A DNA stretch of 64,000 bases, taken from an uncultured Verrucomicrobiota bacterium (GTDB taxonomy: Bacteria > Verrucomicrobiota > Verrucomicrobiia > Limisphaerales > UBA8199). Position numbers and translations under genes: made by a program. The notes under the pieces were generated by a model. That model saw only the letters and a program-made list of their open reading frames with translations. It was not told the origin of the DNA and did not search any database. The stretch spans positions 130,671 through 194,670 of the forward strand of contig CAZVFC010000013.1 in NCBI GenBank assembly GCA_964625855.1, in the 5' to 3' direction. Below are positions 1-64,000 of the stretch, one piece after another (the first letter of the stretch is position 1; each line of letters starts with the position of its first letter).

Positions 1-807
1 GGCGCTCAGATTAGGTGGGATCCTGTCCCCCGGCTCGGGCAGTCTCGCGCAATGCTGTCCCTGGTCGCGCAGCAGACCCTCCGCAATCATGTTCTCGCCG
101 ATGTGGAGGAGAATTATCTGGTCAACCGCCTCGCGTTTCTGGCGAACTGCAACCTCCTGGAGAATGTCCCGCAGGTATACGGCTTCTTCTCCCTGACGCC
201 GAGCGAAGCCTACCGGGTTACCATGCTCCCTTACGTGGACCCCAATCAGGAGTTTTCGGCACTCCTGGATTTCATGGGCGTGTCCCAGACCACGGCCCCG
301 GGGACGATGTTTGAATGGGTGCGACGTCCGACTGCCATGCCAATCGTATCCGTGGGGCAACAGCCGGTATTCGCCGACGACGAGGCTGCCTTTGCGGCCC
401 TCTCCCAGGCCAGCAGCGACTTTCGACAAACTGTCTATCTGCCCCTCGAAGCGCGTGGGGTCATCTCGGCAAAACGGCAGCCTGCTGCGCGTGTGCTGTC
501 GGCGCAGTTCAGCAATCAAGAAATCGTCCTTCGGACGGATGCCCCCGCTCCGAGCCTGGTGGTCATCGCCCAAAGCCATTATCCGGCCTGGAGAGCCTAC
601 CTGGATGGTCGGCCAGCAAGAATCTGGCGCGCGAATTATGCCTTCCAGGCGGTCGAGGTGCCGGCAGGAAAACACCAGGTTCAGTTGCGTTATGAAGACA
701 ACATGCTGCGGGCCGGGACCGGCCTTTCCGTTCTCGGTTTGTTGGCCTGCGCCGGTTTCTGGCTGAATAACCATTTCCGGTCGAAGAACGTCTCTGAACA
801 AGAATAG
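1..807 (+). CDS. YfhO-family membrane protein, C-terminal part (5' end outside the window)
   Basis: Frame open from base 1 to the stop at 807. Aligns by eye with the C-terminal third of the next ORF (LALFANANLL/LAFLANCNLL, LVVIAQS, WRA.VDG.P..(I/L)WRAN.AFQA.EVPAG), a typical YfhO C-terminus. Confidence 0.75.
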   Translation, partial: GAQIRWDPVPRLGQSRAMLSLVAQQTLRNHVLADVEENYLVNRLAFLANCNLLENVPQVYGFFSLTPSEAYRVTMLPYVDPNQEFSALLDFMGVSQTTAPGTMFEWVRRPTAMPIVSVGQQPVFADDEAAFAALSQASSDFRQTVYLPLEARGVISAKRQPAARVLSAQFSNQEIVLRTDAPAPSLVVIAQSHYPAWRAYLDGRPARIWRANYAFQAVEVPAGKHQVQLRYEDNMLRAGTGLSVLGLLACAGFWLNNHFRSKNVSEQE

Positions 808-872
808 AACTCCTTCTGGTCCCTTACGCTTCGGGCTTGGATTCGGCCGGGCACGTGACACACTCCCGAGGC

Positions 873-3161
873 ATGTTTGGTCACAGATCCGAGCCTGCCG
901 CGCGGCAGGCCGCCGACGACTGGTTCACGCCCGGACGCTTCGCAGCGTTGCTCGCCGCCTTGATCTGCGCGTCCTATCCCGAGGTTTTGATCGGCCAGGC
1001 TACCTTCTTCCATCGCGATTTCGCCGTGTTTGGCTACCCCCTCGCTTACTATCATCGCGAGAGCTTTTGGCAGGGGGCATTTCCGCTTTGGACCCCGTTG
1101 AACTACTGCGGCCTGCCGTTTCTGGCCCAATGGAATACTCTCTGTCTGTATCCCCTGTCGCTGCTGTACCTGCTGTTCCCTTTGTCCTGGTCACTGGGCG
1201 TGTTCTGCCTCCTCCACCTCTTTCTGGCAGGGATGGGAATCTACTTCCTTGCGTATCGGTGGACGGAGAACCGATTCGCGGCGGCAGTTGCGGGTCTGGT
1301 GTATCCCTTCAACGCCCTGTTGCTCAACTGCCTGATGTGGCCAAACAACATCGCCGCACTGGGCTGGCTGCCGTGGGTCGTGCTGGCCGCCGAACGCGGC
1401 TGGCGCGAGGGAGGGCGTTTCATCCTGCTGGCTGCCCTGGCGGGGGCAATGCAGATGTTGTCCGGCGCGCCGGAGGTAATCTGGCTCACGTGGGTCTTGC
1501 TGGCCGCCTTGCTCGCCGGAGAACTTGCTTCGACGCCCGGTAAGCGGTGGCGCATGTCCGCGCGCTTTGTGGTGCTAGGCCTCTGGGTGGCTGGACTCGC
1601 GGCGGCGCAACTGATTCCTTTTCTGGACCTGCTGGCCCATTCGCAGCGTGGCGAAGCGTTTGCGGACTCTAGTTGGTCCATGCCGGCCTGGGGCTGGGCC
1701 AATCTCCTGGTGCCGCTGTATCGCAGCCTTCCCGCCCCGCATGGACCCTATGCACAGCCGGGGCAGTTTTGGATACCCTCGTATTACCTGGGCGTAGGGG
1801 TGTTTGCGCTAGCGCTGCTGGCGGTCGGGCTGGTGCGTCGCCGCCGCGTGTGGCTGCTGGGCGCGCTCACGGCACTTTGCCTGCTCCTGGCCCTCGGCGA
1901 GCATGGGCTGGTGTATTCTGCGCTCAAGAGTGTTTTGCCCGGCCTGGGTTTCATGCGGTACCCGATCAAGTTTGTGATCCTGCCTGCGGTTCTCGTCCCC
2001 CTGTTGGCTGCGATTTTCGTCGCGCGCTGCCTCGCGGTTCCGCAGTCCGATTGGCGGCGGCGAAGGAGCTTCGTCTTCGCATTGGGTGCTGTGTTGGTGG
2101 CGGCCATTGCCGCGTTGGTATGGTTCGCCTATCAGCACCCCCTGCGAGGCACCTCCGCCCAAGTTGCCGCCCAAAGCGGCGCCAGTCGCGTGGTGTTCCT
2201 TATCGCCATCCTGACGGGGGTCGTCGCATTGTGTGAAATCAGGCGACCGTCCTGGCAGAAGCTCGTGCGGTTTGGTCTGCTCCTGTTGTTCTGGCTCGAC
2301 GCGATGACCGTCGGGCCGCGGCCAAACCCTACCACCCCGCGCTGGGTCTATGAGCCGAACCTCGCGCGCCAGGAATTGCACCTGGCCCCGCCTCCGCGGA
2401 TGGGAGAATCGCGGGTCATGCTGCAGGCCGAGGCCGAGAGCAACCTCCACATCATCACTATGACCAACGCCGCGGACCACGTCCTCTACAGCCGCTTGGC
2501 TCTCTTTGCCAATGCCAATCTTCTGGACGAGATACCCAAGGTGGTCGGCATGTATTCGCTATATCTGAAGGAAACGGAGGATGTCCTCTTCACCTTGCTG
2601 GGTACCCCCCAGCCGCCGCCTGGGCTGGCCGATTTGCTAGCCATTTCGCACTTGAACGCGCCCGGCAAAGTCACCAAGTGGGAGTTCCGGCCGACCTATT
2701 TGCGCTGGGTCACCGCCGGCCAACAACCCCGGTTTGCCGACGCCGCTGACACACTGTCAGCACTCGCCGCTCCCGAATTCGACCCGCGCCAGACGGTCTT
2801 CCTGCCCCCGGAGGCCCGCGGGCAAGTCACCGTCTCGAACGCCTCGCCCGCGAAGGTTTCTGTTCGCCAGTTTTCCGCGCACAAGGTCCAACTTGAAGTC
2901 GAGGCATCCGAGCCTGCGATGGTTGTCATCGCCCAATCCTTTTTCCACAACTGGCGCGCCCGCGTAGATGGCCAGCCGGCGCGGCTCTGGCGGGCCAACC
3001 ACGCCTTTCAGGCTCTCGAAGTCCCCGCCGGCGCGAGCCGCGTGACCTTGACTTACGAAGACCGGACCTTCTACTGCGGAGGGCTGATCTCGTTGCTGTC
3101 TGTGGGTGTCTGGGTGGCACTTTGGCTCCGAACGCGAAAGCAGCCAATAGTCCGCGCGTAA
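873..3161 (+). CDS. YfhO-family (GT-C-like) integral membrane protein
   Basis: Multi-TM N-terminus with FPLWTP..YCGLPFLA, YLG, FMRYP.KF and the YfhO C-terminal motif. ATG 873 preferred over TTG 837. Confidence 0.75.
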   Translation: MFGHRSEPAARQAADDWFTPGRFAALLAALICASYPEVLIGQATFFHRDFAVFGYPLAYYHRESFWQGAFPLWTPLNYCGLPFLAQWNTLCLYPLSLLYLLFPLSWSLGVFCLLHLFLAGMGIYFLAYRWTENRFAAAVAGLVYPFNALLLNCLMWPNNIAALGWLPWVVLAAERGWREGGRFILLAALAGAMQMLSGAPEVIWLTWVLLAALLAGELASTPGKRWRMSARFVVLGLWVAGLAAAQLIPFLDLLAHSQRGEAFADSSWSMPAWGWANLLVPLYRSLPAPHGPYAQPGQFWIPSYYLGVGVFALALLAVGLVRRRRVWLLGALTALCLLLALGEHGLVYSALKSVLPGLGFMRYPIKFVILPAVLVPLLAAIFVARCLAVPQSDWRRRRSFVFALGAVLVAAIAALVWFAYQHPLRGTSAQVAAQSGASRVVFLIAILTGVVALCEIRRPSWQKLVRFGLLLLFWLDAMTVGPRPNPTTPRWVYEPNLARQELHLAPPPRMGESRVMLQAEAESNLHIITMTNAADHVLYSRLALFANANLLDEIPKVVGMYSLYLKETEDVLFTLLGTPQPPPGLADLLAISHLNAPGKVTKWEFRPTYLRWVTAGQQPRFADAADTLSALAAPEFDPRQTVFLPPEARGQVTVSNASPAKVSVRQFSAHKVQLEVEASEPAMVVIAQSFFHNWRARVDGQPARLWRANHAFQALEVPAGASRVTLTYEDRTFYCGGLISLLSVGVWVALWLRTRKQPIVRA

Positions 3162-3286
3162 ACCAACCCACGTTGACCACGCGGTAATTATAGGACGCAC
3201 TGCGGATCTGCGGATCGGCCCACAAGCCCGTAAAGTCGCGATAGGTTCCGAATCTAGCTACAGCCTCGTATCCTCCAGCTCGTGGA

Positions 3287-3652
3287 CTACCGTCCTAAAG
3301 GCGGCGGCACATTCTCGGGTGAAGCATCCCTGCCAGAGCGAAGGATTTGGAGGCTGGTAACCAGTGACCAGAGCCATGCTGCCACGAAGGTCAGAGCCCC
3401 TGCCCCGCCGAGCCAGCCGGTCGGCTTCGGCTCGGTGTCGCTGACGATTCGGTTGTAGAAGTTGATGGTCGTCAATGCGAACCAGCCGACCACCATCACG
3501 AACCCGGCGACCGCCAGGAGCAGTTGGCCGATGCCCGCGATCCACCGCCGGGCCATGAGGGAGCCCAGGCCGGGGGTGGCCAGTTGGTTGATCAGGGCAC
3601 AGTTGCGCGCGGTGGCGCGGCTAAGCGGTTTGGCGGCCGAAGATCGCTTCAT
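3287..3652 (-). CDS. Small membrane protein, hypothetical
   Basis: Two to three hydrophobic segments (NQLATPGLGSL..., GALTFVAAWLWSLV). Last gene of the GYF cluster; start 3652 or 3658. Confidence 0.6.
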   Translation of the reverse strand: MKRSSAAKPLSRATARNCALINQLATPGLGSLMARRWIAGIGQLLLAVAGFVMVVGWFALTTINFYNRIVSDTEPKPTGWLGGAGALTFVAAWLWSLVTSLQILRSGRDASPENVPPPLGR

Positions 3653-4532
3653 AAGCATACATCCGGGCCATCCAGGAAATGGCAGAGGTCACGATAATGC
3701 CGACGCAGCAGGCGATCAGCCCGCAACTGGCGATCAGGCTGATGACGAGCACAAAGGCAAATACGAGAAACCAGTGCTTCGAGACCGCCTTCCGGCTGAG
3801 CTCCATTGCCTCCCAGAAACTCATCCTCCGATCAATGACCAGCGGGACGGCGAAAGCCCAGGAGAAACTCAGGTAGATGCCGGGCAGGACACAGAAACAA
3901 AGGCCGAGCAGGGTCAGCACGCTGGTAACAAGGCCAAGCACCGCCAATTGGCCAATCGCGGGGCCGAAACCGGAGAAAGCGGCGCCAATGCCGACGTTCT
4001 CGCCGCGGATGAGCTTCAGGTAGTAATTATATATCCCCGCCATTAAGATGGTGTAGACCGGGGTCCCAAGGATAGAGACTCCGCAAACGAGGAGAATGGC
4101 TCCAACCGAAACCCGCTGGTGGCGAAACATGTCCTCAAGCGCGGGGCGGGTGAGCAAACCAAGCAGTTGGTTGATGCCGACCACCACCACCAGCACCAGG
4201 CACGCCGCGCCCACGGTCGGCCCGAAGCGCTGCTTCACCAGTTCCCAGCCCCGAGTGATGCAGTCACCAATATCCAGAGTGTAATCGCGGGCCAGGATTT
4301 CATCCACTGACACCCGCCCCGTCACGCCGGGGGCGCAGCCCGGGGGCGGGGCGGAAGGCGGGTTGACGAGGTCAGCGAACTCCGGGAACGCGGACAGCGG
4401 CTTCCACTCGGTCGCCCCTTCGGCGAATACCCGGGTTTGCGCATTGGCCCGCCCCTCGGCAATCCATCGGCGCAACTCCTCCTCGGCGACCGGCCCGTAT
4501 TGCTTCTGGTCTCCGCCGATTATGGTGTACAT
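3621..4532 (-). CDS. GYF_2/DUF4339-domain membrane protein
   Basis: Start re-called at MYTIIGGDQKQYGPV (ATG 4532). GYF-like N-terminus followed by a multi-TM region with CVLPGIY and A...S.K.V.K.WF motifs. Confidence 0.75.
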   Translation of the reverse strand: MYTIIGGDQKQYGPVAEEELRRWIAEGRANAQTRVFAEGATEWKPLSAFPEFADLVNPPSAPPPGCAPGVTGRVSVDEILARDYTLDIGDCITRGWELVKQRFGPTVGAACLVLVVVVGINQLLGLLTRPALEDMFRHQRVSVGAILLVCGVSILGTPVYTILMAGIYNYYLKLIRGENVGIGAAFSGFGPAIGQLAVLGLVTSVLTLLGLCFCVLPGIYLSFSWAFAVPLVIDRRMSFWEAMELSRKAVSKHWFLVFAFVLVISLIASCGLIACCVGIIVTSAISWMARMYAYEAIFGRQTA

Positions 4533-4543
4533 AACCGCCGGGC

Positions 4544-5140
4544 TCAATGGAACGCGCTCTTGACTTCGGGCTTCAACAGGACCACCAGGGCCCAGATGCC
4601 AATCGGCAGGCCAAGCAGGCAGCAGGGCGAAAAGCAAGGGACCATGGCAATGATCGTGGCCGCCATCGCCAGGCCGTAGCTCTCGAGCTTCTTCATCTTC
4701 GTGGCACCGAGAAAGATCAGGCCGCTTACCAGGATGCCGATGATGCTGGATACCACACCGATTGTGCCGGAGAACATGTTGGCCCAAGCCTCCTGTGGCA
4801 CCCGGCTGCCGGCCATGAATGAAGCCCCGGCCAGATTCATGATCAGCGCCGCGATCTGTGCCAGCCCACCCAGCACGGCCACCACGATCAAACCGATCGC
4901 CGGTCCATTCACCTGCTCGGCGGCGGCCGGGGTTGCGGTCGGAAAGGCGGGCATGGCCGGCGTCGCCGCCGGAGCCGCCGCCGCGAATTCCGGCAGCTCG
5001 CTCACGCTCCGCCATTCTGCTGCGCCTTCAGGCAGCACCCGCGTCTGCAAGTTGGCGCGCCCTTCGGCGATCCACTGACGCAATTGGTCCGCTGTGATGG
5101 GGCCGTATTCTTTGCCGTCCGCTCCGATGATCTTATACAT
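4544..5140 (-). CDS. GYF_2/DUF4339-domain membrane protein
   Basis: MYKIIGADGKEYGPITADQLRQWIAEGRAN N-terminus, three TM segments, Cys-rich PCFSPCCLLGLPIGIWALVVL end. Confidence 0.75.
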   Translation of the reverse strand: MYKIIGADGKEYGPITADQLRQWIAEGRANLQTRVLPEGAAEWRSVSELPEFAAAAPAATPAMPAFPTATPAAAEQVNGPAIGLIVVAVLGGLAQIAALIMNLAGASFMAGSRVPQEAWANMFSGTIGVVSSIIGILVSGLIFLGATKMKKLESYGLAMAATIIAMVPCFSPCCLLGLPIGIWALVVLLKPEVKSAFH

Positions 5141-5221
5141 AGGTAATTACCTTTCTTTGATGTTGGTTGAGTCCGGTTGTATGTAATTTGGTCTGTGCGC
5201 GCAAGCCTCGCTTTAATCCGC

Positions 5222-5644
5222 TCATGGCGGCAGCATGGCAAAGGGCAGCCCCGGCACGTTCCGCAGAAGGGTGAAGGCGGCGAGCGCCACCAGTAACCCC
5301 CACAGCCATGTCGGGCGGAAGCCCGGCCCCGCCGACTGGTTGTTCAACCTTCGCAGCGCCCACCGGACTCCGAACCAGCACAACAGCGGCAGGGAGACAA
5401 CCAGCAATGGGTTGAATTGAAACGCCGTGGCCAGGTGACCGTGCAGGAGCTGGTGCAGCGCACGCAAAGCGCCGCAGCCGGCGCAAAGCAGGCCGGTGGT
5501 TTGGTGAAAGAAGCACGGCGGATAGAAGTGATATCGCCGGGGGTCGAAGCAGAACAGCACGACCGCCGCTGCCGCGACGGGCAGCAGCACCGCGCCCAGC
5601 GCCACCAGGGGCGTCGCGCGAGACCGTTTGACAGGCTCAGCCAT
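5222..5644 (-). CDS. DUF2752-domain membrane protein
   Basis: C.F...TGL.C.GCG..RA...LLHG....A...NP motif. Confidence 0.8.
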   Translation of the reverse strand: MAEPVKRSRATPLVALGAVLLPVAAAAVVLFCFDPRRYHFYPPCFFHQTTGLLCAGCGALRALHQLLHGHLATAFQFNPLLVVSLPLLCWFGVRWALRRLNNQSAGPGFRPTWLWGLLVALAAFTLLRNVPGLPFAMLPP

Positions 5645-5681
5645 GCCGCAGCATGCTTCGGGTATTCACCGGCCAGGCAAT

Positions 5682-6158
5682 CTAGAACCACTCCTTCTGC
5701 CCGTCCACGTAAATCCGCACGAATTCGTCATCCGACTTGCACAGGTAGAGGATGCCTTCGATCAGTCCGATGAGGCCCATGACCCAGCCCCCAATGCCGC
5801 AGGTCAGCACCGTCACCAGCAACATAATCAGCCCCGGGCCGGTGTAGCCGAGGATGAATTTATGGATGCCCAGCCAGCCCAGGAGGATGCCGCAGATGCC
5901 GGCGGGTACCTTGTTTGACGCCCGAGGGTTGCTCGCGGAAGGCAGTGTCGTGAGCGTCGGCGGAGCCGCCGTGGGCGCAGGTCCAGGTTTCAAATCGGGC
6001 GCGAATTCCGCGAACGAACTCAGCGGCCGCCACTCGGTAGCGCCTTCAGCATTAGCCAGGGTTTGCGCATTTGCGCGGTTCTCGGCAATCCAGGCCCGCA
6101 GTTGCTCCGCCGTCACCGGGCCGTATTGCTGACCGTCCTTTCCAATGATGCGATACAT
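5682..6158 (-). CDS. GYF_2 + TM2-domain protein
   Basis: GYF-like N-terminus. C-terminal K..AG...ILLG.LG.HKF.LG...G.IEG..YL..SD.EF...Y TM2 signature. Confidence 0.8.
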   Translation of the reverse strand: MYRIIGKDGQQYGPVTAEQLRAWIAENRANAQTLANAEGATEWRPLSSFAEFAPDLKPGPAPTAAPPTLTTLPSASNPRASNKVPAGICGILLGWLGIHKFILGYTGPGLIMLLVTVLTCGIGGWVMGLIGLIEGILYLCKSDDEFVRIYVDGQKEWF

Positions 6159-6443
6159 ACAGCGTTTCTACCCTCGCCTGCACCATTCGCCAAGTGTAAA
6201 AAGGCGCGCCGTTTGTAATGGGCCGTGCCGCGTCAGACCCGCCGCCGGGTTCTCCCTGTAGTCCTACGGTATTATTCCTGCATGATTCTTGTTGTCTTGG
6301 TGCTTTCCCCTGACCAACGCAGCCATTTCCTGGCTGTGCGCGTGGCCTCAGTATGAAGATGCGCCCGGAATCTCGCCCCTTCACGTTTTAGTGCTGACGC
6401 CCCGCCTGAAGGCTGATATGGAATCCACGCATCAACCGAACCT

Positions 6444-7718
6444 ATGACCCAACGACGCTGGCTACGCATTATCCCCGTTGCGCTGGTCATGTACACCATC
6501 TCGTATGTGGACCGGACGAACGTCTCCCTGGCACTCGACCCCACCATCTCGTCCATGATGAAGGACCTGCTGATGGACGATCGCATGAAAGGGGAGGCGG
6601 CCGGCATCTTCTTCTTCGGCTACCTTCTGCTCCAGATCCCAGGCGGCTACTGGGCTACGAAATGGAGCGCCCGCAAGATCATCAGTCTGTTCCTGATTTC
6701 CTGGGGCATCTGCGCCGTCGGGTGCGGCCTGGCGCAAACCTTCAGGCAATTCGAGGTGATGCGTTTCCTGTTGGGCGTTGCTGAAAGCGGCGTGTTTCCA
6801 GCCACGATGGTGCTGCTGGCCAATTGGTTTCCGCGGGCCGAGCGCGCTCGCGCCAACGCCTATTGGAACCTTTGCCAGCCGCTGGCCGTTGCGGGGACCG
6901 CACCCATTACCGGCTGGCTGCTGGGGGCGTATGGCTGGCAGCAGATGCTGATCATGGAAGGAATGCTGCCTTTCCTCTGGCTGCCCGTCTGGTGGTTCTG
7001 CATCCGCGATCATCCACGGGAGGCGAAGTGGATTTCTGCCGAAGAACGGACCTGGCTCGAAAGCACCTTGCAGCGGGAGGCGGCCGAACTGGAGCCGCCA
7101 CAGCCCGTTTCCTGGTGGGCGCGGTTTCGCGATCGCACCGTGTTGGTTCTGATCGCCATGTATTTCCTGCAGAACTGCGCCGCCTATGGCTGTATGACCT
7201 TCTTTACCACCAGCCTAAAGGACAGAGGATTCACGGGATTGGAGTATGGGATTCTATTTGGCATCCCCTACGCCGTCACCGCCGTTATCATGGTGCTCAA
7301 CTCCCGGCACTCGGATAAGACCCGCGAGCGGCGCGGGCACGTGGCCGCCGTCTATGTCCTGAGCGGCCTCAGCCTCATCCTCAGCGTGGGGCTCAAAGAG
7401 CACTTCTGGCTCTCCTACGCATTGATGTGCCTGGCCATACCGGGTCCGTTCGCGGCCCTGGGGCCGTTCTGGTCCATTCCTAGCGAGACTCTGCCTCGGG
7501 GCGCCGTGGGTGTGGTGGTCGGCTTGGTCAATGCCTTCGGCAACCTGGGTGGATTCGCCGGACCGTATATCGCGGGGTGGCTCAAGCACGAATACCAAAG
7601 CTTGACGGTTGCTTTCGACGCTCTGGGTGCGGGACTGCTGATCGGCGCCGCGCTGGCCTTCCTGCTCCCGAAAGCGGCTCATCCACTCGCGAGTGCTGCG
7701 GCGCTCAAAGCGCGTTGA
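6444..7718 (+). CDS. MFS transporter, anion:cation symporter-like (sugar-acid permease)
   Basis: SYVDRTN, GIFFFGYLLLQIPGG, RFLLGVAESG.FP, WFP..ERA motifs; 12-TM pattern. Confidence 0.9.
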   Translation: MTQRRWLRIIPVALVMYTISYVDRTNVSLALDPTISSMMKDLLMDDRMKGEAAGIFFFGYLLLQIPGGYWATKWSARKIISLFLISWGICAVGCGLAQTFRQFEVMRFLLGVAESGVFPATMVLLANWFPRAERARANAYWNLCQPLAVAGTAPITGWLLGAYGWQQMLIMEGMLPFLWLPVWWFCIRDHPREAKWISAEERTWLESTLQREAAELEPPQPVSWWARFRDRTVLVLIAMYFLQNCAAYGCMTFFTTSLKDRGFTGLEYGILFGIPYAVTAVIMVLNSRHSDKTRERRGHVAAVYVLSGLSLILSVGLKEHFWLSYALMCLAIPGPFAALGPFWSIPSETLPRGAVGVVVGLVNAFGNLGGFAGPYIAGWLKHEYQSLTVAFDALGAGLLIGAALAFLLPKAAHPLASAAALKAR

Positions 7719-7778
7719 GCCTCCTGCTTGACCGAACCGCCTCGATGCTCCTTACTGGTCAATCATGAGCGTGAAACG

Positions 7779-8810
7779 ATGAAGGCCCTGGTTCTTAAAG
7801 CCTACAAGCAGTTCGCGTGCGAAGAGGTGCCAACCCCGGAGCCCGGCCCGGAAGAGGTCCTCGTCGCCGTCAAAGCCTGCGGAATTTGCGGCAGCGACGT
7901 GCATGGGATGGACGGCAGCACGGGCCGCCGTCGCCCGCCCATCATCATGGGCCACGAGGCGGCGGGCGTCATCTCCCGGGTCGGCAGCCACGTGACCGGC
8001 TGGGCGGCGGGCGATCGGGTCACATTCGACTCGACCATCTATTGCGGCCAGTGTGAGTTCTGCCGGCGCGGCTTGATCAACCTTTGCAATAACCGGCGAG
8101 TCCTGGGAGTCTCCTGCGAAGACTACCGGCAGAACGGCGCCTTTGCTGAATTTGTAGCCGTGCCGCAGCATATTCTTTATCGGCTGCCGGATGCGCTGAC
8201 CTGCGAGCACGCCGCACTGGCTGAGCCATTCACCATCGCCTTGCACGCCGTTCGCCGCGCGCCGCCGACCTTGAACGATGCCGTCGTGGTGGTCGGCGCG
8301 GGGATGATCGGCCTGGCGCTGGTGCAAGCGCTAAGCCAGGCCGGCTGCGGGCGCCTCATCGTGGTGGACATCGCGGGCGAAAGGCTGGCCCTGGCGGCAA
8401 AGCTCGGCGCGACGAACACGATTAATTCCGCGGCCGAAGATGTCCCCGGGGCGATACTGCGCCTCACGCAAGGGCTGGGCGCTGACCTTGCCTTCGAGGC
8501 GGTGGGCGTGCCCGCGACGGTGGACCTGGTGCTGCGTTGCGTGCGCAAGGGCGGCTCGGTGATCTTGGTTGGCAACGTGACGCCGAAGGTCGAGTTCCCG
8601 CTGCAAACGGACGTCACACGCGAGTTGACCCTCTACGGCTCGTGCGCCTCTCAAGGAGAGTATCCGGCCTGCCTGGCGATGCTCGAGCGTGGCGCGCTGC
8701 AAGCCGCGCCCCTCATCAGTGCCGTCGCACCCCTGGAGGAAGGCGCAGCCTGGTTCGACCGCCTCTATCGTAAGGAAACCGGCTTGCTCAAGGTCGTGCT
8801 CACGCCGTGA
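7779..8810 (+). CDS. Zn-dependent polyol/sugar-acid dehydrogenase (galactitol-1-P / L-iditol dehydrogenase-like)
   Basis: CGICGSD, GHE, C..C..C..G..N.C zinc site, GAGMIG. Start at MKALVL. Confidence 0.88.
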   Translation: MKALVLKAYKQFACEEVPTPEPGPEEVLVAVKACGICGSDVHGMDGSTGRRRPPIIMGHEAAGVISRVGSHVTGWAAGDRVTFDSTIYCGQCEFCRRGLINLCNNRRVLGVSCEDYRQNGAFAEFVAVPQHILYRLPDALTCEHAALAEPFTIALHAVRRAPPTLNDAVVVVGAGMIGLALVQALSQAGCGRLIVVDIAGERLALAAKLGATNTINSAAEDVPGAILRLTQGLGADLAFEAVGVPATVDLVLRCVRKGGSVILVGNVTPKVEFPLQTDVTRELTLYGSCASQGEYPACLAMLERGALQAAPLISAVAPLEEGAAWFDRLYRKETGLLKVVLTP

Positions 8811-8834
8811 AACGTGAAACGTGATGCGTGAAGG
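8807..8834 (+). repeat. Heptamer tandem array GTGA(A/T)NN x4
   Basis: GTGAAAC GTGAAAC GTGATGC GTGAAGG, overlapping the dehydrogenase stop codon. Confidence 0.75.
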
Positions 8835-8849
8835 GAAGCGAGAACGTGG

Positions 8850-9650
8850 ATGAATATGAACGAGAACCTCTTTGATCTAACCGGCAAAGTCGCCATTGTC
8901 ACCGGCACCAGCCGCGGACTTGGCCAATATTTCGGGCGGGCCTTGGCCCGTGCCGGTGCTGACCTTGTCATCACCAGTCGCAACCCGGCAACGCTGTCCC
9001 CGTTCCAGGCTGAAGTTGAGGCGCTTGGCCGACGGGCGTTGCCGCTGGCACTCGATGTGCGCAGTTCCGACAGCATCCAGGCCTTTGTCGAGGCCGCCGT
9101 CGCGCACTACGGGAAGATAGACATCCTGGTCAATAACGCCGGCTGCAATGTCCGCAAACCTGCGCTCGAGGTCGCCTGGGATGATTGGAACCTCGTTCTG
9201 GAAACCAACCTCCGCGGGACCTTCTTCGTTTCACAAGCCGTGGCGCGCCACATGATTCCCCGGAAATACGGTCGCATCATCAACATCGGCTCCGTCACCT
9301 GTGTCGCCGGCTACGCCGGCCTCGGACCCTACGGCGCCAGCCGCGGCGGGGTCAAACAACTCACCATGAGCCTCGCCGACGATTGGGGCATTCACGGCAT
9401 CACCGTGAATTGTCTAGCCCCCGGCTGGTTCAAGACCCAACAAAACGCCGTCATGTACGAGAACCGGGAATGGGTCGAATACCTCTGCGATCGGATCCCA
9501 CTCAAGCGCCCCGGCCAGCCGCAGGACTTGGACGGCGCGGTGGTGTTTCTGGCCTCCGACGCCAGCGCCTACGTAACCGGCCAGACCCTCCTCGTGGATG
9601 GCGGCATCTCGACCGGCGCTACCCGCGCCTTGCCGAAAAAGGGCCGGTGA
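8850..9650 (+). CDS. SDR oxidoreductase, gluconate 5-dehydrogenase/KduD-like
   Basis: TGTSRGLG, NNAG, YGASRGG (YxxxR variant), VNCLAPGWF, YVTGQTLLVDGG. Confidence 0.88.
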   Translation: MNMNENLFDLTGKVAIVTGTSRGLGQYFGRALARAGADLVITSRNPATLSPFQAEVEALGRRALPLALDVRSSDSIQAFVEAAVAHYGKIDILVNNAGCNVRKPALEVAWDDWNLVLETNLRGTFFVSQAVARHMIPRKYGRIINIGSVTCVAGYAGLGPYGASRGGVKQLTMSLADDWGIHGITVNCLAPGWFKTQQNAVMYENREWVEYLCDRIPLKRPGQPQDLDGAVVFLASDASAYVTGQTLLVDGGISTGATRALPKKGR

Positions 9651-9770
9651 GACGGTCAAAGGTGGCACATGCTTCGCCGGCTGAACCCTCTGGATGGCGG
9701 CACCCATTTGGCTTCTTAGGAGCGTGCGGATGCGCGTATATGCAGAAGCCATGAGCGACCAACAATCACC

Positions 9771-9806
9771 CATAGGCAATAGACAATAGCCGATTGCCGA
9801 TAACCA
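9771..9806 (+). repeat. Heptamer array (AATAGCC-type), left arm of an inverted pair
   Basis: ATAGGCA ATAGACA ATAGCCG ATTGCCG ATAACCA. Confidence 0.8.
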
Positions 9807-9836
9807 AACCACCACAAGCGAAAGGAGAGTTACCAC

Positions 9837-10373
9837 ATGGCAAAATACACGAAGTTTGAAGACCTCCCCGTCTGGAAGGAGGCAGCACGGCTGTACAACC
9901 GCGTGCTCGATCTGCTTGAAGAACCCGGCGTGCCCCTCACGCCCGGATTCCGTAATCAGCTTGACCGCGCCGCGCTGTCCGTTTCCAACAACGTCGCCGA
10001 GGGATTCGAGCGCGTGACCACGAACGAGTTGCTGGCCTTTCTCGCCATCTCCCGCGGCTCCGGCGGCGAGGTCCGCTCTATGATGGCGGTGGTCAAAGAC
10101 CGCCCCAAGCTCAAGCCGCACCTGCGGCACTTGCAGGAGATTCGCGCGCTGGCGGAGTCCTGCGCCCGGCAATTGACCGCCTGGAGCGGTTCCCTGGAAA
10201 GTTCGCCCGTCCAGGGCAAACGCCACCTGGCAGCCCCGGAACGCGAGAAGCGCGCCATGGCGGACAGGGCCCGCAGCTTTCGCGAAAATTTCCTCCGCGC
10301 CTTGAAGCCCAACCATCCGCTCTACACCTCGCCGGAAGCCCGCGTTGCGCGAGGAGAACCGGTTCTGGATTGA
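9837..10373 (+). CDS. Four-helix-bundle protein (TIGR02436 / 23S-IVS protein family)
   Basis: KFEDLPVWKEA...FRNQLDRAALSVSNNVAEGFER...FLAISRGSGGEVRS. RBS AAGGAG upstream. Confidence 0.9.
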   Translation: MAKYTKFEDLPVWKEAARLYNRVLDLLEEPGVPLTPGFRNQLDRAALSVSNNVAEGFERVTTNELLAFLAISRGSGGEVRSMMAVVKDRPKLKPHLRHLQEIRALAESCARQLTAWSGSLESSPVQGKRHLAAPEREKRAMADRARSFRENFLRALKPNHPLYTSPEARVARGEPVLD

Positions 10374-10433
10374 GAGGCAACACACGCTCAGATGTCGGCC
10401 GGGAACCCGCCCGCCGCAACGCCTTGATGATCC

Positions 10434-10503
10434 GGCGATCGGCTATAGGCCATCGTCTATTGGCTGTCGGCAATTGGCTATTGGCCATTGGCTATTGGCT
10501 TTC
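10434..10503 (+). repeat. Heptamer array (GGCTATT-type, ~10 units), right arm of an inverted pair
   Basis: GGCGATC GGCTATA GGCCATC GTCTATT GGCTGTC GGCAATT GGCTATT GGCCATT GGCTATT GGCTTTC. Confidence 0.85.
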
Positions 10504-10957
10504 AGCCACACTGCCCAGGGTTCTTCAGGTCCTGTCACGAGCAGGAGCGTTTGGCGAGCGAATCGAGGCCCTGAGCTGAGCGAGCGGCTGAGGAGGAGAA
10601 CGGCAAAATGCAGCTTCCCTGAAAGATTCGAGCCCTTCACTGCGCATAGATGGTAACGGGCAGCCGGGGTTTGCGTGCGACGAGCTGACAAGGGCGTGGT
10701 CCTGGCGCAGTTGTGAGTCGGCAGGACGCACAGCGTGGCTCCAGGGATATTTGGTCGGGAACATCCCGGCTGCAGTGGGGCTGCCTCGCGCCCTGCGGCC
10801 TATCCCCCAGAATTCATCACACCAAATCGCTTCACATCCTGCCACGCTCGCTATTCTGTAGAATCCGTGGTATCCGTGTTCAGCTCCGGGAAGCACCCAA
10901 GGCCAGAATCCCAACGGGGTTGGCCGAATACGCTCCCGGAGAATACGTCCATTTAAC

Positions 10958-13939
10958 ATGCTCAGCGACTTAATGGGTCAAACGCGCCGAAAGTTTCTTC
11001 GCCGCCTTGGCGCCCTTGGCATCACCGTCTCCGCCCTGCCGCCCGGGTGGAGGTTGCTCGGAGCCGAGCCGTCGAAGCTACCCGAACTGGCGCTGAGTTT
11101 TCCCGGCCCGTGGCAATTTGCGCTGCCCAAATCCGCGATCATCCTGGTCAGCGACCAGCAACTTGAAGACCTGCAAGACCCCGACCGGGAGGTTGACTTG
11201 AGCATGAGCAGCAGCCCCCGACTCACTACCTTGCGCAAGGTTTGCGAGGGCGCCAAGGCACAGGGCTCGCGTACGTTCATCCTGGCGTTCGACGAGTTCT
11301 GGACGCAGTACCGCAAAGGCCAGGGCGGGAAACCGCGGCAATTGCTGCCGGATACCGAGGGCTACGTGCAGCGCCTGGCAAAGATTAGCCAGACGCTCAA
11401 GACCTACGGCCTGGGCCTAGAGTTGAGCCTCCTGAGTCCGCTGGAGATTGGCCGCGGTTTCCAGGAGAAGACCGGGGAGTCGGGCCGCTGGGTGCAATAC
11501 CGCGAGGGCTACCGCGACCCGGCTACGGGTCAATTCACAGTCTCGCTATGGGAGCAGCGTCGTTGGACGAACAACAAGGGCAGCATCCTGCTCAAGCGCA
11601 CCGGGGTGCGGCTGTTCGCCTTCCGTGAGCAGCGCGTGGGCGGGACGGACTTCTACGCGGTTGACCCGGCGGGCATCGTGGAGCTGAAGGCGGCCCCGGA
11701 CATCGAGGCAGATGAGTCGTCCCAACCGAGCACCGACGCTCGGCGGTTGACCATCCGCGGACGCGGTGACACACAGGTCGGAAGACTGGATCGAGTCTTG
11801 GCGGTGGTCAGCTATGAGACGCCGGAGATGGATTACTTCAGCCCGCAGGCGCGGCCGTTCCTGGAAAACCTCGTGCGACAATACCACGCAGCGGGAGTGC
11901 CCCTGAATGGCCTTTACGCTGACGAAATGCACATCCAACAGGATTGGGGCTACGGCAGCCACCACGACGAAGGGCAACTCACGTTCCGGTATCTGACGCC
12001 GCACCTGGCGGCGCGCTTCGCCGAGCGCTACGGAGCGGAGTTCAAGGACCTCGAGAAATACCTGGTCTATTTCGCCTACGCCCAGCACGGGTTCCTGCCC
12101 ACGCTGGACGCGCGCGCGCCTGCGCAGCATGTGCTGGGAACCAGCGCCGAGGACATCCAGCGCACCTTCCTGCTGCGGCGGCGCTACTACGAGCTGCTGG
12201 AAAGCACCGTGGTGGCGCTGTTCGCCGGCGCGAAGGAGTTCGCTGAGAAGACCTACGGGCACGAGCTGGAAGCCCGCGCCCACGCGACCTGGGCGGAAAG
12301 CCCCACGTGCGACTTCTGGCGGACGGGCTCCCAGCGGGGTGCGCCGCGCCAGTACGAATACACGCCGGACTTCTGGTGGTCCAACACCATCCACCAGGCG
12401 GCGTCAGCCTGCGATGATTACTTCGCGTGGAACGACTTCCTCACCGGCGGCGGCAACGATCATGCCGAGGGCGGATGGTCGGACCGGAACTATTTCGGCA
12501 TCGCACTGGCGTGTTCGACCGGCATCCTGAACCGCACCCCCTACGCCTATGCGGCCGCCTGGGGCATGCCGCACGAAGCCGCGCAGCGCCACCAGGCGGT
12601 CTGCGATGCCTTCGGAGCTTCGGCCTCGCCCTGGTTCCAGGCTGTGCAGGACTGCCAGCACCGGGACACTGATGTGCTGATGCTCTACCCGCTCTCGCTG
12701 GTCGCGTGCGAAGAGCGCTTCGGCTCGTGGATGGTGCAATACGGCTACGCCAATTACGTCAGCCCCCGGAAGTTGCTCGAGCATGGGCGCGTGGGAGCGG
12801 ACGGCCGGCTCGAAATGGCCGGGCGCAGGTTTGGCACACTGGCTGTGCTATTCGAGCCGCTCCCGCCGCCCGGACTCTTGGACTTGTTGGTCCGGTTCGC
12901 CGAGGCAGGCGGAAAGATCATCTGGTCGGGTCCCCCTCCTCGAGTGGACCTCTCCGGCAAACCGGTGCTGGAGCAATGGCAGAAGTTGTTTGGGGTGAAG
13001 GCGCTGCGGTTCGACCGCGAAGGACATACCGCCGGGGGTTGGCAGGTTCAATTCACCGGCCCGCTCGGAAAGGTCCCTCCGCAGAACATCCTGACTGATT
13101 TCCTCGTGGACTACATCTACCCCGTCGAGCCGGAGGCGGAGGCTGCAATCGTCGCGCAGGTCGGCGAGAAGGTCGTTGGCCTGCATCGGACTGTGGCGAA
13201 GGTGGGGAGCGCGACCTTTCTCGGCTTCCGCCCGCGCGACGACCAGGCGGCCTCGCTCGGCGTCGAGGTGCGCACCTGGTTCGAGATTCTGCTCGCGCTG
13301 GGTGCTTATGCTCCGAGCGCGGCTGGCCTGCCGGCAAACGACAATCCTGACGTGATCTCGCGCACGACTCCCTACGTGGCGTGCCGCTTTCCAAACGGCG
13401 CCGTCAGCCTGGCGGCGCATTACCGCACCCATGTGGAGAGCTGGCCGGGCGGGTTCCATCGTGACGCGAAGCAGGACCAGGAAGCGCTGGCCAGGAATCC
13501 CCTGCCCTCCCCTGCCCTGGAGCTGCGTGATCTGCGAGTCGGCGGTCATCGGGTCAGTTTTGAGGGCGAACTGGAGATGGCTTTTCGGCTCGATGGCACC
13601 GGTTCCCTGGCTGCATTTGCGGGCCAGAAATGCCAGAAGATCCTCATTGACGGGCGGGAATTCGCGTTTGCCAGCGCGCCTGTGCCGCTGGTCGCTTGGG
13701 CTCCTGTCCTGCCCCAGCGGCGCGTGCCCGGCGGAGCCGCTATGGAAATCTGGGTTCACGGAGAAGCCGACATAAGCCTGCCTCTGCCGACCGGGCTAAC
13801 TGGCGGAGAGCTCTACGCCCAGGGTGCAAGACTTGGCTCATTGGGGCAAAAGGTCGCGTGCGAGTGCTCGGGCGGCCTATTGCGGTTCAAGGCCCTGAAC
13901 GCATGGGGGCAGCGGCGGCTGTTCTTCGTCGCGGTCTGA
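10958..13939 (+). CDS. Tat-exported 993-aa protein, probable glycoside-hydrolase-like enzyme of unrecognised family
   Basis: TRRKFLRR twin-arginine-like signal, barrel-like core with acidic motifs (GLYADEMH) and a GATase-like segment. Adjacent to DUF4838 and GH43 genes. Confidence 0.5.
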   Translation: MLSDLMGQTRRKFLRRLGALGITVSALPPGWRLLGAEPSKLPELALSFPGPWQFALPKSAIILVSDQQLEDLQDPDREVDLSMSSSPRLTTLRKVCEGAKAQGSRTFILAFDEFWTQYRKGQGGKPRQLLPDTEGYVQRLAKISQTLKTYGLGLELSLLSPLEIGRGFQEKTGESGRWVQYREGYRDPATGQFTVSLWEQRRWTNNKGSILLKRTGVRLFAFREQRVGGTDFYAVDPAGIVELKAAPDIEADESSQPSTDARRLTIRGRGDTQVGRLDRVLAVVSYETPEMDYFSPQARPFLENLVRQYHAAGVPLNGLYADEMHIQQDWGYGSHHDEGQLTFRYLTPHLAARFAERYGAEFKDLEKYLVYFAYAQHGFLPTLDARAPAQHVLGTSAEDIQRTFLLRRRYYELLESTVVALFAGAKEFAEKTYGHELEARAHATWAESPTCDFWRTGSQRGAPRQYEYTPDFWWSNTIHQAASACDDYFAWNDFLTGGGNDHAEGGWSDRNYFGIALACSTGILNRTPYAYAAAWGMPHEAAQRHQAVCDAFGASASPWFQAVQDCQHRDTDVLMLYPLSLVACEERFGSWMVQYGYANYVSPRKLLEHGRVGADGRLEMAGRRFGTLAVLFEPLPPPGLLDLLVRFAEAGGKIIWSGPPPRVDLSGKPVLEQWQKLFGVKALRFDREGHTAGGWQVQFTGPLGKVPPQNILTDFLVDYIYPVEPEAEAAIVAQVGEKVVGLHRTVAKVGSATFLGFRPRDDQAASLGVEVRTWFEILLALGAYAPSAAGLPANDNPDVISRTTPYVACRFPNGAVSLAAHYRTHVESWPGGFHRDAKQDQEALARNPLPSPALELRDLRVGGHRVSFEGELEMAFRLDGTGSLAAFAGQKCQKILIDGREFAFASAPVPLVAWAPVLPQRRVPGGAAMEIWVHGEADISLPLPTGLTGGELYAQGARLGSLGQKVACECSGGLLRFKALNAWGQRRLFFVAV

Positions 13940-14060
13940 GGCGAACCTCAGAGGATGCCGCACTCCGCACCGAACCGGCTGCCTGACAGCTCCGCCGCTG
14001 TTGGCAGGCCGATTCACAAAGCGGTTCCCTTTTGAGAGAGGGTGACTTAGGCTGCGTCAA

Positions 14061-16040
14061 ATGAAAGTGCTCGCCGCAGTCTGCCTTTCAGTTCCCATCA
14101 GCGTTTTCGCCGGTTCGGCTGGGGCTGCCCAGCCAAGCCCGCCCCAGGCCGTCAGGATTGCCGAAGGCCACGCCAGCGACTGGCGGATCGTCTGCCCGCC
14201 ACCGGCGTCTCCAGCCATCAACTGGGCCGCCAGGGAACTGCAAAGATACCTGGGGCAGATGAGCGGCTGCAAACTGCCCATCGTGAATCGGACCCGGGGC
14301 AAACCTGCCTTGGCCATCGGTCTGCGCTCTGAGCTCTCACCTGATTACCGCAGCGCGCTGCCCCCGTCGGCGCCGGGCCACGATGGCTACGCGGTAGCGG
14401 TCGTGCCGGCGACGCGCAAGGCCCCGGCGTGCGTCGTGATCGGCGGCGACAACAGCCGCGGCGTGATCTATGGCGTTTATGATGTGTTGGAGCGGCTGGG
14501 CTGCCGCTGGTTCTACTCGACTCAGGATGCGGCCGATCCGGAAGTCGTCCCCCAGCAGGCCACGCTGTCGCTCCCAGCAGGCTCGTGGGCGGTGGCGTCG
14601 CCGATGAAGTACCGCATCTGCAACGGCAGCGAGTGGTTCTTCGAAATGCAGACCGCGCCGGCGCTTAAGCAGCTCGAATGGGCAATCAAGGCGCGTTACA
14701 ATGCCATGGGCTGGCAGGCCGACACCCATACGCCGCTGGAGGCCCAATATCAGCAACTCGCCGACAGGGGCCTGCTCGCCGAGCTGGCAAAGCGCGACAT
14801 GCTGCTGCATGGCCCGGCCCACTGCTTCAACCTCTTGCTGCGCGCCGAGGATTCCATGACCAACCATCCCGAGTGGTTTGGCCTGCGCAACGGCCAGCGC
14901 GTGCCGCAGACCTTCCTTGGCGCGCAGTTCTGCTGGTCCAACCCCGAGGCGCGGAAGAAGTTTACCGACAACGTCGAGGCCTTTGCCAGGCAGGCCAGGC
15001 AAATCAACATCCTCTGCCTGGTGCCTTTCGATGGCGGACTGGCTTGCGAGTGCGGTCCGTGCAAAAAGGCAGGCGCCAGCAACCTGCTGATGCTGCTGAT
15101 GGGCGAAGTCATTGAGCGGCTCCAGGCTTGCCGGCCCGACCTGGCGGTGGAGACCATTGGGGGCTACGGCGCGGCGACCGATCCGCCCGAGACGGCGCAG
15201 ATCCATCCGCGGCAACGCGTGATCTGGGCACACTGGGGCCGGGTCTATACGATGGGCTACGACGACCCGCGCTATGATCGCAAGGACAACCTGGAGAAGT
15301 GGCGGCGCGCAGCGCGGGGCGGCATCACCATCTGCCAATACTACACCGACAACTTCGCCGAGCCGTGGGTGATGTCGCCCTTCACGGTGGCCATGGAAGG
15401 CGACCGCCGGTACTTTCGCCAGAACAGCGTAGATTCGGTCTATATGCTGATGTGGCCGCGCGGGTATTGGTGGAACCACGGCCTGAACGCCTATCTGGCG
15501 GGTCGTTGCTTCTATGACTTCGCGCTAAGCCCCCAAGACCTGCTTCGCGATTATGCGCGGCATTACTTCGGCCCGGAGGCGGGTCCCCTGCTGGCGGCCT
15601 ACTTCGTGGCCTGGGCGCGCGACCCCGAATTGTGCTACCGCGTCCGCGGCGGCTCACGCGACAGCGACCGCGCCACCCTGGCGGACCAGCGCACGCGATG
15701 GCTCGAACCGGCGGCCAGGCTCGTGACCAACGACCGCCTGCTCGCCTGCCGCTTGGCCAAGGTTGAGAAGCTGCACACGCTGGCGGAGCGCTTGATGGAA
15801 GTGCATCGGCAGCGTGATGAAATCCGCGCCTTCCGCCGTGCCGGTCAATTCGACCAAGCGAGGGCGCAGCTCGACCAATCGCGCGCTTATACGGATGACG
15901 TGCTGGCGATGTTCTACGCGCTGGCCGACCTCAATCAGGGGCTGATTGAACGGCAGGAGGTGCCAACCTTCATCAAGGCCAATGTGAAGAACTGGCTGGA
16001 CGAAGAAGCAAAAGCAATTGTGGCGGAGAAGCGGGATTAG
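14061..16040 (+). CDS. DUF4838-domain secreted protein (GH20-like N-terminal domain)
   Basis: Signal peptide, AARELQRYL..MSG.KLPI, G...RGVIYGVY..LE.LGCRW, HPEWF, Q.CWSNP motifs. Confidence 0.8.
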   Translation: MKVLAAVCLSVPISVFAGSAGAAQPSPPQAVRIAEGHASDWRIVCPPPASPAINWAARELQRYLGQMSGCKLPIVNRTRGKPALAIGLRSELSPDYRSALPPSAPGHDGYAVAVVPATRKAPACVVIGGDNSRGVIYGVYDVLERLGCRWFYSTQDAADPEVVPQQATLSLPAGSWAVASPMKYRICNGSEWFFEMQTAPALKQLEWAIKARYNAMGWQADTHTPLEAQYQQLADRGLLAELAKRDMLLHGPAHCFNLLLRAEDSMTNHPEWFGLRNGQRVPQTFLGAQFCWSNPEARKKFTDNVEAFARQARQINILCLVPFDGGLACECGPCKKAGASNLLMLLMGEVIERLQACRPDLAVETIGGYGAATDPPETAQIHPRQRVIWAHWGRVYTMGYDDPRYDRKDNLEKWRRAARGGITICQYYTDNFAEPWVMSPFTVAMEGDRRYFRQNSVDSVYMLMWPRGYWWNHGLNAYLAGRCFYDFALSPQDLLRDYARHYFGPEAGPLLAAYFVAWARDPELCYRVRGGSRDSDRATLADQRTRWLEPAARLVTNDRLLACRLAKVEKLHTLAERLMEVHRQRDEIRAFRRAGQFDQARAQLDQSRAYTDDVLAMFYALADLNQGLIERQEVPTFIKANVKNWLDEEAKAIVAEKRD

Positions 16041-16131
16041 ACACGCATCACACCGATAGCCTGGGTACCCGCCGAGGCGTTTGTGGAAAGGCTTTCCCTG
16101 CCGGGGAATCTTGGTTTATCGTCGCGCCCCG

Positions 16132-17106
16132 ATGAAGATACTGACGACAATCCTGGGTCTGATGATGTTGGCTGCCTGCTCTCCTCCTGACGCACCGCAA
16201 CCGGCTTCCGGCGGCCCCGCACAAGCCAAGACCTACCGCAACCCCCTGCTCCCCGAACGCGAGATCGCCGATCCCTTTGTCCTGCGGGTGGACAAAACGT
16301 ACTATCTGTATGCGACCACCGACACGCGAGGCTACGAGGTGTTCGTATCCGACGATCTGGTGCATTGGGAACGCAAGGCGCGCGTGTTCGAAGATCCGCG
16401 CGGCGGCGACTGGGCGCCGGAGGTATTCCACAACCGCCGCGGCGACGGCAAGTTCTACCTTTACTACACGGACAACATGCCCGGGACGCGACGCGCGGGG
16501 CTGGAAAAGCAGATCGGCGTAGCTGTGGCAAACAGCCCGCTGGGACCTTTCGAGGATAAGGGCCCGCTGGCGGAGCACTCGATTGACGCGCATGCTTTTC
16601 AGGACGATGACGGCCAACTCTATCTCTACTACGTTCAACTGGCGGGCGGTTTCAAGATCGTCGTCCAGCCCATGGCAGATCCTTTGCGCAAGAGCGGCGA
16701 ACCGAGAGTCCTCATCCGACCCACCGAGGAATGGGAGAAGCGCAGCGGCGAGGTGACTGAGGGCCCGTTCATTTTGAAACGCCAGGGCACTTACTATCTG
16801 ACGTATTCCGGCACGGGCGCCGACTCGCCCGATTACGGCATCGGCTACGCCACTTCCAAGTCGCCCACGGGTCCATTCGTGAAATACGCCGGTAATCCCA
16901 TCGCCCACCGCGGCGGCAGCGTCCTGGGGCCGGGCCATCATTGCGTTGCGGAAGGCCCAGACGGCAAGCTGTGGCTGGTCTATCACCAAAAATGGAATGC
17001 CGAAAAGAACTTTCGCCGTTTCCTCGCAATTGACCCGCTTTGGTTCGACGATCAGGGCGTCCTTCACACGTCTCTGTCGCGCGATACTGAACGGCCCGCT
17101 CCCTGA
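16132..17106 (+). CDS. GH43 family glycoside hydrolase, lipoprotein
   Basis: Lipobox LAAC, IADP, WAPEV, SIDA, TEGP and GPGHH five-bladed propeller motifs. Confidence 0.9.
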   Translation: MKILTTILGLMMLAACSPPDAPQPASGGPAQAKTYRNPLLPEREIADPFVLRVDKTYYLYATTDTRGYEVFVSDDLVHWERKARVFEDPRGGDWAPEVFHNRRGDGKFYLYYTDNMPGTRRAGLEKQIGVAVANSPLGPFEDKGPLAEHSIDAHAFQDDDGQLYLYYVQLAGGFKIVVQPMADPLRKSGEPRVLIRPTEEWEKRSGEVTEGPFILKRQGTYYLTYSGTGADSPDYGIGYATSKSPTGPFVKYAGNPIAHRGGSVLGPGHHCVAEGPDGKLWLVYHQKWNAEKNFRRFLAIDPLWFDDQGVLHTSLSRDTERPAP

Positions 17107-17316
17107 ACCCGTTTGGCAAGCGCGGATCACCTTGTCGGAGCCGGCCATTCAACCCGCTCCCAGCCCCGTGCCCAGGTCACCCGGCCTCCTAAACCGCCCC
17201 TGTGTTGCTGGGCCGGAGAACGGGGCGCCGTCGGCCTAACGGGGACATCTATGTCCAGCGCCGCTCCTGCTGGACAGGCGATCAGCCTGGGTCTCCAGGG
17301 CGGCACTGGCGAAAAG

Positions 17317-18024
17317 TCAGGCGTGGCAGGCTGGCTCTGACAGCAGGCCGGCCAGGACTCGCCCTAACTTCTCGGCGGCGGCCTTGCCTTCTTTCTGGAG
17401 CTGGAGGAGGGCAGGGATTCTGCCGGGAGACATGAGCACGGCGCGCGTGAGCCGGGGCACGTCCACCTGCTGGTCCGCTGTGAGGTATTTGTTGAAGTCG
17501 AACGGCAGCTCGGCGTCGGCGGTGTCCAGGATCACACGCACAATGGCGCTGGGGATGCCCTGTTCGCGGCAGGCGGCGCAGATGATCTGCGATTCCATGT
17601 CCACAGCGTCGGCGCCGGTGGCCTGCCAGAGCGCGCGCTTTTGCTCTACCGTGGTGGCGACTTGTTCGACGCAATGAAAGCGCGCGGGCCGGGCGCCAGC
17701 CGCCAACAGTGCCGTCTCCCAGCCGGTCTCCTGGTCAGCGGTGAATACGATGGCGCCGGCGGCGAGGTCCGGCCGCAGCCCGCCAGCGAAGCCGCAGGTC
17801 AAGACCCGATCCGGCTTATGCTGCGCAAGGGCGGCACGAATCGCCTTCTCCGCATTCCGCGGCCCAATGCCCGTAAGCAAAACTCTGATCTCCGGCCGGG
17901 AGCCGATGGCTTGGTTAAACGGCTTGGCCTCTTCTTTAACCGCAAAAGTGACCAACACCGTTCCGATTCGGGTTTCGGCATTCGGATTTCCTTCGGCCTT
18001 CGAATTTCGAGTTTCGGCCTTCAC
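17317..18024 (-). CDS. Nucleoside phosphorylase/nucleosidase family protein (PNP_UDP_1)
   Basis: TGIG..NA, CGFAGGL...L..G, AVDMES motifs. Start is GTG 18024 (coupled to the upstream stop) or GTG 17958. Confidence 0.8.
   Translation of the reverse strand: MKAETRNSKAEGNPNAETRIGTVLVTFAVKEEAKPFNQAIGSRPEIRVLLTGIGPRNAEKAIRAALAQHKPDRVLTCGFAGGLRPDLAAGAIVFTADQETGWETALLAAGARPARFHCVEQVATTVEQKRALWQATGADAVDMESQIICAACREQGIPSAIVRVILDTADAELPFDFNKYLTADQQVDVPRLTRAVLMSPGRIPALLQLQKEGKAAAEKLGRVLAGLLSEPACHA
17967..18019 (+). repeat. Heptamer array TTCG(G/A)NN, 7 units
   Basis: TTCGGGT TTCGGCA TTCGGAT (TTCC) TTCGGCC TTCGAAT TTCGAGT TTCGGCC. Confidence 0.8.
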
Positions 18025-18740
18025 TTAATCCCGGCCAGCCGCTCCTTCCAGATCTGGTAAAGCAGCACGGTGGCCTTCACATCCCGCACGCAATACTCGG
18101 CGATATCGCGGTAGCGCCCCTCCGCCATCAGCGCGTTGACGTCGCTGCCGGTGACCCCTTGAGCTTTCGGCGATTCGATGCCAAACGCCTTGCAGTAGAA
18201 GTCCAGGTTGAAGCGGCGCGCCGCGCCTTCCCGCCCGCTGACGCCATAGAAGGTGAGCTGCTCCGCCAGGTCGCAGTGCGGTTCGGTCTGGAAGCGGTAG
18301 CCCAGCCAGTCTTTGCGGGAGATCGCCACGTTCAGCAGGGCCGAGCGCAGGTAGATGAACGGCACGTCGAACCCGCGGCCGTTGAAGGTGACGATGGTCT
18401 CGTAGTGCTTGGCCACATCCCAGAAGGCGGTCAGCAGTTCGACCTCGTCCATGCACGCCACAAACTCCACCGGCCCCGCCTCGTCGGCCTCGGGTTCGTA
18501 GTCGGCGGCGATGAACAGCACCTGGCCGCGGGAGGTGTCGGCGTTGAGCATGGCAACGCAGACGACCTGGGCAGTCAGCGGCCAGAGGTTGAACTGCCGC
18601 TGGATTTCGGCGTGGCGCGCCGCGCGAGCGGCCTCGTCGGCGATCTTCTGGCACTCGCGGAACAGGTATTCCTGTTGCGCCTCGTCGAACTGCTCCAGCG
18701 GCAGGGCGGAGGTCTCTATGTCGAAGACAAGCGTGGCCAT
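18021..18740 (-). CDS. PolB-type 3'-5' exonuclease (RNase H-like) protein
   Basis: VFDIET, TFNGRGFD.PF, HCDL, YC..DV DEDD motifs. Confidence 0.85.
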   Translation of the reverse strand: MATLVFDIETSALPLEQFDEAQQEYLFRECQKIADEAARAARHAEIQRQFNLWPLTAQVVCVAMLNADTSRGQVLFIAADYEPEADEAGPVEFVACMDEVELLTAFWDVAKHYETIVTFNGRGFDVPFIYLRSALLNVAISRKDWLGYRFQTEPHCDLAEQLTFYGVSGREGAARRFNLDFYCKAFGIESPKAQGVTGSDVNALMAEGRYRDIAEYCVRDVKATVLLYQIWKERLAGIK

Positions 18741-19963
18741 CAGGCGCCGAATTTATCGAACATCTTCGCGTTGGCCTGCATGAGGCGGATGAGATCCTTG
18801 GCGGCGAAAAGTCCGAGCGAGCCCTGGTTGGCCCCGGTTTCGGTGAATCGGTCCAGTTTGTCGGACCCGGAGAGGGCCGAGTGGAGCATTACGGGTTGCG
18901 GGTGCCACGAGTGGCCCTTGATGACGCAGGGCGTCGAGTGGTCGCCGGTGATGGCCAGCACGTCGGGCTTCTTCCGCAGCAGGATCGGCAGGGCGGCATC
19001 GAACTCTTCAATCGCCTTCTTCTTGGCGGCGAAGTTGCCGTCCTCGCCATACATGTCGGTGTACTTAAAGTGGATGAAGAAGTAATCGTAGTTGTCGTAT
19101 TCGGCGAGGTAGCGCTCGAACTGCTCCGCGATGGTCTGCGGCCCTTCGAGCTTGGTCATGCCGACCAACTGGGCCAGGCCCTTGTACATCGGATAGACCG
19201 CGATGCATCCCGGGCGCAGGCCGTAGCGGTCCTTGAACAGCGGGATTTCCGGCTGGTGGGCGATGCCGCGCATCAGGAAGCCGTTGGCCGGCTTTTTCTG
19301 CGCAATGACCGGCAGGGCGGCCTTGAAGAAGCCGGCCACTAGCTTGGCGGACTTCTTTGCCTTGACGGACTTGGAGTTCACCGGCGCGGCTTGCGGTATG
19401 GGGAGGCCCTCGCGATGCGGGTCGGCGTCGGTAAGCGGCCCTTCCAAACCTTTGCCCCGAAAGAGCACCACGAAACGATGGCCTTTGCCGGGTTTGATGA
19501 TGACCTCGGCATCACCCACCTTCTTCACTTTCTGTGAGAGCAGGGCGCACAGTTCTTCGCACACAGCCGTGTCAATGCGCCCCGCGCGGCGGTCGGTGAC
19601 GATGCCCTTGGCGTCGAGGGTGCAGAAGTTAGCCCGCGCCGCCACATCGCCCGCGCGCAGTTCCAGGCCCAGTCCAAGCGCCTCGATAACGCCGCGGCCG
19701 ACTTCGAATTCCAGGGGGTCGTACCCAAAGAGGCCAAGGTGGCCCGGCCCGCTGCCCGGGGTGATGCCCGGAGCTACGGGGATCATGCGTCCCTGCGCCG
19801 AGTCTTTGGCCAGCGCGTCCATGTTTGGGGTGGCAGCAGCTTCGAGGGGTGTGAGGTAGCCTTGCTCGCGCGTGGCCACATCGCCCACGCCATCAAGGAC
19901 GACCAACGCCAGCTTGGCGGTGGTCTTCAGAGTCAGTTCACTATACAGAGCATCCAGGTTCAT
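18740..19963 (-). CDS. apgM: 2,3-bisphosphoglycerate-independent phosphoglycerate mutase (ApgM type)
   Basis: LDGVGD, PGSGPGHL.LFGYDP, GRGVIEALG, HFK.TD..GEDG, ITGDHSTP. Confidence 0.9.
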   Translation of the reverse strand: MNLDALYSELTLKTTAKLALVVLDGVGDVATREQGYLTPLEAAATPNMDALAKDSAQGRMIPVAPGITPGSGPGHLGLFGYDPLEFEVGRGVIEALGLGLELRAGDVAARANFCTLDAKGIVTDRRAGRIDTAVCEELCALLSQKVKKVGDAEVIIKPGKGHRFVVLFRGKGLEGPLTDADPHREGLPIPQAAPVNSKSVKAKKSAKLVAGFFKAALPVIAQKKPANGFLMRGIAHQPEIPLFKDRYGLRPGCIAVYPMYKGLAQLVGMTKLEGPQTIAEQFERYLAEYDNYDYFFIHFKYTDMYGEDGNFAAKKKAIEEFDAALPILLRKKPDVLAITGDHSTPCVIKGHSWHPQPVMLHSALSGSDKLDRFTETGANQGSLGLFAAKDLIRLMQANAKMFDKFGA

Positions 19964-20147
19964 AATTTCGTTGTTTCCATTCGGTAAAGCCTATACGGCT
20001 GGCAGCTTGAATACGCACAGGCTGCTGCCTCGCCTCGGAGACATCATGCGACCAAAGCGCTGCCAGCGTCAACGCGATTCCGTCGCGGCTCCCCAGACCA
20101 CTGGAAACATCCTTTCGCCGCTGGCAGTTCTCGTTCATTCTCCGGGT

Positions 20148-21002
20148 GTGGAACCACTATCAGCTACTGAGATCCGTCAGGTGGTGGCCGCCGCGCTCGA
20201 CGAGGACATCGGCAGCGGCGATGTCACCACGCTGGCCGCCGTGCCGGAGGCCGCCACGGCCACAGCGGTGATGCGCGCCAGGGAGCCGCTGGTGGTCGCG
20301 GGCCTGGCCCTGGCCGAAGCCGCCTTCCGCGAGCTTTCCCCGAGCACCCGCATCAATCGCACCGCCGCGGACGGCCAGCATGTCGCCCGCGACAGCGCCT
20401 TGCTGGAGCTGGCCGGCCCCGCCCGCGCCCTCCTCAGCGCCGAGCGGGTGGCCTTGAACTTCGTCCAGCGTCTGAGCGGCGTGGCCACGATCACGGCGCA
20501 GTATGTCGAGGCCGTCAAAGGCCTGCGCGCGCAGATCCTCGACACCCGCAAGACCACCCCGGGCTGGCGGCGGCTGGAGAAATACGCCGTGACCTGCGGG
20601 GGCGGCCACAACCACCGCGCCGGCCTGTTCGACATGGTTCTCATCAAGGACAACCACTTGGCGGCGTTGAAGGACGCGCGGCCCAATCCCATCGCCGCCG
20701 CCGTCGAGCGGGCACGCGCGAAATACCCGCAGCTCAAGGTCGAAGTTGAGGCCGACACGCTGGAGCAGGTCGAGCAAGCCGTCGCCGCGGGCGCGGACAT
20801 TGTCCTGCTCGACAACATGAACCTGATCCAGTTGCGGCTGGCCGTGCAGAAATGCAAAGGCCGAGCCCAAACCGAAGCCAGCGGCGGGGTGACCCTGGCC
20901 GGCGCGCGCGACATCGCCGATACCGGCGTGGACTTCATCTCGGTGGGCGCGCTGACGCACTCAGCCCGCGCCGTGGACATCGCCCTCGACTTCGAGCTAT
21001 GA
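20148..21002 (+). CDS. nadC: Nicotinate-nucleotide diphosphorylase (carboxylating)
   Basis: EDIGSGDVTT, ERVALNF, DTRKTTPG, HR.GL.D..LIKDNH, EASGG, ISVGALTH. Start re-called at GTG 20148. Confidence 0.95.
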   Translation: MEPLSATEIRQVVAAALDEDIGSGDVTTLAAVPEAATATAVMRAREPLVVAGLALAEAAFRELSPSTRINRTAADGQHVARDSALLELAGPARALLSAERVALNFVQRLSGVATITAQYVEAVKGLRAQILDTRKTTPGWRRLEKYAVTCGGGHNHRAGLFDMVLIKDNHLAALKDARPNPIAAAVERARAKYPQLKVEVEADTLEQVEQAVAAGADIVLLDNMNLIQLRLAVQKCKGRAQTEASGGVTLAGARDIADTGVDFISVGALTHSARAVDIALDFEL

Positions 21003-21015
21003 GCACAAAAGCAAC

Positions 21016-21996
21016 ATGAACCTTGACGCACAAATCCTGAATGCCCTGCGCGCAGCCGGCGACGGCACGGTCTCGGGCGCCGACCTTTCGCAGCGGCTCG
21101 GCGTGAGCCGCGCGGCCGTCTGGGCGCGCATCGAAGACCTCCGCGCCCTGGGCTATGACATCGAGGCCAGCCCCCACCGGGGCTACCGCCTGGTCAGCAC
21201 CCCGGATGTCCTCCACGCGGACGATCTGATTTCGCGCCTGGGCGCGACCAAGGTCATTGGACGCGACATCCGCGTCTTCGAGCAAACCACCTCCACCAAC
21301 GACGTAATCGAGAAGCTCGCCCGGGATGGCGTCAAAGAGGGCGTGGTCGTCTTCGCCGAATCCCAGACCAAAGGCCGGGGGCGGCTGGGGCGGAAATGGC
21401 TGTCACCCGCGCGAGGGGGGCTTTGGCTCTCCGTGCTCCTCCGGCCGGACCTGCACCCGCAGGAAACCACCCAGCTCACGGTGGCCTCGGCCACGGCGCT
21501 GCGCCGCGCCATCGAGCTGCAGACCGGCCTGAAGGCCGAGATCAAGTGGCCCAATGACATTCTGGTGGGCGGAAGGAAAGTCGCCGGCATCCTCACCGAG
21601 TTGAGCGCCGAGCTGGACCGGGTCAAGCACGTGATCCTGGGCATCGGCGTGAATGTGAATCTCAGCGCGGGCGACTTCCCGTCCGAACTGCGCCGTCTGG
21701 CAACATCGCTCAAGGCGGAACTGGGCAAGCCGGTAGCGCGACCGGAACTCGCCGTGGCCATACTGCACGAGCTGGACCTTGATTATGCGCGCATTGCCTC
21801 CGGCCAGTTCGCCGCGGTGGCGAGCGAGTGGGAGGAGCATGGCACCACGATCGGTCAGCCTGTCATTATCCGCACCGGCAACCGCCAAATCCGCGGCCGC
21901 GCCGAATCGCTGGGCGAGGACGGCGCGCTGCTGTTGCGCACCGACCACGGCCACCTGGAGCGGATCATCGGGGGCGATGTGACTCTGGAGAAATGA
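21016..21996 (+). CDS. birA: Bifunctional biotin operon repressor / biotin-[ACC] ligase
   Basis: N-terminal HTH (SG..LS..LGVSR.AVW), STND, Q.KGRGRLGR.W, KWPND, K.AGIL. Confidence 0.95.
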   Translation: MNLDAQILNALRAAGDGTVSGADLSQRLGVSRAAVWARIEDLRALGYDIEASPHRGYRLVSTPDVLHADDLISRLGATKVIGRDIRVFEQTTSTNDVIEKLARDGVKEGVVVFAESQTKGRGRLGRKWLSPARGGLWLSVLLRPDLHPQETTQLTVASATALRRAIELQTGLKAEIKWPNDILVGGRKVAGILTELSAELDRVKHVILGIGVNVNLSAGDFPSELRRLATSLKAELGKPVARPELAVAILHELDLDYARIASGQFAAVASEWEEHGTTIGQPVIIRTGNRQIRGRAESLGEDGALLLRTDHGHLERIIGGDVTLEK

Positions 21997-22754
21997 TCCT
22001 GCTCTTCGACATCGGCAATACCAACACCCACCTGGGACTGGCAAGTGCCCGGCGGGTGGTTAAACAAGCGAACATCCCCACGGCGGCCTGGTTTAATGGG
22101 GCGCCCAGGAAAGCTCTCCTCAGCTTCGTTGGCCGCGCGCGCTTGAACGGCGCGGCCCTGTGCAGCGTGGTGCCGCGGGCTACGCCTTTCGCTCACGGCG
22201 CCGTTGAACATCTCTGGCACCTGCCCTGCCTTGAGCTGACACCCAAGACCCTGCGCGGCGTCGGGATCAATTACCCGCGGCCCCAGACCATCGGCCCCGA
22301 CCGGCTCGCCAATGCCGTCGCCGCACGCCACCACTTCGGCGCGCCCTCCGTCGTCGTGGATTTCGGCACCGCCGTCACGTTCGACGTGGTGGACGGCGCG
22401 GGGGACTACGTGGGCGGGATCATCGCCCCCGGTCTCGCGGCCATGACCGATTACCTGCATGAGAAGACCGCCCTGCTGCCCCGCATCCGTATTCGCGAGG
22501 TCCGCAGCGTGATCGGCAAGAGCACCGAGCAGGCGATGCTCGTGGGGGCCGTGCACGGCTATCGCGGCCTGATCCTGGAACTGATACGGGAGCTTAAGAA
22601 CGAGCTTAAGACGCGTCGGCTGCCCGTGGTGGCAACGGGCGGCTACGCGGAACTGATCGGCTCCAGGCTCAGCGCCATTACCGCCGTGGAGCCTCTCCTG
22701 ACCCTCGAAGGGCTCCGGCTGGTCTGGCACGCCGCACACTCGGCGCATTCCTGA
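21993..22754 (+). CDS. coaX: Type III pantothenate kinase
   Basis: FDIGNTN, G.DR, VVDFGTA.T, GG.I.PG, ATGG. ATGA overlap with birA. Confidence 0.93.
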   Translation: MILLFDIGNTNTHLGLASARRVVKQANIPTAAWFNGAPRKALLSFVGRARLNGAALCSVVPRATPFAHGAVEHLWHLPCLELTPKTLRGVGINYPRPQTIGPDRLANAVAARHHFGAPSVVVDFGTAVTFDVVDGAGDYVGGIIAPGLAAMTDYLHEKTALLPRIRIREVRSVIGKSTEQAMLVGAVHGYRGLILELIRELKNELKTRRLPVVATGGYAELIGSRLSAITAVEPLLTLEGLRLVWHAAHSAHS

Positions 22755-22911
22755 CGACTTCCCAAGCCAACGATGCGCCCCGCCCCGGCGCAACCCGGGA
22801 GCCGGAATGCCCATGACGCCGCTCTCGCACGGCACAGGCGATCAACCCGGGCAGCAAGCCATTTGATTTGACACCGTCCCAATCAACACCGCTGGCAGTG
22901 CACAGGCGAGT

Positions 22912-22955
22912 CTCACCGGATACTCGCCGGATACAAACCGGATACTCACCGTAGA
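22912..22955 (+). repeat. 11-mer tandem array (CTCACCGGATA-type, 4 units)
   Basis: CTCACCGGATA CTCGCCGGATA CAAACCGGATA CTCACCGTAGA. Confidence 0.75.
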
Positions 22956-23127
22956 TAACATTTGGACCCGCTTGATACAAACCGTTACCTTGCAAAGACT
23001 TAGCGCCACTTAGTTTCGGTTAGGCGAGACAGAAGTCCTGCCTGCCCGGGTCTTCCGGGTCATCGGCGATGCCCGCTGGAAGACCGCTGCCGACCAGCCT
23101 TGGCAGACGGTCAAAACAGGAAGGCAT

Positions 23128-23178
23128 GGCTGGAAGTTGCAGCTTGCGGCCCAGCGCGGGCTGGAATCGGGCACCACG
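23128..23178 (+). repeat. Displaced copy of trpA-region sequence
   Basis: 23146-23174 is identical (29/29) to 42956-42984 inside trpA. 23128-23140 is identical (13/13) to 42691-42703 upstream of trpA. Confidence 0.85.
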
Positions 23179-23366
23179 GCAGATTCTGCCAAGGCACACC
23201 CCAGGGCAGGTTGTTGACACGCAGGAGCTTCCGAATTGGCTGTTAGCCCGACTTGAAACTTTAGACTCAACACTCCAACCTTCCTCCTCCGCCTCTCATC
23301 CTTTTGCTTCCACCTCCAGCGCGATTGGTTTACGATCCGGCCAGAAAGACGGTATGAGCGTACGCG

Positions 23367-23484
23367 ATGGGCAACACCTCTGCACCAGGCAAGAGCGAAT
23401 TGGCGTGTTCCGTGACACCTTCCTCACCGAAGGCGTTGCAGATTCTGCGCGAGAAGCTCGAATTCCTGCTGGTTGAAGAAGCGG
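23367..23484 (+). pseudogene. Short ORF fragment (ALQILREKLEFLLVEEA), cut at the methyltransferase junction
   Basis: ATG 23367, coiled-coil-like segment, runs into the MTase remnant out of frame and stops at 23501. Family identity uncertain. Confidence 0.3.
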
Positions 23485-24033
23485 TCTTCCATGAAGGATG
23501 ATCCCGTTTACACCCCGAGCGACTGCTTCGAAACCTTCCCGTTCCCGGCGGGATGGGAGACAAACGCGGCGCTGGAGGCGTCGGGTCGTGAGTATTACGA
23601 GTTCCGCGCGGCCCTCATGGTTCGCAACGACGAGGGCCTTACCAAGACCTACAACCGCTTCCACGACCCTGAAGAATCCTCGCCGGACATCCTCAAGCTC
23701 CGCGAGTTGCACGCAAAGGTGGATGCCGCCGTCCTCGCCGCCTACGGCTGGACCGACCTGGACACCGCATGCGATTTCATTCTCGACTACGAAGAGGATG
23801 ACGCCGCCGGAGAATCCTCCGCCCGCAAGAAGAAGAAACCCTGGCGCTACCGCTGGTCCGACGAAACCCGCGACGAAGTCCTCGCCCGTCTCTTGAAACT
23901 GAACGCTGAGCGCGCGCAGGGGGAGAAGCTCTCCGGCCAGGCCGACACTAGACGCGCCGTCGGCAGTGCCGTCAGTAGAAGGCTCAACAAGAAAGCTCGC
24001 ATGGCATCCGACAATACCCAGACGCTGCTTTAG
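23485..24033 (+). pseudogene. drmMI: C-terminal remnant of a DISARM class 1 adenine methyltransferase (DrmMI-like), copy 1
   Basis: YTPSDCFETFPFP, GLTKTYNRFHDP, LRELH..VD.AV..AYGW, R.RW.DE.RDEVLARLL.LN.ERA. The catalytic N-terminal part is absent. Confidence 0.75.
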
Positions 24034-24075
24034 GCAATACCTGAATCTAGGAGCGCAAGACGTTAAAAGCAAAAC

Positions 24076-27000
24076 ATGAATATCATTACCGCCAATCCGG
24101 ACGAGTGGCGTACCCCAGGTCGGCGCGTCGCCAGGTATGCAGGGCCGGATTGGCTGGCCGGTATCAGTGAGGCATGCGTTTCGGCGTCGAAAGTCCCAAA
24201 GCGGTATTACACCATTGACTTGAGTAACTTGGATTTCGTCACGCTCTCAGCGTGGGTAGGCATGGTGGCTTTTCTGGAGCGCTTGGCGGCAAATCCGCTA
24301 ACCACAAGTGTTGGGATTGACCTCAAAGGCCACAGCGAGCTTCGGTTGCTGTCACCTTCCGAGTTCATCGACGCCGAAGCACACGCTGGCGAAGGTGAAG
24401 ATCGGCCATCTCGAGGTCCAGAGTTCCTGCAGGCTAGGAGAATGTACCAGATCAGTGGATTTATCGAATCCTTGGGGACTCGGACAGTACTCAACATCCC
24501 TGGGCGCGGCGACCGGATCAGCTACATTTGGCTGGGCGAAAAGGGGGCTCGACTCAAAGCCTTTGCCACCCGGCCCGGTGGAAAACACACGGTCGTCATG
24601 CCGCTCATGCGCATTGAGACAAAGGCACACTGTAAGCAGTTCCTCGAACCAGAAAAGATTCTAAACTGGCGTGAGGCGATGGGGGACAAATTCCGCACCT
24701 CACCGCTCTTCGAGTCGGAGGAGGTTTGGAGAATCTTCTGTCACGAACTTTCTGTGAATATATTCGAGCACGCTGGTTCGGCAGGCTTCCTTGCCGCCCG
24801 GGTTGTCGACAGGGAAGGTCTGACACAGTCCTGGTGTGAGATGTCGTATTCCTCTCAAATCCGCGAGCTATTCCCTCTGATGTCATCCGGCTTTCTGGAA
24901 CTCTGTATAAGCGATGGGGGCCAAGGATTTGCTGCTACATTGGAACGGGCCTACCGCAAGCAAGTGGGCCTGAAGACGAACGATCCTGCCCGGCCACAGG
25001 ACATCTTGCAGTTTGCGTTCGACGAAGTTGGCACATGTAAGAAGGAGAACGAATGCTGGGCTACTGAGCGGCATGCGCTGGGGCGCATTCTGCAAATAGT
25101 CGCGAAGTACGGCGGGGCATTAGCGCTTCGATCTAGTGGCGCGGAAGTCGTTTACGTCAGTCATGGCGGACCATTTGAGCGACGGCCCAATCATCTCGGA
25201 TACCGCGCACAAACCGATCGCTTGTGCTCGAAATTGCAGGGTTCTGACCTGCAAGTTATTTTGCCATTGGTCCCATTTGTCCGTGAAGCGAAGGAAGATT
25301 GGCGCCGGTCTATCCTCATTTCTTCGCTACCAACTGGATTTCATGCCGACCCCACTCACGTACGAGGGCACCTGGTTCCGCTTTTGGAGGTCCTCGATTC
25401 ACAGGATGCTTGTGTAGGACCTGAAGAACTGCGAGCGTTCCGAAAACGATGCGAAGCCCTTGCAACAAGGGTGATTGAGGAACGCCCACCGCTAGAGCCA
25501 ATTATCCTCGACTTCAGCAGCCTTAACTGGACACCTGCTCAGTTCGAGACCCTGCTCCATCTGCTGCAAAACGTGCTTCAGAATCGACCCGTGCTCCTTG
25601 TCGAAATTGAGCACAATCTTGTGCGCGAGGTGGTGGAAATGGAGAAGTCGGCGCCAACACAACTCGCGCCAGAAGTGGCGGACAGAACCCCTAGCGTAAC
25701 CGGTCGCGCTTTCGCGGAGCTTTCCGAAACCAGTTTTCTCGAGACATACCATCGTGTTCACGCAACCGTCCTCGGCCTCGACATCCACGGAAAGCCCCAT
25801 GTGCTCGGCCTGAAGCATCGCTGGTGCGAACCCCTTTTGCTCTCCTTGATCGAAAAACCGCAAACCTTGGAGAGTCTCTGCACGGGACAGCCGCCAGACA
25901 ACGAACGCGCGCTCCGCGCCATTTTCAACAATATGAACCCGTTGTTCTGCGTAGAGGAGGACGGACGCTGGCGTACCGTCTGGGACAAGCACGCGATAGA
26001 CATTGAAGCCCGAAGGGTTATGACGCGGCACTTCGATGTGATCGCTGACCACTGCCAAGCCTGGCGTGGCCGCGTTAACCACTACGCGAAGGCAGCGTCG
26101 GAAATCACAGGAGAGCCGGAGATTCTCAGGGACAAGTACCAGATGACGTTCAACCTGCCCTGGCAGAAGGAGTGGGTTTGTGAGTTTTTCGAAAGTTCAC
26201 GCATTCTCTCGCGCCAACGGTACGCCGACGAGGCCGCACAGAGATTAATCTTCCGTCTGGAGAGAGGGCTGCGGCTCGACGGCAAGACATTGGAAGATGT
26301 GCACGTCCTTGCGTGCGTGACGGCGCCCGCAATCCTGCTTGCGACAGCGCTGCACCGGTGGTGGCCGAACGAAAAGCGACCGGCCATCGCTGACCTGGGA
26401 CACTACCTCATGCTGAACCCAGACGGCCCCCTCCCTGCGATCGCGAGTTTCAGCGGCATCGTCGTCGTCCAGGACGTCTTGGACAGGCGCAACATTTCAA
26501 ATCGGCTGGTTGGGAAACTCCGTGAGCAGAAAAAGGAGGTGCTCTGCGTTCTCAGCTTGGCTCGCCTCGTTGACGCACAGGAGCCTGTCGGCGTGACACC
26601 CATTGATGAAGGCTGGCAACAAACGATACACGACCCGCCAGGCCTCAAAAGCCACGCCCTCGTCAACCTCCTCCGCCCGCAGCGGTGTCCCCCGAGTGAC
26701 CATAACGACCCGCGGGCGCACTGGGTTGAGCCGAGGACGCTTCGCCCATTCCGCTACAGCACACTCCGGCGGGAGGTGCAAGCCAAAGGCACTCCTCGCG
26801 AGCGTCTGCGCCCGTTCTTTACCCCAAAGCAAAGAGGGATTATCTGCGCGGGTCACTACGTTTACGGCGAACGGCACTTCAGGGTAGCGCTCGACATCAA
26901 AGCGGCCCTGGACGGTGAAATAGGCGGCGAACTGGCGGCTTGGCTGGCAGATGTCTGCCAGGGGGTCTCACCCCGATCGGCCGAATGGGAGAGCCACCGA

Positions 27001-29247
27001 GGGAAAAGCCTGCCGGGGGATGTTACCGCAGTCTTGATGCCTCTGCACAGTCAGATCCACTACCTTTGGCCCCGCGTTGAGAGGCTCCTCGCGCAACGCG
27101 GACGCCGGCAGATGATGTGGGTGCTTGACGCCACCCTGTTCCTCGGCCACGGACCGGCCTACCGCCTTCCGCTCCAATTCCTCGAGCAAATCAGACTCGT
27201 GATGCGGTCACTAATCGAGGCAAAGCGTTTTCGAAAGCCAGCAGGCGGCTCGGCAATACGAATTCTCATCCTTGATGATTCCATCTTCTCCGCGCGAACA
27301 ACCGAGACGATCCTGGCCGAGATAGACCGTGCTGTCTCCAAAGCGTGCGAAGCGGCCGGCGCTGCAGGGGAAGGGATTAGCCCAATTCAGTGGATAAGGT
27401 ACGTAGCCGTATTCAACCAAATGAGCCACGCAAAGTATCTCCACTGGAAGAACCTGAACTACGTTGGCTCTATACGCACCGTTCCGTTCGTATTCGACGC
27501 CTACCGATCCATTTTAGGCGGCCCAACATTCGAAGAGGAGAACTGCCCGTGCTGCGCGGATGCAAGACGGCTGGAGAGACTGGTCGCTGCAGCAAAACGT
27601 CACTCGACAGACCTCGCAGGCGCGTGGGCGGAGCAGCAAGGGGAGAGCCTCCAACCCATCGCCATCGACAGCCCGGGGTTTCAAAAGAATCCTCCCGTTG
27701 ACCTCCCACGGCCGATCGACCTTCTTGGTCGCAAACACGCCCCGGTCATGCCTGACCAGTACCAACTCTGGAACGCTGATGAAGCCATTCTGCGCTTCTA
27801 TGAGTTGATGTACATGTCCTATCCACCAAGTGACGTCCTGCGTTCGCTAAGTGCTCCCAATGCATGGGCAGCGTCCGGAGATGGTCCACAAGTCGCAGCC
27901 GAGTACGCGCGGTTCCGCTGGGGCGTTCTTGAGTGGTGTCTGCGAAACTGGCCAAGGCTGGTAGCCGATTCCGCCCGAGATCTCTTCTTTGAATGCGTCC
28001 GCGCGGAAGTAGGGGCGGAAAGCACCATCGCCGAAGCTCTGTTTGAGGGGATGTCCCGCCAACGGAACGACGAAGAGGTAAAGGCTTTCATTGTCGAGGC
28101 GTTGCAGACGCTTGCCCGCTTGGAGACGCAGAAGCCCCGCCACGGGTCCGATTCGTCGCGAAATGCGGGGCCGAGTCTCTTACTTCTTGAAAAGGCACTG
28201 ACGATCGTCCTGCTTAGCATTCCTCACGAAGAATTGGTCAACTTCACGCTGACCGTTAACGGAAATGCCTTGAAGATCGTTGACTTTCTGTCGCGTCTCG
28301 CATCTTCTCGAAAAGAGCGCGGTCTGAGTGTCATCGGTAACCTGCATCTATGCTTCAGCCGACCGCGCCGCGCCGACCCAGCCTGGGCACTCCAGGTGCT
28401 CGCGGAAAATCTGTTTCGAGGTCGCGATCCGGATAATGCCGTCATGTCAAGCCACCGCCTCCTGCCAAAGTTGCTTAGCGACTTAGATCTCGGCACTGCA
28501 ACTTCCGGGGATCGAAGGTTGCTCCTTAGCAGCCTAAACCTCTTCCTTGCCGCACTTGCGGACCTCGCCCGCTTCGCAGCAGGCCGTCTTCTCCCGTTTC
28601 GAGAGATTGCAGCGCTAGGCGGGAGTGTTTTGGATTGGCTGAAAACCCACCCTGAAGACGGTGCGCCACCTAGGTCGGTAACCGAATTGCTCGACGCGCT
28701 CAGCCCGGATCAGGCACCAAACCCGGGAGTCAACTTCTATGGTCCATTCAGTAAAGTCTTTCATGTGGCCGTCGGCGATCTTGAATCCCTCCTTGCCCCC
28801 GCCGTCAATAAAGCCAAGGAGATAAATCCCGACTTCACGTTCAAGTTCCAGCCGAACGACGTCCAGCGGTTCTACGTTTTGACCGTGATAGATCGCCTCT
28901 GCGGCTTTCTGACCAATTGGGCAATTGACCCTGCACAAAAACCATCTCAGCGCCGCTCCGGCCTCAAGAGCCGAATCGAAGTTCATCGTCAACCCATGCC
29001 TCTGGGAACCGACAACCTCCGCTTCCGGATTCTCACGAACTTCGAAGACCTTCAAACTACCCAGGACCGTACAATTCATGGCCCCAACCACGACCGCGAA
29101 GTCCGAACGATGGTTATGTTTGGCGCCATGCTGCCCGATCAGTGGGAAACGCCATCTGAGCCCGAACAGGCCGAACGGTTCACCGCTTGCTACGAGTTCC
29201 AGTTACCAACCGGGTTTACCCCAAAGCAGAAAAACCATGAGCTTTAA
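24076..29247 (+). CDS. 1723-aa multidomain protein: STAS-like, GHKL ATPase, STAS-like, PRTase x2, CxxC, helical region, degenerate GHKL-like end
   Basis: TIDLSNLDFVTLS (STAS), HELSVNIFEHA / ISDGGQGF / GGALALRSSG (GHKL boxes), IILDFSSL, IVVVQDVL and ILILDDSIFSART (PRPP-loop-like), GHYVYGERHF, CPCC. Confidence 0.7.
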   Translation: MNIITANPDEWRTPGRRVARYAGPDWLAGISEACVSASKVPKRYYTIDLSNLDFVTLSAWVGMVAFLERLAANPLTTSVGIDLKGHSELRLLSPSEFIDAEAHAGEGEDRPSRGPEFLQARRMYQISGFIESLGTRTVLNIPGRGDRISYIWLGEKGARLKAFATRPGGKHTVVMPLMRIETKAHCKQFLEPEKILNWREAMGDKFRTSPLFESEEVWRIFCHELSVNIFEHAGSAGFLAARVVDREGLTQSWCEMSYSSQIRELFPLMSSGFLELCISDGGQGFAATLERAYRKQVGLKTNDPARPQDILQFAFDEVGTCKKENECWATERHALGRILQIVAKYGGALALRSSGAEVVYVSHGGPFERRPNHLGYRAQTDRLCSKLQGSDLQVILPLVPFVREAKEDWRRSILISSLPTGFHADPTHVRGHLVPLLEVLDSQDACVGPEELRAFRKRCEALATRVIEERPPLEPIILDFSSLNWTPAQFETLLHLLQNVLQNRPVLLVEIEHNLVREVVEMEKSAPTQLAPEVADRTPSVTGRAFAELSETSFLETYHRVHATVLGLDIHGKPHVLGLKHRWCEPLLLSLIEKPQTLESLCTGQPPDNERALRAIFNNMNPLFCVEEDGRWRTVWDKHAIDIEARRVMTRHFDVIADHCQAWRGRVNHYAKAASEITGEPEILRDKYQMTFNLPWQKEWVCEFFESSRILSRQRYADEAAQRLIFRLERGLRLDGKTLEDVHVLACVTAPAILLATALHRWWPNEKRPAIADLGHYLMLNPDGPLPAIASFSGIVVVQDVLDRRNISNRLVGKLREQKKEVLCVLSLARLVDAQEPVGVTPIDEGWQQTIHDPPGLKSHALVNLLRPQRCPPSDHNDPRAHWVEPRTLRPFRYSTLRREVQAKGTPRERLRPFFTPKQRGIICAGHYVYGERHFRVALDIKAALDGEIGGELAAWLADVCQGVSPRSAEWESHRGKSLPGDVTAVLMPLHSQIHYLWPRVERLLAQRGRRQMMWVLDATLFLGHGPAYRLPLQFLEQIRLVMRSLIEAKRFRKPAGGSAIRILILDDSIFSARTTETILAEIDRAVSKACEAAGAAGEGISPIQWIRYVAVFNQMSHAKYLHWKNLNYVGSIRTVPFVFDAYRSILGGPTFEEENCPCCADARRLERLVAAAKRHSTDLAGAWAEQQGESLQPIAIDSPGFQKNPPVDLPRPIDLLGRKHAPVMPDQYQLWNADEAILRFYELMYMSYPPSDVLRSLSAPNAWAASGDGPQVAAEYARFRWGVLEWCLRNWPRLVADSARDLFFECVRAEVGAESTIAEALFEGMSRQRNDEEVKAFIVEALQTLARLETQKPRHGSDSSRNAGPSLLLLEKALTIVLLSIPHEELVNFTLTVNGNALKIVDFLSRLASSRKERGLSVIGNLHLCFSRPRRADPAWALQVLAENLFRGRDPDNAVMSSHRLLPKLLSDLDLGTATSGDRRLLLSSLNLFLAALADLARFAAGRLLPFREIAALGGSVLDWLKTHPEDGAPPRSVTELLDALSPDQAPNPGVNFYGPFSKVFHVAVGDLESLLAPAVNKAKEINPDFTFKFQPNDVQRFYVLTVIDRLCGFLTNWAIDPAQKPSQRRSGLKSRIEVHRQPMPLGTDNLRFRILTNFEDLQTTQDRTIHGPNHDREVRTMVMFGAMLPDQWETPSEPEQAERFTACYEFQLPTGFTPKQKNHEL

Positions 29248-30856
29248 AATACTATACGTCGAAGACCACGCGCCTTACGCCGAACGCGTCGCCAAGGCGA
29301 TCAGCCCGGACCCGGTGGGTGCGGACAAAGCAGCCGGCTCTCCTTCTGAGTCTCGCCCACTCTCGCTAAAAGTAATCCCCAAGCCCGAGCAGCTACCCGA
29401 AGAGCTGAAGGCCAATTACGACCTCCTCCTTGCAGATCTCCTTTTTCCCGACGAAACTGGAGAGGAAGTGAATAGACTGGACGACATCATTCGCTTCGCC
29501 CAAGAGTGGAGTAAGGCCAACCAGTTCGAACGACCGCTCCCCATAATCGCGTACACCCGGCGTGAAAAGGGGGCCCTCGACTACTGCCTCCAACGGCGAG
29601 ATGCACTTTTCGACATCTGGGATAAGGCCTCGGCATCCCCGCCTTACGCGGCCTGGCGACTGACACGCCTCGCCGTAGAACTCGCTCGCGTGCGGCCCGA
29701 CGCCCTGCTGGAGCGCCTAATTCGCACCATGCCCCCAGGCGCGAGTTGGCACGCCCACGTCCGGGAAATGGCGCTGCGCTACGGGAACGGTTGGACCGAG
29801 GCCGACCAAATTGAACAGGCGGGACGTTGCATTCTCGACATTGCCTCCGAACTGGACGTCTTCAATGCCTGCAAGACCTACTGGGGCGCCATGTCCGACT
29901 GGGAGCCGCTTGGTCGTGCGGTATCCCGGCGGGCACGCGGTCACGCCCGGCACGTCATCAATGTCTTCTGGCTAGGCTACATTCTCCTACACAATCCGAA
30001 CTGTCGGCCATGGTTCGAACAAGCATGGAGGCGACTCCTGACTGACCGCACCGATATGAAGTGCGTGAGAGGAGTGGATCCGATTGAGGCGCTGAGCAAC
30101 TGCTGGTTCTACGGGAGTCTCTTTCACGATTCTGCACACTGCGTTGAGGAGTGGGAGAGCGTTCCCAAGAAGGGCGAGGATGTCCTCACGGTATTCCATG
30201 ATTTTGTTAACGTCAGGACCGGCAAGGGCGCTCTCTCGAAAGCCCTGAAAGAATCCGCCGAAAAGCTTTTTCGCGACCTGGGTGCCGACGTCTCCACGCG
30301 CCTGAAACCCCTTTGGAAGAAGAACTTGGGGGATAGGCATCCAGATCACGGCGTGGTCGCCGGCGCCCACATCATCCGAAAAATCAAATCAAAGGACAAC
30401 CCGCATCAACATTGCTTCGTCCGGGAAGCAGCCCGGGCCATGGCAATTCACAACCTTGTCGGTAAGCTCCCAGCCACGCCCGATGCCTTCCTGTCGTGGG
30501 ACAAACATCCCATTGCATGTATGCTGCTGCTCTGCGATCAAATTCAAACTTGGGACCGCGAACGCGCCGACAAGAAGTTGAGTGAAAAGGACGAGCCGGA
30601 GCGGGCGGAGTTGCTCGATTTTAACGTGACCAAGGTGACTGATCATACCGCGGTCTCTCTGGCAATCGAGTACGTTGCTCCCCGCCACTTGGATCATGCC
30701 CCCGAGGTCTTCAGACGTGTCAAAGATGACCTCGAAGAGGTGATCGAAGAGAAGCCTAAGGCCGCTCTCAGTCGGATCAAGCGTCCTTGGCCTTTCTCTG
30801 TATCTGTCAAATGTTGGCTCAGCGGCAAACCACTGACCCGGAAAATGGATTTCTGA
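29237..30856 (+). CDS. Response-regulator receiver fused to an HD-superfamily phosphohydrolase
   Basis: REC: ILYVED, LLLADLLFP, IIAYT, DIWDK. HD: H..HV..V, LFHD, DHG, AIHN, LLLCDQIQTWDR. ATG 29237 overlaps the upstream gene by 11 nt. Confidence 0.8.
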   Translation: MSFKILYVEDHAPYAERVAKAISPDPVGADKAAGSPSESRPLSLKVIPKPEQLPEELKANYDLLLADLLFPDETGEEVNRLDDIIRFAQEWSKANQFERPLPIIAYTRREKGALDYCLQRRDALFDIWDKASASPPYAAWRLTRLAVELARVRPDALLERLIRTMPPGASWHAHVREMALRYGNGWTEADQIEQAGRCILDIASELDVFNACKTYWGAMSDWEPLGRAVSRRARGHARHVINVFWLGYILLHNPNCRPWFEQAWRRLLTDRTDMKCVRGVDPIEALSNCWFYGSLFHDSAHCVEEWESVPKKGEDVLTVFHDFVNVRTGKGALSKALKESAEKLFRDLGADVSTRLKPLWKKNLGDRHPDHGVVAGAHIIRKIKSKDNPHQHCFVREAARAMAIHNLVGKLPATPDAFLSWDKHPIACMLLLCDQIQTWDRERADKKLSEKDEPERAELLDFNVTKVTDHTAVSLAIEYVAPRHLDHAPEVFRRVKDDLEEVIEEKPKAALSRIKRPWPFSVSVKCWLSGKPLTRKMDF

Positions 30857-30883
30857 CCTGGCCGCCTTCGAATACACACCACC

Positions 30884-31105
30884 ATGACCTCCCCCCAAGT
30901 CCGCTCTGAACTCGTCGAACCCCTCAAGCTCGACCTCGTCGGCCCCGACAACGACCACGCCTTTGCCCACGAGCTGCTTCCGGACGCGCCCTCACGCTGG
31001 TATCTCTCGGGCTTTCTCGTTCCCTCAGAGGCCCCCGCCGACCGGAAGACCGGCGAAACCTCCACCGACGAAAATGACAGCGGCGGCGACACCGGCGGCA
31101 CGGAC
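30884..31105 (+). pseudogene. drmA: 5' fragment of drmA (second, diverged copy)
   Basis: 30908-31105 matches 35417-35614 at 184/198 nt, then breaks. Confidence 0.9.
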
Positions 31106-31114
31106 CACGTCAGG

Positions 31115-31559
31115 CTGATGGTGCGCAACAACGAGGGCCTGACAAAAGCCTACAACCGCTTCCACGACCCTGAGGAAACCTCGCCCGACATTCTCCGCCT
31201 GCGCGCACTCCACGCGGCCATGGACCGCGCCGTCCTCGAAGCCTACGGCTGGTCTGAGCTCATCCCCCAGTGCCAGTGCGAATTCCTGCTCGATTACGAA
31301 GACGAAGAAGATGGCGCCGAGGAAACCGGCCGCCGCCGCAAGAAGCCCTGGCGCTTCCGCTGGCCCGACGAGGTCCGCGACGAAGTCCTCGCCCGCCTCC
31401 TCAAACTCAACGCCGAGCGCGCCGAGCAAGAAGCGCTGGCCGGCCTCACCGCCGCCGCCGGTAAGAAGAGGCTGAATAACCCGCGTGCCAGACCCTGCTC
31501 CGCTGCCCCACCCCCAAGGCGACATCATCCCCGGCCCCCAAACCGACCTCTTCGCCTAA
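31115..31559 (+). pseudogene. drmMI: C-terminal remnant of a DrmMI-like methyltransferase, copy 2
   Basis: About 70% amino-acid identity with copy 1 over ~100 residues. Fused in frame to the drmA fragment. A plausible original end (PQTDLFA*, stop 31557-31559) lies in another frame, implying a frameshift near 31470. Confidence 0.75.
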
Positions 31560-31744
31560 ACTTCGCCCCTGGCAAAATCATGTCTCCGAGTTCCGAAGAA
31601 ACGGCCTCGCTTTGCGTGCTTTGCGTTCTTTCGCGGCCATCTCCCTCCTGGCTTTCGGCTTCGACATCCCGCACCACATCCAGGTTATTTGCGGATTATG
31701 TGCAAAAAGCTATACAACATTGTACTCTGTGACATATTTATAGC

Positions 31745-33058
31745 ATGTTAATCGAGTTTAGAGTAATAAACTTCAAATCTTTCCGAGAGGAGCAAACGCT
31801 CAGCCTCGTCGCCTCCAATTACGACAAAGAGCTTCCCGGGAACTTGATTGAACCGCCTTTGCCCGGTCTCAAGGACACGCGAGTGCTCAAAGGGGCGGGG
31901 CTTTATGGAGCTAATGCTTCCGGAAAAAGCAACCTGCTAACGGCTTTATTCACGGTCCAGGACTTGGTTCGGGAATCAGCCGACGCCAAGCCCGAGGCGC
32001 CTTTGTCGGCGGAGCCGTTCGCGCTCGCCAAAGATGCGGCGTCAGACCCAGTTGTCCTGGACGTGACGTTCATGGCTGCGGGGACGCGGTATGAGTATGC
32101 CATCGCGCTGTCAGTTGAGCGTGTTTTGGCGGAGCGGCTAACTGCCTATCCTGAAGGAAAGGCACAGCTTTGGTATGACCGCATCTGGAACCCGAGTACG
32201 CGTTCCTACGAATGGACGCCGGACCGTTCCGCGTATTACCAGCGGGACGCCAAGCGTGTCGAGTTCACTCGGCCTAACGCCCTTTACCTCTCGACGGCCG
32301 TCAAACTGAACGACGAGCAATTGGCGCCAGTCTATGCGTGGTTCACCAAGCAAGTGCATTTCCTGAATCTAGCCGCCGATGGCGGAATCGGCGCCGGGTT
32401 CACCGCGTCGCTGTTGCGGGACAAGTCTCCGCTCGGAAAGAAGGTCGTGGACCTGCTGCGCCACGCCGACCTCGGGGTATGCGGCGCTCAGGCGATCGAA
32501 AGGGCTTGGGCAAGGGAGGATTTCCCTGAGGATATGCCCCGGGAAGTGGTGGAAGAAACTAAGAAATCCAAGCGTCTCGAAATCTCGCTTACGCACCAGG
32601 GTGTTGCGGAAGCCACGCTTGAACTGCCGTGGGAAGCTGAGTCCGCCGGAACACGCCGCTTCTTCGGTTTAGCCGGCCCGTGGCTGGACATTCTCACCAA
32701 TGGGTATTTGGTGTGCGTTGATGAACTCGACACCAGTATGCACCCCTCGATGGTGTTTGAACTGCTCAAGCTGGTTTTCAGCGCTGAGCACAACCCCAAG
32801 GGGGCGCAAATCGTATTTACCACCCACAACCCGCTCCTCCTCGACCCCACCCTGATGCGCCGCGACCAGGTCTGGTTTACGCACAAGAAACAAACCGGCG
32901 AGTCATTCTTATATCCGCTTACCGACTACAAGCCGCGCAAGGGCGAGTCCCTGGTGCGTGGATATATGTCTGGCCGCTACGGTGCGGTGCCGTTCATTCC
33001 TCGTGGACTGATGGACAACGCCGTGCCGCCCAGGGAGGAAGCGGTTCATGGCCGCTAA
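31745..33058 (+). CDS. AAA_21 / RloA-like ABC ATPase (abortive-infection associated)
   Basis: EFRV.NFKSF, GANASGKSN, ESAGT, VDELD.S.HP, FTTH, Y..GRYGAVP. Confidence 0.9.
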   Translation: MLIEFRVINFKSFREEQTLSLVASNYDKELPGNLIEPPLPGLKDTRVLKGAGLYGANASGKSNLLTALFTVQDLVRESADAKPEAPLSAEPFALAKDAASDPVVLDVTFMAAGTRYEYAIALSVERVLAERLTAYPEGKAQLWYDRIWNPSTRSYEWTPDRSAYYQRDAKRVEFTRPNALYLSTAVKLNDEQLAPVYAWFTKQVHFLNLAADGGIGAGFTASLLRDKSPLGKKVVDLLRHADLGVCGAQAIERAWAREDFPEDMPREVVEETKKSKRLEISLTHQGVAEATLELPWEAESAGTRRFFGLAGPWLDILTNGYLVCVDELDTSMHPSMVFELLKLVFSAEHNPKGAQIVFTTHNPLLLDPTLMRRDQVWFTHKKQTGESFLYPLTDYKPRKGESLVRGYMSGRYGAVPFIPRGLMDNAVPPREEAVHGR

Positions 33059-33376
33059 ACCCGGCCCCTTGCGGCCCCACGAGGAGCGCCGGACCTACAC
33101 CAGGCGTCGGCCAGTCGAGCCCCCGCCGGACCAGCCGGGCCTTGGTGATTCCTTTCTGATTCTCACCGAGGGTGAGGTCACCGAGCGGATGTACTTCGAG
33201 GCCTTGCGCACAGTATTGCTCGTCAACCCCGTGACGGTGCGGGTCGTCCACCCGGGCTGCACGGACGCGGAGGGTCTTGTGCGGGCGGCAGTGCAGGAGC
33301 GGGACGCGGCGCCCCAACGCCGCGACCGCTGCGAGGCGGGCAACCGACAAGTGTCTCACTACGACCACGTCTGGGT
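33048..33376 (+). pseudogene. RloB-domain protein, 3'-truncated
   Basis: LILTEGEVTE..YF TOPRIM-like start and YDHVWV. The expected VFD continuation is replaced by unrelated sequence. Confidence 0.75.
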
Positions 33377-33736
33377 GACCAGAACCGACAAACGGCCCGC
33401 TTACGCGAAGCGATCGCGGCTGGCCTTGTTTACGAGAGCAACCCCAAGCATAGGGCACCGTGGCAAGCCGGTCGGCGCGGCTCCCTCTGCCCAAGAGATA
33501 TTACCATCCAACAGGCCCAGGAATTGCTCAATTCGAGTATTCTCTGTGGCAAGAAACGATACGCGGCTGATAGGCAAGGCCACCCTTACTGCGCTCAGGC
33601 GCACGAACCAACCCGCGGACGCTGGCACGGTTACCCCGTCGCTTGGAAGGAAGTGCCCGTTGAGGTCCAAACAACCTTCGTGCAGAAGGGCCTTGTCTCA
33701 ACCCGTCAAATAAGCGACTTTTGGGAAGGATTTTGA
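33377..33736 (+). pseudogene. 5'-truncated small toxin/RNase-like ORF upstream of the ImmA gene
   Basis: Frame without a start codon reads LVYESNPKHRAPWQAGRRGSLCP...KRYA...WHGYPVAWKEVP...GF*. The ORF track shows only its last 70 aa. The stop lies 3 nt before the next start. Confidence 0.6.
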
Positions 33737-33739
33737 TAA

Positions 33740-35311
33740 GTGCATCACTACGGAACATATGGGATGGGTGACCGGGAGAAGTTCTTCTTCCAGTTGGCCT
33801 TCGAGCCATCCGCAGACCCCGCTTTTGTCGCGTCCGAAGAAGATGCCCTTTCGTGGGGAAGCTTCCAGATGTGGGTGGGAGGCCGGAACCTGTGCCGCTA
33901 TGCTGTTGGGACGGAAGAAAGCCAATCCGTGTACTGGCATCTCTTCCCGTTCATGGAGTGGTTGGTGGAGCACTGGGACTACCTCTTCCACGAGCAACGG
34001 CCTCCCATCCGGAACGCAGCTCAGTTCGCCTGGCAATCGTTGGCCGAAACGAACTCACCCTTGGCGCTGGAGCACGGAGGCGATTGGGACTTTGCCGCCG
34101 CGGCTAGGAATGCCGAGTGGTCCGCCCGCCACTCCATCACGACATGCCGCGAAGGCGGATTGTTCCCCGGAGTCGTATTCCGGCGGTTCTGGAGCGATGT
34201 CGAAGTCTCGTGGGGAGACAAACCGCCGCCGGGGGCGCCGGCTGGCTTCCGATTCGTTGAAAGCGGCGGAGCCGCCCGCTTGCCTGTTCCCCTCGTCGCC
34301 GAACCCATCCACAACGTCCTCGCGGTAGCCGTTAAGGCATTGCGGCGCAGCCTGCCCGAAAACAAGAGACTTGCCCTCCTGGAAAAGCAGCTCGGCGATT
34401 TGCCTGCCCCTGAGCACCAACCGCGCCGGTTGGCAATCCTGGCGGGCCTCGGGGAGAATCCGAAACAATGGACCAAGCGATGGCTCTCGCTCCAGCAGGC
34501 GCTCGCCAAGGAGTTCGCTGACACCAAGGATACACTGGCGCATTTGTTCGGCGGCGATGCTAGAAATGCGCTCGTGGTTCAGGGCAGTTGCGAGGGAGCA
34601 CTCATGTTCGGAGCGGCGGCCCCCACGCTCCGCGAGCGAGACGTCTTCAATCTGGCCAGCCGTCTCGTCCGGCACTCAACCAGCGCGGCCGCGCAAGACA
34701 AGCTGGCCCCCCACGCCACGTATCGCCCACCCAATCCGCGCGCCTCTTTGCCCTGGCAAGAAGGTTACCAACTCGCGCAAGAATGGGCGAGATCGAGCCA
34801 CCTTGATAACCCCACCCAGCCGGTGGATGTCGAAGCCCATCTCAACGCTTTTGGCGTGACGGTAGATGAATTGGCGATCGAGGACGAGCAGATCGGTGGC
34901 GTAGCCATCGCCCGTGAAAAGCGAAATCCCCTAATTCTTTGGAACAGCCGTAACCCGCGGAATAAGTATCCATCCGGGCGGCGGTTCTCCTTGGCTCACG
35001 AACTGTGCCACCTCCTCTACGACCGGCGGGCCGGCGCAGAGTTGGCACTGATCTCAGGCCCCTGGGCTCCCATAGAGCTGGAGAAACGTGCCAACGCCTT
35101 CGCTGCCATGCTCCTGATGCCTGACGCTCTGGTGGAAAGGGCGTTTGCTGGCACAAGCGGCGGAGCATCCCGCCCGTCGTTTGAAGATCTCCTTGCAGCG
35201 GCCAAGAAACTCCAAGTCAGTGCGAACGCGCTCGCGCACCATCTCTCCAATCGTGGTTGGATTTCCCCAGAGATGAGAGACCTGTTGCTGGAGCAAGTGA
35301 TCGATCGGTAA
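33740..35311 (+). CDS. ImmA/IrrE-family metallopeptidase with a large N-terminal domain
   Basis: RRFSLAHELCHLL (HExxH) and E.RANAFAAMLLMP, with an HTH-like C-terminus. Confidence 0.88.
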   Translation: MHHYGTYGMGDREKFFFQLAFEPSADPAFVASEEDALSWGSFQMWVGGRNLCRYAVGTEESQSVYWHLFPFMEWLVEHWDYLFHEQRPPIRNAAQFAWQSLAETNSPLALEHGGDWDFAAAARNAEWSARHSITTCREGGLFPGVVFRRFWSDVEVSWGDKPPPGAPAGFRFVESGGAARLPVPLVAEPIHNVLAVAVKALRRSLPENKRLALLEKQLGDLPAPEHQPRRLAILAGLGENPKQWTKRWLSLQQALAKEFADTKDTLAHLFGGDARNALVVQGSCEGALMFGAAAPTLRERDVFNLASRLVRHSTSAAAQDKLAPHATYRPPNPRASLPWQEGYQLAQEWARSSHLDNPTQPVDVEAHLNAFGVTVDELAIEDEQIGGVAIAREKRNPLILWNSRNPRNKYPSGRRFSLAHELCHLLYDRRAGAELALISGPWAPIELEKRANAFAAMLLMPDALVERAFAGTSGGASRPSFEDLLAAAKKLQVSANALAHHLSNRGWISPEMRDLLLEQVIDR

Positions 35312-35389
35312 TCTTCATTCTTCATTCGCTGCCTGCAAATTTAACTCGCAGGACGGTCAGGTTCTGGTCAAGCTCCCCAAGGAGAAACC

Positions 35390-38300
35390 ATGAGCACTTC
35401 ATCCGCGATCCGCAGTGAACTGGTCGAAGCCCTCAAACTCGACCTCGTAGGCCCCGACAACGACCACGCCTTTGCCCACGAGTTGCTTCCGGACGCGCCC
35501 TCACGCTGGTATCTCTCGGGCTTCCTAGTTCCCTCAGAGGCCCCCGCCGACCAGAAGACCGACGAAACCTCCTCCGAAGAAATTGACAGCGGCGGGGACA
35601 CCGGCGGCACCGACGACGACACCGAGCCCGACCGCGCCGCCGCGCGCAAAAGCATCCTGCCCTCCTCGATGGGCCTCAGCGTCCTGGTCCCTCCGGGCAT
35701 CGAAACCCTGAATGCTATCGTCGCCTGGGGCGATTACGTGTACGAAGGTGCAGACCAGGAACCCGCCGTCTCCGCCCCAACCTTGGAAAGCCCGGACGAA
35801 CTGCACGACAAACCAGCCCCCTCCGGCGCCCCTCAAGACCCCAACGATCCAACAATCCAACAATCCAAGACTCCACCCCAGCCGAGAGGCTACCGCCGCG
35901 ACCCGAGGGAAGAGAGCGTCTCCATCGCTCTGCCCGCACCTGGCGGCAAGCCGAACCAATTTCTCGTGCCAAACAGCGGCGGCCTCACCCTGAGCGTAAC
36001 CGTCCGCGCCGTGCCTGCCGCCGGTCACGCTTCCACCCGTTTGCCTGCCGGCGCTCGCTCCGTCTCCGTTTTCCTCGTCAACCATCGCCCACCCAACAAG
36101 GAACGCGGCTATCGCGCCTTTGCCTTCCAAACCTGCCTTAAGCTCATCGCTCCGCAGCCCTTCACACCCCGCCCTGACCTGCGCGGCACCCTCTCGGGCG
36201 CGGCTACCGAAGAATGGGACGAGCAAGTTGCCGATCTCCAGTTCCGCGACGTTTTCGAATACGCCGTTGGCCACGGTGTTTCCGCCACTGCCGAGCACGA
36301 GCCGGGCGGCGCTTGCCGCGTTGTGAAGACCACTTGGATTCCGACCGCCGAAGTCGAGAAGGTTTCCCCGGCTCCAATCCCTGACGTGGAGTTGCGAATC
36401 GAAGCGCTCGGCGCGCTCGCCGACCACGCCGAGGCACAAGCCAAGCTTTCCCCGCTCGTCGCTCACTACCGAGAATGGTTGGACGACCAACAGAAGAAAG
36501 CGGCGGCGGCAAACCTCGAAGCCCGCCACGCTCAGACCGCTCAAGACCTCATCCTCTCCGCCCGGCACACCGCCGACCGCATCCAGGCCGGCATCGCTGC
36601 CCTCGCGGACCCGCAGTTGCTCGACGCCTTCCGCATCGCCAACCGCGCTATGGCCGCCTCTGCCCGGCAACGCGAGCTCGTCCGCCACCAGGGCGACGCC
36701 AGCAAAGTGCAGCCGCCCACCTGGTATCCCTTCCAGCTTGCTTACATCCTGATGAATCTCCGGGGCATCTTCGACCCCACGCACCTGGACCGCGAGACGG
36801 TTGACCTCCTCTTCTTCCCGACCGGCGGCGGCAAAACCGAGGCGTACCTCGGCCTCGCTGCCTTCGCTATGGTGCTGCGCCGCCTCCGGCACCCCGGCAT
36901 CCGCTCCGCCGGCGTTTGCGTCTTGATGCGCTACACTCTCCGCCTGCTCACCTTGGACCAGTTGAGCCGCGCTGCTGCCGTTATCTGTGCGCTCGAATTG
37001 GAGCGCGAGAAGGATACGGAAAAGAAACTGGGCGAATGGCCGTTCGAAATCGGACTCTGGGTCGGCTCCGCCGCCACCCCCAACCGCATGGGCCGGCGTG
37101 GCGACACCAGCTCCGCGGCGAAGTACACCGCCTACACCAAGACGATGCACTTCCAGAAGAATTCCAACAGCAACCCCGCGCCTATCCCCATTGAGAATTG
37201 TCCCTGGTGCGGCCACAAGTTTGACCGCAACTCCTTCCGCCTCGTTCCTAGCGTCAACGCGCCCACCGACCTGCGGGTTGTCTGCGTCAACCCTAAATGC
37301 ACCTTCTCCGGCGACCGATTTCTGCCGGTCCTCGGAGTTGACGAACCTATCTACCGCCGCCTGCCCGCCTTCCTCATCGCCACCGTTGACAAATTCGCCG
37401 CCCTGCCATGGACCGGCGAAACGGGCGCCCTTTTCGGTTTGGTTGACCGCTACGACCAGGAAGGTTTTTACGGCCCCTGCGATCAGAAGCACGGCAAAGC
37501 TCTCGGCGGGCCCTTGCCGCCCCCCGAACTTATTATCCAAGACGAGTTGCACCTGATCTCCGGTCCCCTCGGAACCATCGCCGGAGTTTACGAAACCGCC
37601 ATTGACATGCTCGCCACCAGGACCGGCGGCGAAATCACGCTCCGACCCAAGATCATCGCCAGCACCGCCACCGTCCGGCGGGCCGAGGCTCAGATCCACG
37701 CCCTGTTCGAGCGTAATCATGTCGCCATCTTCCCGCCGCCAGGCCACGACCGGCGAGATTCCTTCTTCGCCCTGACCGAGCCTTCGGCCACCACCGCCGC
37801 CCGCCTCTACGTCGGCGTCGCCGCCCAGGGACGCAGCCTCAAAGTCGTCTTGCTCCGCGCCGGGCTGGCCCTGCTCAGCGCCGGCCAGACTGCCTACCAG
37901 CGCGAAGGCGGCAAGGCCAACAAGCAGAACCCCACCGACCCTTACATGACGCTCTTGGGCTATTTCAACAGCCTCCGCGAGTTGGGCGGCAGCCGCCGGA
38001 TCGTCGAAGATGAAGTGCGAACCCGCGTCCAGCAGTACTCCCGCCGCAAACGCCGCGACGCTGCCGACAATCTCTTTTCCGCTCGCAACATCACCTACGA
38101 AGTTTTGGAACTCACGTCCCGCGTCTCCACCGGCGATGTCGCCACCGCCAAGCGCCGCCTGGCCCTGCCGTTCCACGAGGACGAACGCGTGGACGTCGCC
38201 CTGGCCACCAACATGATCTCCGTCGGCTTGGACATAATCCGGCTTGGCCTCATGGTCGTGCTGGGCCAGCCAAAAACCAGCGCCGAATACATCCAGGCCA

Positions 38301-38914
38301 CCAGCCGCGTTGGCCGCGACCCCAATCGCCCCGGCTTGGTCGTAACGTTGCTCAACGTCCACAAGCCCCGCGACCGCTCCCACTATGAGCGGTTCGAGAT
38401 GTACCACGCCACCTTCTACCGCGCCATCGAAGCCACCAGCGTCACCCCCTTCTCGCCCCGCGCCCTCGATCGCGCCTTGCCCGCGGCCCTTGTCGCCCTC
38501 TGCCGCCAGGGGATGCCCGCTTTGACCCCGGCGCTTGGCGCAACCGGGATTCTCACCTTCCGGGCGATGCTCGACCGCTTCGCCACCCGCTTTGCGGACC
38601 GCGCCCGCAACCACGACCCGAGCCTCACCCCCGCTGCGGCGCAGGAGTTGGCCGACAAAGTCCTCCACCGCTGCGGCCGCTTGCTGGACGACTGGCGCAA
38701 CATCGCCGACGAGTTCCAACAAACCAACACCAAGCTTCAGTATCAGCAGGAAGTCGGCGCCGCTCAGCGCCTCCTCTACCCGTTCCTCCATCCCGATTTG
38801 CCGAACCTTCCCCCCGTGCGCCGGAAGTTCCGCGCCAATCGCTCTATGCGCGACGTGGAACCAAGCGTGGATCTCGGTGTCAAGAATTTGAACGATTGGA
38901 CGCAAAGACCATGA
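35390..38914 (+). CDS. drmA: DISARM SF2 helicase DrmA
   Basis: FFPTGGGKTEAY, MRYTLRLLT.DQ, QDELHLISGPLG, ASTAT, ATNMISVGLDI, YIQATSRVGR. Precedes DUF1998 and PLD genes. Confidence 0.92.
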   Translation: MSTSSAIRSELVEALKLDLVGPDNDHAFAHELLPDAPSRWYLSGFLVPSEAPADQKTDETSSEEIDSGGDTGGTDDDTEPDRAAARKSILPSSMGLSVLVPPGIETLNAIVAWGDYVYEGADQEPAVSAPTLESPDELHDKPAPSGAPQDPNDPTIQQSKTPPQPRGYRRDPREESVSIALPAPGGKPNQFLVPNSGGLTLSVTVRAVPAAGHASTRLPAGARSVSVFLVNHRPPNKERGYRAFAFQTCLKLIAPQPFTPRPDLRGTLSGAATEEWDEQVADLQFRDVFEYAVGHGVSATAEHEPGGACRVVKTTWIPTAEVEKVSPAPIPDVELRIEALGALADHAEAQAKLSPLVAHYREWLDDQQKKAAAANLEARHAQTAQDLILSARHTADRIQAGIAALADPQLLDAFRIANRAMAASARQRELVRHQGDASKVQPPTWYPFQLAYILMNLRGIFDPTHLDRETVDLLFFPTGGGKTEAYLGLAAFAMVLRRLRHPGIRSAGVCVLMRYTLRLLTLDQLSRAAAVICALELEREKDTEKKLGEWPFEIGLWVGSAATPNRMGRRGDTSSAAKYTAYTKTMHFQKNSNSNPAPIPIENCPWCGHKFDRNSFRLVPSVNAPTDLRVVCVNPKCTFSGDRFLPVLGVDEPIYRRLPAFLIATVDKFAALPWTGETGALFGLVDRYDQEGFYGPCDQKHGKALGGPLPPPELIIQDELHLISGPLGTIAGVYETAIDMLATRTGGEITLRPKIIASTATVRRAEAQIHALFERNHVAIFPPPGHDRRDSFFALTEPSATTAARLYVGVAAQGRSLKVVLLRAGLALLSAGQTAYQREGGKANKQNPTDPYMTLLGYFNSLRELGGSRRIVEDEVRTRVQQYSRRKRRDAADNLFSARNITYEVLELTSRVSTGDVATAKRRLALPFHEDERVDVALATNMISVGLDIIRLGLMVVLGQPKTSAEYIQATSRVGRDPNRPGLVVTLLNVHKPRDRSHYERFEMYHATFYRAIEATSVTPFSPRALDRALPAALVALCRQGMPALTPALGATGILTFRAMLDRFATRFADRARNHDPSLTPAAAQELADKVLHRCGRLLDDWRNIADEFQQTNTKLQYQQEVGAAQRLLYPFLHPDLPNLPPVRRKFRANRSMRDVEPSVDLGVKNLNDWTQRP
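35841..35872 (+). repeat. Octamer array inside drmA
   Basis: CCAACGAT CCAACAAT CCAACAAT CCAAGACT. Confidence 0.7.
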
Positions 38915-40707
38915 CGACCCCCCAACTTCGCTCCAGCCAGGTCATCACCACCTTCGGCCCCGGCGCAATGGTGGACCTGCCCGAAGCGTCAGTCCTCGTG
39001 GCTGGCCTCGACCACTGGCAGTACGATAATACCCAGCCCATCCCGATCATCCAGGAGCAGCGCCTCGTCGAAAAACTCAAGCCCATCGTCGGCATCCCCA
39101 ACCTGACGCTCCGCGCGCCGCCCCCCGCCGTAGATCGGGACTACGGCTTCTGCCCCAACATAACCGCTTGGCGCTTTCCGAAGTGGTTCATTGTTCAGGA
39201 AACCCAAGTCACAAGTCAGGGCTTCCGCCGCCGTCGCCTCGTCCATCTGAACAGCCTCGACGGCGGCAAATACCGCGACCCCTCCGGCAAAAAACAATCC
39301 GTCGTCCCCGTGCGCTTCGTCCGCGCCTGCAAGAAGGGCCACATTGGCGACATTGATTGGCGGCCTTTCGCCCACGGCACCGCCCCGGCCTGCCCGCGCG
39401 ACCTGTGGATGGAAGAACGCGGCACCACCGGCGACCTCGACGAGATTTGGGTTGTCTGCGAGTGTGGCAAAGATCGGCCGATGGCCCAGGCCGCCCGCAT
39501 GGAGCTTCGCGCGCTTGGCTCCTGCAACGGCAACCGCCCTTGGCTCGGCCCCGGAACCAAGCAGGGTTGCGGCGAACCGAACCGCCTCCTGATTCGCAGC
39601 GCCAGCAACGCCTACTTCCCGCAGCTCATGTCCGTCATTTCCATCCCCGATACCCAAACGGCCCTGGACGAAGTCGTCCAGTCCGCCTGGGACGCCGGGT
39701 TGTCTATCGTGGATTCGCCGGAAAAACTCGCGCTCGTCCGCCAAATCCCGGCCCTCGCGGTCAAACTGCAAGGCATCGAGGACGCCGCCATACTCGCCGC
39801 CATAGCCCGCGTCCGGCAGGGCGGCAGCGCCGCCGAGCGGCCAGTTAAGGAAGTCGAATTCGAAGCCCTCTCCGAGGCCAAGGACGAGTTGGGCTCCGAC
39901 GTTCCCGATGGCTACTTCTTCGCCCGCTCGCTGCCCAAAGCCCAATGGAGTGCCCCCTGGATGTCGGCCATTGAACGGGTTGTGCTCGTGCATCGCCTCC
40001 GGGAAGTTGTCGCCCAGGTCGGGTTCACCCGTTTTGAAGCCGCCGGCCCGGATATTCAAGGCGACCTCTCCCTCGACGTGGAACGCGCACCGCTCGCCCT
40101 CGACAGCTCCTGGCTGCCGGCGGTTGAAAATCGCGGCGAAGGAATCTTTCTCCAGCTCAACCCCGAGAGCGTTGCCGCGTGGCTCCAGAAGCCCGCCGTC
40201 ACCCAGCGCGGCAGCCAACTTGCCGAGGGCTTCGCCCGCTGGAATGCCGAACATGAGGGAAGCACGCGCCAGTTCCCTGGCTTGCCCTATTTCATGCTCC
40301 ATTCACTCGCCCACCTCCTCCTGACCGCCATCTCGCTCGAATGTGGCTACCCCGCTTCCTCTCTCCGCGAACGCATCTTCGCGGCTCCCGGTGCCTATGG
40401 TCTGCTTATCTACACCGGCTCGTCTGACGCCGAAGGAACGCTCGGCGGCTTGGTCGTGGCCGGACGCGACATCCGCCGCCACCTGCGCCGCGCCCTCGAG
40501 TGTGGCGAGCTTTGCTCCAACGACCCGGTCTGTGCTCATCACGCCCCGGCCCGCCACGATGGACAGCAGCTTCTAGGCAGCGCCTGCCACGGCTGCCTCC
40601 TCATCGCCGAAACCTCCTGCGAGCAGCGCAACGACTTCCTCGACCGCGCCCTTGTCGTGCCCACTGTCGAAGCCATCGGCGCCGAGTTCTTTTCCCCGAT
40701 CATCTGA
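38911..40707 (+). CDS. drmB: DISARM DUF1998 protein DrmB
   Basis: R.SQ.ITTFGPGA.VDLP, HSLAHLL, GY.ASSL.ERI, EGTLGGLV, CS.DP.C...ACHGC....ETSCE..N..LDR. ATGA overlap with drmA. Confidence 0.92.
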   Translation: MTTPQLRSSQVITTFGPGAMVDLPEASVLVAGLDHWQYDNTQPIPIIQEQRLVEKLKPIVGIPNLTLRAPPPAVDRDYGFCPNITAWRFPKWFIVQETQVTSQGFRRRRLVHLNSLDGGKYRDPSGKKQSVVPVRFVRACKKGHIGDIDWRPFAHGTAPACPRDLWMEERGTTGDLDEIWVVCECGKDRPMAQAARMELRALGSCNGNRPWLGPGTKQGCGEPNRLLIRSASNAYFPQLMSVISIPDTQTALDEVVQSAWDAGLSIVDSPEKLALVRQIPALAVKLQGIEDAAILAAIARVRQGGSAAERPVKEVEFEALSEAKDELGSDVPDGYFFARSLPKAQWSAPWMSAIERVVLVHRLREVVAQVGFTRFEAAGPDIQGDLSLDVERAPLALDSSWLPAVENRGEGIFLQLNPESVAAWLQKPAVTQRGSQLAEGFARWNAEHEGSTRQFPGLPYFMLHSLAHLLLTAISLECGYPASSLRERIFAAPGAYGLLIYTGSSDAEGTLGGLVVAGRDIRRHLRRALECGELCSNDPVCAHHAPARHDGQQLLGSACHGCLLIAETSCEQRNDFLDRALVVPTVEAIGAEFFSPII

Positions 40708-41501
40708 TGCTCAACGCGCTCCAAAACCTGCCCCCGGCCGCCCTGCGCTCGCTCGCCGCCTCGCTCCGCGAAGGCCCCCTCGCCCTCGGCCTTTCTCGCC
40801 ACGCGCTCGCCCAGGCCATCGGGCCGCAGGCCCAGGCCGTCCGTGAATCCCTCGACGGTCTCGTCCAGCAAGGCATGGCCCCAAAACACATCGCAATCCT
40901 GGCCGAGGCCATCGCCCAATGTTCCGAGCGCGCCGCCGCGCCGCAAAGCCTGTTCGAGCTTGTCCTCTCCGGCCCGGAAGTCCCCGGCGTACCGACTGCC
41001 GACACCGCCGCAACCATTCAGACCCTGATTGAAAACGCCGAAACCGAAATTGTCCTGGTCGGCTATGCAGTCCACAACGGCAAGAAGCTGTTCAAAAGAT
41101 TGGCGGAAAGGCTCGACGCTGCCCCGACACTCCGCGTCGTCTTCTGTCTCGACATCGCCCGGAAGCAAACGGACACGTCACTCGCCGGCGAGATTATCCG
41201 TCGCTTTTGTCACGACTTCGCCACCAAACACTGGCCCGGCAAGCGCCTCCCCGACCTCTACCACGACCCCCGCGCCCTATCCGAAACAGCCCAGGCACGG
41301 GCCAGCCTGCACGCCAAGTGCGTGATCGTTGACCGCCGCATCGCCGTAATCACTTCCGCCAACTTCACCGAAGCCGCTCACACCAAGAACATCGAAGCCG
41401 GCGTCCTCATCCGCTACGAACCGTTCGTGACTCGCCTAAGCGCCTACTTCGAAGCTTTGCGTAATTCCGGCCAGTTGACCCCGTGCAGCCTGGAAGTTTA
41501 A
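40707..41501 (+). CDS. drmC: DISARM phospholipase-D-family nuclease DrmC
   Basis: LV.SGP, LHAKC.IVD (HKD), TSANFT, N.EAG. Start overlaps the drmB stop. Confidence 0.92.
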   Translation: MLNALQNLPPAALRSLAASLREGPLALGLSRHALAQAIGPQAQAVRESLDGLVQQGMAPKHIAILAEAIAQCSERAAAPQSLFELVLSGPEVPGVPTADTAATIQTLIENAETEIVLVGYAVHNGKKLFKRLAERLDAAPTLRVVFCLDIARKQTDTSLAGEIIRRFCHDFATKHWPGKRLPDLYHDPRALSETAQARASLHAKCVIVDRRIAVITSANFTEAAHTKNIEAGVLIRYEPFVTRLSAYFEALRNSGQLTPCSLEV

Positions 41502-41713
41502 GCCCTCACCAGCCGCGCCGCTCCGCCGCCACTGCTGATCGGCGCCCCGAGCAGGTGTCGAGGTTATTCACACTTTCCAGCGACGGACGGAGGGCCGAAG
41601 CGAAAAGCTGAAATTGGGAAGTTAGGGGCTGAAAGGGGCCGGGATGCTGAAGGCTGAATCCTGAACGCGGGGACGGTGACTGAGCCTAGGAGAAAATTCT
41701 CGTACAAAGTTTT

Positions 41714-41742
41714 GAGGGTTGGACAGTCTTTGTCCAACCCTC
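41714..41742 (+). promoter_or_regulatory. Perfect 12-bp inverted repeat, candidate operator or hairpin
   Basis: GAGGGTTGGACA-GTCTT-TGTCCAACCCTC, ending 20 nt before ATG 41763. Confidence 0.5.
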
Positions 41743-41762
41743 TCGCGTAGGATTACGGCACG

Positions 41763-42431
41763 ATGAGAACTGGAATAACCGATTGGAGTCGTCCGGATGG
41801 CCGCGATTACGCCTTGCGCCGGGGCCTGGGCACATGGGAAGTCACCTACGAAGGCCGGCGTGACAGCTTTAGAGACGAGCAGGGCGCTGAGTATGTCGTC
41901 TGGCTGCTGCTGCATCCGCCCTCGAAGCCCGTTCACGCAGTGACCCTGGCGTTGGAAGCCCGGCCCGTGCCCGACGGCACGCCGTGGGCCGAAGGCATTC
42001 AGCAACGCAGCCTGGGGCTGGATGACGCCGAAACGATCCGGCGGTTGCGCCGCGAGGCGCGCCGGCTTGAGGCTGTGCTGGAGGACGAGTTGGAGAGCGA
42101 GCCGGTGAAGGCCGAGGCGCGGCAGCAGCGTGAGGACATCCTGGAGTTCCTGCGCAAGAATCCGTGGCGCAGCCGGGATTGCGCGCAGAAGTGCGTCCGG
42201 GCCGTCACCATGGCCATCAAGCGCCTGTGCGGCAATCTCGCCCGGGCGGTGGATGCCGAAGGGAAGCCGCATCCGATCTTGCAGGCCTTCGCCCGGCATT
42301 TGTTGGAGCACCTGGTAATTCCCTCGGGCCGGGGTGGTGGCCATGGCGGGGCGCGGGCCGTCAGCGCCGCTAACGGCTGCTTCACCTACGAACCGCCGCC
42401 CGGAGTCGTGTGGAGGAAGGGTGGAGTCTAA
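41763..42431 (+). CDS. Hypothetical protein resembling the C-terminal module of large ATPase/TPR regulators
   Basis: W.V.Y.G....F.D..G..Y...LL.HP, coiled coil, R.AV..AI.R, HL, G..C.Y.P...V.W pattern. Family match from memory, not searched. Confidence 0.55.
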   Translation: MRTGITDWSRPDGRDYALRRGLGTWEVTYEGRRDSFRDEQGAEYVVWLLLHPPSKPVHAVTLALEARPVPDGTPWAEGIQQRSLGLDDAETIRRLRREARRLEAVLEDELESEPVKAEARQQREDILEFLRKNPWRSRDCAQKCVRAVTMAIKRLCGNLARAVDAEGKPHPILQAFARHLLEHLVIPSGRGGGHGGARAVSAANGCFTYEPPPGVVWRKGGV

Positions 42432-42583
42432 AGTCCAGGGGTCGCAGTCCGCAGTCCACAGTCCGCAGTCCACAGTCCGCAGTCCACAGTCCGCAGTCCA
42501 CGGTCCACGGTCCTCAGTCCGCGGTCCTCAGTCCTCAGTCTTTCGTCCTCGCTCTTCCGACCTCAGTTTTCCGCCCTCCGTGC
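42423..42583 (+). repeat. Long heptamer array (NCAGTCC-type, ~23 units, decaying 3')
   Basis: GCAGTCC/ACAGTCC units 42444-42499, then ACGGTCC, TCAGTCC and degenerate units. Confidence 0.9.
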
Positions 42584-42757
42584 TCAGGCTCCGGGGGTGT
42601 GGTTTCAAGTAACAGATGCTGTGGACCTATACAGGGTGAAATGAAGATGGAATGCACAATGGCACGCCAAAGGGACCCAGCCCGAGAACGGGCTGGAAGT
42701 TGCGGCTGCAAGTTGCGGCTTGAAAGCGGGCACGTGAACCCTGAAACTGGCCCCAGG

Positions 42758-43558
42758 ATGAACCGCATTGCAGAGAGATTTGCCAGTCTCAGGCGCGAGG
42801 GGAAGAAGGGTTTTGTCGTCTACATCGGCGCGGGCGATCCGGACCTGGAGGCCACGCGCAACCTGGCGCTGGCGTTCGATGAGATCGGCGTGGATGTGCT
42901 GGAGCTGGGTGTGCCGTTCAGCGACCCGCTGGCGGATGGGCTGGTCAACCAACTGGCGGCCCAGCGCGGGCTGGAATCGGGCACTACGCCGCACAGGGTT
43001 CTGGAAACCGTGGCGGCCATTCGCAAGGAGTCGCAGATCCCGATTGTGCTCTACATCTACTTCAACCTGATCCATCGGCATGGCCTGGAGCGTTTCATCC
43101 GGGACGCGGCCCAGGCGGGGGTGGACGGCTTGCTGGTGCTGGATCTGCCGCCCGAGGAAGGCGAGACCTACGAAACGCTCATGCGCCAGGCGGGCCTGTG
43201 CAACATTTACCTGGTGGCCCCGACCACGCCGGAAGACCGCATCGAGCTGATTGTCAAACGCGGCGCCGGGTTCATCTATTACGTGTCGCGCGAAGGGGTC
43301 ACCGGCATGCAGACCAGGGTCGCGGACACGATTGCGCAAATGACCGCCAGGATCCGCGCGCACACGGACTTGCCGATCGCAGTCGGCTTCGGCATCTCGA
43401 CCCCGGAACAGGCGCGGATGGTCGCCGCGAGCGCGGAGGCGGTGGTGGTGGGCAGCGCGATCGTGAACCAGATCGCGCAGTACGGCAGGTCCCAGGACTT
43501 GATCCCGCGCGTCAGTGACTTCGTGAACTCGCTTGTGCAAGCGGTGAAGCAACCGTGA
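42758..43558 (+). CDS. trpA: Tryptophan synthase alpha chain
   Basis: ELGVPFSDPLADG, Y.N, DG....DLPPEE, LVAPTT, GF.Y.VS..GVTG, VGFGIS, VVGSAIV. Start at MNRIAERF. Confidence 0.96.
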   Translation: MNRIAERFASLRREGKKGFVVYIGAGDPDLEATRNLALAFDEIGVDVLELGVPFSDPLADGLVNQLAAQRGLESGTTPHRVLETVAAIRKESQIPIVLYIYFNLIHRHGLERFIRDAAQAGVDGLLVLDLPPEEGETYETLMRQAGLCNIYLVAPTTPEDRIELIVKRGAGFIYYVSREGVTGMQTRVADTIAQMTARIRAHTDLPIAVGFGISTPEQARMVAASAEAVVVGSAIVNQIAQYGRSQDLIPRVSDFVNSLVQAVKQP

Positions 43559-43575
43559 AAGAAGACGGATTAACA

Positions 43576-43641
43576 GCGAAGACGCGAAGGCGCGAAGCAA
43601 AAGGAGAAGGAGCTCGTTTCTTCCCGTCTTCGCCTCTTCCC
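43576..43641 (+). repeat. Octamer array with inverted partner (hairpin)
   Basis: GCGAAGAC GCGAAGGC GCGAAGCA, followed by GTCTTCGC at 43626-43633. Confidence 0.65.
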
Positions 43642-43690
43642 TGTTCATCTGCGCCGAGGGCTCCGCGCCGCAAGCAACCAATGAAACACC

Positions 43691-44824
43691 ATGAAAGCTA
43701 AATCCAACGACAACGAACGCTACGTCATCATCATGGCCGGCGGCCGGGGGGAACGGTTCTGGCCGGTGAGCCGGGAAAAGACGCCCAAGCAGCTCATCAC
43801 GCTGTTGGGGGACCGGTCGTTCTTGCAGCAGGCCGTTGACCGGGTGCTGGCGCTGGTGCCGCTGAAGAACATCCTGGTCATCACCAACGAGGCCCAGGCG
43901 CCCACGGTCCGCAAACAACTGCCCAAGCTGCCGAAAGAGAACGTCATCGCCGAACCGGTCGGGCGCGACACGTGCGCGGCGGTCACGCTCGGGGCCGCGC
44001 TGGTGGGGGCGCGCTCGACCACGGGCGTGATGGCGGTGCTGCCGGCCGACCATGTCATTCCGGAGGAGAAGAAGTTCCAGCAGGTGCTGTCGGATGCGTT
44101 TGACCTGGCGGGCCGCGGGCAGGCCATCGTCACGATCGGCATCAAGCCCACCGAACCGGCCACCGGCTACGGCTATATCCGCGTGGGCGAGGCGCTGCCG
44201 CCGCCGCAGGGAGTCAAGAGTTACAAGACGGCGTTTCACCGCGCCGAGCAGTTCGTGGAGAAGCCTTACTTCGACAAGGCCCTCGAATACCTGAACAGCG
44301 GCCAATACCGCTGGAACGCGGGCATGTTCATCTGGTCATTCGTGACCATCACCGAGGGCTTGCAGAAACATCAGCCGGAGATGTACGCGGCCTGCCAGCG
44401 CTGGTTCAAGGTCGCGGCCAACCCGGCCAAGCTGAACAAGGTCCTGGCCATGGAATATCCCGAGATCAAGAGGATCTCGATTGACTATGCCTTAATGGAG
44501 CACGCCGCCAATGTGATCGTGGCGGACGGCCTCTTCGCGTGGGACGACCTCGGTTCGTGGACGGCCCTGGGGCGCCACCTTAAGGCCGACCCGGAGGGCA
44601 ACTGCGCGGTGGCGGACTTCATCCACGTGGATGGGGCGCGCAATATCATCTTTGACGCCCGGAGCAAAGACCGGCGCACACCCATTGCGGTGGTCGGCCT
44701 GCGCGACTCCATCCTGGTGCAGACGGATGATGCCACCCTGCTGGCGCACAAGAGCCAGTCGCAGAAGGTCAAGGAGCTGGTCAAGCGGCTGGCCGCAGAT
44801 CCGAAGCTCAAGAAGCTGGTGTAA
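43691..44824 (+). CDS. manC: Mannose-1-phosphate guanylyltransferase
   Basis: IMAGG.GERFWP.SR...PKQ, EPVGRDT, PADH, TGYGYI, F.EKP, WNAGMF, SIDYA.ME, WDDLGSW. Confidence 0.93.
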   Translation: MKAKSNDNERYVIIMAGGRGERFWPVSREKTPKQLITLLGDRSFLQQAVDRVLALVPLKNILVITNEAQAPTVRKQLPKLPKENVIAEPVGRDTCAAVTLGAALVGARSTTGVMAVLPADHVIPEEKKFQQVLSDAFDLAGRGQAIVTIGIKPTEPATGYGYIRVGEALPPPQGVKSYKTAFHRAEQFVEKPYFDKALEYLNSGQYRWNAGMFIWSFVTITEGLQKHQPEMYAACQRWFKVAANPAKLNKVLAMEYPEIKRISIDYALMEHAANVIVADGLFAWDDLGSWTALGRHLKADPEGNCAVADFIHVDGARNIIFDARSKDRRTPIAVVGLRDSILVQTDDATLLAHKSQSQKVKELVKRLAADPKLKKLV

Positions 44825-44940
44825 GCCCGCACCGGGCCGGGGAGTCCGGAAGAGGCGGGCGAACCGGCGAGGCCCCAAAAACATGTATTACCAAAAAACA
44901 AGCGGACAGGGGTTGTCACAGGCGCGACCGCGAGCGACTC

Positions 44941-44970
44941 TTGCCTGAAAGCATTAACGGCTCTTAGACT
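44941..44970 (+). promoter_or_regulatory. Possible sigma70 promoter (would give a near-leaderless mRNA)
   Basis: TTGCCT-18 nt-TAGACT, ending 6 nt before ATG 44977. Confidence 0.3.
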
Positions 44971-44976
44971 CGCATT

Positions 44977-45732
44977 ATGAACCGGATTGCCCGTCGCTGG
45001 CTGATTGCCAGTGGAAAACCGCCCGCGGCATTTACGTTGATTGAGTTGCTGGTGGTGATCGCGATCATTGCCATCCTGGCCGCCCTGCTATTGCCGGCCC
45101 TGGCCAAGGCCAAGGAGAAGGCAAAGCGCATGAATTGCCTCAGCAACCTGAAGCAGACCGGGCTGGCCTCGATGCTATACTGCAACGATTTCAAGGACGA
45201 GTTCCCGCCGCGCATTGTAACGGGCACTGATGGCACCACCTATTCGACCCAGTATGCCTGGCTGGGGCGGGCGGGGAACCAGACGCCCTACAATTACATA
45301 GATGCGTCCGCGCGGTATCTCAACAGCTACATCGGCAAGTACGCGACGACCAACGAAGTGGAAGTGGCACGCTGCCCCAGCGAAATAGACAAGATCAAAG
45401 GCAGCTATTATTACTTTGGCAGCTCTTATCCCAATAATGCCCATGACCAGTCCTCTTTCAACACGCTGGGCATGGGCAACGGCCGCTGCTGCAAGCTGAC
45501 GGATATCCGGAGCCCGACGAGAATGGTGACGATTGCCGAGGAAGGGTGCTACTTCCCGTCCTGGAATCCGATCAGTCCGCTGCCCAAGGAGAACTTCCGC
45601 CACACCAAGTTTGGCGACACCCGCTGGAACCTCACCTTTGCCGACGGCCACGCCGCGTTCACGCCCATCATTTACGTGCCGGGCGTGCGCACTATGAGTG
45701 GGAGAGACTACACTTTCGATCGTACCAAGTAA
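44977..45732 (+). CDS. Prepilin-type N-terminal cleavage/methylation protein with H-X9-DG motif
   Basis: [35 protein letters not shown]...NLTFADGH. Confidence 0.92.
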
Positions 45733-45783
45733 CCGCCTCAAACCGTTCCCAATCCAGACAAGACCATCAACCTCTGAGAAAAC

Positions 45784-48700
45784 ATGAACCATCAGCACAT
45801 CCCGAATCGCGGAGCGCTTCGCGCGCATTTCCTCGTCATCGCAACCGTCGCCTTTACGGCCTGCCTCTTCGGCCACGCTGCTTTCGGCTCGATCACATTA
45901 TACAGCGACAACTTCCAGTCCTACCCAGTGGCGTTCATCGCGTCGAACCCGCTGACCAACGGGCCGGCCGGCGGGCAGTGGTATTTTGTGGACCCCATTC
46001 CGCCGGCGGTCACGACAAATGAGCATCGCATCTTTGACGCAACCACCGGCGGTTCGGGCCTCAACTCCCGGTGCTGGATCAGCCTGACCAACAACGCGCA
46101 GTTGACCAACGGCATCAGCATCAGCGCCCTTCCCGCCGGCACAAACCTTTACACCTTCCGACTGTCCTTTGTGGCGGCCACCGACACCGGGACAGCCACG
46201 CGGAACACGACTTTCAAATACGCCATCTCCAGCTCGGCGGGAACGCTCACTCTGCTTTCCGGTCGCAACCTGGACAACAGCCAGACCTTTACAGACCTCA
46301 GCGGGTACGGCCTGGCCTCGGCCGGCACGATCGGCAAAACCCCTGATCGGCGATTTGAGTTTGTCTTCCAGGGAGCGAATTTGACCACGGGCGACAAGAT
46401 CATCTTCGATTTTACACGGATCACCAACAACGCCGGCGCCCTGGCCTTCATCGCGCTGGATGACGTCCGGCTGACGGTTGACGCCGACAACGGGCTGCTG
46501 GTCCAATCCGTCCGTCCGCTGCTTACGCTGCAACACGTCCGCGTTGCCTTCAGCGAGCCGGTGGACCCGGTGACCGCCACCAATACCGCTAACTACGCTT
46601 TCTCCGTAGGCGCTCTGTCCGTCTCAAACGCCTTGCTGGTGGAGCCGGGAGTGGTCGAGCTGTTGACCTCTGACCAAACGCCGGGCTCGAATTATACTTT
46701 GCAGGTCAGCGGCGTGCTTAGCCAATTGGGCGCCAGCATGACCGCCACACAACTCGACTTCACGACCCCGGCGCTGGTGGTGTCTTCCGTGCGTTACGAC
46801 GCCGGCACGACGATCTCCCAACCTTCAGGCCCGCCTGATCCGATATCGGCTGAGGGCGGTTACTGGGTCATGACTACCAACACCAACAACGGCATGCTGG
46901 TCGGCGCCGTGACGGATGATCTCTCGACCGGCCTCAATGCCTGGAAGGTGAGCGATCAGAACATCTTATCGAGCGGCGGGATCATGGACTACCGCATCCC
47001 GATAGATCAACCTTCCGACAACCTCGCTCGGGCGAACGGCTGGCGTTTGCTGCTTCGCTCTCGCTTGGTGGACAATTATCTGAGCACGGCGAACGACCAG
47101 GTAGTCATCTACGGCGACACCGGCACCGGCACACGCTACGGCCTGTTCTTCGCGCTGAACGCCAGCGGCAGCTTAACCGCACAGGTGCTGGGCGGGGCAA
47201 CCTACACGTTGGCCGACAGCAGCACGGCCCTGGGTTACCACACCCACATGATGATCTATGAGCCGGCGGTAGCCAGGGCCTCTTACTATTTTGACGGCCA
47301 GCTCATTGTCACCAACATTCCCGCGAACGCGTCCAGCGCTTACAATGGCCTTGCCTTCGGGGGCGCTTCATCAACCGCCGCGGGGGAAATGAACTACAAC
47401 CTCGTTCAGCTCGACGTCATCGGCGGCACTCCGCCGGTGGTCACGCAGAACCCGCAGAGCACGACCAACGGCGTAGGCCAGAAGGTGACGTTTACCGCTG
47501 GATTCACGCCGTTTGTGAATGCCTACCAGTGGCTATCCAACGGCGTGATCATCCCCGGCGCCACGGGCGCCAACTACACGACCGACTTCATCACGTTGGG
47601 CTACGACGGCTCGCAATACCGTTGCCGTGCGCTGCATCCCTTGGGCAATGTTGAGACGGCCCCGGCCACCCTGACGGTGACGACGGACACCGCACCGCCG
47701 ACCATTGCCAGCGTGAAGGGCTCGCTGCTGCTAGACCGAGTGCTGATCACTTTCTCGGAGCCGGTGCTGGAGACTTACGCGACCAATATCGCGAACTACG
47801 TCTGGTCGCTGCCCGGGGTAATGAATCTCTCGGCGCAGTTGGTGGACCCCCTCACGGTCGAACTCCGCACCACCTCCCTCGAGGCTGGGAGTAACTACAC
47901 GGTCCTGGTCAGCAACGTGAGGGACACATCGAACCTCATTATTCCGGCCAATTCGCCTGCCCAATTCATCGCGCCGCGGCTCCAGGTCCTGGCCCGTTAC
48001 TACGCCGGCAACACCACCGACACCCCGGCCGGACCGCCGGACCCGACTTCCTCCGAGGGCGGTGGTTGGGCGCTGCGATTGGATGCGGACGCCGGCCTGT
48101 CCACGAACGCGGTGATGGATGATCTGGGCACAGGCTGGCACGCGTGGCAGGTGCGCGATGCATCCGCGGCTACGCAGATGTTTATCCAATACACGCTGGG
48201 CCTGGCCACCAATGTTCATCAAAACGCGAAGCAGTTCGGTTGGGTGCTGACGGTGCGCAGCCGTTTCGCCGAGGATTTCGGCACCAGCATCGCCTTGTTC
48301 GCCCAATATGCGGACTACAACTACTACCGTTATGTGCTGAGCTTCGATCAGGACAATTTCGGCGAGCTGGAGGTTGGCTTGTGGGTGCCGAGCCCCGGCT
48401 ACATTCCCTACACCGTTACGACCGGGGGCACCGGCAGCACTGCCTATTACCTGCACCAAGTTGTTTACGACCCAGCCACGGCCACCGCATCGTATTTCAT
48501 GGATGGCCGGCCGGTTGCCCGCAATTGGGGTGGCGGGTATAGCTCAGGCTCAAATCCGGGCCTGTTCTGGGGCGCGGCCTCCAGCGGCAACATGGGCGCG
48601 ATGAACTACAATCTCGTGGAGTTCCAAGCCGTGGAGCCGCCGTTCGTCACCATCCTGAATGACGGCACGAACATCACGGTGGAGTACCGCGGAATCCTGG

Positions 48701-48837
48701 AGACGGCGAGCCAGTTTGCCAACCCGACGGCTTGGACCCCGCTCGCCACGAACGCCACCAGCGCTGCCAGCACGTATTCTATACCGCTGAGCAGCAGCCA
48801 GCCGCAGCAGTTCTTCCGTGCGCGGCTGGTGCAGTAA
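45784..48837 (+). CDS. Secreted multidomain protein with Ig-like domains and two lectin-like repeats
   Basis: Signal peptide, two V.FSEPV...A.N.ANY Ig-like units, two ~190-aa repeats (PPDP.S.EGG.W ... G.MNYNLV), FFR C-terminus. Confidence 0.7.
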   Translation: MNHQHIPNRGALRAHFLVIATVAFTACLFGHAAFGSITLYSDNFQSYPVAFIASNPLTNGPAGGQWYFVDPIPPAVTTNEHRIFDATTGGSGLNSRCWISLTNNAQLTNGISISALPAGTNLYTFRLSFVAATDTGTATRNTTFKYAISSSAGTLTLLSGRNLDNSQTFTDLSGYGLASAGTIGKTPDRRFEFVFQGANLTTGDKIIFDFTRITNNAGALAFIALDDVRLTVDADNGLLVQSVRPLLTLQHVRVAFSEPVDPVTATNTANYAFSVGALSVSNALLVEPGVVELLTSDQTPGSNYTLQVSGVLSQLGASMTATQLDFTTPALVVSSVRYDAGTTISQPSGPPDPISAEGGYWVMTTNTNNGMLVGAVTDDLSTGLNAWKVSDQNILSSGGIMDYRIPIDQPSDNLARANGWRLLLRSRLVDNYLSTANDQVVIYGDTGTGTRYGLFFALNASGSLTAQVLGGATYTLADSSTALGYHTHMMIYEPAVARASYYFDGQLIVTNIPANASSAYNGLAFGGASSTAAGEMNYNLVQLDVIGGTPPVVTQNPQSTTNGVGQKVTFTAGFTPFVNAYQWLSNGVIIPGATGANYTTDFITLGYDGSQYRCRALHPLGNVETAPATLTVTTDTAPPTIASVKGSLLLDRVLITFSEPVLETYATNIANYVWSLPGVMNLSAQLVDPLTVELRTTSLEAGSNYTVLVSNVRDTSNLIIPANSPAQFIAPRLQVLARYYAGNTTDTPAGPPDPTSSEGGGWALRLDADAGLSTNAVMDDLGTGWHAWQVRDASAATQMFIQYTLGLATNVHQNAKQFGWVLTVRSRFAEDFGTSIALFAQYADYNYYRYVLSFDQDNFGELEVGLWVPSPGYIPYTVTTGGTGSTAYYLHQVVYDPATATASYFMDGRPVARNWGGGYSSGSNPGLFWGAASSGNMGAMNYNLVEFQAVEPPFVTILNDGTNITVEYRGILETASQFANPTAWTPLATNATSAASTYSIPLSSSQPQQFFRARLVQ

Positions 48838-48959
48838 TGCCTGTCCCGACTTGGGCAAAACCGGAATCGCATTGCGCTGCCCTGCGACCTGCGGGCGCCC
48901 CGCCAGCTTTTAACCTGCGGCGAGGCGGCCTCACGAAGGGCAGCGGTCTCTTTCCTCTG

Positions 48960-51290
48960 ATGATGATGAGAACACTCCAAATCGGATGCATGGTGTTGGC
49001 CGTCGGCGGCCTTTCCAACCTGCCCCTGGCGGTGGCCGCCCCGGACCCAGCAACGGTGTATGCGTGGTACCGCGGCGATGCGGGCCTGGTGACCGGCAGC
49101 GACAATTACGGTGTGACGAGCTGGACCAACTCCGGTACGGCCCTGGCTACCAATGCGGCCCAGCAGGCGATGCGCGACCTGAATCGGCTGGGAGTCAGCC
49201 CGCAGAAGCTCTACCTCATCCGGAAGGACGGCTCGGCGGCGGCGGCGGCCACCTTCACCGGGACCGATTGCATCTACGCCGGCAAGACGGACTTCGGGAT
49301 TCTATCAAGCAACCGCACCCTCGTGGTGTGCGCGCGGGTCGCCGACGCGATAAACCAGGGTTTTCTCTTCGACGCGAGTTCCTACACTCCCGGCCTGATG
49401 CGAGTGCAGGTGAAGACGGGTTATTGGCACGTGGGCACTTCGGGCGGCACGAATACTGCCTACGGACCGTCGCCCGGCACGCCGACCGCTCCTGTGACCA
49501 CTAACGTCTGGCAGGTTCACACATTCATCGTGCGGACCAACGGGGGCGCGGCCCAATTTGAGCATTACCTCGACGGAGCGCAGGTGGGGAATGTCAACCT
49601 GAAGACCAACGGCGCGCTGAGCGGATTGATACTCGGCGCCAACGTATCGCAGCAATTTGGAATCAAAGCGGACGTCGCGGAATTGCTCGTGTTCAACCAG
49701 GCGCTGGATGCCGCCACCCGCGCAAGCGTGGAGACCTACCTTTCGAACAAGTGGACGGGCGCTGTGCTCGACCCGAACGCGCCGGTCCTGCCTCCCGAAC
49801 GGCTGCCGGTCTTCATTAACGGCCAGAACGGCTACGGCTGCTACCGGATTCCAGCCCTGGTGACGACCACCAACGGCACGGTGATCGCCGTGGCTGATGG
49901 GCGTCTTTCCGGGTGCGGCGATATTCCCAACCCGCTGGACCTGGTTGCGCGACGCAGTTTCGATAACGGGCGCACCTGGGGACCCCTCCAGGTCATCGCC
50001 GCCTACGGCAGCGACACGAGCGCGAATGATGTGGATACCTATCCCTATTACGGCATCACCAACCCCGTGCAGCGGGTCGCCGGGGGGGACGCGGCACTGT
50101 TGCTCGACCGCACCAACGGGCGCGTTTGGACTCTGTACGACAACGGCGCTTACGTGTCCGGCCAGGCCTATAACCGGGTCATCAAGCTCGAAATGCGCTA
50201 CAGCGACGACGATGGCGCAACCTGGTCAGCGGCGCTGGACATCGAAGCGCTGAATCCCGGCCTGCGCCCGACGGGCTCGCAATTCCTGGCCGGCCCGGGC
50301 AACGGCATCCAGTTGGAGAGAGGCCCTCATGCGGGCCGACTCATCTTCCCGGTGTATGTGTCCAATACCCCCAACTACTCGACCCTGATTTACAGTGACG
50401 ACCACGGCCTGACCTGGCATCTGGGCGGCAACGCTGGCGCAGGCGGCGGCGAAGTCCAGATGGCCGAAACGCCGGACGGCGGCCTGATCGCCTCGATGCG
50501 CGACGCCAGCTTCTCCTGGAGCGGCGTGCGCACGTTCAGTCGCAGCACCGACGGCGGCGCGACCTGGGGCGCGCCTTTCACCAATACGACGAATCCACCG
50601 ACCCTTCCCGACCCGGCTTGCCAGGGAAACATTTACCGCCTGACCAGCACCAACGACAGCAACGCCAGCCGGCTGATCCATGCCAACGCCGCCAGCGCCT
50701 CGTCCCGTGTGAATATGACCCTGCGCATCAGCTACGACGAAGGTGCGACCTGGCCCGTGAGCAACCAGGTCTATTCCGGCAGTTCCGCCTATTCGGCGTT
50801 GACCCGGTTGGCTACCACCGAGGTCGGGCTGCTCTTCGAGGCGAACAACTATACCCGAATTGACTTCGTACGCCGCTCGGTGAGCCAAATCAGCGGCGGC
50901 AGCGATTCACTGCCGCCCTACACCGTCTGGGCAGCGGAGCGATTCTCGCCCGCCCAGTTGATGAATCCTGCCATCTCGGGTCCGGACGCCGATCCTGATC
51001 ACGACAGGGCCAGCAACAACCAGGAATGCATTGCGGGCACAGATCCGCTGTCGGCGGGCAGCGCCCTCAAGTTGAAGGTGCTTCCCGCCGGCACGAACAC
51101 GCCCCTGCTTCAGTTCAACGCGGTGTCGAACAAGACCTACACTGTTCAACATCGAACCAGCCTGATCTCCGGCGCGTGGGCCCGCTACGTTGACGTTCCC
51201 GCACCGCCATCCAACACGCTTGTCCAGCTTGCCCTGGTGGCGACCAATGGCTGCGACTTCTTCCGGCTCACCACCCCGCACCTGCCTTGA
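48960..51290 (+). CDS. Exo-alpha-sialidase (GH33) with N-terminal LamG-like domain
   Basis: YRIP motif and five Asp boxes (SFDNGRTW, SDDDGATW, SDDHGLTW, STDGGATW, SYDEGATW). Start may be 48837. Confidence 0.9.
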   Translation: MMMRTLQIGCMVLAVGGLSNLPLAVAAPDPATVYAWYRGDAGLVTGSDNYGVTSWTNSGTALATNAAQQAMRDLNRLGVSPQKLYLIRKDGSAAAAATFTGTDCIYAGKTDFGILSSNRTLVVCARVADAINQGFLFDASSYTPGLMRVQVKTGYWHVGTSGGTNTAYGPSPGTPTAPVTTNVWQVHTFIVRTNGGAAQFEHYLDGAQVGNVNLKTNGALSGLILGANVSQQFGIKADVAELLVFNQALDAATRASVETYLSNKWTGAVLDPNAPVLPPERLPVFINGQNGYGCYRIPALVTTTNGTVIAVADGRLSGCGDIPNPLDLVARRSFDNGRTWGPLQVIAAYGSDTSANDVDTYPYYGITNPVQRVAGGDAALLLDRTNGRVWTLYDNGAYVSGQAYNRVIKLEMRYSDDDGATWSAALDIEALNPGLRPTGSQFLAGPGNGIQLERGPHAGRLIFPVYVSNTPNYSTLIYSDDHGLTWHLGGNAGAGGGEVQMAETPDGGLIASMRDASFSWSGVRTFSRSTDGGATWGAPFTNTTNPPTLPDPACQGNIYRLTSTNDSNASRLIHANAASASSRVNMTLRISYDEGATWPVSNQVYSGSSAYSALTRLATTEVGLLFEANNYTRIDFVRRSVSQISGGSDSLPPYTVWAAERFSPAQLMNPAISGPDADPDHDRASNNQECIAGTDPLSAGSALKLKVLPAGTNTPLLQFNAVSNKTYTVQHRTSLISGAWARYVDVPAPPSNTLVQLALVATNGCDFFRLTTPHLP

Positions 51291-51431
51291 AATGACCACG
51301 GGCACGACCGTGGTAACCTGAGTGGGTTGGACCGTAACGCGGCACAGTCAACACGGCGCCATCGGCGGTGGTCCGAGCTACGCCCGTGCGGCGCTTGCCC
51401 TTTTCGCCCCGGGCGGTTAGGTTCTCAACGC

Positions 51432-51629
51432 ATGAGCACAAAGGCACAGGCGGTCTTGGAAGGTTTCAAAAGCCTGCCGCGTGACGAGCAATACGTCGTG
51501 TATGAGACCATCGCTCGCACGGTGGTTCCCGGAGATTACGGCCCGTTGTCGGACGATGAGCTGACGGACATTGCCGCCCAAACCTTTTCCTTGCTGGACG
51601 AGGAGGAGTCTCGTGCCCAGTCGGGGTGA
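51432..51629 (+). CDS. Small putative antitoxin
   Basis: 65 aa with an acidic C-terminus. Its 3' end overlaps the start of a mazF-like gene. Confidence 0.6.
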   Translation: MSTKAQAVLEGFKSLPRDEQYVVYETIARTVVPGDYGPLSDDELTDIAAQTFSLLDEEESRAQSG

Positions 51630-51694
51630 AGTCTGGTTGGTGGGCCTGGGCAGCACACCCTTGACTGCTCTCAAAGTACCCTTACCTTGCTCAG

Positions 51695-51949
51695 ATGAAC
51701 GCAGTTTTGACTGACGACGGCAAAATCGTGCTGCCGCCGGAGTTGCGCAAGAACGCTCAACTCCAGCCCGGCGACACTCTGGACGTGCAGTTTTACAAAG
51801 GCTCCATCGTCCTGCGCAAGCACCAGCCTCTCACGCCAGAACAATGCGCCGCCCTCCTGGAGCGCAGCCGTTCTCAGCCCAAGCCCGCACCGGACGATGA
51901 CGCTGCTGTTGAACAAGTTGTTCGGGCAGTGCGCGCCCAGCGGCGATGA
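51695..51949 (+). CDS. AbrB/MazE/SpoVT-family antitoxin
   Basis: GKIVLP.ELR....L.PGD.L motif. Confidence 0.85.
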   Translation: MNAVLTDDGKIVLPPELRKNAQLQPGDTLDVQFYKGSIVLRKHQPLTPEQCAALLERSRSQPKPAPDDDAAVEQVVRAVRAQRR

Positions 51950-52365
51950 TTGTCGTTCTGGATACCAACATCGTCGCCAGCGCGACGTACTGGCGCGGGA
52001 AGCCTGCCCACTGTCTCGAAGCGTGGGTGCTCGGGAAATACGACCTCGCCATCAGCCACCCGATCCTTACGGAATACGAAGAAGTCATTGCCCGCCTCGC
52101 CGCCCGTTACCCGGCGAAGCAGCCCACGGACTGGCTCAGCGCTATCCAGCGGGCCGGTCATCTGTATGTTCCCGCTCCTCGGCCAGCCTCCACCGCCGAC
52201 CCGGATGATGAAATGTTCATCGAATGCGCCGCGCAAGCACAGGCCGATTGTCTGGTGACTGGCGATAAAGGCCATTTGCTTGCGCTCAAACAAGCGGCCG
52301 GCATTCCGATTGTCGCGGTCTCCGACTTCCTGCCCTTGATCGGTGTGCCGGAGAATCCGACTTGA
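51946..52365 (+). CDS. PIN-domain (VapC-like) toxin
   Basis: VVLDTNIV, EYEEV, DPDDE.F.ECA, LVTGD..HLL. ATGA overlap with the antitoxin. Confidence 0.9.
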   Translation: MIVVLDTNIVASATYWRGKPAHCLEAWVLGKYDLAISHPILTEYEEVIARLAARYPAKQPTDWLSAIQRAGHLYVPAPRPASTADPDDEMFIECAAQAQADCLVTGDKGHLLALKQAAGIPIVAVSDFLPLIGVPENPT

Positions 52366-52579
52366 AGTCTGGCTGGTGGACTTGGGCATGGTCCAGAAGG
52401 CCCGTCCCGCCCTGATCCTCAACCGAGCGTTCGAAGGATCAGCGCGGCGCCACTCCCCTGCCCGGAAAGCCAGCGCGGACTCACGTCCGGGGCTGCCCTT
52501 CAGATTACTGCCCCACGGTTACAATGAGGGGGGCGGGTGGCGGGTCTGCACATTGCAGGCCGGCTGCAAGACATCCACG

Positions 52580-53111
52580 TTAAGGACTCAATGCTCGGTA
52601 GAAGCGGTTCGTCGGCCCAGGGGCGGACGAGTCGGTGATCGTTATCGGCCCGGTATAGGTGAAGTTCGTCAAGTCGGTCCAGTTGGATGTTCGATGTTGG
52701 GTGTTGGATGTTGGATGTTCGGTCTCCTGCATCCCGCCTTCCCACCGCACTAGCCACCACGCGGAACCATTCGCCTTTTGAGGCATCGGTGGTTGAGGTG
52801 AGCCAGAGCCCCTCGGGAGTCGCCTGCCCCTCGAGCTTCTGGAACACGCACCGCAACCGTGCGCCCTCTGGCGTGGCGGCCATAGACAACCCATCGCCCT
52901 GGTATTGCTTGCCGGCGACCGCCCCAATCTGGCCCATTGGAATCGGCTCGGACTTCGCCGGCGCGCCGCCGGGAGCCGGCCTGGCGGCGCTGGGCGTGAA
53001 AGCGGCAAGAAAGATCGGCAGCGCCAGGAGCGCCGCCATTCCGGCCGGCTTTGCGTTTCCTTCGTGCCCGCACGGACAGGAATTCAACTGCTGCTGAGGT
53101 TCTGTGTTCAT
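52580..53111 (-). pseudogene. Collapsed gene for a large secreted protein: N-terminus and C-terminal F[YF]R domain joined out of frame
   Basis: Signal peptide plus GQIGAVAGKQYQGDG...GLWLTST in one frame; WTDLTNF...NRFYRALSP* in another; a heptamer array lies between them. Confidence 0.6.
52686..52720 (+). repeat. Heptamer array GATGTT(G/C) x5
   Basis: GATGTTC GATGTTG GGTGTTG GATGTTG GATGTTC. Confidence 0.85.
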
Positions 53112-53459
53112 AATAGATGATGAGGTTTTAGGTGCTCCTGTGGCGAAGGGGCTGGGCCAAGGGTGTTTTCCTGCTTCCGGAAGGGTGCTGCCGTTCCGCT
53201 GCCGACACCGTCATTCGCATTCCACTGCACAATGGCCTTCCCATTACAACCGTTGCCTACGCGCATGATTCCCCGCCCCGCAACGCCTGCCCGTCGCAAC
53301 GGTGCGCTCCGGGCGCCAAGGCCGTCGCAGTGCGTCGGAAAGATGCTAAGACTCCGCCTGCGGGAGATAGCCCGCCCACTGAAATCCTGCGTCGATTAGA
53401 ACCGATGCAGGCGCTAAGCTCAAGAACTGTTTCGGCGGTCAGATTTCAACCTCCGCTCG

Positions 53460-54482
53460 TTAGCGCATTCCGCGCGCGCCGAGCCATTTCACGCACAGAT
53501 CGGGGAAGTCGGTGAAAAAGCCGTCCAGCTTCGCCTGAAGGAACAGGAGCTCGAGCACGTCGTCCATCGAGTCGGCGAACTTCGGCAGATCGTCGGCGCG
53601 CAGTGTATAGGGGTGCACGGTGAGCTTTGCCGCATGGGCGTTCTTGACGAAGTCGGTGACCTTGCGGTTGGCCTTTGAGGTGCCAGACACGATCGCACTG
53701 AGCTCCGGGCCGGTGCCGTCGGCGAACTGCGCCAGTTCCGCCATGCCCGCAGGCGTGAACCAGGCTTCCCCACTGCTGCCATCCGGATTCTTCCGGTTCG
53801 CTTGCAACAGCAGCAGGAGGTGTCCCTCCCAGCCCAATTCGGTCCGGATGCGTTTCACTTCGTCGGCCTCGAAGCACTGCACCCAGCACGGGTCCTGTTT
53901 GGTGGCGTAACCATAGCGCCGGAGGATCGGCAGCACGATGCGGCTGATGTCGTGGCCTTCTTTGCGGTGCCAGGCGGGCTGCTTGATCTCGGGATAGATC
54001 CCCGCGACGCGACCGCAGGTTTTGTTCAGTCCCTGAATAAGCTGCAACTCCTCTTCCAGCGTCGGTATCTGGAAGGACGACTTGCCCGGCGGGAAACGGT
54101 TCGGGTAATAGGCGCGGCCGGTCTTCAGGTTGATGCGCTCGTTGGCACGGAGCTGTTTGATCTCCGCGAGGGTGAAGTCCAGCGCGTAGTAACGCCCGTT
54201 GGCCCGCTTGCGGTCGGGAAAGCGTTGGGCCACGTCGCTGATCGTGTCCAACTGGATGTCGTGCATTACGATGGGCACGTCGTCCTTGGTAAGCACGACA
54301 TCCTGCTCCAGGAAATCCGCTCCCATCGCGTGGGCCAGCACTTTGGCTTCCAGGGTGTGCTCGGGCAGATAGCCGCTGGCACCGCGATGCGCAATGACGG
54401 CTGGCTTCGAGGGTTGGGCGGCTATGGGCAGGGTCAGAGCGCACAGGAGGACAGCAAGTAAGGTCTTCATCATTCTCATCAT
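53460..54482 (-). CDS. glpQ: Periplasmic glycerophosphodiester phosphodiesterase
   Basis: IAHRGASGYLPEHTL, EQDVVLTKD, HD, YPEIK.P, QCFE, VHPYT.R, DGFFTDFPD. Start within 54470-54482. Confidence 0.92.
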   Translation of the reverse strand: MMRMMKTLLAVLLCALTLPIAAQPSKPAVIAHRGASGYLPEHTLEAKVLAHAMGADFLEQDVVLTKDDVPIVMHDIQLDTISDVAQRFPDRKRANGRYYALDFTLAEIKQLRANERINLKTGRAYYPNRFPPGKSSFQIPTLEEELQLIQGLNKTCGRVAGIYPEIKQPAWHRKEGHDISRIVLPILRRYGYATKQDPCWVQCFEADEVKRIRTELGWEGHLLLLLQANRKNPDGSSGEAWFTPAGMAELAQFADGTGPELSAIVSGTSKANRKVTDFVKNAHAAKLTVHPYTLRADDLPKFADSMDDVLELLFLQAKLDGFFTDFPDLCVKWLGARGMR

Positions 54483-54592
54483 TACTGCGCCATAAAGCAG
54501 CCGAGGCGAGGCCTTCGTCAAGTCCGAAGCTCGGACGGCACGACTTCCGTGAATCTGCCTGACAGCCAGTGAAGCGGCCTGTAGCATGGCGT

Positions 54593-55888
54593 ATGACTAT
54601 GAAGTTCGTCTCAACACGAGTATCCGCACTGGTTGTGGCCATGGCTTGCAGTTGTGTTGGCCAAACCTCGGCGCCGCGCTCTTTTCCGGAAGCGGCCAGC
54701 TTGCCCGCGCAAGCGGCACTGCCCGACCCGCTGATCAAGATGGATGGGAAGAGGGTCGAATCACGGCAGGAGTGGTTCGAACAGCGCCGGCCGGAATTGA
54801 AGGAGCTGTTTACCCATTACATGTACGGCCCCATCCCGTCGAAGCCGGCGCGGATGAAACCCACCGTCAACGGTGAGTACCGCGACTTCCTCGGCGGCAA
54901 AGCGACGCTGCGGCTGGTGACGCTGGACACCGCGCCGAATGAGACGAAGGCTCCCCGAATTGATCTCATGGTCATCCTGCCCAACGAGCGTTCGGGGCCT
55001 GCGCCTGCATTTCTGGCCATCAACTTCTGCGGCAACCAGGCGCTGACCTCCGATCCACGAATACCGCTCCTGCGCGGCTGGCTGCGGAATTCCTGCCGCG
55101 GATGCACGAACGGCTTCGCGACCGAGGCCTCGCGCGGCACCCAAAGCGCGGATTGGCCGCTGGCGGAGATCGTCGGTCGCGGCTATGCGCTGGCGACGTT
55201 CTGCAACGCGGACGTGGATGCCGACCGCGCGGATGTCAGCCCGGGCTTGTATGCCTGGCTGGCCGGGAACGATCCCGGCCGAAACAATTCCACCAACCGG
55301 GGCACCATTGCCGCCTGGGCCTGGGGTTTCCATCGCTGCGTGGATTACCTGGTCACGGACCGTGAGATTGACGCGAAGCGCATCGCGACGCTGGGGCATT
55401 CGCGCAATGGCAAGACGGCACTGCTCGCGGCAGCCTTTGACGAACGCATCGCGATGGCCTTTCCCCACCAGGCCGGGTGCGGCGGCTCCGCGCCCAGCCG
55501 GGGCAAGACGGGCGAATCCGTCAAGGCAATTAACGACAGGTTCCCGCACTGGTTCAATGCCGAGTTCAAGAAATTCAACCGGGTGCCTGAACGCCTGCCG
55601 TTTGACCAAAACGCCCTGGTGGCGTTGTGCGCTCCGCGACCGGTTCTTTTCTCCGCGGCGGAAGGAGACCAATGGGCGAATCCCGCCGGCCAGTTCGAGG
55701 TGCTGAAGGCGGCGGACCCGGTTTACCGGTTTCTGGGCTCGGCCGGTCTGGAGGTGAAGGAAATGCCGCCTCTGGGCAAGCTGATCACCTCGCCCCTGGG
55801 CTACTACATTCGCGAGGGCAAGCACTCCATGACGGCAGCCGATTGGCGCGTGTTCATGGACTTTGCCGATCGCCATATTAAGAAGTAA
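54593..55888 (+). CDS. CE15-family (glucuronoyl esterase-like) carbohydrate esterase
   Basis: WAWG..R.VDYL, GHSRNGK, SGCGG-like QAGCGG, HWF, LPFDQ..L.AL.APRP, D.WA.P.G, GKH. Confidence 0.85.
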   Translation: MTMKFVSTRVSALVVAMACSCVGQTSAPRSFPEAASLPAQAALPDPLIKMDGKRVESRQEWFEQRRPELKELFTHYMYGPIPSKPARMKPTVNGEYRDFLGGKATLRLVTLDTAPNETKAPRIDLMVILPNERSGPAPAFLAINFCGNQALTSDPRIPLLRGWLRNSCRGCTNGFATEASRGTQSADWPLAEIVGRGYALATFCNADVDADRADVSPGLYAWLAGNDPGRNNSTNRGTIAAWAWGFHRCVDYLVTDREIDAKRIATLGHSRNGKTALLAAAFDERIAMAFPHQAGCGGSAPSRGKTGESVKAINDRFPHWFNAEFKKFNRVPERLPFDQNALVALCAPRPVLFSAAEGDQWANPAGQFEVLKAADPVYRFLGSAGLEVKEMPPLGKLITSPLGYYIREGKHSMTAADWRVFMDFADRHIKK

Positions 55889-55919
55889 CCGTGATTCAGC
55901 TCAGATCGTCTGTACTCAA

Positions 55920-55988
55920 GCAGCCGCCAACGGAAATCGGCGCTCTTTTCGCTGCAGGCAGAATGCGCCGACTGACGTCGGCGGCTAC
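55920..55988. repeat. Inverted REP doublet (GTAG type)
   Basis: GCAGCCGCCAACGGAAATCGGCGC, with GTAGCCGCCGACGTCAGTCGGCGCA on the opposite strand. Confidence 0.7.
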
Positions 55989-56050
55989 ACCTTTTCGGGA
56001 TGCCGTGCGGATTGGGAAGTATCCGCGTTACGTTTGACCGTGAGAAATTA

Positions 56051-58582
56051 ATGATGATTACCGTACTATACCGAGCGCGGCGCCAGGCCGCAGTTGTGGC
56101 CGCAATGGCGCTGCTGAGCGTGCTCTCCGCAGGCGCCCAGCAGGCCAATCCCGTGCGCAGACCCAGTGATGACGTCAAGGACGCCCGCGTGCGCGAGGTG
56201 GCGGGGCTTCTGCCCAACGAGAACCTGCTCTTCAACGGCTGGGGTGTCACCCCCGCCGGCGAGCACGTGCGGATCAGTGATCTGCCCCTCAAGCTGGTGG
56301 TGTCGCCGGACAAGAAGATGCTGCTGGCAGCCAGCGCGGGTTACAACGACACCGGCTTGAGCCTGGTGGATGTCACGTCGCGGAAAGTTGCCCAGTTTCT
56401 GCCGCTCAAGAAGATTTGGAACGGCCTGGCCTTCAGCCTGGATGGCCGTCGCATTTTCGTGTCCGGCGGTGACTCCGGCCAGATCCATGTGTTCAATTAC
56501 GCCGACGGCAAGGCCACCCCCGCGGCCGCCGTCAAACCGGAGCCGAAGGCGGGAACGGTGTTCCTGGCGGGAATCGCGGTGCATCCTGAGACCGGCAAGG
56601 TCTATGTATGCAACGAAGCCAATGATGAGGTCTGGGTGCTGAATGCGCAGACTCTCGTGCTGGAAACCGTAGTCGGCGTAGGAGAGTTTCCCCATTCGTG
56701 CATCTTCGGGGCGGACAAGCAGCACCTTTACGTAAGCAACTGGGGCAGCCGGAACGTGACCGTGGTAGATACGCAGCAGAATCGGCGCGTGCGCAACATC
56801 ACGGTTGGCATCCGGCCTAATGACCTGGCCCTAGCGCCGGACGGGCGCCTGTTCGTGGCGTGCAGCGGCGACAATACCGTGCATGTCATCGAGACCCAGG
56901 CTGTCGAGAAGCCGGCCCTCGAAGCCAACCTGAAACGGCGCCCGCCGGAGGGCGCGCGGGAGATCATCTCCACCTCGCTCTATCCCGGGGCGCCCGAGGG
57001 CAGCACACCGTGCAGCGTGGCAGTGGCGCCGGACGGCAAGACGCTCTTCGTGGCCAACGCGGATAACAACAGCGTCATGGTGGTGGATATTTCGAACGCG
57101 CTGTCCGAGGGCGCCCGGCGCAACCGCGAATCGGTCTCCGTGGTGGACGGGTTCATACCGGTCGGGTGGTATCCAAGCGCGGTGTGCGTCAGCCCGGACA
57201 ACCAAACCCTGTTTGTCGCCAACGGCAAGGGCTTGGCTTCGCAGGCGAACCATCCCCGCCGGGGCCAGACGCGGTCCAGGAAGGGCAATCCGCGTGCATT
57301 TGATCACATCGCGAGCTTGTTCGAAGGTTCGGTGTCGTTCATCAGCCGGCCCGATGCGGCGCAGATGGCCGCCTACACCGAGCAGGTCCGGCGTAACTCA
57401 CCCTATACGCCCGAAGCGCTGCGCCGCGCGCCCATCCCCAGCGGCAGCGTCATTCCCAGGCAGGTGGGCGAGCCATGCCCCATCAAGTACGTGCTCTATA
57501 TCATCAAGGAAAACCGGACCTACGACCAGGTGATGGGCGACATGAAAGACGCCCACGGCAAGCCCATCGGCAACGGCGACCCGGCGTTGACCATTTACGG
57601 TGAGAGGGTGACACCCAACCAGCATCAACTGGCGCGGGATTACGTGCTGCTCGACAACCTTTATTGCAATGGCGAGGTCAGCGCCGACGGCCATAGCTGG
57701 TGCGACGCGGCCATCGCGACCGATTTCAGGCAACGCTCCTGGATAATGTCCTACTCCGGCCACGGGCGTTTGCCCGGCAACACGGAGATGGAGACACCCT
57801 CGGCCGGCTATCTGTGGGACCTGTGCCGTCGGCACGGCGTGAGCTTCAAGTGCTACGGCGAAGGCGCGCGGCTGGTGCCCTCAGCCAACCGCGGCCGTTG
57901 GCCAGGCGGGCGCGATATGGATCGAGTGAAGGGCTGGATCGAGGACCTTCACCAGGCCGAGAAGACCGGCACGCTGCCGCAATTCATGATCATGTCGCTC
58001 GGCGAGAACCACACCCGCGGCACCACCCCCGGCGCCTTTACGCCTGAAGCTTGCGTCGCCAGCAACGATATCGGCCTCGCCCGAATAGTCGAAGCGGCCT
58101 CGCGGAGCAAGTTCTGGAACCAAATGGCGATCTTCGTCATCGAGGACGATGCCCAAAACGGCCCGGACCACGTGGACGCACATCGAACGGTGGGTTTGGT
58201 GATCAGTCCCTATTGCCGGCGAGGTTTCGTGGACAGCACCCTGTACACGACAGCCAGCATGATACGCACGATGGAGCTGATTCTGGGGCTGCCGCCGCTG
58301 ACGCAATACGACGCCGGCGCGACTCCAATGCACAACTGCTTCACGAACGTTGCTTTGGCTACGCCGTTCAAGCCGCTCACGCCCGGGGTGAATCTGCAAG
58401 CCAAGAACACCCGCAGATCGCCCGGCGCCAAGGAATCCTCCCGGATGGACTTCCGCGATTACGACCGGGCGCCCGAAGACGCCCTGAACCGCATCCTGTG
58501 GGCGGAAGCCAAAGGCGCCGACGCCCCCTATCCCACGCCGATCCACAGAGCCATCTTCACCCAGCCGGTTGCCTCGCCCTGA
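56051..58582 (+). CDS. YncE-type beta-propeller / alkaline-phosphatase-superfamily phosphoesterase fusion
   Basis: Repeated SPD.K.L.V.N blades, IP.GWYP, YIIKENRTYDQ, S.DGH.W, EDD.QNG.DHVD.HR. Confidence 0.85.
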   Translation: MMITVLYRARRQAAVVAAMALLSVLSAGAQQANPVRRPSDDVKDARVREVAGLLPNENLLFNGWGVTPAGEHVRISDLPLKLVVSPDKKMLLAASAGYNDTGLSLVDVTSRKVAQFLPLKKIWNGLAFSLDGRRIFVSGGDSGQIHVFNYADGKATPAAAVKPEPKAGTVFLAGIAVHPETGKVYVCNEANDEVWVLNAQTLVLETVVGVGEFPHSCIFGADKQHLYVSNWGSRNVTVVDTQQNRRVRNITVGIRPNDLALAPDGRLFVACSGDNTVHVIETQAVEKPALEANLKRRPPEGAREIISTSLYPGAPEGSTPCSVAVAPDGKTLFVANADNNSVMVVDISNALSEGARRNRESVSVVDGFIPVGWYPSAVCVSPDNQTLFVANGKGLASQANHPRRGQTRSRKGNPRAFDHIASLFEGSVSFISRPDAAQMAAYTEQVRRNSPYTPEALRRAPIPSGSVIPRQVGEPCPIKYVLYIIKENRTYDQVMGDMKDAHGKPIGNGDPALTIYGERVTPNQHQLARDYVLLDNLYCNGEVSADGHSWCDAAIATDFRQRSWIMSYSGHGRLPGNTEMETPSAGYLWDLCRRHGVSFKCYGEGARLVPSANRGRWPGGRDMDRVKGWIEDLHQAEKTGTLPQFMIMSLGENHTRGTTPGAFTPEACVASNDIGLARIVEAASRSKFWNQMAIFVIEDDAQNGPDHVDAHRTVGLVISPYCRRGFVDSTLYTTASMIRTMELILGLPPLTQYDAGATPMHNCFTNVALATPFKPLTPGVNLQAKNTRRSPGAKESSRMDFRDYDRAPEDALNRILWAEAKGADAPYPTPIHRAIFTQPVASP

Positions 58583-58597
58583 ACGAATGCGGGGCCC

Positions 58598-61078
58598 TTA
58601 CTCGCGCACCACCACCTGCAGCTTCGACTTCAACTGGGCCACCAGCTTCTCGTGGGCGGCGTTGACTTCGGCGTCCGTCAGCGTTCGTTCCGCATGGCGA
58701 TAGGTGAAAGCATAGGCCACGCTCTTCTGGCCGGCGGGGACATTCTTGCCGCGGAAGACGTCGAACAGCTCGACGGTTTCCAGGTTGGCTGGTTTGGCCT
58801 GCTTGACGACTTGCAGGATCGCTTCGTGGGTGGTGGTTTCCGGCAGGACCATCGCCACATCGCGGCGGATCGGCGGGAAGTCCGGCAGGCGGCGGAAAGA
58901 CTTGGCCGGGTTCCGCCGCGCGAGCAACAGGTCGAGATTCAGCTCGGCCAGCAGCACGGCGTCGCGCAGATCGTACTGGCGGGCCAGAGTCGGCAACAAT
59001 TGGCCGAATTCGCCGAGCTGGAATCGGCCGAGGTGAACCGTGGCGGATTCCAGGAATAGGGCGGTGCTCTGCGCCCGGCGAACGTAATTCACCCCGCGCA
59101 AGCCAAACTGCTCCAGGAACTCTTCGAGCAGCCCTTTCAGGTCGTAGATGTCGAACTTCGCCTCGCGCTCCTCCCCGCTCCAGAATAGCGGACTGCGCTG
59201 GCCGGTCAGGGCGATGGCGACGCGGCGCTCTTCGCGCCGCGGGCCGTCGGTCTCGGTGAAGACGCGGCCAAGCTCGAAAAGGGCCACGTCGTAGGTCTTG
59301 TGGCTGAGGTTGTGACGCAGCGCGTCAAGCAGGCCAGGCAGCAGACTCGGGCGTAGCACGTTCATGTCGCTGCTCAGGGGGTTCGAAAGCCCGACCAGGG
59401 CCCCGCCAGTCATCAGCTTGCCGGCGGCGTCCGAAATGAGGGTCTGTCCCTGAGCCTCGTACAGGCCAAGCCCCGTCAGGATGCGGCGGGCCTCGGCCAG
59501 TTGGTCGTGGACGGCATCGTAGGGGTTGGCGCCGACGGCCCCGCGTGGAGGTGTGGCGGGAATCTTGTCCACCCCGTAAAGCCGGGCAACCTCCTCGATA
59601 AGATCAATCTCGCGCTTCAGGTCCACCCGGAACGAGGGCACGCGGAAGGTGGTGGCATGGGGAGTGCGCACGCCGGTGGTCGGAGCGATGCCGGCCGCTG
59701 TGTCAATCTCCAGCCCCAGCCGCTGCAAACACTCGACCTGCTGGTCCACAGGAACCACGATGCCGAGCACAGCATCGGTCTGGGTGTGACGCAGAGTGAT
59801 TTGCCTGGGGGCAAAGACATTCGGGTAAGCATCCACCACACCCTGGGCCAGCGCGCCGCCCGCCGTTTCCAGGATCAACTGCGCCGCGCGCTGGCTCGCC
59901 CAATCGCAAATCCCAATGTCCGCCCCGCGCTCGTAGCGATACGACGATTCGGTACGCAGCTCGAGCTTCTTGGAAGTGGCGCGGATGTTCTGCGGCTTGA
60001 AGCAGGCGCTCTCGATCAGCACATCCACGGTGTTGAGGTTGATTTCGCTGTTCTGACCGCCCATGACACCTGCCAGGGCCACGGCCTTGGTTTCGTCGGC
60101 GATCAGGAGCATTTGGCTGGTCAGGGTACGCGCCTGACCGTCCAGGGTCGTGAACTTCTCACCCTCGGCAGCGCGACGGACGACGATAGTAGGACGGGCG
60201 TCCCGCCCGTCCCGGGCAGGCGAGACGCCTGCCCTGCTTTGGAGCAAATGATAATCAAACGCGTGCAACGGCTGCCCCGTCTCCAGCATCACGTAGTTGG
60301 TCACGTCCACCACGTTGTTGATGCTGCGGACGCCGACCTTTTCCAGCATGCTTTTCAGCCAATCCGGGCTGGGTGCGATCTTGACGCCGCGGACCACTCT
60401 CGCGGTGTAACGCGGGCACAGGTCGGCATCCTCGATACGCACCGCGACCGACGCTTCCACAGGGCTGCCCGCTTCATTGAGCTTAACTTGCGGCAGCTTG
60501 AGCGGGTTGCCGGTCACGGCGCTGACTTCGCGCGCGATGCCAATGACGCTGTTGAGATCAGGCCGGTTTGGAGTGATCTCCAGGTCATAGATGACGTCGC
60601 TGCCGGTCCGGCCAAGGTATTCTCCGAACGACTGGCCGACCTTGGCGTCCTCGCGCAGGATGAGCAATCCCTCGACCTCGCCCCCCAAGCCGAGTTCCTG
60701 CGGCGAGCACATCATGCCGTGCGACTCGACGCCGCGAATCTTGCCGACCTTGATCATAAAGGGCGCTTCGCCGGGTTTGGCCGGCAGACTGCAGCCCGGC
60801 AGGATCAGCGGCACCTTGTCGCCGGCCTTGAAGTTCTGCGCACCGCAGACGATTTGTCGCTCGCCCTTGCCATCGTTGACCCGGCAAACGCTCAGCTTGT
60901 CCGCGTTCGGGTGCTTGTCCCTGGTAATCACTTGTGCAACCATGATGCCCTCGAATTCGCCCCCGAGCTTCTGGACGCCTTCGACCTCGATGCCAAGCAG
61001 CGTGAGCCGCCCGGCCAATTCCTCCGGCGACCAGCCGAACTCGACGTATTGTTTGAGCCAGTTATAGGTGACTTTCAT
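58598..61078 (-). CDS. pheT: Phenylalanine-tRNA ligase beta subunit
   Basis: HPNADKL, IVCGA.N, S.GM.CS, EITPNRPD, NN.VD.TNY, QPLHAFD, D..RE.DLIEEVAR, FDVFRG, TLTD.EV. Confidence 0.97.
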   Translation of the reverse strand: MKVTYNWLKQYVEFGWSPEELAGRLTLLGIEVEGVQKLGGEFEGIMVAQVITRDKHPNADKLSVCRVNDGKGERQIVCGAQNFKAGDKVPLILPGCSLPAKPGEAPFMIKVGKIRGVESHGMMCSPQELGLGGEVEGLLILREDAKVGQSFGEYLGRTGSDVIYDLEITPNRPDLNSVIGIAREVSAVTGNPLKLPQVKLNEAGSPVEASVAVRIEDADLCPRYTARVVRGVKIAPSPDWLKSMLEKVGVRSINNVVDVTNYVMLETGQPLHAFDYHLLQSRAGVSPARDGRDARPTIVVRRAAEGEKFTTLDGQARTLTSQMLLIADETKAVALAGVMGGQNSEINLNTVDVLIESACFKPQNIRATSKKLELRTESSYRYERGADIGICDWASQRAAQLILETAGGALAQGVVDAYPNVFAPRQITLRHTQTDAVLGIVVPVDQQVECLQRLGLEIDTAAGIAPTTGVRTPHATTFRVPSFRVDLKREIDLIEEVARLYGVDKIPATPPRGAVGANPYDAVHDQLAEARRILTGLGLYEAQGQTLISDAAGKLMTGGALVGLSNPLSSDMNVLRPSLLPGLLDALRHNLSHKTYDVALFELGRVFTETDGPRREERRVAIALTGQRSPLFWSGEEREAKFDIYDLKGLLEEFLEQFGLRGVNYVRRAQSTALFLESATVHLGRFQLGEFGQLLPTLARQYDLRDAVLLAELNLDLLLARRNPAKSFRRLPDFPPIRRDVAMVLPETTTHEAILQVVKQAKPANLETVELFDVFRGKNVPAGQKSVAYAFTYRHAERTLTDAEVNAAHEKLVAQLKSKLQVVVRE
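60189..60237. repeat. Inverted REP doublet inside pheT
   Basis: GTAGGACGGGCGTCCCGCCCGTCC followed by the reverse complement of GCAGGGCAGGCGTCTCGCCTGCCCG. Confidence 0.75.
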
Positions 61079-61083
61079 CGCGG

Positions 61084-62100
61084 TCAAAACTGTTTCAGGA
61101 ACCGCACGTCATTCTCGTAGAAGAGGCGGATGTCCGTGATGCCGTAGCGAATCATGGCGATGCGTTCGATGCCGAAGCCGAAGGCCCAGCCGGTCCAGAC
61201 TTCCGGATCATAGCCGACGTTCTCGAAGACCTGCGGGTGGACCATGCCGCACCCGGCGATTTCCAGCCATTCCTTGCCCATCTTCCGGGTCAGTGCGCTG
61301 CTGAAATCAATCTCGAAGCTCGGTTCTGTGTAGCTGAAGTAGTGAGGCCGAAAACGTATCCGAGTTTCCTCGCCCATCAGTTCTTTGAACACGAATTCCA
61401 CCGTGCCCTTGAGGTCGCCGACGGTGACATTCCGGTCCACATAGAGGCCTTCGACCTGGTGGAAGGTGGGATTATGGGTAGCGTCGGCGTTGTCGCGGCG
61501 ATAGACCCGGCCGGGCACTATGATGCGAACCGGCGGTTGCTGCTTCGCCATCACCCGTATCTGCACGGATGAAGTATGGGTGCGTAGAAGCAGAGGGGGT
61601 GCCCCTCCTGCCCCCGCTGTGAGGTAGAACGTGTCCTGAGTATCTCGCGCCGGATGGTCCTCCGGCGTGTTCAGCGCATCAAAGCAATGGTACTCATCTT
61701 CGACCTCCGGCCCATCGGCCACCACGAAACCGATCTTGCGAAAACTGCGCACGATATCTTCAGTGACTTGCGTAAGCGGGTGGAGCTTGCCGAGGATGCG
61801 GCGGCGCCCCGGCAGCGTGAAATCGGTCGGTTCCTGAGGGAGCGCGGCCTTTAGGTCCAGCTCGCGGCGGCGTTCTGCCAGCGCCGCTTCAAGCTCCACC
61901 TTGGCGCCATTGACGGCCTTCCCGGCGGCAGGTTTCTCCTCCCTGGACAATCCGCCCAGTTGCTTCATCAGGGCCGTGAACTTGCCATTCGAGCCAAGAT
62001 AGTTGACCCGGGCTTGTTCAAGCGCCGCGATGTCTGGCGCGGCCCGCAATTCCGCCAGAGCCGATTGCTTCAGCGGTTCGACTTGGTCCACGAAACTCAT
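61084..62100 (-). CDS. pheS: Phenylalanine-tRNA ligase alpha subunit
   Basis: G.LHP, F..LNTP.DHPAR..QDTFY, LRTHTS.VQ, GRVYR.D..DATH.P.FHQ.EG, FSYTEPS, G.AFG.GIER. Confidence 0.97.
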   Translation of the reverse strand: MSFVDQVEPLKQSALAELRAAPDIAALEQARVNYLGSNGKFTALMKQLGGLSREEKPAAGKAVNGAKVELEAALAERRRELDLKAALPQEPTDFTLPGRRRILGKLHPLTQVTEDIVRSFRKIGFVVADGPEVEDEYHCFDALNTPEDHPARDTQDTFYLTAGAGGAPPLLLRTHTSSVQIRVMAKQQPPVRIIVPGRVYRRDNADATHNPTFHQVEGLYVDRNVTVGDLKGTVEFVFKELMGEETRIRFRPHYFSYTEPSFEIDFSSALTRKMGKEWLEIAGCGMVHPQVFENVGYDPEVWTGWAFGFGIERIAMIRYGITDIRLFYENDVRFLKQF

Positions 62101-62130
62101 ATCACATCGAAATTAGCCTCAACGGAGCAC

Positions 62131-62162
62131 AAAAAAAACGGGCGTGCCGTTCGGGCCGCCCG
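62131..62162 (-). terminator. Intrinsic terminator between rplT and pheS
   Basis: On the minus strand, CGGGCG-GCC-CGAAC-GGC-A-CGCCCG hairpin followed by T8. Confidence 0.75.
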
Positions 62163-62201
62163 GTTCGCCTGTTGACAATTGGAAATCGGCGATGGCCAGT
62201 G

Positions 62202-62573
62202 TCAGGCCTTGGCGGCCTTGGTCTTCAAGGCCTCCTGGGCAACCTTAACCAGTTCGCTAAAGGCCGCGCTATCGGTCGCCGCGATATCGGCCAGAATCTT
62301 CCGGTCCAGCGCCACCTTGGCAGCCTTGAGGCCCTCCATGAAGCGGCTATAGGTGGTCCCAGCGGCCCGAGCGGCAGCGTTGATGCGAACCTGCCAGAGA
62401 GCGCGGAACGTGCGCTTCTTGACCCGGCGGTCGCGAAAGGCGTATTGGCGGCCATGATCAACCGCGTCGGAGGCGTAGCGGTAAAGCTTGGAGCGGCGCA
62501 TCCGGAAGCCTTTGGCGGCCCGGATCATGCGGGTGCGGCGTTTGCGGGAGGCGGGGGCGTTGGTAACTCGCAT
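62202..62573 (-). CDS. rplT: 50S ribosomal protein L20
   Basis: AKGF...RSKLYR, Y..RDR..KKR.FR.LW..RINAAAR, YSRF..GL, LDRK.LA.IA. Confidence 0.97.
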   Translation of the reverse strand: MRVTNAPASRKRRTRMIRAAKGFRMRRSKLYRYASDAVDHGRQYAFRDRRVKKRTFRALWQVRINAAARAAGTTYSRFMEGLKAAKVALDRKILADIAATDSAAFSELVKVAQEALKTKAAKA

Positions 62574-62604
62574 AGTCTAGTTAATCCTCAGAAGGGGAGA
62601 CACC

Positions 62605-62814
62605 TTAGTGGCTGAAGGGCATGCTCTGGGTAATCCGATATTGATCCGTGGAATGGACCACGCTCGTGCCACGCAAGTTACGACGGCGCTTGGGATTCTT
62701 GGTCTGACACAGGTGCCGCCGGCCGGCGCTCGCGCGCAGCACTTTGCCGCGGGCCGTGATCTTGAACCGCTTGGCCGCAGACTTCTTGGTCTTGATGCCT
62801 TTTGGACGTCGCAT
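62605..62814 (-). CDS. rpmI: 50S ribosomal protein L35
   Basis: KTKKSAAKRFK.T..GK, RHL...K..KR.R.LR. Confidence 0.95.
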   Translation of the reverse strand: MRRPKGIKTKKSAAKRFKITARGKVLRASAGRRHLCQTKNPKRRRNLRGTSVVHSTDQYRITQSMPFSH

Positions 62815-62847
62815 AAATCAATTCGCTTTCGTTTGAAAAGAGCGCGC

Positions 62848-62876
62848 AATATAGGTATTTGCAGAGCACGAAGCAA
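62848..62876 (-). promoter_or_regulatory. Sigma70-type promoter of rpmI-rplT
   Basis: Minus strand TTGCTT-17 nt-TATATT, ending 33 nt upstream of the rpmI ATG. Confidence 0.6.
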
Positions 62877-63059
62877 GGGAAATTTTCAACCGCGAAGTGC
62901 CTGAGTGCCTGCCTGCGCTCCATTGCGCGGGGCGCCCACAGCGCCCATGTCCAACGGTCGCGTCAACGTAAGCTCGACGACCATCCCGTCGCTCGTCACA
63001 AACAACCCGTGGCTCCATGGCATGGACATCGCGGTGGCCAACGGCGTGCGGGCGGCGCC

Positions 63060-64000
63060 TTAGAGCCGGATGCGATAGAATCTGCGGTTTTCGGTCAGGT
63101 CCACGGTCAGGGGCGATTGCGCCGTCACGTCGCGGTAGGGGCCGGCTGCCTCCTCGGCTTCCTGCAGCGTGCCCCGTGGCCAGCTCAGTCGCAACTGCTC
63201 CCCCTCAATCTCCACCCCCAACGTCGGCGCCAAATATACCACCACCCGGAAACTCTGCGTCGCACTCAGGCTCGGCTGCCCGTCATCGCTCACAATCACC
63301 GCCACCGTGTGCTCCGCTGGCGCCACCTCCGACCGCCACTCAAACTGGCCGCTGATCGCGTGGATCTCCGCACCCGCCGGCGCACCCTCGCCCAGACGGA
63401 AAACCAACTGCTGCGCCGGCTCGTCCACATCGCTCGCTTCGACCGTGAACACCAGAGTTTGCCCCAGCGTCACTTCCTGGTCCCCAATCACCGACAGGCT
63501 CGGCGCCGTGTTCGGCAGCCGGTTGGCCGCCCGCGGCGTGCAAAGAACCATCGCCAGAATCCTGCCCGCTCCGTCCGGATACCGACCCTCCGATACGTCC
63601 GTCGTCTGCGGCCCAAAGCTCACCGCGTCTATCCGCGTCCCGTCCGCCCCAAAGACCCCGATCGCTTCCCCGCCCTTGCTCAACGCCAGCTCCGCGTGCA
63701 GGTCCGCACAGTTCGTCCCGTTCTGCTCCGATTCGTTGTCCGCCCACACCAGCAAATAGCCCCCCGCCGGCACCACATACTGCCCCGTGGCCGGCACCTC
63801 AAACTTCCGCGGATCGCCCAAATCGTCCGTCAGGTAATACCCCCCCAAATCCACCGCCGCAGTCCCCGGGTTGTACAGCTCAAACCAGTCCTCATAGTTC
63901 CCATCCGCCGGATCGGCCAAAACCGTCGCGTTGTCCGCCAGCCATTCGTTGATGACCAGCGTGATCGGCGGCGACGCCCCGTTGTTCATACCCCCGGCCG
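63060..64000 (-). CDS. Lamin-tail + cadherin/Ig-like secreted protein, C-terminal part (5' end outside the window)
   Basis: VINEW.A.N...D..EDWFELYN, GYYLTD, LLVWAD (lamin tail), NTAP.L..IGD, A.D.D, RFYRI* ending. Frame open to the window edge. Confidence 0.8.
   Translation of the reverse strand, partial: AGGMNNGASPPITLVINEWLADNATVLADPADGNYEDWFELYNPGTAAVDLGGYYLTDDLGDPRKFEVPATGQYVVPAGGYLLVWADNESEQNGTNCADLHAELALSKGGEAIGVFGADGTRIDAVSFGPQTTDVSEGRYPDGAGRILAMVLCTPRAANRLPNTAPSLSVIGDQEVTLGQTLVFTVEASDVDEPAQQLVFRLGEGAPAGAEIHAISGQFEWRSEVAPAEHTVAVIVSDDGQPSLSATQSFRVVVYLAPTLGVEIEGEQLRLSWPRGTLQEAEEAAGPYRDVTAQSPLTVDLTENRRFYRIRL

Follow-up and report, generated by a model that had tools for sequence, protein, structure and literature searches.

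The restriction-linked ORFs rloA/rloB, PrrC and RloC lie inside the hsd loci of type I restriction-modification (R-M) systems, and Detocs is a two-component-like defence system. In naturally transformable bacteria, homology-facilitated illegitimate recombination has been described, in which a one-sided homologous anchor is combined with an illegitimate joint. BrxU (GmrSD) sits inside the BREX system of pEFER (PMC8565348), and a backup or complementary role has been proposed for genes inserted in this manner. CapH and CapP, an HTH repressor and an M78 peptidase, are regulators linked to CBASS and to some DISARM loci (10.1101/2022.04.27.489752). Class 1 DISARM, as defined in PADLOC, requires DrmA, DrmB, DrmC, DrmD and DrmMI (PMC9252829). 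In the available text of the closest study, defence genes are reported to be embedded in DISARM, BREX, Hma and type I R-M loci, under the term 'guilt by embedding' (Payne, Hughes, Fineran, Jackson 2024, bioRxiv 10.1101/2024.01.29.577857). That DISARM carries embedded genes is therefore already published. Embedded genes of these four kinds of loci are now used for predicting new defence systems; how they enter and exit is unexplained.

The phage-defence (DISARM) locus described here forms an island of ~19 kb, flanked by coaX and trpA, in a 64-kb stretch of DNA (the window) from a Verrucomicrobiota-like genome. Every gene is on the + strand. A drmMI 3' fragment (copy 1) is followed by genes for a 1723-aa and a 539-aa protein and by drmA codons 1-76, fused in frame to a diverged drmMI 3' fragment (copy 2). 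Next come AbiLi, a truncated AbiLii, a 5'-truncated small gene, an intact gene for a 523-aa M78-peptidase protein, and drmA, drmB and drmC. Using PADLOC profiles and repeat comparisons, we recovered the gene order and fragments that an earlier note on this DNA had claimed for 23485-41501, including a full drmA-B-C set. The three core genes are intact: drmA (35390-38914, 1174 aa; PADLOC DrmA E 1e-277) is full length compared to its relatives (1169 aa in L001, one of the loci surveyed below), drmB (38896-40707, 603 aa) matches PADLOC DrmB (E 1e-76) and Pfam MZB (DUF1998), and drmC (40707-41501, ~264 aa), encoding a PLD nuclease, matches PADLOC DrmC (E 9e-71 over ORF residues 72-327) and Pfam PLDc_2. 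The mechanical ORF of drmC is 40500-41501, and its start was taken at ATG 40707. The drmABC block is 92.9% identical to L001 at the nucleotide level. Sliding identity is uniform (88-97%) apart from a hypervariable linker at 35690-35960, so the crossover point cannot be placed.

The remaining class 1 genes are missing from the window. No drmD, the SNF2 helicase gene upstream of drmMI, was found in the 64-kb window by tblastn with the ~1075-1140-aa ORFs upstream of drmMI in eight loci; a copy may lie elsewhere in the genome. Similarly, no complete drmMI was found there; full-length DrmMI proteins of L001, L002 and seven other loci matched only at copy 1 and at 31112-31489 (tblastn). The drmMI-drmA interval is therefore bounded at the left by a methyltransferase stump alone. 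The locus is visibly decaying, with drmD gone and two methyltransferase stumps left. AbiLii and the small partner gene are also stumps. The intact parts are drmABC, the 1723/539 pair, AbiLi and the M78 protein. Scans of the window for tRNAs and Rfam families returned nothing, indicating that there is no tRNA-type integration site. We also looked for island boundaries through duplication of trpA. This gave a relic of only 39 nt (23140-23178, 92% identical to 42950-42988), with neither a displaced trpA 5' end nor an integrase, and a classical integrative element is thus unsupported.

Copy 1 of the drmMI 3' end (23437-24033; ORF 23473-24033, 186 aa) matches PADLOC DrmMI at E 1e-68 over profile positions 822-997 of 1015, equivalent to about residues 1120-1306 in DrmMI proteins that have 1290-1490 aa. 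Everything upstream, including the catalytic part of drmMI, is gone. Its nearest alleles are those of L089 and L002 (80-82% nucleotide identity). The drmA 5' relic (30884-31112) consists of codons 1-76 including the start codon. It is 92% identical to 35393-35621, and its identity to the drmA genes of L129 and L001 is 92.6% and 91.3%. Copy 2 of the drmMI 3' end (31114-31732; PADLOC DrmMI E 3e-41) is 88.6% identical to the L001 methyltransferase gene, from L001 position 4898 onwards. The fusion ORF (30884-31732) encodes 282 aa, of which residues 76-196 match DrmMI profile positions 863-990, and an exact-protein look-up returned no record for it but did match neighbouring genes, which led to the raw-read contigs described below. 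The two fragments retain ~180 (copy 1) and ~120 (copy 2) of the 1290-1490 residues.

Comparison of the duplicated ends shows two diverged alleles of both flanking genes, as the earlier note had suggested in preference to exact duplicates. The drmA-5' repeat (30900-31112 and 35409-35621) has 18 mismatches in 213 nt (92% identity), about half of them synonymous. Its copies are spaced 4509 nt apart and contain identical stretches of 33 and 40 nt. Over 198 nt we counted 15 differences where 14 had been given; the claim that 8 were synonymous agrees with our proportion of about half. Between the methyltransferase fragments, identity is 73-78% at the DNA level and 68% at the protein level (~70% had been estimated). 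Copy 2 belongs to the L001/L129 type, as do both drmA 5' copies (87-96% nucleotide identity), and copy 1 to the L089/L002 type (80-82%). By this typing, copy 1 differs in origin from copy 2 and from both drmA ends. Of the at least two, and probably three, DISARM loci proposed to be stitched together here, two are supported by allele typing of both gene ends; the third would be a donor suggested by the reconstruction below.

The proposed junctions at ~23484, ~31105 and ~33376 could each be placed more closely. Methyltransferase homology begins at its left end at ~23437-23485, the joint between drmA-5' and drmMI-3' is at 31112/31114 with microhomology of a few bases at most, and AbiLii is cut at ~33371-33377. 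The joints show neither a conserved repeat nor an att-like sequence. Contigs assembled independently from the raw reads of SRR12133403 match the window at 100% and span 23051-30970 and 30985-35479. Every novel junction therefore sits within one contig, and all three are confirmed by these two contigs. Both contigs end inside the drmA-5' repeat, so the link from cargo 1 through the relic to methyltransferase copy 2 rests on the window's own assembly. Phasing across this 92%-identical repeat is the sole unconfirmed point. An exact 32-nt junction pattern had no match in JGI metagenome contigs.

This break in the contigs leaves room for a mis-phased assembly, or a heterogeneous population, at the repeat. 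In that case the real molecules would be a drmMI stump followed by cargo 1 and full drmABC, plus a 4509-bp circle or tandem array carrying drmA-5' joined to drmMI-3', AbiLi, the truncated AbiLii, the truncated small gene and the M78 gene; alternatively both forms may coexist, with RecA recombination between the direct repeats excising the unit. Consistent with this, the contigs stop exactly where shared 31-mers begin (30970 and 35479, the next contig beginning at 30985), and the spacing of the copies and their 33- and 40-nt identical stretches would suit such an exchange. However, the joints at 31112/31114 and 33377 lie within a single independent contig that was seen in two samples, so the unusual junctions exist under either phasing. 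Furthermore, neither replication nor recombinase genes are encoded in the 4.5-kb unit, reads need only exceed about 80 nt to bridge the 15-18 differences between the copies, and the window belongs to a 195-kb contig. We therefore consider mis-phasing unlikely.

The relic and the stumps separate three cargo sets, of which only the first is fully intact. Its gene A (24076-29247, 1723 aa) has no Pfam or PADLOC match, and its 48 homologues are all about 1700 aa. For gene B (29237-30856, 539 aa) there are 118 homologues, all of about 535 aa and each with a gene A partner. Both families are rare, since these counts come from 5.8 billion proteins. Sequence searches in Pfam, PADLOC and the PDB were uninformative for cargo 1, and its folds come from structure prediction alone. 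Gene A has GHKL-like motifs at its N-terminus, a PRTase-fold domain or domains mid-protein and a helical C-terminus. Residues 1-639 have no Pfam match. Invariant alignment columns (E224/N228/H232 and D280-x-G282-x-G284) resemble N and G1 boxes, and by inference from these motifs the N-terminus may be GHKL-like, that is, a histidine-kinase-type ATPase. For residues 640-1240 (AlphaFold pLDDT 81), Foldseek matched HP1257, orotate and adenine PRTases (OPRTase, APRT) and HGPRT (E 1e-5 to 1e-3), and the motifs VVVQDVLD and ILILDDSI..ART are present. The modelled region has a PRTase-like alpha/beta core with an acidic PRPP-loop motif. Gene B is modelled (pLDDT 89) as an N-terminal receiver (CheY-like) fold followed by an HD-phosphohydrolase-like helical domain with conserved H..HD..H..D (invariant residues H239, H297, D298, H405 and D434). 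Foldseek ranks receiver domains highest (TM about 0.65 on the target, E only about 1e-2), and gene B is predicted to carry a receiver domain. Since the pair recurs beside R-M remnants, AbiE and integrases, it is a good candidate for a defence system; we regard cargo 1 as a rare, unannotated two-gene candidate system. Truncated methyltransferase fragments that immediately precede the pair in L084 and L167 were considered as DrmMI 3' ends and rejected, as they are hsdM 5' fragments.

Cargo 2 is an AbiL pair with an intact ATPase and an incomplete partner. AbiLi (31745-33058, 437 aa), an RloA-type AAA_21 ATPase (Pfam AAA_21 E 1e-31; PADLOC AbiLi E 2e-85), is 56% identical to its L001 homologue. 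AbiLii/RloB is present as a 5' part (33048-33377) of about 110 of 246 residues, which is 72% identical to L001 AbiLii from residue 35 to ~115 and then loses all similarity. The ORF continues past 33377, where blastn homology to L001 stops, into unrelated sequence until 33713. Within this ORF (33048-33713), residues 36-110 alone match RloB, and about residues 32-112 match the 246-aa AbiLii of L001. The Pfam RloB match is below cut-off and covers profile positions 1-71 of 195.

The small gene of cargo 3 (33392-33736) was detected in a local tblastn search with a 126-aa protein of L077 (residues 19-126, 29% identity, E 3e-6). It had been described as a toxin 3' half; it is indeed a 3' part, but about 85% of the gene remains, lacking ~18 residues and the start codon, and the first in-frame start is TTG 33524. 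No HTH or other Pfam match was found in it. The adjacent gene (33740-35311) encodes the intact 523-aa protein (Pfam Peptidase_M78 E 2e-12; PADLOC capP E 8e-18), with a 340-residue N-terminal domain without known identity and a C-terminal M78 (ImmA/IrrE/CapP-like) metallopeptidase. At full length it has 292 cluster representatives at E <= 1e-30, with alignments over ~residues 9-520 among the matches listed. The L077 slot houses the same small-gene and M78 pair, and CapP-like M78 genes lie directly upstream of drmA in L108 and L144. The case for cargo 3 deriving from a DISARM locus is circumstantial, as it has no relic of its own in the window. Cargos thus accumulate as DNA, as had been proposed, but only partly as function: AbiLii and the small gene are truncated by the joints, and drmD and most of drmMI are lost.

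To place the window among its relatives, we surveyed 160 DrmA loci, in 100 of which a single contig carries both gene ends. In these loci 3-8516 nt separate the end of drmMI from the start of drmA, counted from the end of the conserved methyltransferase block rather than from stop codons, which overestimates gaps by up to ~0.5 kb and leaves the empty class unaffected. The slot is empty (<300 nt) in 39 loci and holds 0.3-8.5 kb, mostly of defence-type or toxin-antitoxin genes, in the other 61. The contents include GmrSD, Mrr, AbiL, HepT/MNT, DarG-like Macro, HNH, YhcG/PDC-S02 and CapP-like M78 proteins. Because the occupied slots differ in cargo and the others have none, the slot is variable, as expected of the hotspot proposed in the earlier note, which had called for such a catalogue; it is not usually empty. 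In all relatives it is flanked by the last ~150 conserved DrmMI residues and the first ~100 DrmA residues. Mean pairwise identity is 60-70% in the conserved 5' block of drmA (nt 1-330) and drops to 37-42% in the hypervariable stretch after it. The order AbiLi-AbiLii-drmABC is typical of the window's DrmA clade, and all cargo in the window lies between drmMI remnants and drmA on the + strand, as is characteristic of embedded genes.

At least eight other loci have robust drmA-5' or drmMI-3' relics. A drmA-5' relic precedes an intact drmA in L077 (start codon and 29 identical nt), L108 (54% over 74 aa, E 2e-21), L117 (76% over 101 aa, E 1e-45) and L096, and several copies do so in L166 (up to 93% over 97 aa). 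drmMI-3' relics are present in L090 (70% over 77 aa, E 2e-27), L144 (E 8e-11) and L067 (1172 nt at 78%). Marginal relics in L003 (E 1e-3) and L016 (E 2e-4) were left out of the count. The drmA relics end at about residues 27-115, within the conserved 5' block. In L077, L108, L117 and L166 the relic leads directly into cargo with no methyltransferase piece between, and in L090 and L144 the methyltransferase relic lies between two cargo sets. These scars seem to be a new element beyond the known embedded genes. They recur in independent lineages and point to homologous recombination on one side, with the conserved gene ends as anchors, and an illegitimate joint on the other.

Many integrative elements carry a replacement gene end. 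The cargo units could likewise be mobile elements that target the drmA 5' end (or the drmMI 3' end) site-specifically and restore it, and in several loci cargo and a displaced drmA-5' relic lie ahead of an intact drmA, the classic insert-and-restore footprint. However, no integrase, transposase or recombinase was found in the window cargo or in the relic-bearing slots examined, the relic end points scatter, and the joints have no shared repeat. We consider this explanation highly unlikely.

Alternatively, two head-to-tail class 1 loci may have collapsed without any cassette exchange, through one deletion that joined codon 76 of the first drmA to codon ~1172 of the second drmMI and another that took the drmD and drmMI of the first locus. 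One deletion would account for the drmA-5'/drmMI-3' joint without uptake of foreign DNA; both drmA 5' copies share the L001/L129 type, and decay is visible in the loss of drmD and the two stumps. Such a collapse leaves unexplained the joint between AbiLii and the small gene, the relics without a methyltransferase piece in four other loci and the relics between cargo sets in two more. Moreover, two complete tandem DISARM loci occur in none of the 160 surveyed loci, within the flanks covered. A collapsed tandem pair is, in our judgement, quite unlikely.

We favour, as the probable history, a class 1 DISARM locus whose drmMI-drmA slot went through imprecise exchange of cargo at least twice, and probably three times, in succession. 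One conserved block, most often that of drmA, would let donor DISARM DNA pair with the resident locus, and the other fragment end would be joined illegitimately, as in homology-facilitated illegitimate recombination. Because of this illegitimate joint, the resident cargo would not be cleanly replaced; new cargo would be added beside the old, along with a leftover gene end from donor or recipient. A block comprising drmMI-3' (L089/L002 type), the 1723-aa/539-aa pair and drmA codons 1-76 would have been joined to codon ~1172 of an L001/L129-type drmMI, the one followed by AbiLi-AbiLii-drmABC. A further event would have placed the 5'-truncated small gene and the M78 gene between abiLii and drmA, deleting the abiLii 3' half, and drmD and some 80% of the leftmost drmMI would have been lost in a separate deletion or through a truncated arrival. 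The direction of these events, their order and the microhomology at the joints are reconstructions. More tentatively, the drmMI 3' and drmA 5' ends may serve as portable homology arms, with modules moving as drmMI-3'/cargo/drmA-5' units, possibly via circles or tandem units that arise when duplicated arms recombine (e.g. the 4509-bp unit). DISARM would then be an integrase-free cassette platform with scars as its history, and cargo 1 a new two-component-type defence system.

With three accessory defence sets split by leftover DISARM gene ends, the locus would illustrate how embedded genes are swapped and stacked through imprecise recombination. The scars suggest a mechanism that can be tested, in which the conserved gene ends of the host system itself anchor the recombination. 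The relics are also a practical annotation marker, as they delimit single cargo units and arrival order. Finally, acquisition can be destructive, since neighbouring cassettes and the methyltransferase were truncated, which is relevant when annotating 'complete' systems.

Compared to the loci of Payne et al. (2024), as described in the available text of that preprint, the arrangement is similar in that accessory defence genes lie between core genes, mostly in the same orientation, and many cargo families are HEC/PDC candidates or known systems (AbiL, GmrSD/HEC-06, PDC-S02, PDC-M26A). That text is a catalogue of embedded genes and does not discuss their route of entry ('recombination' and 'hotspot' occur 0 times each), whereas here the slot is pinned to drmMI-drmA, with gene-end relics in at least nine loci and three cargo layers at one locus. 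The AAA_21 and RloB (AbiLi/AbiLii) and GmrSD-type genes resemble rlo and BrxU, being inserted amid the genes of a modification-dependent defence system, but the host system is DISARM, AbiLii is truncated in the window, and any functional link between cargo and host would be putative. As with CapH/CapP, an M78 metallopeptidase gene adjoins DISARM genes; however, the 340-residue N-terminal domain of the 523-aa protein is a different one, no HTH is detectable in its small partner, and the pair is co-directional inside the slot, unlike the reported CapH/CapP, which are divergent and upstream of drmD. Cargo 1 recalls Detocs in combining a large protein, with putative histidine-kinase-like ATPase motifs, and a receiver protein with a putative nucleotide-hydrolysing effector domain. 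It has no sequence similarity to the PADLOC Detocs models and is built differently: the large protein has a predicted PRTase fold, the effector is HD-like and an Hpt buffer protein is absent.

Defence hotspots and integron arrays also have a fixed address at which unrelated defence cassettes swap or accumulate between conserved flanks. Here, the flanks are the defence system's own gene ends, there is no integrase and there are no attC-like sites, and accumulation damages neighbouring cassettes. A parallel in mechanism is homology-facilitated illegitimate recombination, in which one segment end is homologous to the recipient (here drmA), the other joint has little or no homology, and the outcome is foreign DNA added next to a partial duplication; for the DISARM slot, this mechanism is proposed from the scars.

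All of the elements that the earlier note placed between 23485 and 41501 are present on the plus strand, as judged from ORFs, Pfam and PADLOC. Its observation, three cargo sets stacked in the slot between drmMI and drmA of a class 1 DISARM locus, is confirmed, and its interpretation is supported with four qualifications: embedding of cargo has already been described, the cargos are partly broken, DISARM is truncated, and phasing at one repeat awaits reads.

The locus begins with a 3' piece of drmMI (methyltransferase copy 1, 23473–24033) that covers the C-terminal 175 positions of the DrmMI profile (E 1e-68), with methyltransferase homology starting at ~23437–23485. The two genes of cargo 1 follow, encoding proteins of 1723 aa (24076–29247) and 539 aa (29237–30856) with no Pfam or PADLOC match. 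A fusion ORF (30884–31732) then joins drmA codons 1–76 in frame to a DrmMI C-terminal block (copy 2; E 3e-41); this 282-aa chimeric ORF retains the drmA start codon across the joint. Next come AbiLi/AAA_21 (31745–33058), a RloB/AbiLii ORF whose match is confined to the first ~110 residues (33048–33713), an M78 protein with its peptidase domain at the C-terminal end (33740–35311), and full-length drmA, drmB and drmC (35390–41501; E 1e-277, 1e-76 and 9e-71). The drmABC block is 92.9% identical in nucleotides to L001, a Verrucomicrobiota MAG that is the closest DISARM relative of the window (comparison loci from other genomes or metagenomes carry L numbers). In comparison with L001, drmA homology in the relic ends at 31112, methyltransferase homology in copy 2 starts at 31114, and AbiLii homology ends at 33377.

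The drmA-5' repeat (30900–31112 vs 35409–35621) is 92% identical. Its copies are diverged, as had been claimed, with about half of the differences synonymous, but 15 differences rather than 14 fall within the 198 nt compared in the earlier note. At the DNA level the methyltransferase ends are 73–78% identical and at the protein level 68%, in line with the earlier estimate of ~70%. On its left side, the drmMI-drmA interval has no more than a methyltransferase stump as its boundary. No intact drmMI or drmD was found in the 64 kb, where full-length DrmMI and DrmD-sized ORFs of nine relatives match only the two stumps. Under the PADLOC definition, this class 1 DISARM is incomplete. In a Serratia class 1 DISARM, methylase loss is not autoimmune and drmA and drmB give most of the activity (10.1101/2021.12.28.474362); given this tolerance and this source of activity, a drmABC remnant would by analogy be viable in principle.

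Two contigs independently assembled from raw reads of SRR12133403, each reported in two samples, are 100% identical to the window. As L082 covers 23051–30970 and L081 covers 30985–35479, the left methyltransferase, drmA-5'/drmMI-3' and AbiLii joints each lie inside an independent contig. Every unusual joint is therefore supported at contig level, and phasing across the drmA-5' repeat is the sole point left without independent confirmation: both contigs stop within this repeat, exactly where identical 33- and 40-nt stretches give shared 31-mers. An exact search of JGI metagenomes with the junction sequence gave no match. Under an alternative phasing, the drmMI stump, cargo 1 and the full drmABC would lie together, and 4509 bp would form a separate circular or tandem unit. 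The unusual joints persist in this arrangement, which the direct repeats would also yield by recombining with each other.

We surveyed 160 DrmA loci with 10-kb flanks, half of them (80) taken from GTDB genomes and the other 80 from metagenomes; 100 were informative, with a conserved DrmMI C-terminal block 5' of drmA in the same orientation. The slot proved to be the variable hotspot that the earlier note had proposed, with distances from block to drmA of 3–8516 nt (median 1868 nt); since the conserved block's end serves as the starting point, occupied gaps are overestimated by up to ~0.5 kb. Gaps were shorter than 300 nt in 39 of the 100 loci, so the slot is not usually empty, and measured 0.3–1 kb in 4, 1–3 kb in 29, 3–6 kb in 21 and more than 6 kb in 7. 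The suggested catalogue of slot genes, drawn from the two sets of loci together, is largely of defence type and includes GmrSD (HEC-06/SspE-like), Mrr, AAA_21 + RloB, HepT + nucleotidyltransferase, Macro/DarG-like, ABC-3C components, XisH/XisI, HNH, YhcG/PDC-S02, LmuB-like ATPases and CapP-like M78 proteins. The first locus set has 106 cargo ORFs that are 100 aa or longer, and 79 of these are co-directional with drmA. In this DrmA clade (L001, L002, L087, L093 and L129), AbiLi-AbiLii usually sits immediately 5' of drmA. A 680-aa LmuB-like/PDC-M68B-like ATPase also occupies the slot of L001 (5771–7819), L002 (5671–7710) and L027 (6488–8533), with mutual identity of 76–79%, and lies 5' of AbiLi-AbiLii in L001 and L002; because methyltransferase copy 2 and AbiLi are just 290 nt apart in the window, this gene is absent or deleted there.

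Variable DISARM content is not new. For BREX, DISARM, Hma and type I R-M, Payne et al. reported that the systems "frequently contained embedded genes", 96.7% of which are oriented like their host system, and they used embedding to predict the HEC and PDC candidates that PADLOC now includes (10.1101/2024.01.29.577857). The available portion of that paper does not discuss the manner of cargo exchange, with zero occurrences each of "recombination" and "hotspot".

Queries with the DrmA N-terminus and the DrmMI C-terminal block of each locus, run against that locus itself, revealed relics of these kinds in independent lineages. Relics of the drmA 5' end lie 5' of an intact drmA, separated from it by cargo except in L096 (below). 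L077 retains the start codon and 29 identical nt, then an 83-nt deletion and ~50 more similar nt, followed by an inverted small-gene/M78 pair. The relic of L108 (54% over 74 aa, E 2e-21) precedes an HTH + CapP-like pair, and that of L117 (76% over 101 aa, E 1e-45) a PD-T7-3-like gene. L166, a metagenomic locus, carries several copies, the best two at 93% over 97 aa and 77% over 103 aa. It is the most heavily scarred slot seen, with at least three relics (463–753, 1621–1765 and 3080–3352), separated by minus-strand ORFs, 5' of an intact drmA (3917–7687). In L096 a relic of ~50 residues (27–173) touches the intact drmA (166–3657) with no cargo between, and may be a footprint remaining after cargo loss. 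Among drmMI 3' ends, the relic of L090 (70% over 77 aa, E 2e-27) is flanked by an HNH gene and PDC-M26A-like genes, and L144 has another (E 8e-11), so placed that two cargo layers flank it as well. In L067, a cyanobacterial MAG, 1172 nt of the drmMI 3' end are duplicated at 78% identity (5821–6972 and 13569–14739), and the duplicate lies between drmA and a frameshifted drmB; methyltransferase-end relics are therefore not limited to the drmMI-drmA slot. Marginal relics in L003 and L016 were left out of the count. The drmA relics end at residues ~27–115, within the conserved 5' block of drmA: among 11 relatives, mean pairwise identity is 60–70% over nt 1–330, then falls to 37–42% in hypervariable nt 331–600. 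Among the surveyed loci, only the window has both relic types at one joint, and only the window has three cargo layers. Cargos have accumulated as DNA, as the earlier note held, but only partly in function, as AbiLii and the small partner gene of cargo 3 are broken and the host DISARM is truncated too.

The earlier proposal that pieces of different DISARM loci were stitched together agrees with allele types. The L001/L129 type is common to the two drmA 5' copies (relic 91–93% identical, intact copy 94–96%) and methyltransferase copy 2 (87–89%); copy 1 is of another type, nearest to L089/L002 (80–82%) and only 75% identical to L001/L129. On these comparisons, the most economical history would start from an L001/L129-type locus, drmD - drmMI - (...) - AbiLi - AbiLii - drmABC. 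A related locus, whose slot held the 1723/539 pair and whose methyltransferase end was of the L089/L002 type, would have had codon 76 of its drmA joined to codon ~1172 of the resident drmMI. A 5'-truncated small gene and the M78 gene would have been put between abiLii and drmA, with deletion of the 3' half of abiLii, and drmD and most of the leftmost drmMI would have been lost, with the joining, the M78 insertion and the drmD/drmMI loss in any order. Because the joints show a few bases of microhomology at most and no recombinase gene is encoded among the window cargo, we favour a model in which homologous recombination acted on one side only, with a conserved gene end as its anchor, and the opposite end was joined illegitimately. 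No crossover point is visible in drmABC. The gene-end scars recurring across lineages point to a way in which embedded cargo turns over.

The DISARM/cargo region sits within a ~19-kb island between nadC, birA and coaX (ending at 22754) on the left and trpA (~42740–43558), then manC, on the right. Window G+C is ~63%, and cargo 1 (0.55–0.61) is below its flanks (0.63–0.67). Gene content is of Verrucomicrobiota type and features, among others, a gene product that weakly matches the "Verru_Chthon cassette protein D" family. GC skew is strongly negative in drmABC (−0.14 to −0.22; 35000–41000) vs ~0 to −0.12 in cargo and flanks, a signature common to the core drm genes and not to cargo. No tRNA or Rfam feature was found within the window, and no integrase within the island. 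At the left edge, a 39-nt stretch (23140–23178) encoding QLAAQRGLESGTT is 92% identical to internal trpA sequence at the right edge (42950–42988), possibly left behind by an old rearrangement at the insertion point; no additional trpA sequence was found at the left edge. L082 begins nearby at 23051, in non-coding sequence between coaX and the methyltransferase stump, which may mark a strain-variable island boundary. A 7-nt tandem repeat (AGTCCAC/AGTCCGC, ~18 copies, 42425–42550) lies immediately 5' of trpA, in the N-terminal extension of a mechanical ORF (42410–43558).

The analysis also identifies cargo 1 as a rare, intact two-gene candidate system. Among 5.8 billion proteins, the large protein has 48 homologues and the small one 118, none with a precomputed Pfam domain. 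The pair is a conserved operon, with its genes adjacent in all six other contexts examined (L083, L084, L086, L167, L168 and L169), and none of the 160 other DISARM loci carries it. Its neighbours elsewhere include AbiEi/AbiEii (L086), integrases and MmeI-type enzymes (L167, L168), a patatin gene (L169) and, immediately 5' of the pair in L084 and L167, truncated hsdM 5' fragments. These fragments echo the drmMI stump of the window and suggest that the pair landed repeatedly in restriction-modification-type loci. Residues 640–1240 of the large protein are modelled as a PRTase fold (pLDDT 81), with Foldseek matches to HP1257 and to orotate, adenine and hypoxanthine PRTases (E 1e-5 to 1e-3), and the N-terminus of the small protein as a receiver fold (pLDDT 89). 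Judging from motifs of invariant residues, the large protein may carry a GHKL-type ATPase at its N-terminus, and the small protein an HD-type site. In our working model, the pair would act on nucleotides as a two-component-like sensor and effector.

In cargo 2, an AbiL system, AbiLii is broken. In cargo 3, the 523-aa M78 protein is full length and no fragment; its family counts 292 cluster representatives (E ≤ 1e-30), and the alignments of those listed span residues ~9–520. The "toxin 3' half" is indeed a 5'-truncated small gene, but 33392–33736, between the AbiLii joint and the M78 gene, encodes residues ~19–126, most of the small protein that precedes the M78 homologue in L077. This gene lacks a start, and its first in-frame start codon is at 33524. 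Cargo 3 pairs a truncated partner with an M78-peptidase protein whose family is sizeable and uncharacterised, and could be a putative toxin-antitoxin-like or regulatory module. CapP-like M78 proteins are known regulators adjoining some DISARM loci (10.1101/2022.04.27.489752), but Pfam gave no sign in cargo 3 of the HTH partner that defines CapH/CapP-type pairs.

Follow-up and report, generated by a model that had tools for sequence, protein, structure and literature searches.

What are two intact genes doing among the broken pieces of a DISARM locus? In the window, a 64,000-nucleotide stretch of a contig from an uncultured Verrucomicrobiota bacterium, a giant multi-domain protein of 1723 aa (gene 1, 24076–29247, + strand) is encoded directly ahead of a 539 aa receiver-domain protein with a putative His/Asp metal-site output (gene 2, 29237–30856, + strand). 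The initial annotation had described two intact, overlapping genes forming a candidate new defence system; both ORFs are indeed intact, and they overlap by 11 nt. The program-listed ORF for gene 2 (28925–30856) starts at an upstream TTG, and the start conserved in every homolog is the ATG at 29237 (MSFKILYVEDH). We found 48 full-length relatives of gene 1 (31–69% identity) and 118 of gene 2, and these are therefore real genes rather than chance ORFs. Searches of Pfam, NCBIfam, and PADLOC v2 returned no match for either gene, in line with the earlier remark that no characterised system with this pairing is known.

The two genes travel together. Pairing was assessed wherever there was enough DNA around a homolog. 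The giant gene lay directly upstream of a ∼535 aa gene, on the same strand and overlapping it or separated by at most ∼15 nt, in all 10 homolog contexts with gene calls, and likewise at all 12 judgeable loci of the 13 in GTDB. Co-occurrence, which the annotation had proposed to check, persisted in a subfamily at ∼20% identity; the only exception was a gene 2 copy interrupted by an IS66 transposase. The family is very rare (13 loci among 185,579 species representatives) and patchily distributed over Verrucomicrobiota, Acidobacteriota, Desulfobacterota, Planctomycetota, and Proteobacteria. We did not find the pair in phage, plasmid, or IMG/VR collections, nor in 80 other DISARM loci. Genes 1 and 2 are a rare, strictly paired module outside curated families.

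The pair had been placed in a drmMI–drmA interval with broken neighbors, and both brackets could be read. On the left, a C-terminal DrmMI fragment (23473–24033, + strand; PADLOC E = 1.3e-68, profile positions 822–997 of 1015) stops 42 nt ahead of the gene 1 ATG and is nearest to the drmMI of locus L108 (80% nucleotide and 74% amino acid identity). On the right is a chimeric ORF (30884–31732, + strand), in which a copy of the drmA 5′ end (30884–31109; 86% amino acid identity to the N terminus of the window's own DrmA) is followed by a second DrmMI 3′ piece (31114–31455; PADLOC DrmMI E = 3e-41) and a low-complexity tail that looks out of frame. Compared with locus L107, this bracket is 91.6% (drmA start) and 88.6% (drmMI end) identical at the nucleotide level; its DrmMI piece shares 68% amino acid identity with the left fragment. 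Genes 1 and 2 are flanked precisely by a drmMI 3′ end on one side and a duplicated drmA 5′ stub on the other, all reading in one direction; they therefore occupy the cargo slot of a second DISARM copy, itself broken.

Beyond the right bracket, all on the + strand, the resident cargo of the DISARM slot is intact: AbiLi (31745–33058), an RloB-like gene (33048–33713), and an M78 peptidase of CapP/RmrA-like type (33740–35311). AbiLi and RloB also occupy the matching slot of L107 and L108. The core genes drmA (35390–38914; PADLOC E = 1e-277), drmB (38896–40707; E = 1e-76), and drmC (40500–41501; E = 9e-71) follow intact on the same strand. Among 65 related DISARM loci, the drmMI–drmA junction ranged from 60 nt to 9.6 kb, with AbiL inside it in three. 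The G+C content is 55–60% in the island versus 62–67% in its surroundings. The proposed defence-island setting is thus borne out by the DISARM, AbiLi, and RloB genes around the pair and by the variable cargo slot. Most genes found nested within DISARM, BREX, Hma, and type I RM systems are themselves defence genes (bioRxiv 10.1101/2024.01.29.577857). Like the HEC and PDC candidates of Payne et al., the pair lies as cargo between core genes and on their strand, in a slot whose cargo varies across related loci; unlike them, it is not among the HEC or PDC families of PADLOC v2, and its host DISARM copy is itself broken.

Elsewhere, homologs neighbor AbiEi/AbiEii, MmeI with an integrase, two OLD/AAA_15-21 pairs, NOV_C, a PIN toxin, patatin, methylase fragments, and a prophage-like block. 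PADLOC analysis of the ORFs flanking homologs recovered OLD/AriA/PtuA/GajA/AbiLi-type ATPases (four ORFs), PD-T4-4/HEC-01 (three), mad2 (three), and NsnB (three).

What could the giant protein do? We modeled residues 1–1200 with AF2 (pLDDT 84, pTM 0.81) and compared segments with known profiles. Amino acids 170–400 (24583–25275, + strand) contain an N box (E224, N228, H232; HELSVNIFEHAG) and a G1 box (D280-x-G282-x-G284). This region matched a histidine-kinase CA profile in hhalign (P 76%, score 41.6; all other segments scored 10.7–17.2, and shuffles did not exceed 21.2), and the match was replicated in the distant subfamily (P 82%). The G2 helix and terminal strand also align with CA domains, and BFVD gave weak matches to a topoisomerase II ATPase and a histidine kinase-like ATPase. 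Together, these comparisons support the assignment of a predicted GHKL (Bergerat-fold) ATP-binding domain. Unlike GHKL kinases such as SpoIIAB/RsbW, gene 1 has no Pfam HATPase_c match, and the partner STAS is unverified. The suggested likeness to an anti-sigma kinase shrank to the SpoIIAB-like spacing E-x3-N-x3-H, the SpoIIAB profile comparison not being significant. The two STAS units fared similarly, fitting only in secondary-structure order. The first (aa 1–135; 24076–24480, + strand) is a small alpha/beta domain that scored 16.9 against a SpoIIAA profile in hhalign, not above other segments, and is missing or different in the distant subfamily; the second (aa 430–530; 25363–25665, + strand), a small alpha/beta unit in the AF2 model, carries a conserved LDFS..W motif and gave no significant result in a STAS profile test.

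Two type-I phosphoribosyltransferase (PRTase) folds follow, as the annotation had it, and both are verified. In the first (aa 690–870; 26143–26685, + strand), the PRPP loop is degenerate (VVVQDVLDRRNIS; VVVQDVLD at 796; family consensus QDVLDxGxxS). The loop gave PDB profile matches to OPRT and APRT at E values of 0.4–1, P0011 showed an HGPRT loop match at 761–808, and Foldseek matched the domain to PRTases. The second (aa 880–1175; 26713–27600, + strand) has an intact, near-canonical PRPP loop, ILILDDS..ART at 1063–1075 (D1067, D1068, and S-A-R-T1075), and adjoins an invariant His/Cys cluster (H927, H934, C961, and CPCC at 1157, with C1157 and C1160 invariant). Its best 50 Foldseek matches in the PDB were all PRTases (best E = 1.9e-5, probability 1.0; TM to target up to 0.61), and Pfam Pribosyltran was matched in 12 of 28 gene 1 homologs. 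The likeness to type-I PRTases and PRTase-fold regulators (OPRT, APRT, HGPRT, PyrR, PurR, and HP1257) lies in the fold and in the second-domain PRPP motif DD-x3-[ST]-[AG]-x-T. Unlike the known enzymes, the domains are in tandem inside a 1700 aa protein, fall below Pfam and NCBIfam thresholds, and combine a degenerate first loop with the added His/Cys cluster; any catalysis is putative.

The remaining C-terminal part begins with a conserved, probably helical region (aa 1200–1555; 27673–28740, + strand) that gave coiled-coil-type PDB matches only and scored 13.6, within background, against a histidine-kinase DHp profile. Neither a phospho-accepting histidine nor a HisKA/DHp domain was found in gene 1 by profile search, in agreement with the annotation. 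The tail (aa 1560–1723; 28753–29244, + strand) lacks DxGxG, retains an invariant N1614, and matched the CA part of a histidine-kinase profile (P 40%, score 32.0, against a background of 10.7–17.2 and shuffles of at most 19.4); the match recurred weakly in the distant subfamily (score 26.7). This profile comparison is suggestive of a degenerate GHKL-like domain, as first proposed, and ATP binding by this G1-less tail is unlikely. The C-terminal 550 aa could not be aligned between the two gene 1 subfamilies, and the core common to both consists of the GHKL domain, the two PRTase folds, and CPxC. The listed motifs, including both boxes, the PRPP loops, and CPCC, are all present and conserved in homolog alignments (n = 42 for gene 1, n = 56 for gene 2), with active-site residues E224, N228, D280, G282, D1067, D1068, T1075, C1157, and C1160 conserved in gene 1.

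Gene 2 was modeled with higher scores (pLDDT 91, pTM 0.92). Its N-terminal domain (aa 1–150; 29237–29686, + strand) is a verified receiver that keeps E9/D10, D67 (in LADLLFP), T107, and K130, the residues noted initially. Foldseek matched it to the receivers of CheY, ETR1, NtrC1, PleD, and PorX; a profile of distant relatives matched PDB receivers with E values down to 1e-12, and Pfam Response_reg was matched in 27 of 63 such relatives. An all-helical, catalytic-type core follows (aa 215–445; 29879–30571, + strand), in which H236, H239, H297-D298, H405, and D434 are invariant and H371 nearly so; D370 and G372 are also kept (n = 56). The core residues are invariant among relatives at 17–29% identity, and D67, K130, H236, H239, H297, D298, H405, and D434 show little or no variation down to 17%. 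Of the full HD metal site claimed by the annotation, the conserved His/Asp pattern stood and HD membership was not established: Pfam HD matched weakly in 8 of 56 and 3 of 63 family members, the best PDB sequence match was a Cas3-type HD domain (E = 0.46), and a YfbR-type HD profile gave no significant match. Judged from its residues, the site is probably an HD-like dimetal site. A small C-terminal domain (aa 455–539; 30599–30853, + strand), a beta-hairpin/helix/beta-hairpin in the AF2 model, conserves Y479, W518, and P519. The effector core also occurs with a SLOG sensor domain replacing the receiver, the kind of module exchange usual among regulated effectors; one such relative adjoins a radical-SAM enzyme.

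We consider it about an even call that the pair is a horizontally transferred two-gene operon whose most likely role is defence against phages or mobile elements, by a logic resembling two-component signalling; as such it is a credible, predicted defence candidate. Gene 1 would be a cytoplasmic sensor/transducer comprising the ATP-binding GHKL domain, the PRTase folds, one of which may bind PRPP or a nucleoside monophosphate beside the His/Cys cluster, a lineage-variable C-terminal region, and the degenerate GHKL-like tail. It would determine whether gene 2, the putative effector, is phosphorylated, and the gene 2 receiver with its complete phospho-acceptor site (D67, T107, K130, E9/D10) would gate the His/Asp dimetal (HD-like) phosphoesterase. 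Upon a presumed infection trigger, the activated enzyme would break down nucleotides or nucleic acid and arrest growth of the infected cell. The annotation's own proposals, a sensor that makes or consumes a nucleotide and NTP/dNTP depletion by the effector, are purely hypothetical. Against the scheme, no phospho-accepting histidine or DHp domain that could pass phosphate to D67 was found in gene 1. The unestablished HD membership, the missing pair in the 80 other DISARM loci and in the phage, plasmid, and IMG/VR collections, and the surroundings of the closest relative, with no recognizable defence genes, also count against it. Detocs, comprising the sensor histidine kinase DtcA, the buffer receiver DtcB, and the receiver-PNP effector DtcC, shows that a receiver-gated effector can be an anti-phage system, one that depends on the receiver aspartate (bioRxiv 10.1101/2023.01.24.525353). 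The pair resembles it in its proposed two-component logic and in a response-regulator-like protein whose DNA-binding output is replaced by a putative enzymatic effector, cell-arresting in Detocs. Unlike Detocs, it has no canonical HisKA/DHp histidine and no stand-alone third receiver gene in any locus read; its sensor carries PRTase folds instead of TPRs, its effector an HD-like His/Asp site instead of a PNP nucleosidase, and no PADLOC model matches it.

Could the pair instead serve regulation unrelated to defence? A cytoplasmic purine/pyrimidine or PRPP sensor would then act through a response regulator on a phosphodiesterase or nucleotidase, akin to REC-HD-GYP (RpfG) proteins or stress partner-switching modules. 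We regard this as unlikely. REC-phosphohydrolase fusions are a common housekeeping architecture, and gene 2 appears to share with them an N-terminal receiver and an all-helical, metal-dependent phosphoesterase-type pattern (H...HD...H...H...D). PurR and PyrR are among the structural matches of gene 1, and the locus of the closest relative (L022, 69% identity) has no recognizable defence genes nearby. However, gene 2 lacks the HD-GYP motif, and no HD structure, HD-GYP included, was among its Foldseek top 50. Its family is rare, accessory, and always paired with the giant gene; the patchy spread across phyla, the G+C content below that of the host, the DISARM debris, and the integrases, IS elements, and Abi genes near homologs elsewhere also speak against housekeeping.

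A nucleotide-signal variant of the scheme, rather unlikely in our judgment, dispenses with a histidine kinase: drawing on ATP (GHKL) and PRPP (PRTase), gene 1 would produce or detect a small phosphoribosyl or phosphoryl compound, and the gene 2 receiver would autophosphorylate from it or bind it, switching the hydrolase on. Acetyl phosphate and other small phospho-donors are known to support autophosphorylation of receiver domains. That no DHp histidine was found is consistent with such a route, as are the composition of the cross-subfamily core, which leaves out the C-terminal region, the canonical PRPP loop (DDGISTGGT, with CPDC) of the distant-subfamily giant, and the exchange of the receiver for nucleotide-sensing SLOG beside a radical-SAM enzyme. 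On the other hand, a PRTase-made phospho-donor has no known precedent, the first PRTase loop is degenerate, and PRTase folds can act solely in ligand sensing, as PurR and PyrR do.

Still less probable is that the pair is selfish or mobile-element cargo with another role, an addiction toxin with its regulator or an anti-defence function, whose arrival broke the DISARM methylase. Three loci (the window, L001, and L004) have broken methylase genes beside the pair, no intact drmMI was found in the window, and integrase, relaxase, IS66, and prophage-like genes lie near the pair in several loci. Yet the pair brings no recombinase of its own and shows neither inverted repeats nor target duplications, its absence from the phage, plasmid, and IMG/VR collections does not fit such cargo, and the fragments on either side resemble the outcome of recombination between two DISARM loci, not the scar of a transposition. 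Decay of non-functional genes surviving in a degraded island, suggested by the fragmented DISARM genes alongside, is very improbable, as both full-length ORFs retain every residue invariant in 42 (gene 1) and 56 (gene 2) homologs and are still translationally coupled, as in all relatives.

Genes 1 (the giant; 24076..29247, 1723 aa) and 2 lie on the same (+) strand as two intact, overlapping genes, as the initial annotation had described. A mechanical ORF call opens gene 2 upstream, at a TTG at 28925; the start common to all homologs is the ATG at 29237 (MSFKILYVEDH...), which gives a 539 aa protein (29237..30856) whose gene shares its first 11 nt with gene 1. We recovered full-length relatives of both, in 48 clusters for gene 1 (31–69% identity) and 118 for gene 2. 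Among 1.84 billion representative proteins, a gene 2 profile retrieved ~134 clusters with E ≤ 1e-30; relaxing the cut-off to 1e-10 gave 559 clusters, and the 2094 obtained with 1e-3 probably include generic receivers.

The two genes travel together. Each of the 10 close-homolog contexts with gene calls showed a giant followed on the same strand by a gene of ~535 aa, either overlapping or a few bases apart, and no conserved third gene was found in these 10 contexts. At 13 loci identified by tblastn in one-genome-per-species GTDB representatives, the giant was directly upstream wherever upstream DNA exists. The arrangement also recurs in a second subfamily: P0271, a gene 2 relative at ~20% identity, is preceded by an overlapping giant of 1559 aa (the distant giant), which returned 2 proteins when used as the query of a homolog search. 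The co-occurrence of the two genes, which the initial annotation had proposed as a check, was borne out. The sole exception was L014 (8117–11266), a locus in a Verrucomicrobiales MAG where a transposase of the IS66 family interrupts the gene 2 homolog and the giant is missing; this is a decayed copy. The pair was absent from phage, plasmid and IMG/VR collections.

The AF2 model of gene 2 (pLDDT 91, pTM 0.92) forms a receiver domain (REC) from the N-terminal ~150 residues, and Foldseek matched it to the receivers of CheY, ETR1, NtrC1, PleD and PorX. A PDB profile search with the full gene 2 alignment returned nothing useful; REC was recovered with a broader profile, that of 63 distant gene 2 relatives, which matched PDB receivers with E down to 1e-12, and Pfam Response_reg matched 27 of these 63 proteins. 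The receiver residue set, initially read as complete, is indeed kept: the acidic pocket E9/D10, the phospho-acceptor D67, T107 and K130, with D67 and K130 at least 90% conserved among the distant relatives.

The central part of gene 2 is all-helical in the AF2 model. Among relatives at 17–78% identity, H236, H239, H297-D298, H405 and D434 are invariant or nearly so and H371 is near-invariant; their order, H...HD...H...H...D, is the pattern of dimetal HD enzymes. The ligands of the HD metal site proposed in the initial annotation are present on a helical core, but the family match is weak. Pfam HD gave sub-threshold matches in 8 of 56 and 3 of 63 gene 2 members (best E 0.005), the best PDB sequence match of the core was a Cas3-type HD domain (E 0.46), and an HD profile built from YfbR, OxsA and Lin2634 was not significant against gene 2. 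No HD chain appeared among the best 50 Foldseek matches of gene 2, a list dominated by REC; for each model we considered the best 50 matches, and REC and PRTase matches masked other domains. On the strength of its residue pattern, the gene 2 core is probably an HD-like metal hydrolase. In the homologous protein P0242 (locus L023, 5875–7659), a gene 2-type core is fused to a SLOG (LDcluster4) domain in place of REC, so the catalytic core behaves as a swappable regulated effector. Upstream of P0242 lie a gene for an unknown 250-aa protein and a radical-SAM/SPASM gene, and there is no giant in the vicinity; this locus may constitute a small candidate system of its own.

For gene 1, we modeled aa 1–1200 (AF2; pLDDT 84, pTM 0.81), and the best 50 PDB Foldseek matches were all type-I PRTases or PRTase-fold regulators (top E 1.9e-5, probability 1.0). 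A BFVD search of the same model again returned PRTases. At the sequence level, Pfam Pribosyltran was weakly matched by 12 of 28 gene 1 homologs, weak PRTase loop matches in relatives fell at ~761–808 and ~1038–1125, and a PDB profile search with the full gene 1 alignment yielded PRTase-loop matches alone (E 0.4–1). These results uphold the reading of one degenerate and one near-canonical PRPP-binding loop: the first PRTase domain carries a degenerate QDVLDxGxxS, and the second carries D1067, D1068 ... S-A-R-T1075, which is DDGISTGGT in the distant giant. The distant giant aligned to the family profile over residues 148–1172 with 99.5% probability, and it retains ELVQNVQDH, DDGLG, DDGISTGGT and CPDC. 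This alignment therefore delimits a conserved core of GHKL, a middle region, two PRTase folds and a CPxC cluster; outside it, gene 1 is lineage-specific over its N-terminal ~140 and C-terminal ~550 residues. The PRTase and GHKL domains of gene 1 are remote members of their superfamilies.

All segments of both proteins were scanned against a small histidine-kinase DHp+CA profile made from kinases of the fetched loci. Two segments alone stood out, aa 170–400 (score 41.6, P 76%) and aa 1560–1723 of gene 1 (score 32.0, P 40%), compared with 10.7–17.2 for other segments, 11.5–16.7 for the reversed profile and a maximum of 21.2 for column shuffles. The second subfamily gave a comparable signal for its N-terminal domain (P 82%). 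BFVD returned weak matches of gene 1 to a topoisomerase II ATPase and an HK-like ATPase, and the N box and G1 box (E224, N228, D280xGxG) are invariant; Pfam gave no match for the gene 1 GHKL domain. The N-terminal GHKL domain (aa 170–400), with the N and G1 boxes noted at first reading, is thus moderately supported by profile and motif. The claim of a GHKL-like tail without DxGxG fared less evenly: aa 1560–1723 aligned to the CA part of the profile, but the equivalent tail in the second subfamily was weak (score 26.7), and we regard a GHKL-like tail without a G1 box as suggestive.

In keeping with the initial annotation, no phospho-accepting histidine emerged. HisKA was not found by Pfam in 28 + 5 giants, and neither a DHp-like segment nor an H box was found in gene 1 aa 1200–1560, where aa 1420–1560 scored at background by hhalign (13.6). 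H1460 is conserved but does not lie within an H box. The initial annotation had further described an anti-sigma-kinase-like STAS+GHKL unit and a second STAS-like unit in gene 1. The strand/helix order fits STAS; however, hhalign against SpoIIAA gave 16.9–18.4, which other segments equaled, no Pfam STAS match was found in gene 1 or its homologs, and a profile test for SpoIIAB-specific likeness of the GHKL domain was not significant (the SpoIIAB and SpoIIAA sequences were checked against the PDB). Because neither profile was significant, we dropped this description as unproven.

Neither protein matched Pfam-A or NCBIfam, and both gave zero matches at E ≤ 1 against PADLOC v2 (5027 models, including HEC and PDC), an outcome that the initial annotation had named as support for novelty. 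We found no description of the pair in the literature. The known system that works most like it is Detocs. However, Detocs has a HisKA, whereas neither HisKA nor a DHp histidine was found in gene 1; Detocs comprises three genes, including the stand-alone buffer receiver DtcB, whereas no third gene accompanies the pair consistently in the 10 contexts with gene calls; and the Detocs effector is a PNP, whereas that of the pair appears to be HD-like. Together with the lack of a model match, these differences led us to conclude that the pair is not a Detocs member. REC-HD-GYP regulators share an architecture with gene 2 but not a family.

We present the pair as a candidate receiver-gated effector defense system, well supported by comparative genomics. 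Residues invariant across deep divergence, strict pairing and translational coupling argue that the ATP-binding, PRPP-binding, phospho-acceptor and metal-site chemistries are all four used. In the model that we find most economical, gene 1 would sense an infection-related cue, perhaps via its variable C-terminal third or a nucleotide/PRPP ligand, and would control the phosphorylation of D67 in gene 2; phosphorylated D67 would then release the gene 2 hydrolase to degrade nucleotides or nucleic acids. In this scheme the set of parts is what the data show, and we infer the direction of control, the effector substrate and the defense role. The phospho-donor to D67 is a puzzle, given that no DHp histidine was found in gene 1. 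One speculative and rather unlikely solution is that the pair is a new immune module in which a GHKL-PRTase enzyme, lacking a histidine kinase, links receiver activation to the chemistry of ATP and PRPP and so switches on a novel dimetal hydrolase. The receiver might then be activated by direct non-His phosphotransfer, by a phosphoribosyl signal or by a phospho-donor that is a small molecule, and the giant would sense phage through its variable C-terminal third. If the pair does act in defense, it would follow Detocs as the second known case in which immunity makes direct use of receiver-domain phospho-signaling, and it would be the first whose sensor carries PRTase domains and lacks a recognizable histidine kinase. 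It would raise the question of how a receiver aspartate becomes phosphorylated, and would add two sizeable uncharacterized families to the map.

Defense or mobile-element genes that neighbor the homologs include AbiEi/AbiEii (L003), MmeI with an integrase (L018), NOV_C (L019), two AAA_15/21 pairs with a Roc-COR protein (L020), and a PIN toxin with a patatin (L021); a prophage-like block lies on the contig of the homolog P0003. Several of 139 flanking ORFs (a raw count) matched PADLOC OLD/AriA/PtuA/GajA-type ATPases, PD-T4-4/HEC-01, mad2 and NsnB. No defense genes were found at the locus of the closest relative. In two related loci, L001 (9540–10001) and L004 (9530–9934), a short piece from the N-terminus of a type I methylase (HsdM) lies immediately before the giant. 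These fragments echo the broken methylase beside the pair in the window.

In the window, the housekeeping genes nadC, birA and coaX lie upstream of the pair, and NadC shares 76–83% identity with homologs from Limisphaerales-like MAGs of the Verrucomicrobiota, which assigns the host to that group. G+C falls from 62–67% to 55–60% across 24–34 kb. The pair sits between broken DISARM genes, as first noted. On the left, a C-terminal DrmMI fragment (23473–24033; PADLOC E 1e-68) ends 42 nt before the gene 1 ATG. On the right, an ORF that starts 27 nt after the gene 2 stop (30884–31732) is a chimera: codons 2–66 duplicate the N-terminus of the intact downstream DrmA with 86% amino acid identity, codons ~76–196 are a second DrmMI C-terminal piece, and the tail is of low complexity. 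The make-up of this ORF resembles a scar left where two DISARM loci recombined. Its two pieces matched L107, a 94%-identical DISARM locus, with 91.6% and 88.6% nucleotide identity, and by this comparison the right-hand pieces are the native ones; the left DrmMI fragment is closer to another lineage, represented by L108 (80% nucleotide identity).

Downstream of the pair follow, in order, AbiLi, RloB, an M78 peptidase gene and intact drmA, drmB and drmC. L107 and L108 also have AbiLi/RloB at this position. The M78/IrrE-type protein (33740–35311; 523 aa, peptidase domain C-terminal), which is CapP/RmrA-like by PADLOC, is encoded after the AbiL pair and before drmA and may regulate the neighboring cargo. 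No intact drmMI and no drmD were detected in the window, drmMI being present as two C-terminal fragments, and DISARM (23473–41501) may be non-functional or rely on a methylase encoded elsewhere.

In 65 related DISARM loci we measured how far the start of drmA lies from the last drmMI homology. This distance, overestimated by up to ~0.5 kb where DrmMI has a C-terminal extension, ranged from 60 nt to 9.6 kb and was below 200 nt in 22, a variation that marks the drmMI-drmA junction as a cargo hotspot; in 3 of the 65 it holds AbiLi/RloB. Two such slots seem to lie in tandem in the window. The one holding the pair seems to derive from a DISARM copy, foreign or duplicated, of which the edges are left, and the second seems to be the resident slot, holding AbiL and M78. 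We considered whether the pair is itself a part of DISARM and reject this: PADLOC detected no DrmA/B/C/D/E/MI/MII homology, none of 80 further DISARM loci (L107–L186) contains the pair, and in every other locus that was read it stands without DISARM. The locus documents a cargo hotspot in class-1-type DISARM loci that could be mined for further candidates.

Around the pair, no inverted or direct repeats marking a transposon were found, the sole direct repeats being the two drmMI fragments. Searches of the same region for tRNA, Rfam and sigma-70-like signals were negative, and terminator-like sites were no commoner than in shuffled sequence. Within the 0.7-kb non-coding stretch from coaX to the left DrmMI fragment, 11-nt units (CCGGATAC-containing) form an imperfect array at 22915–22984.
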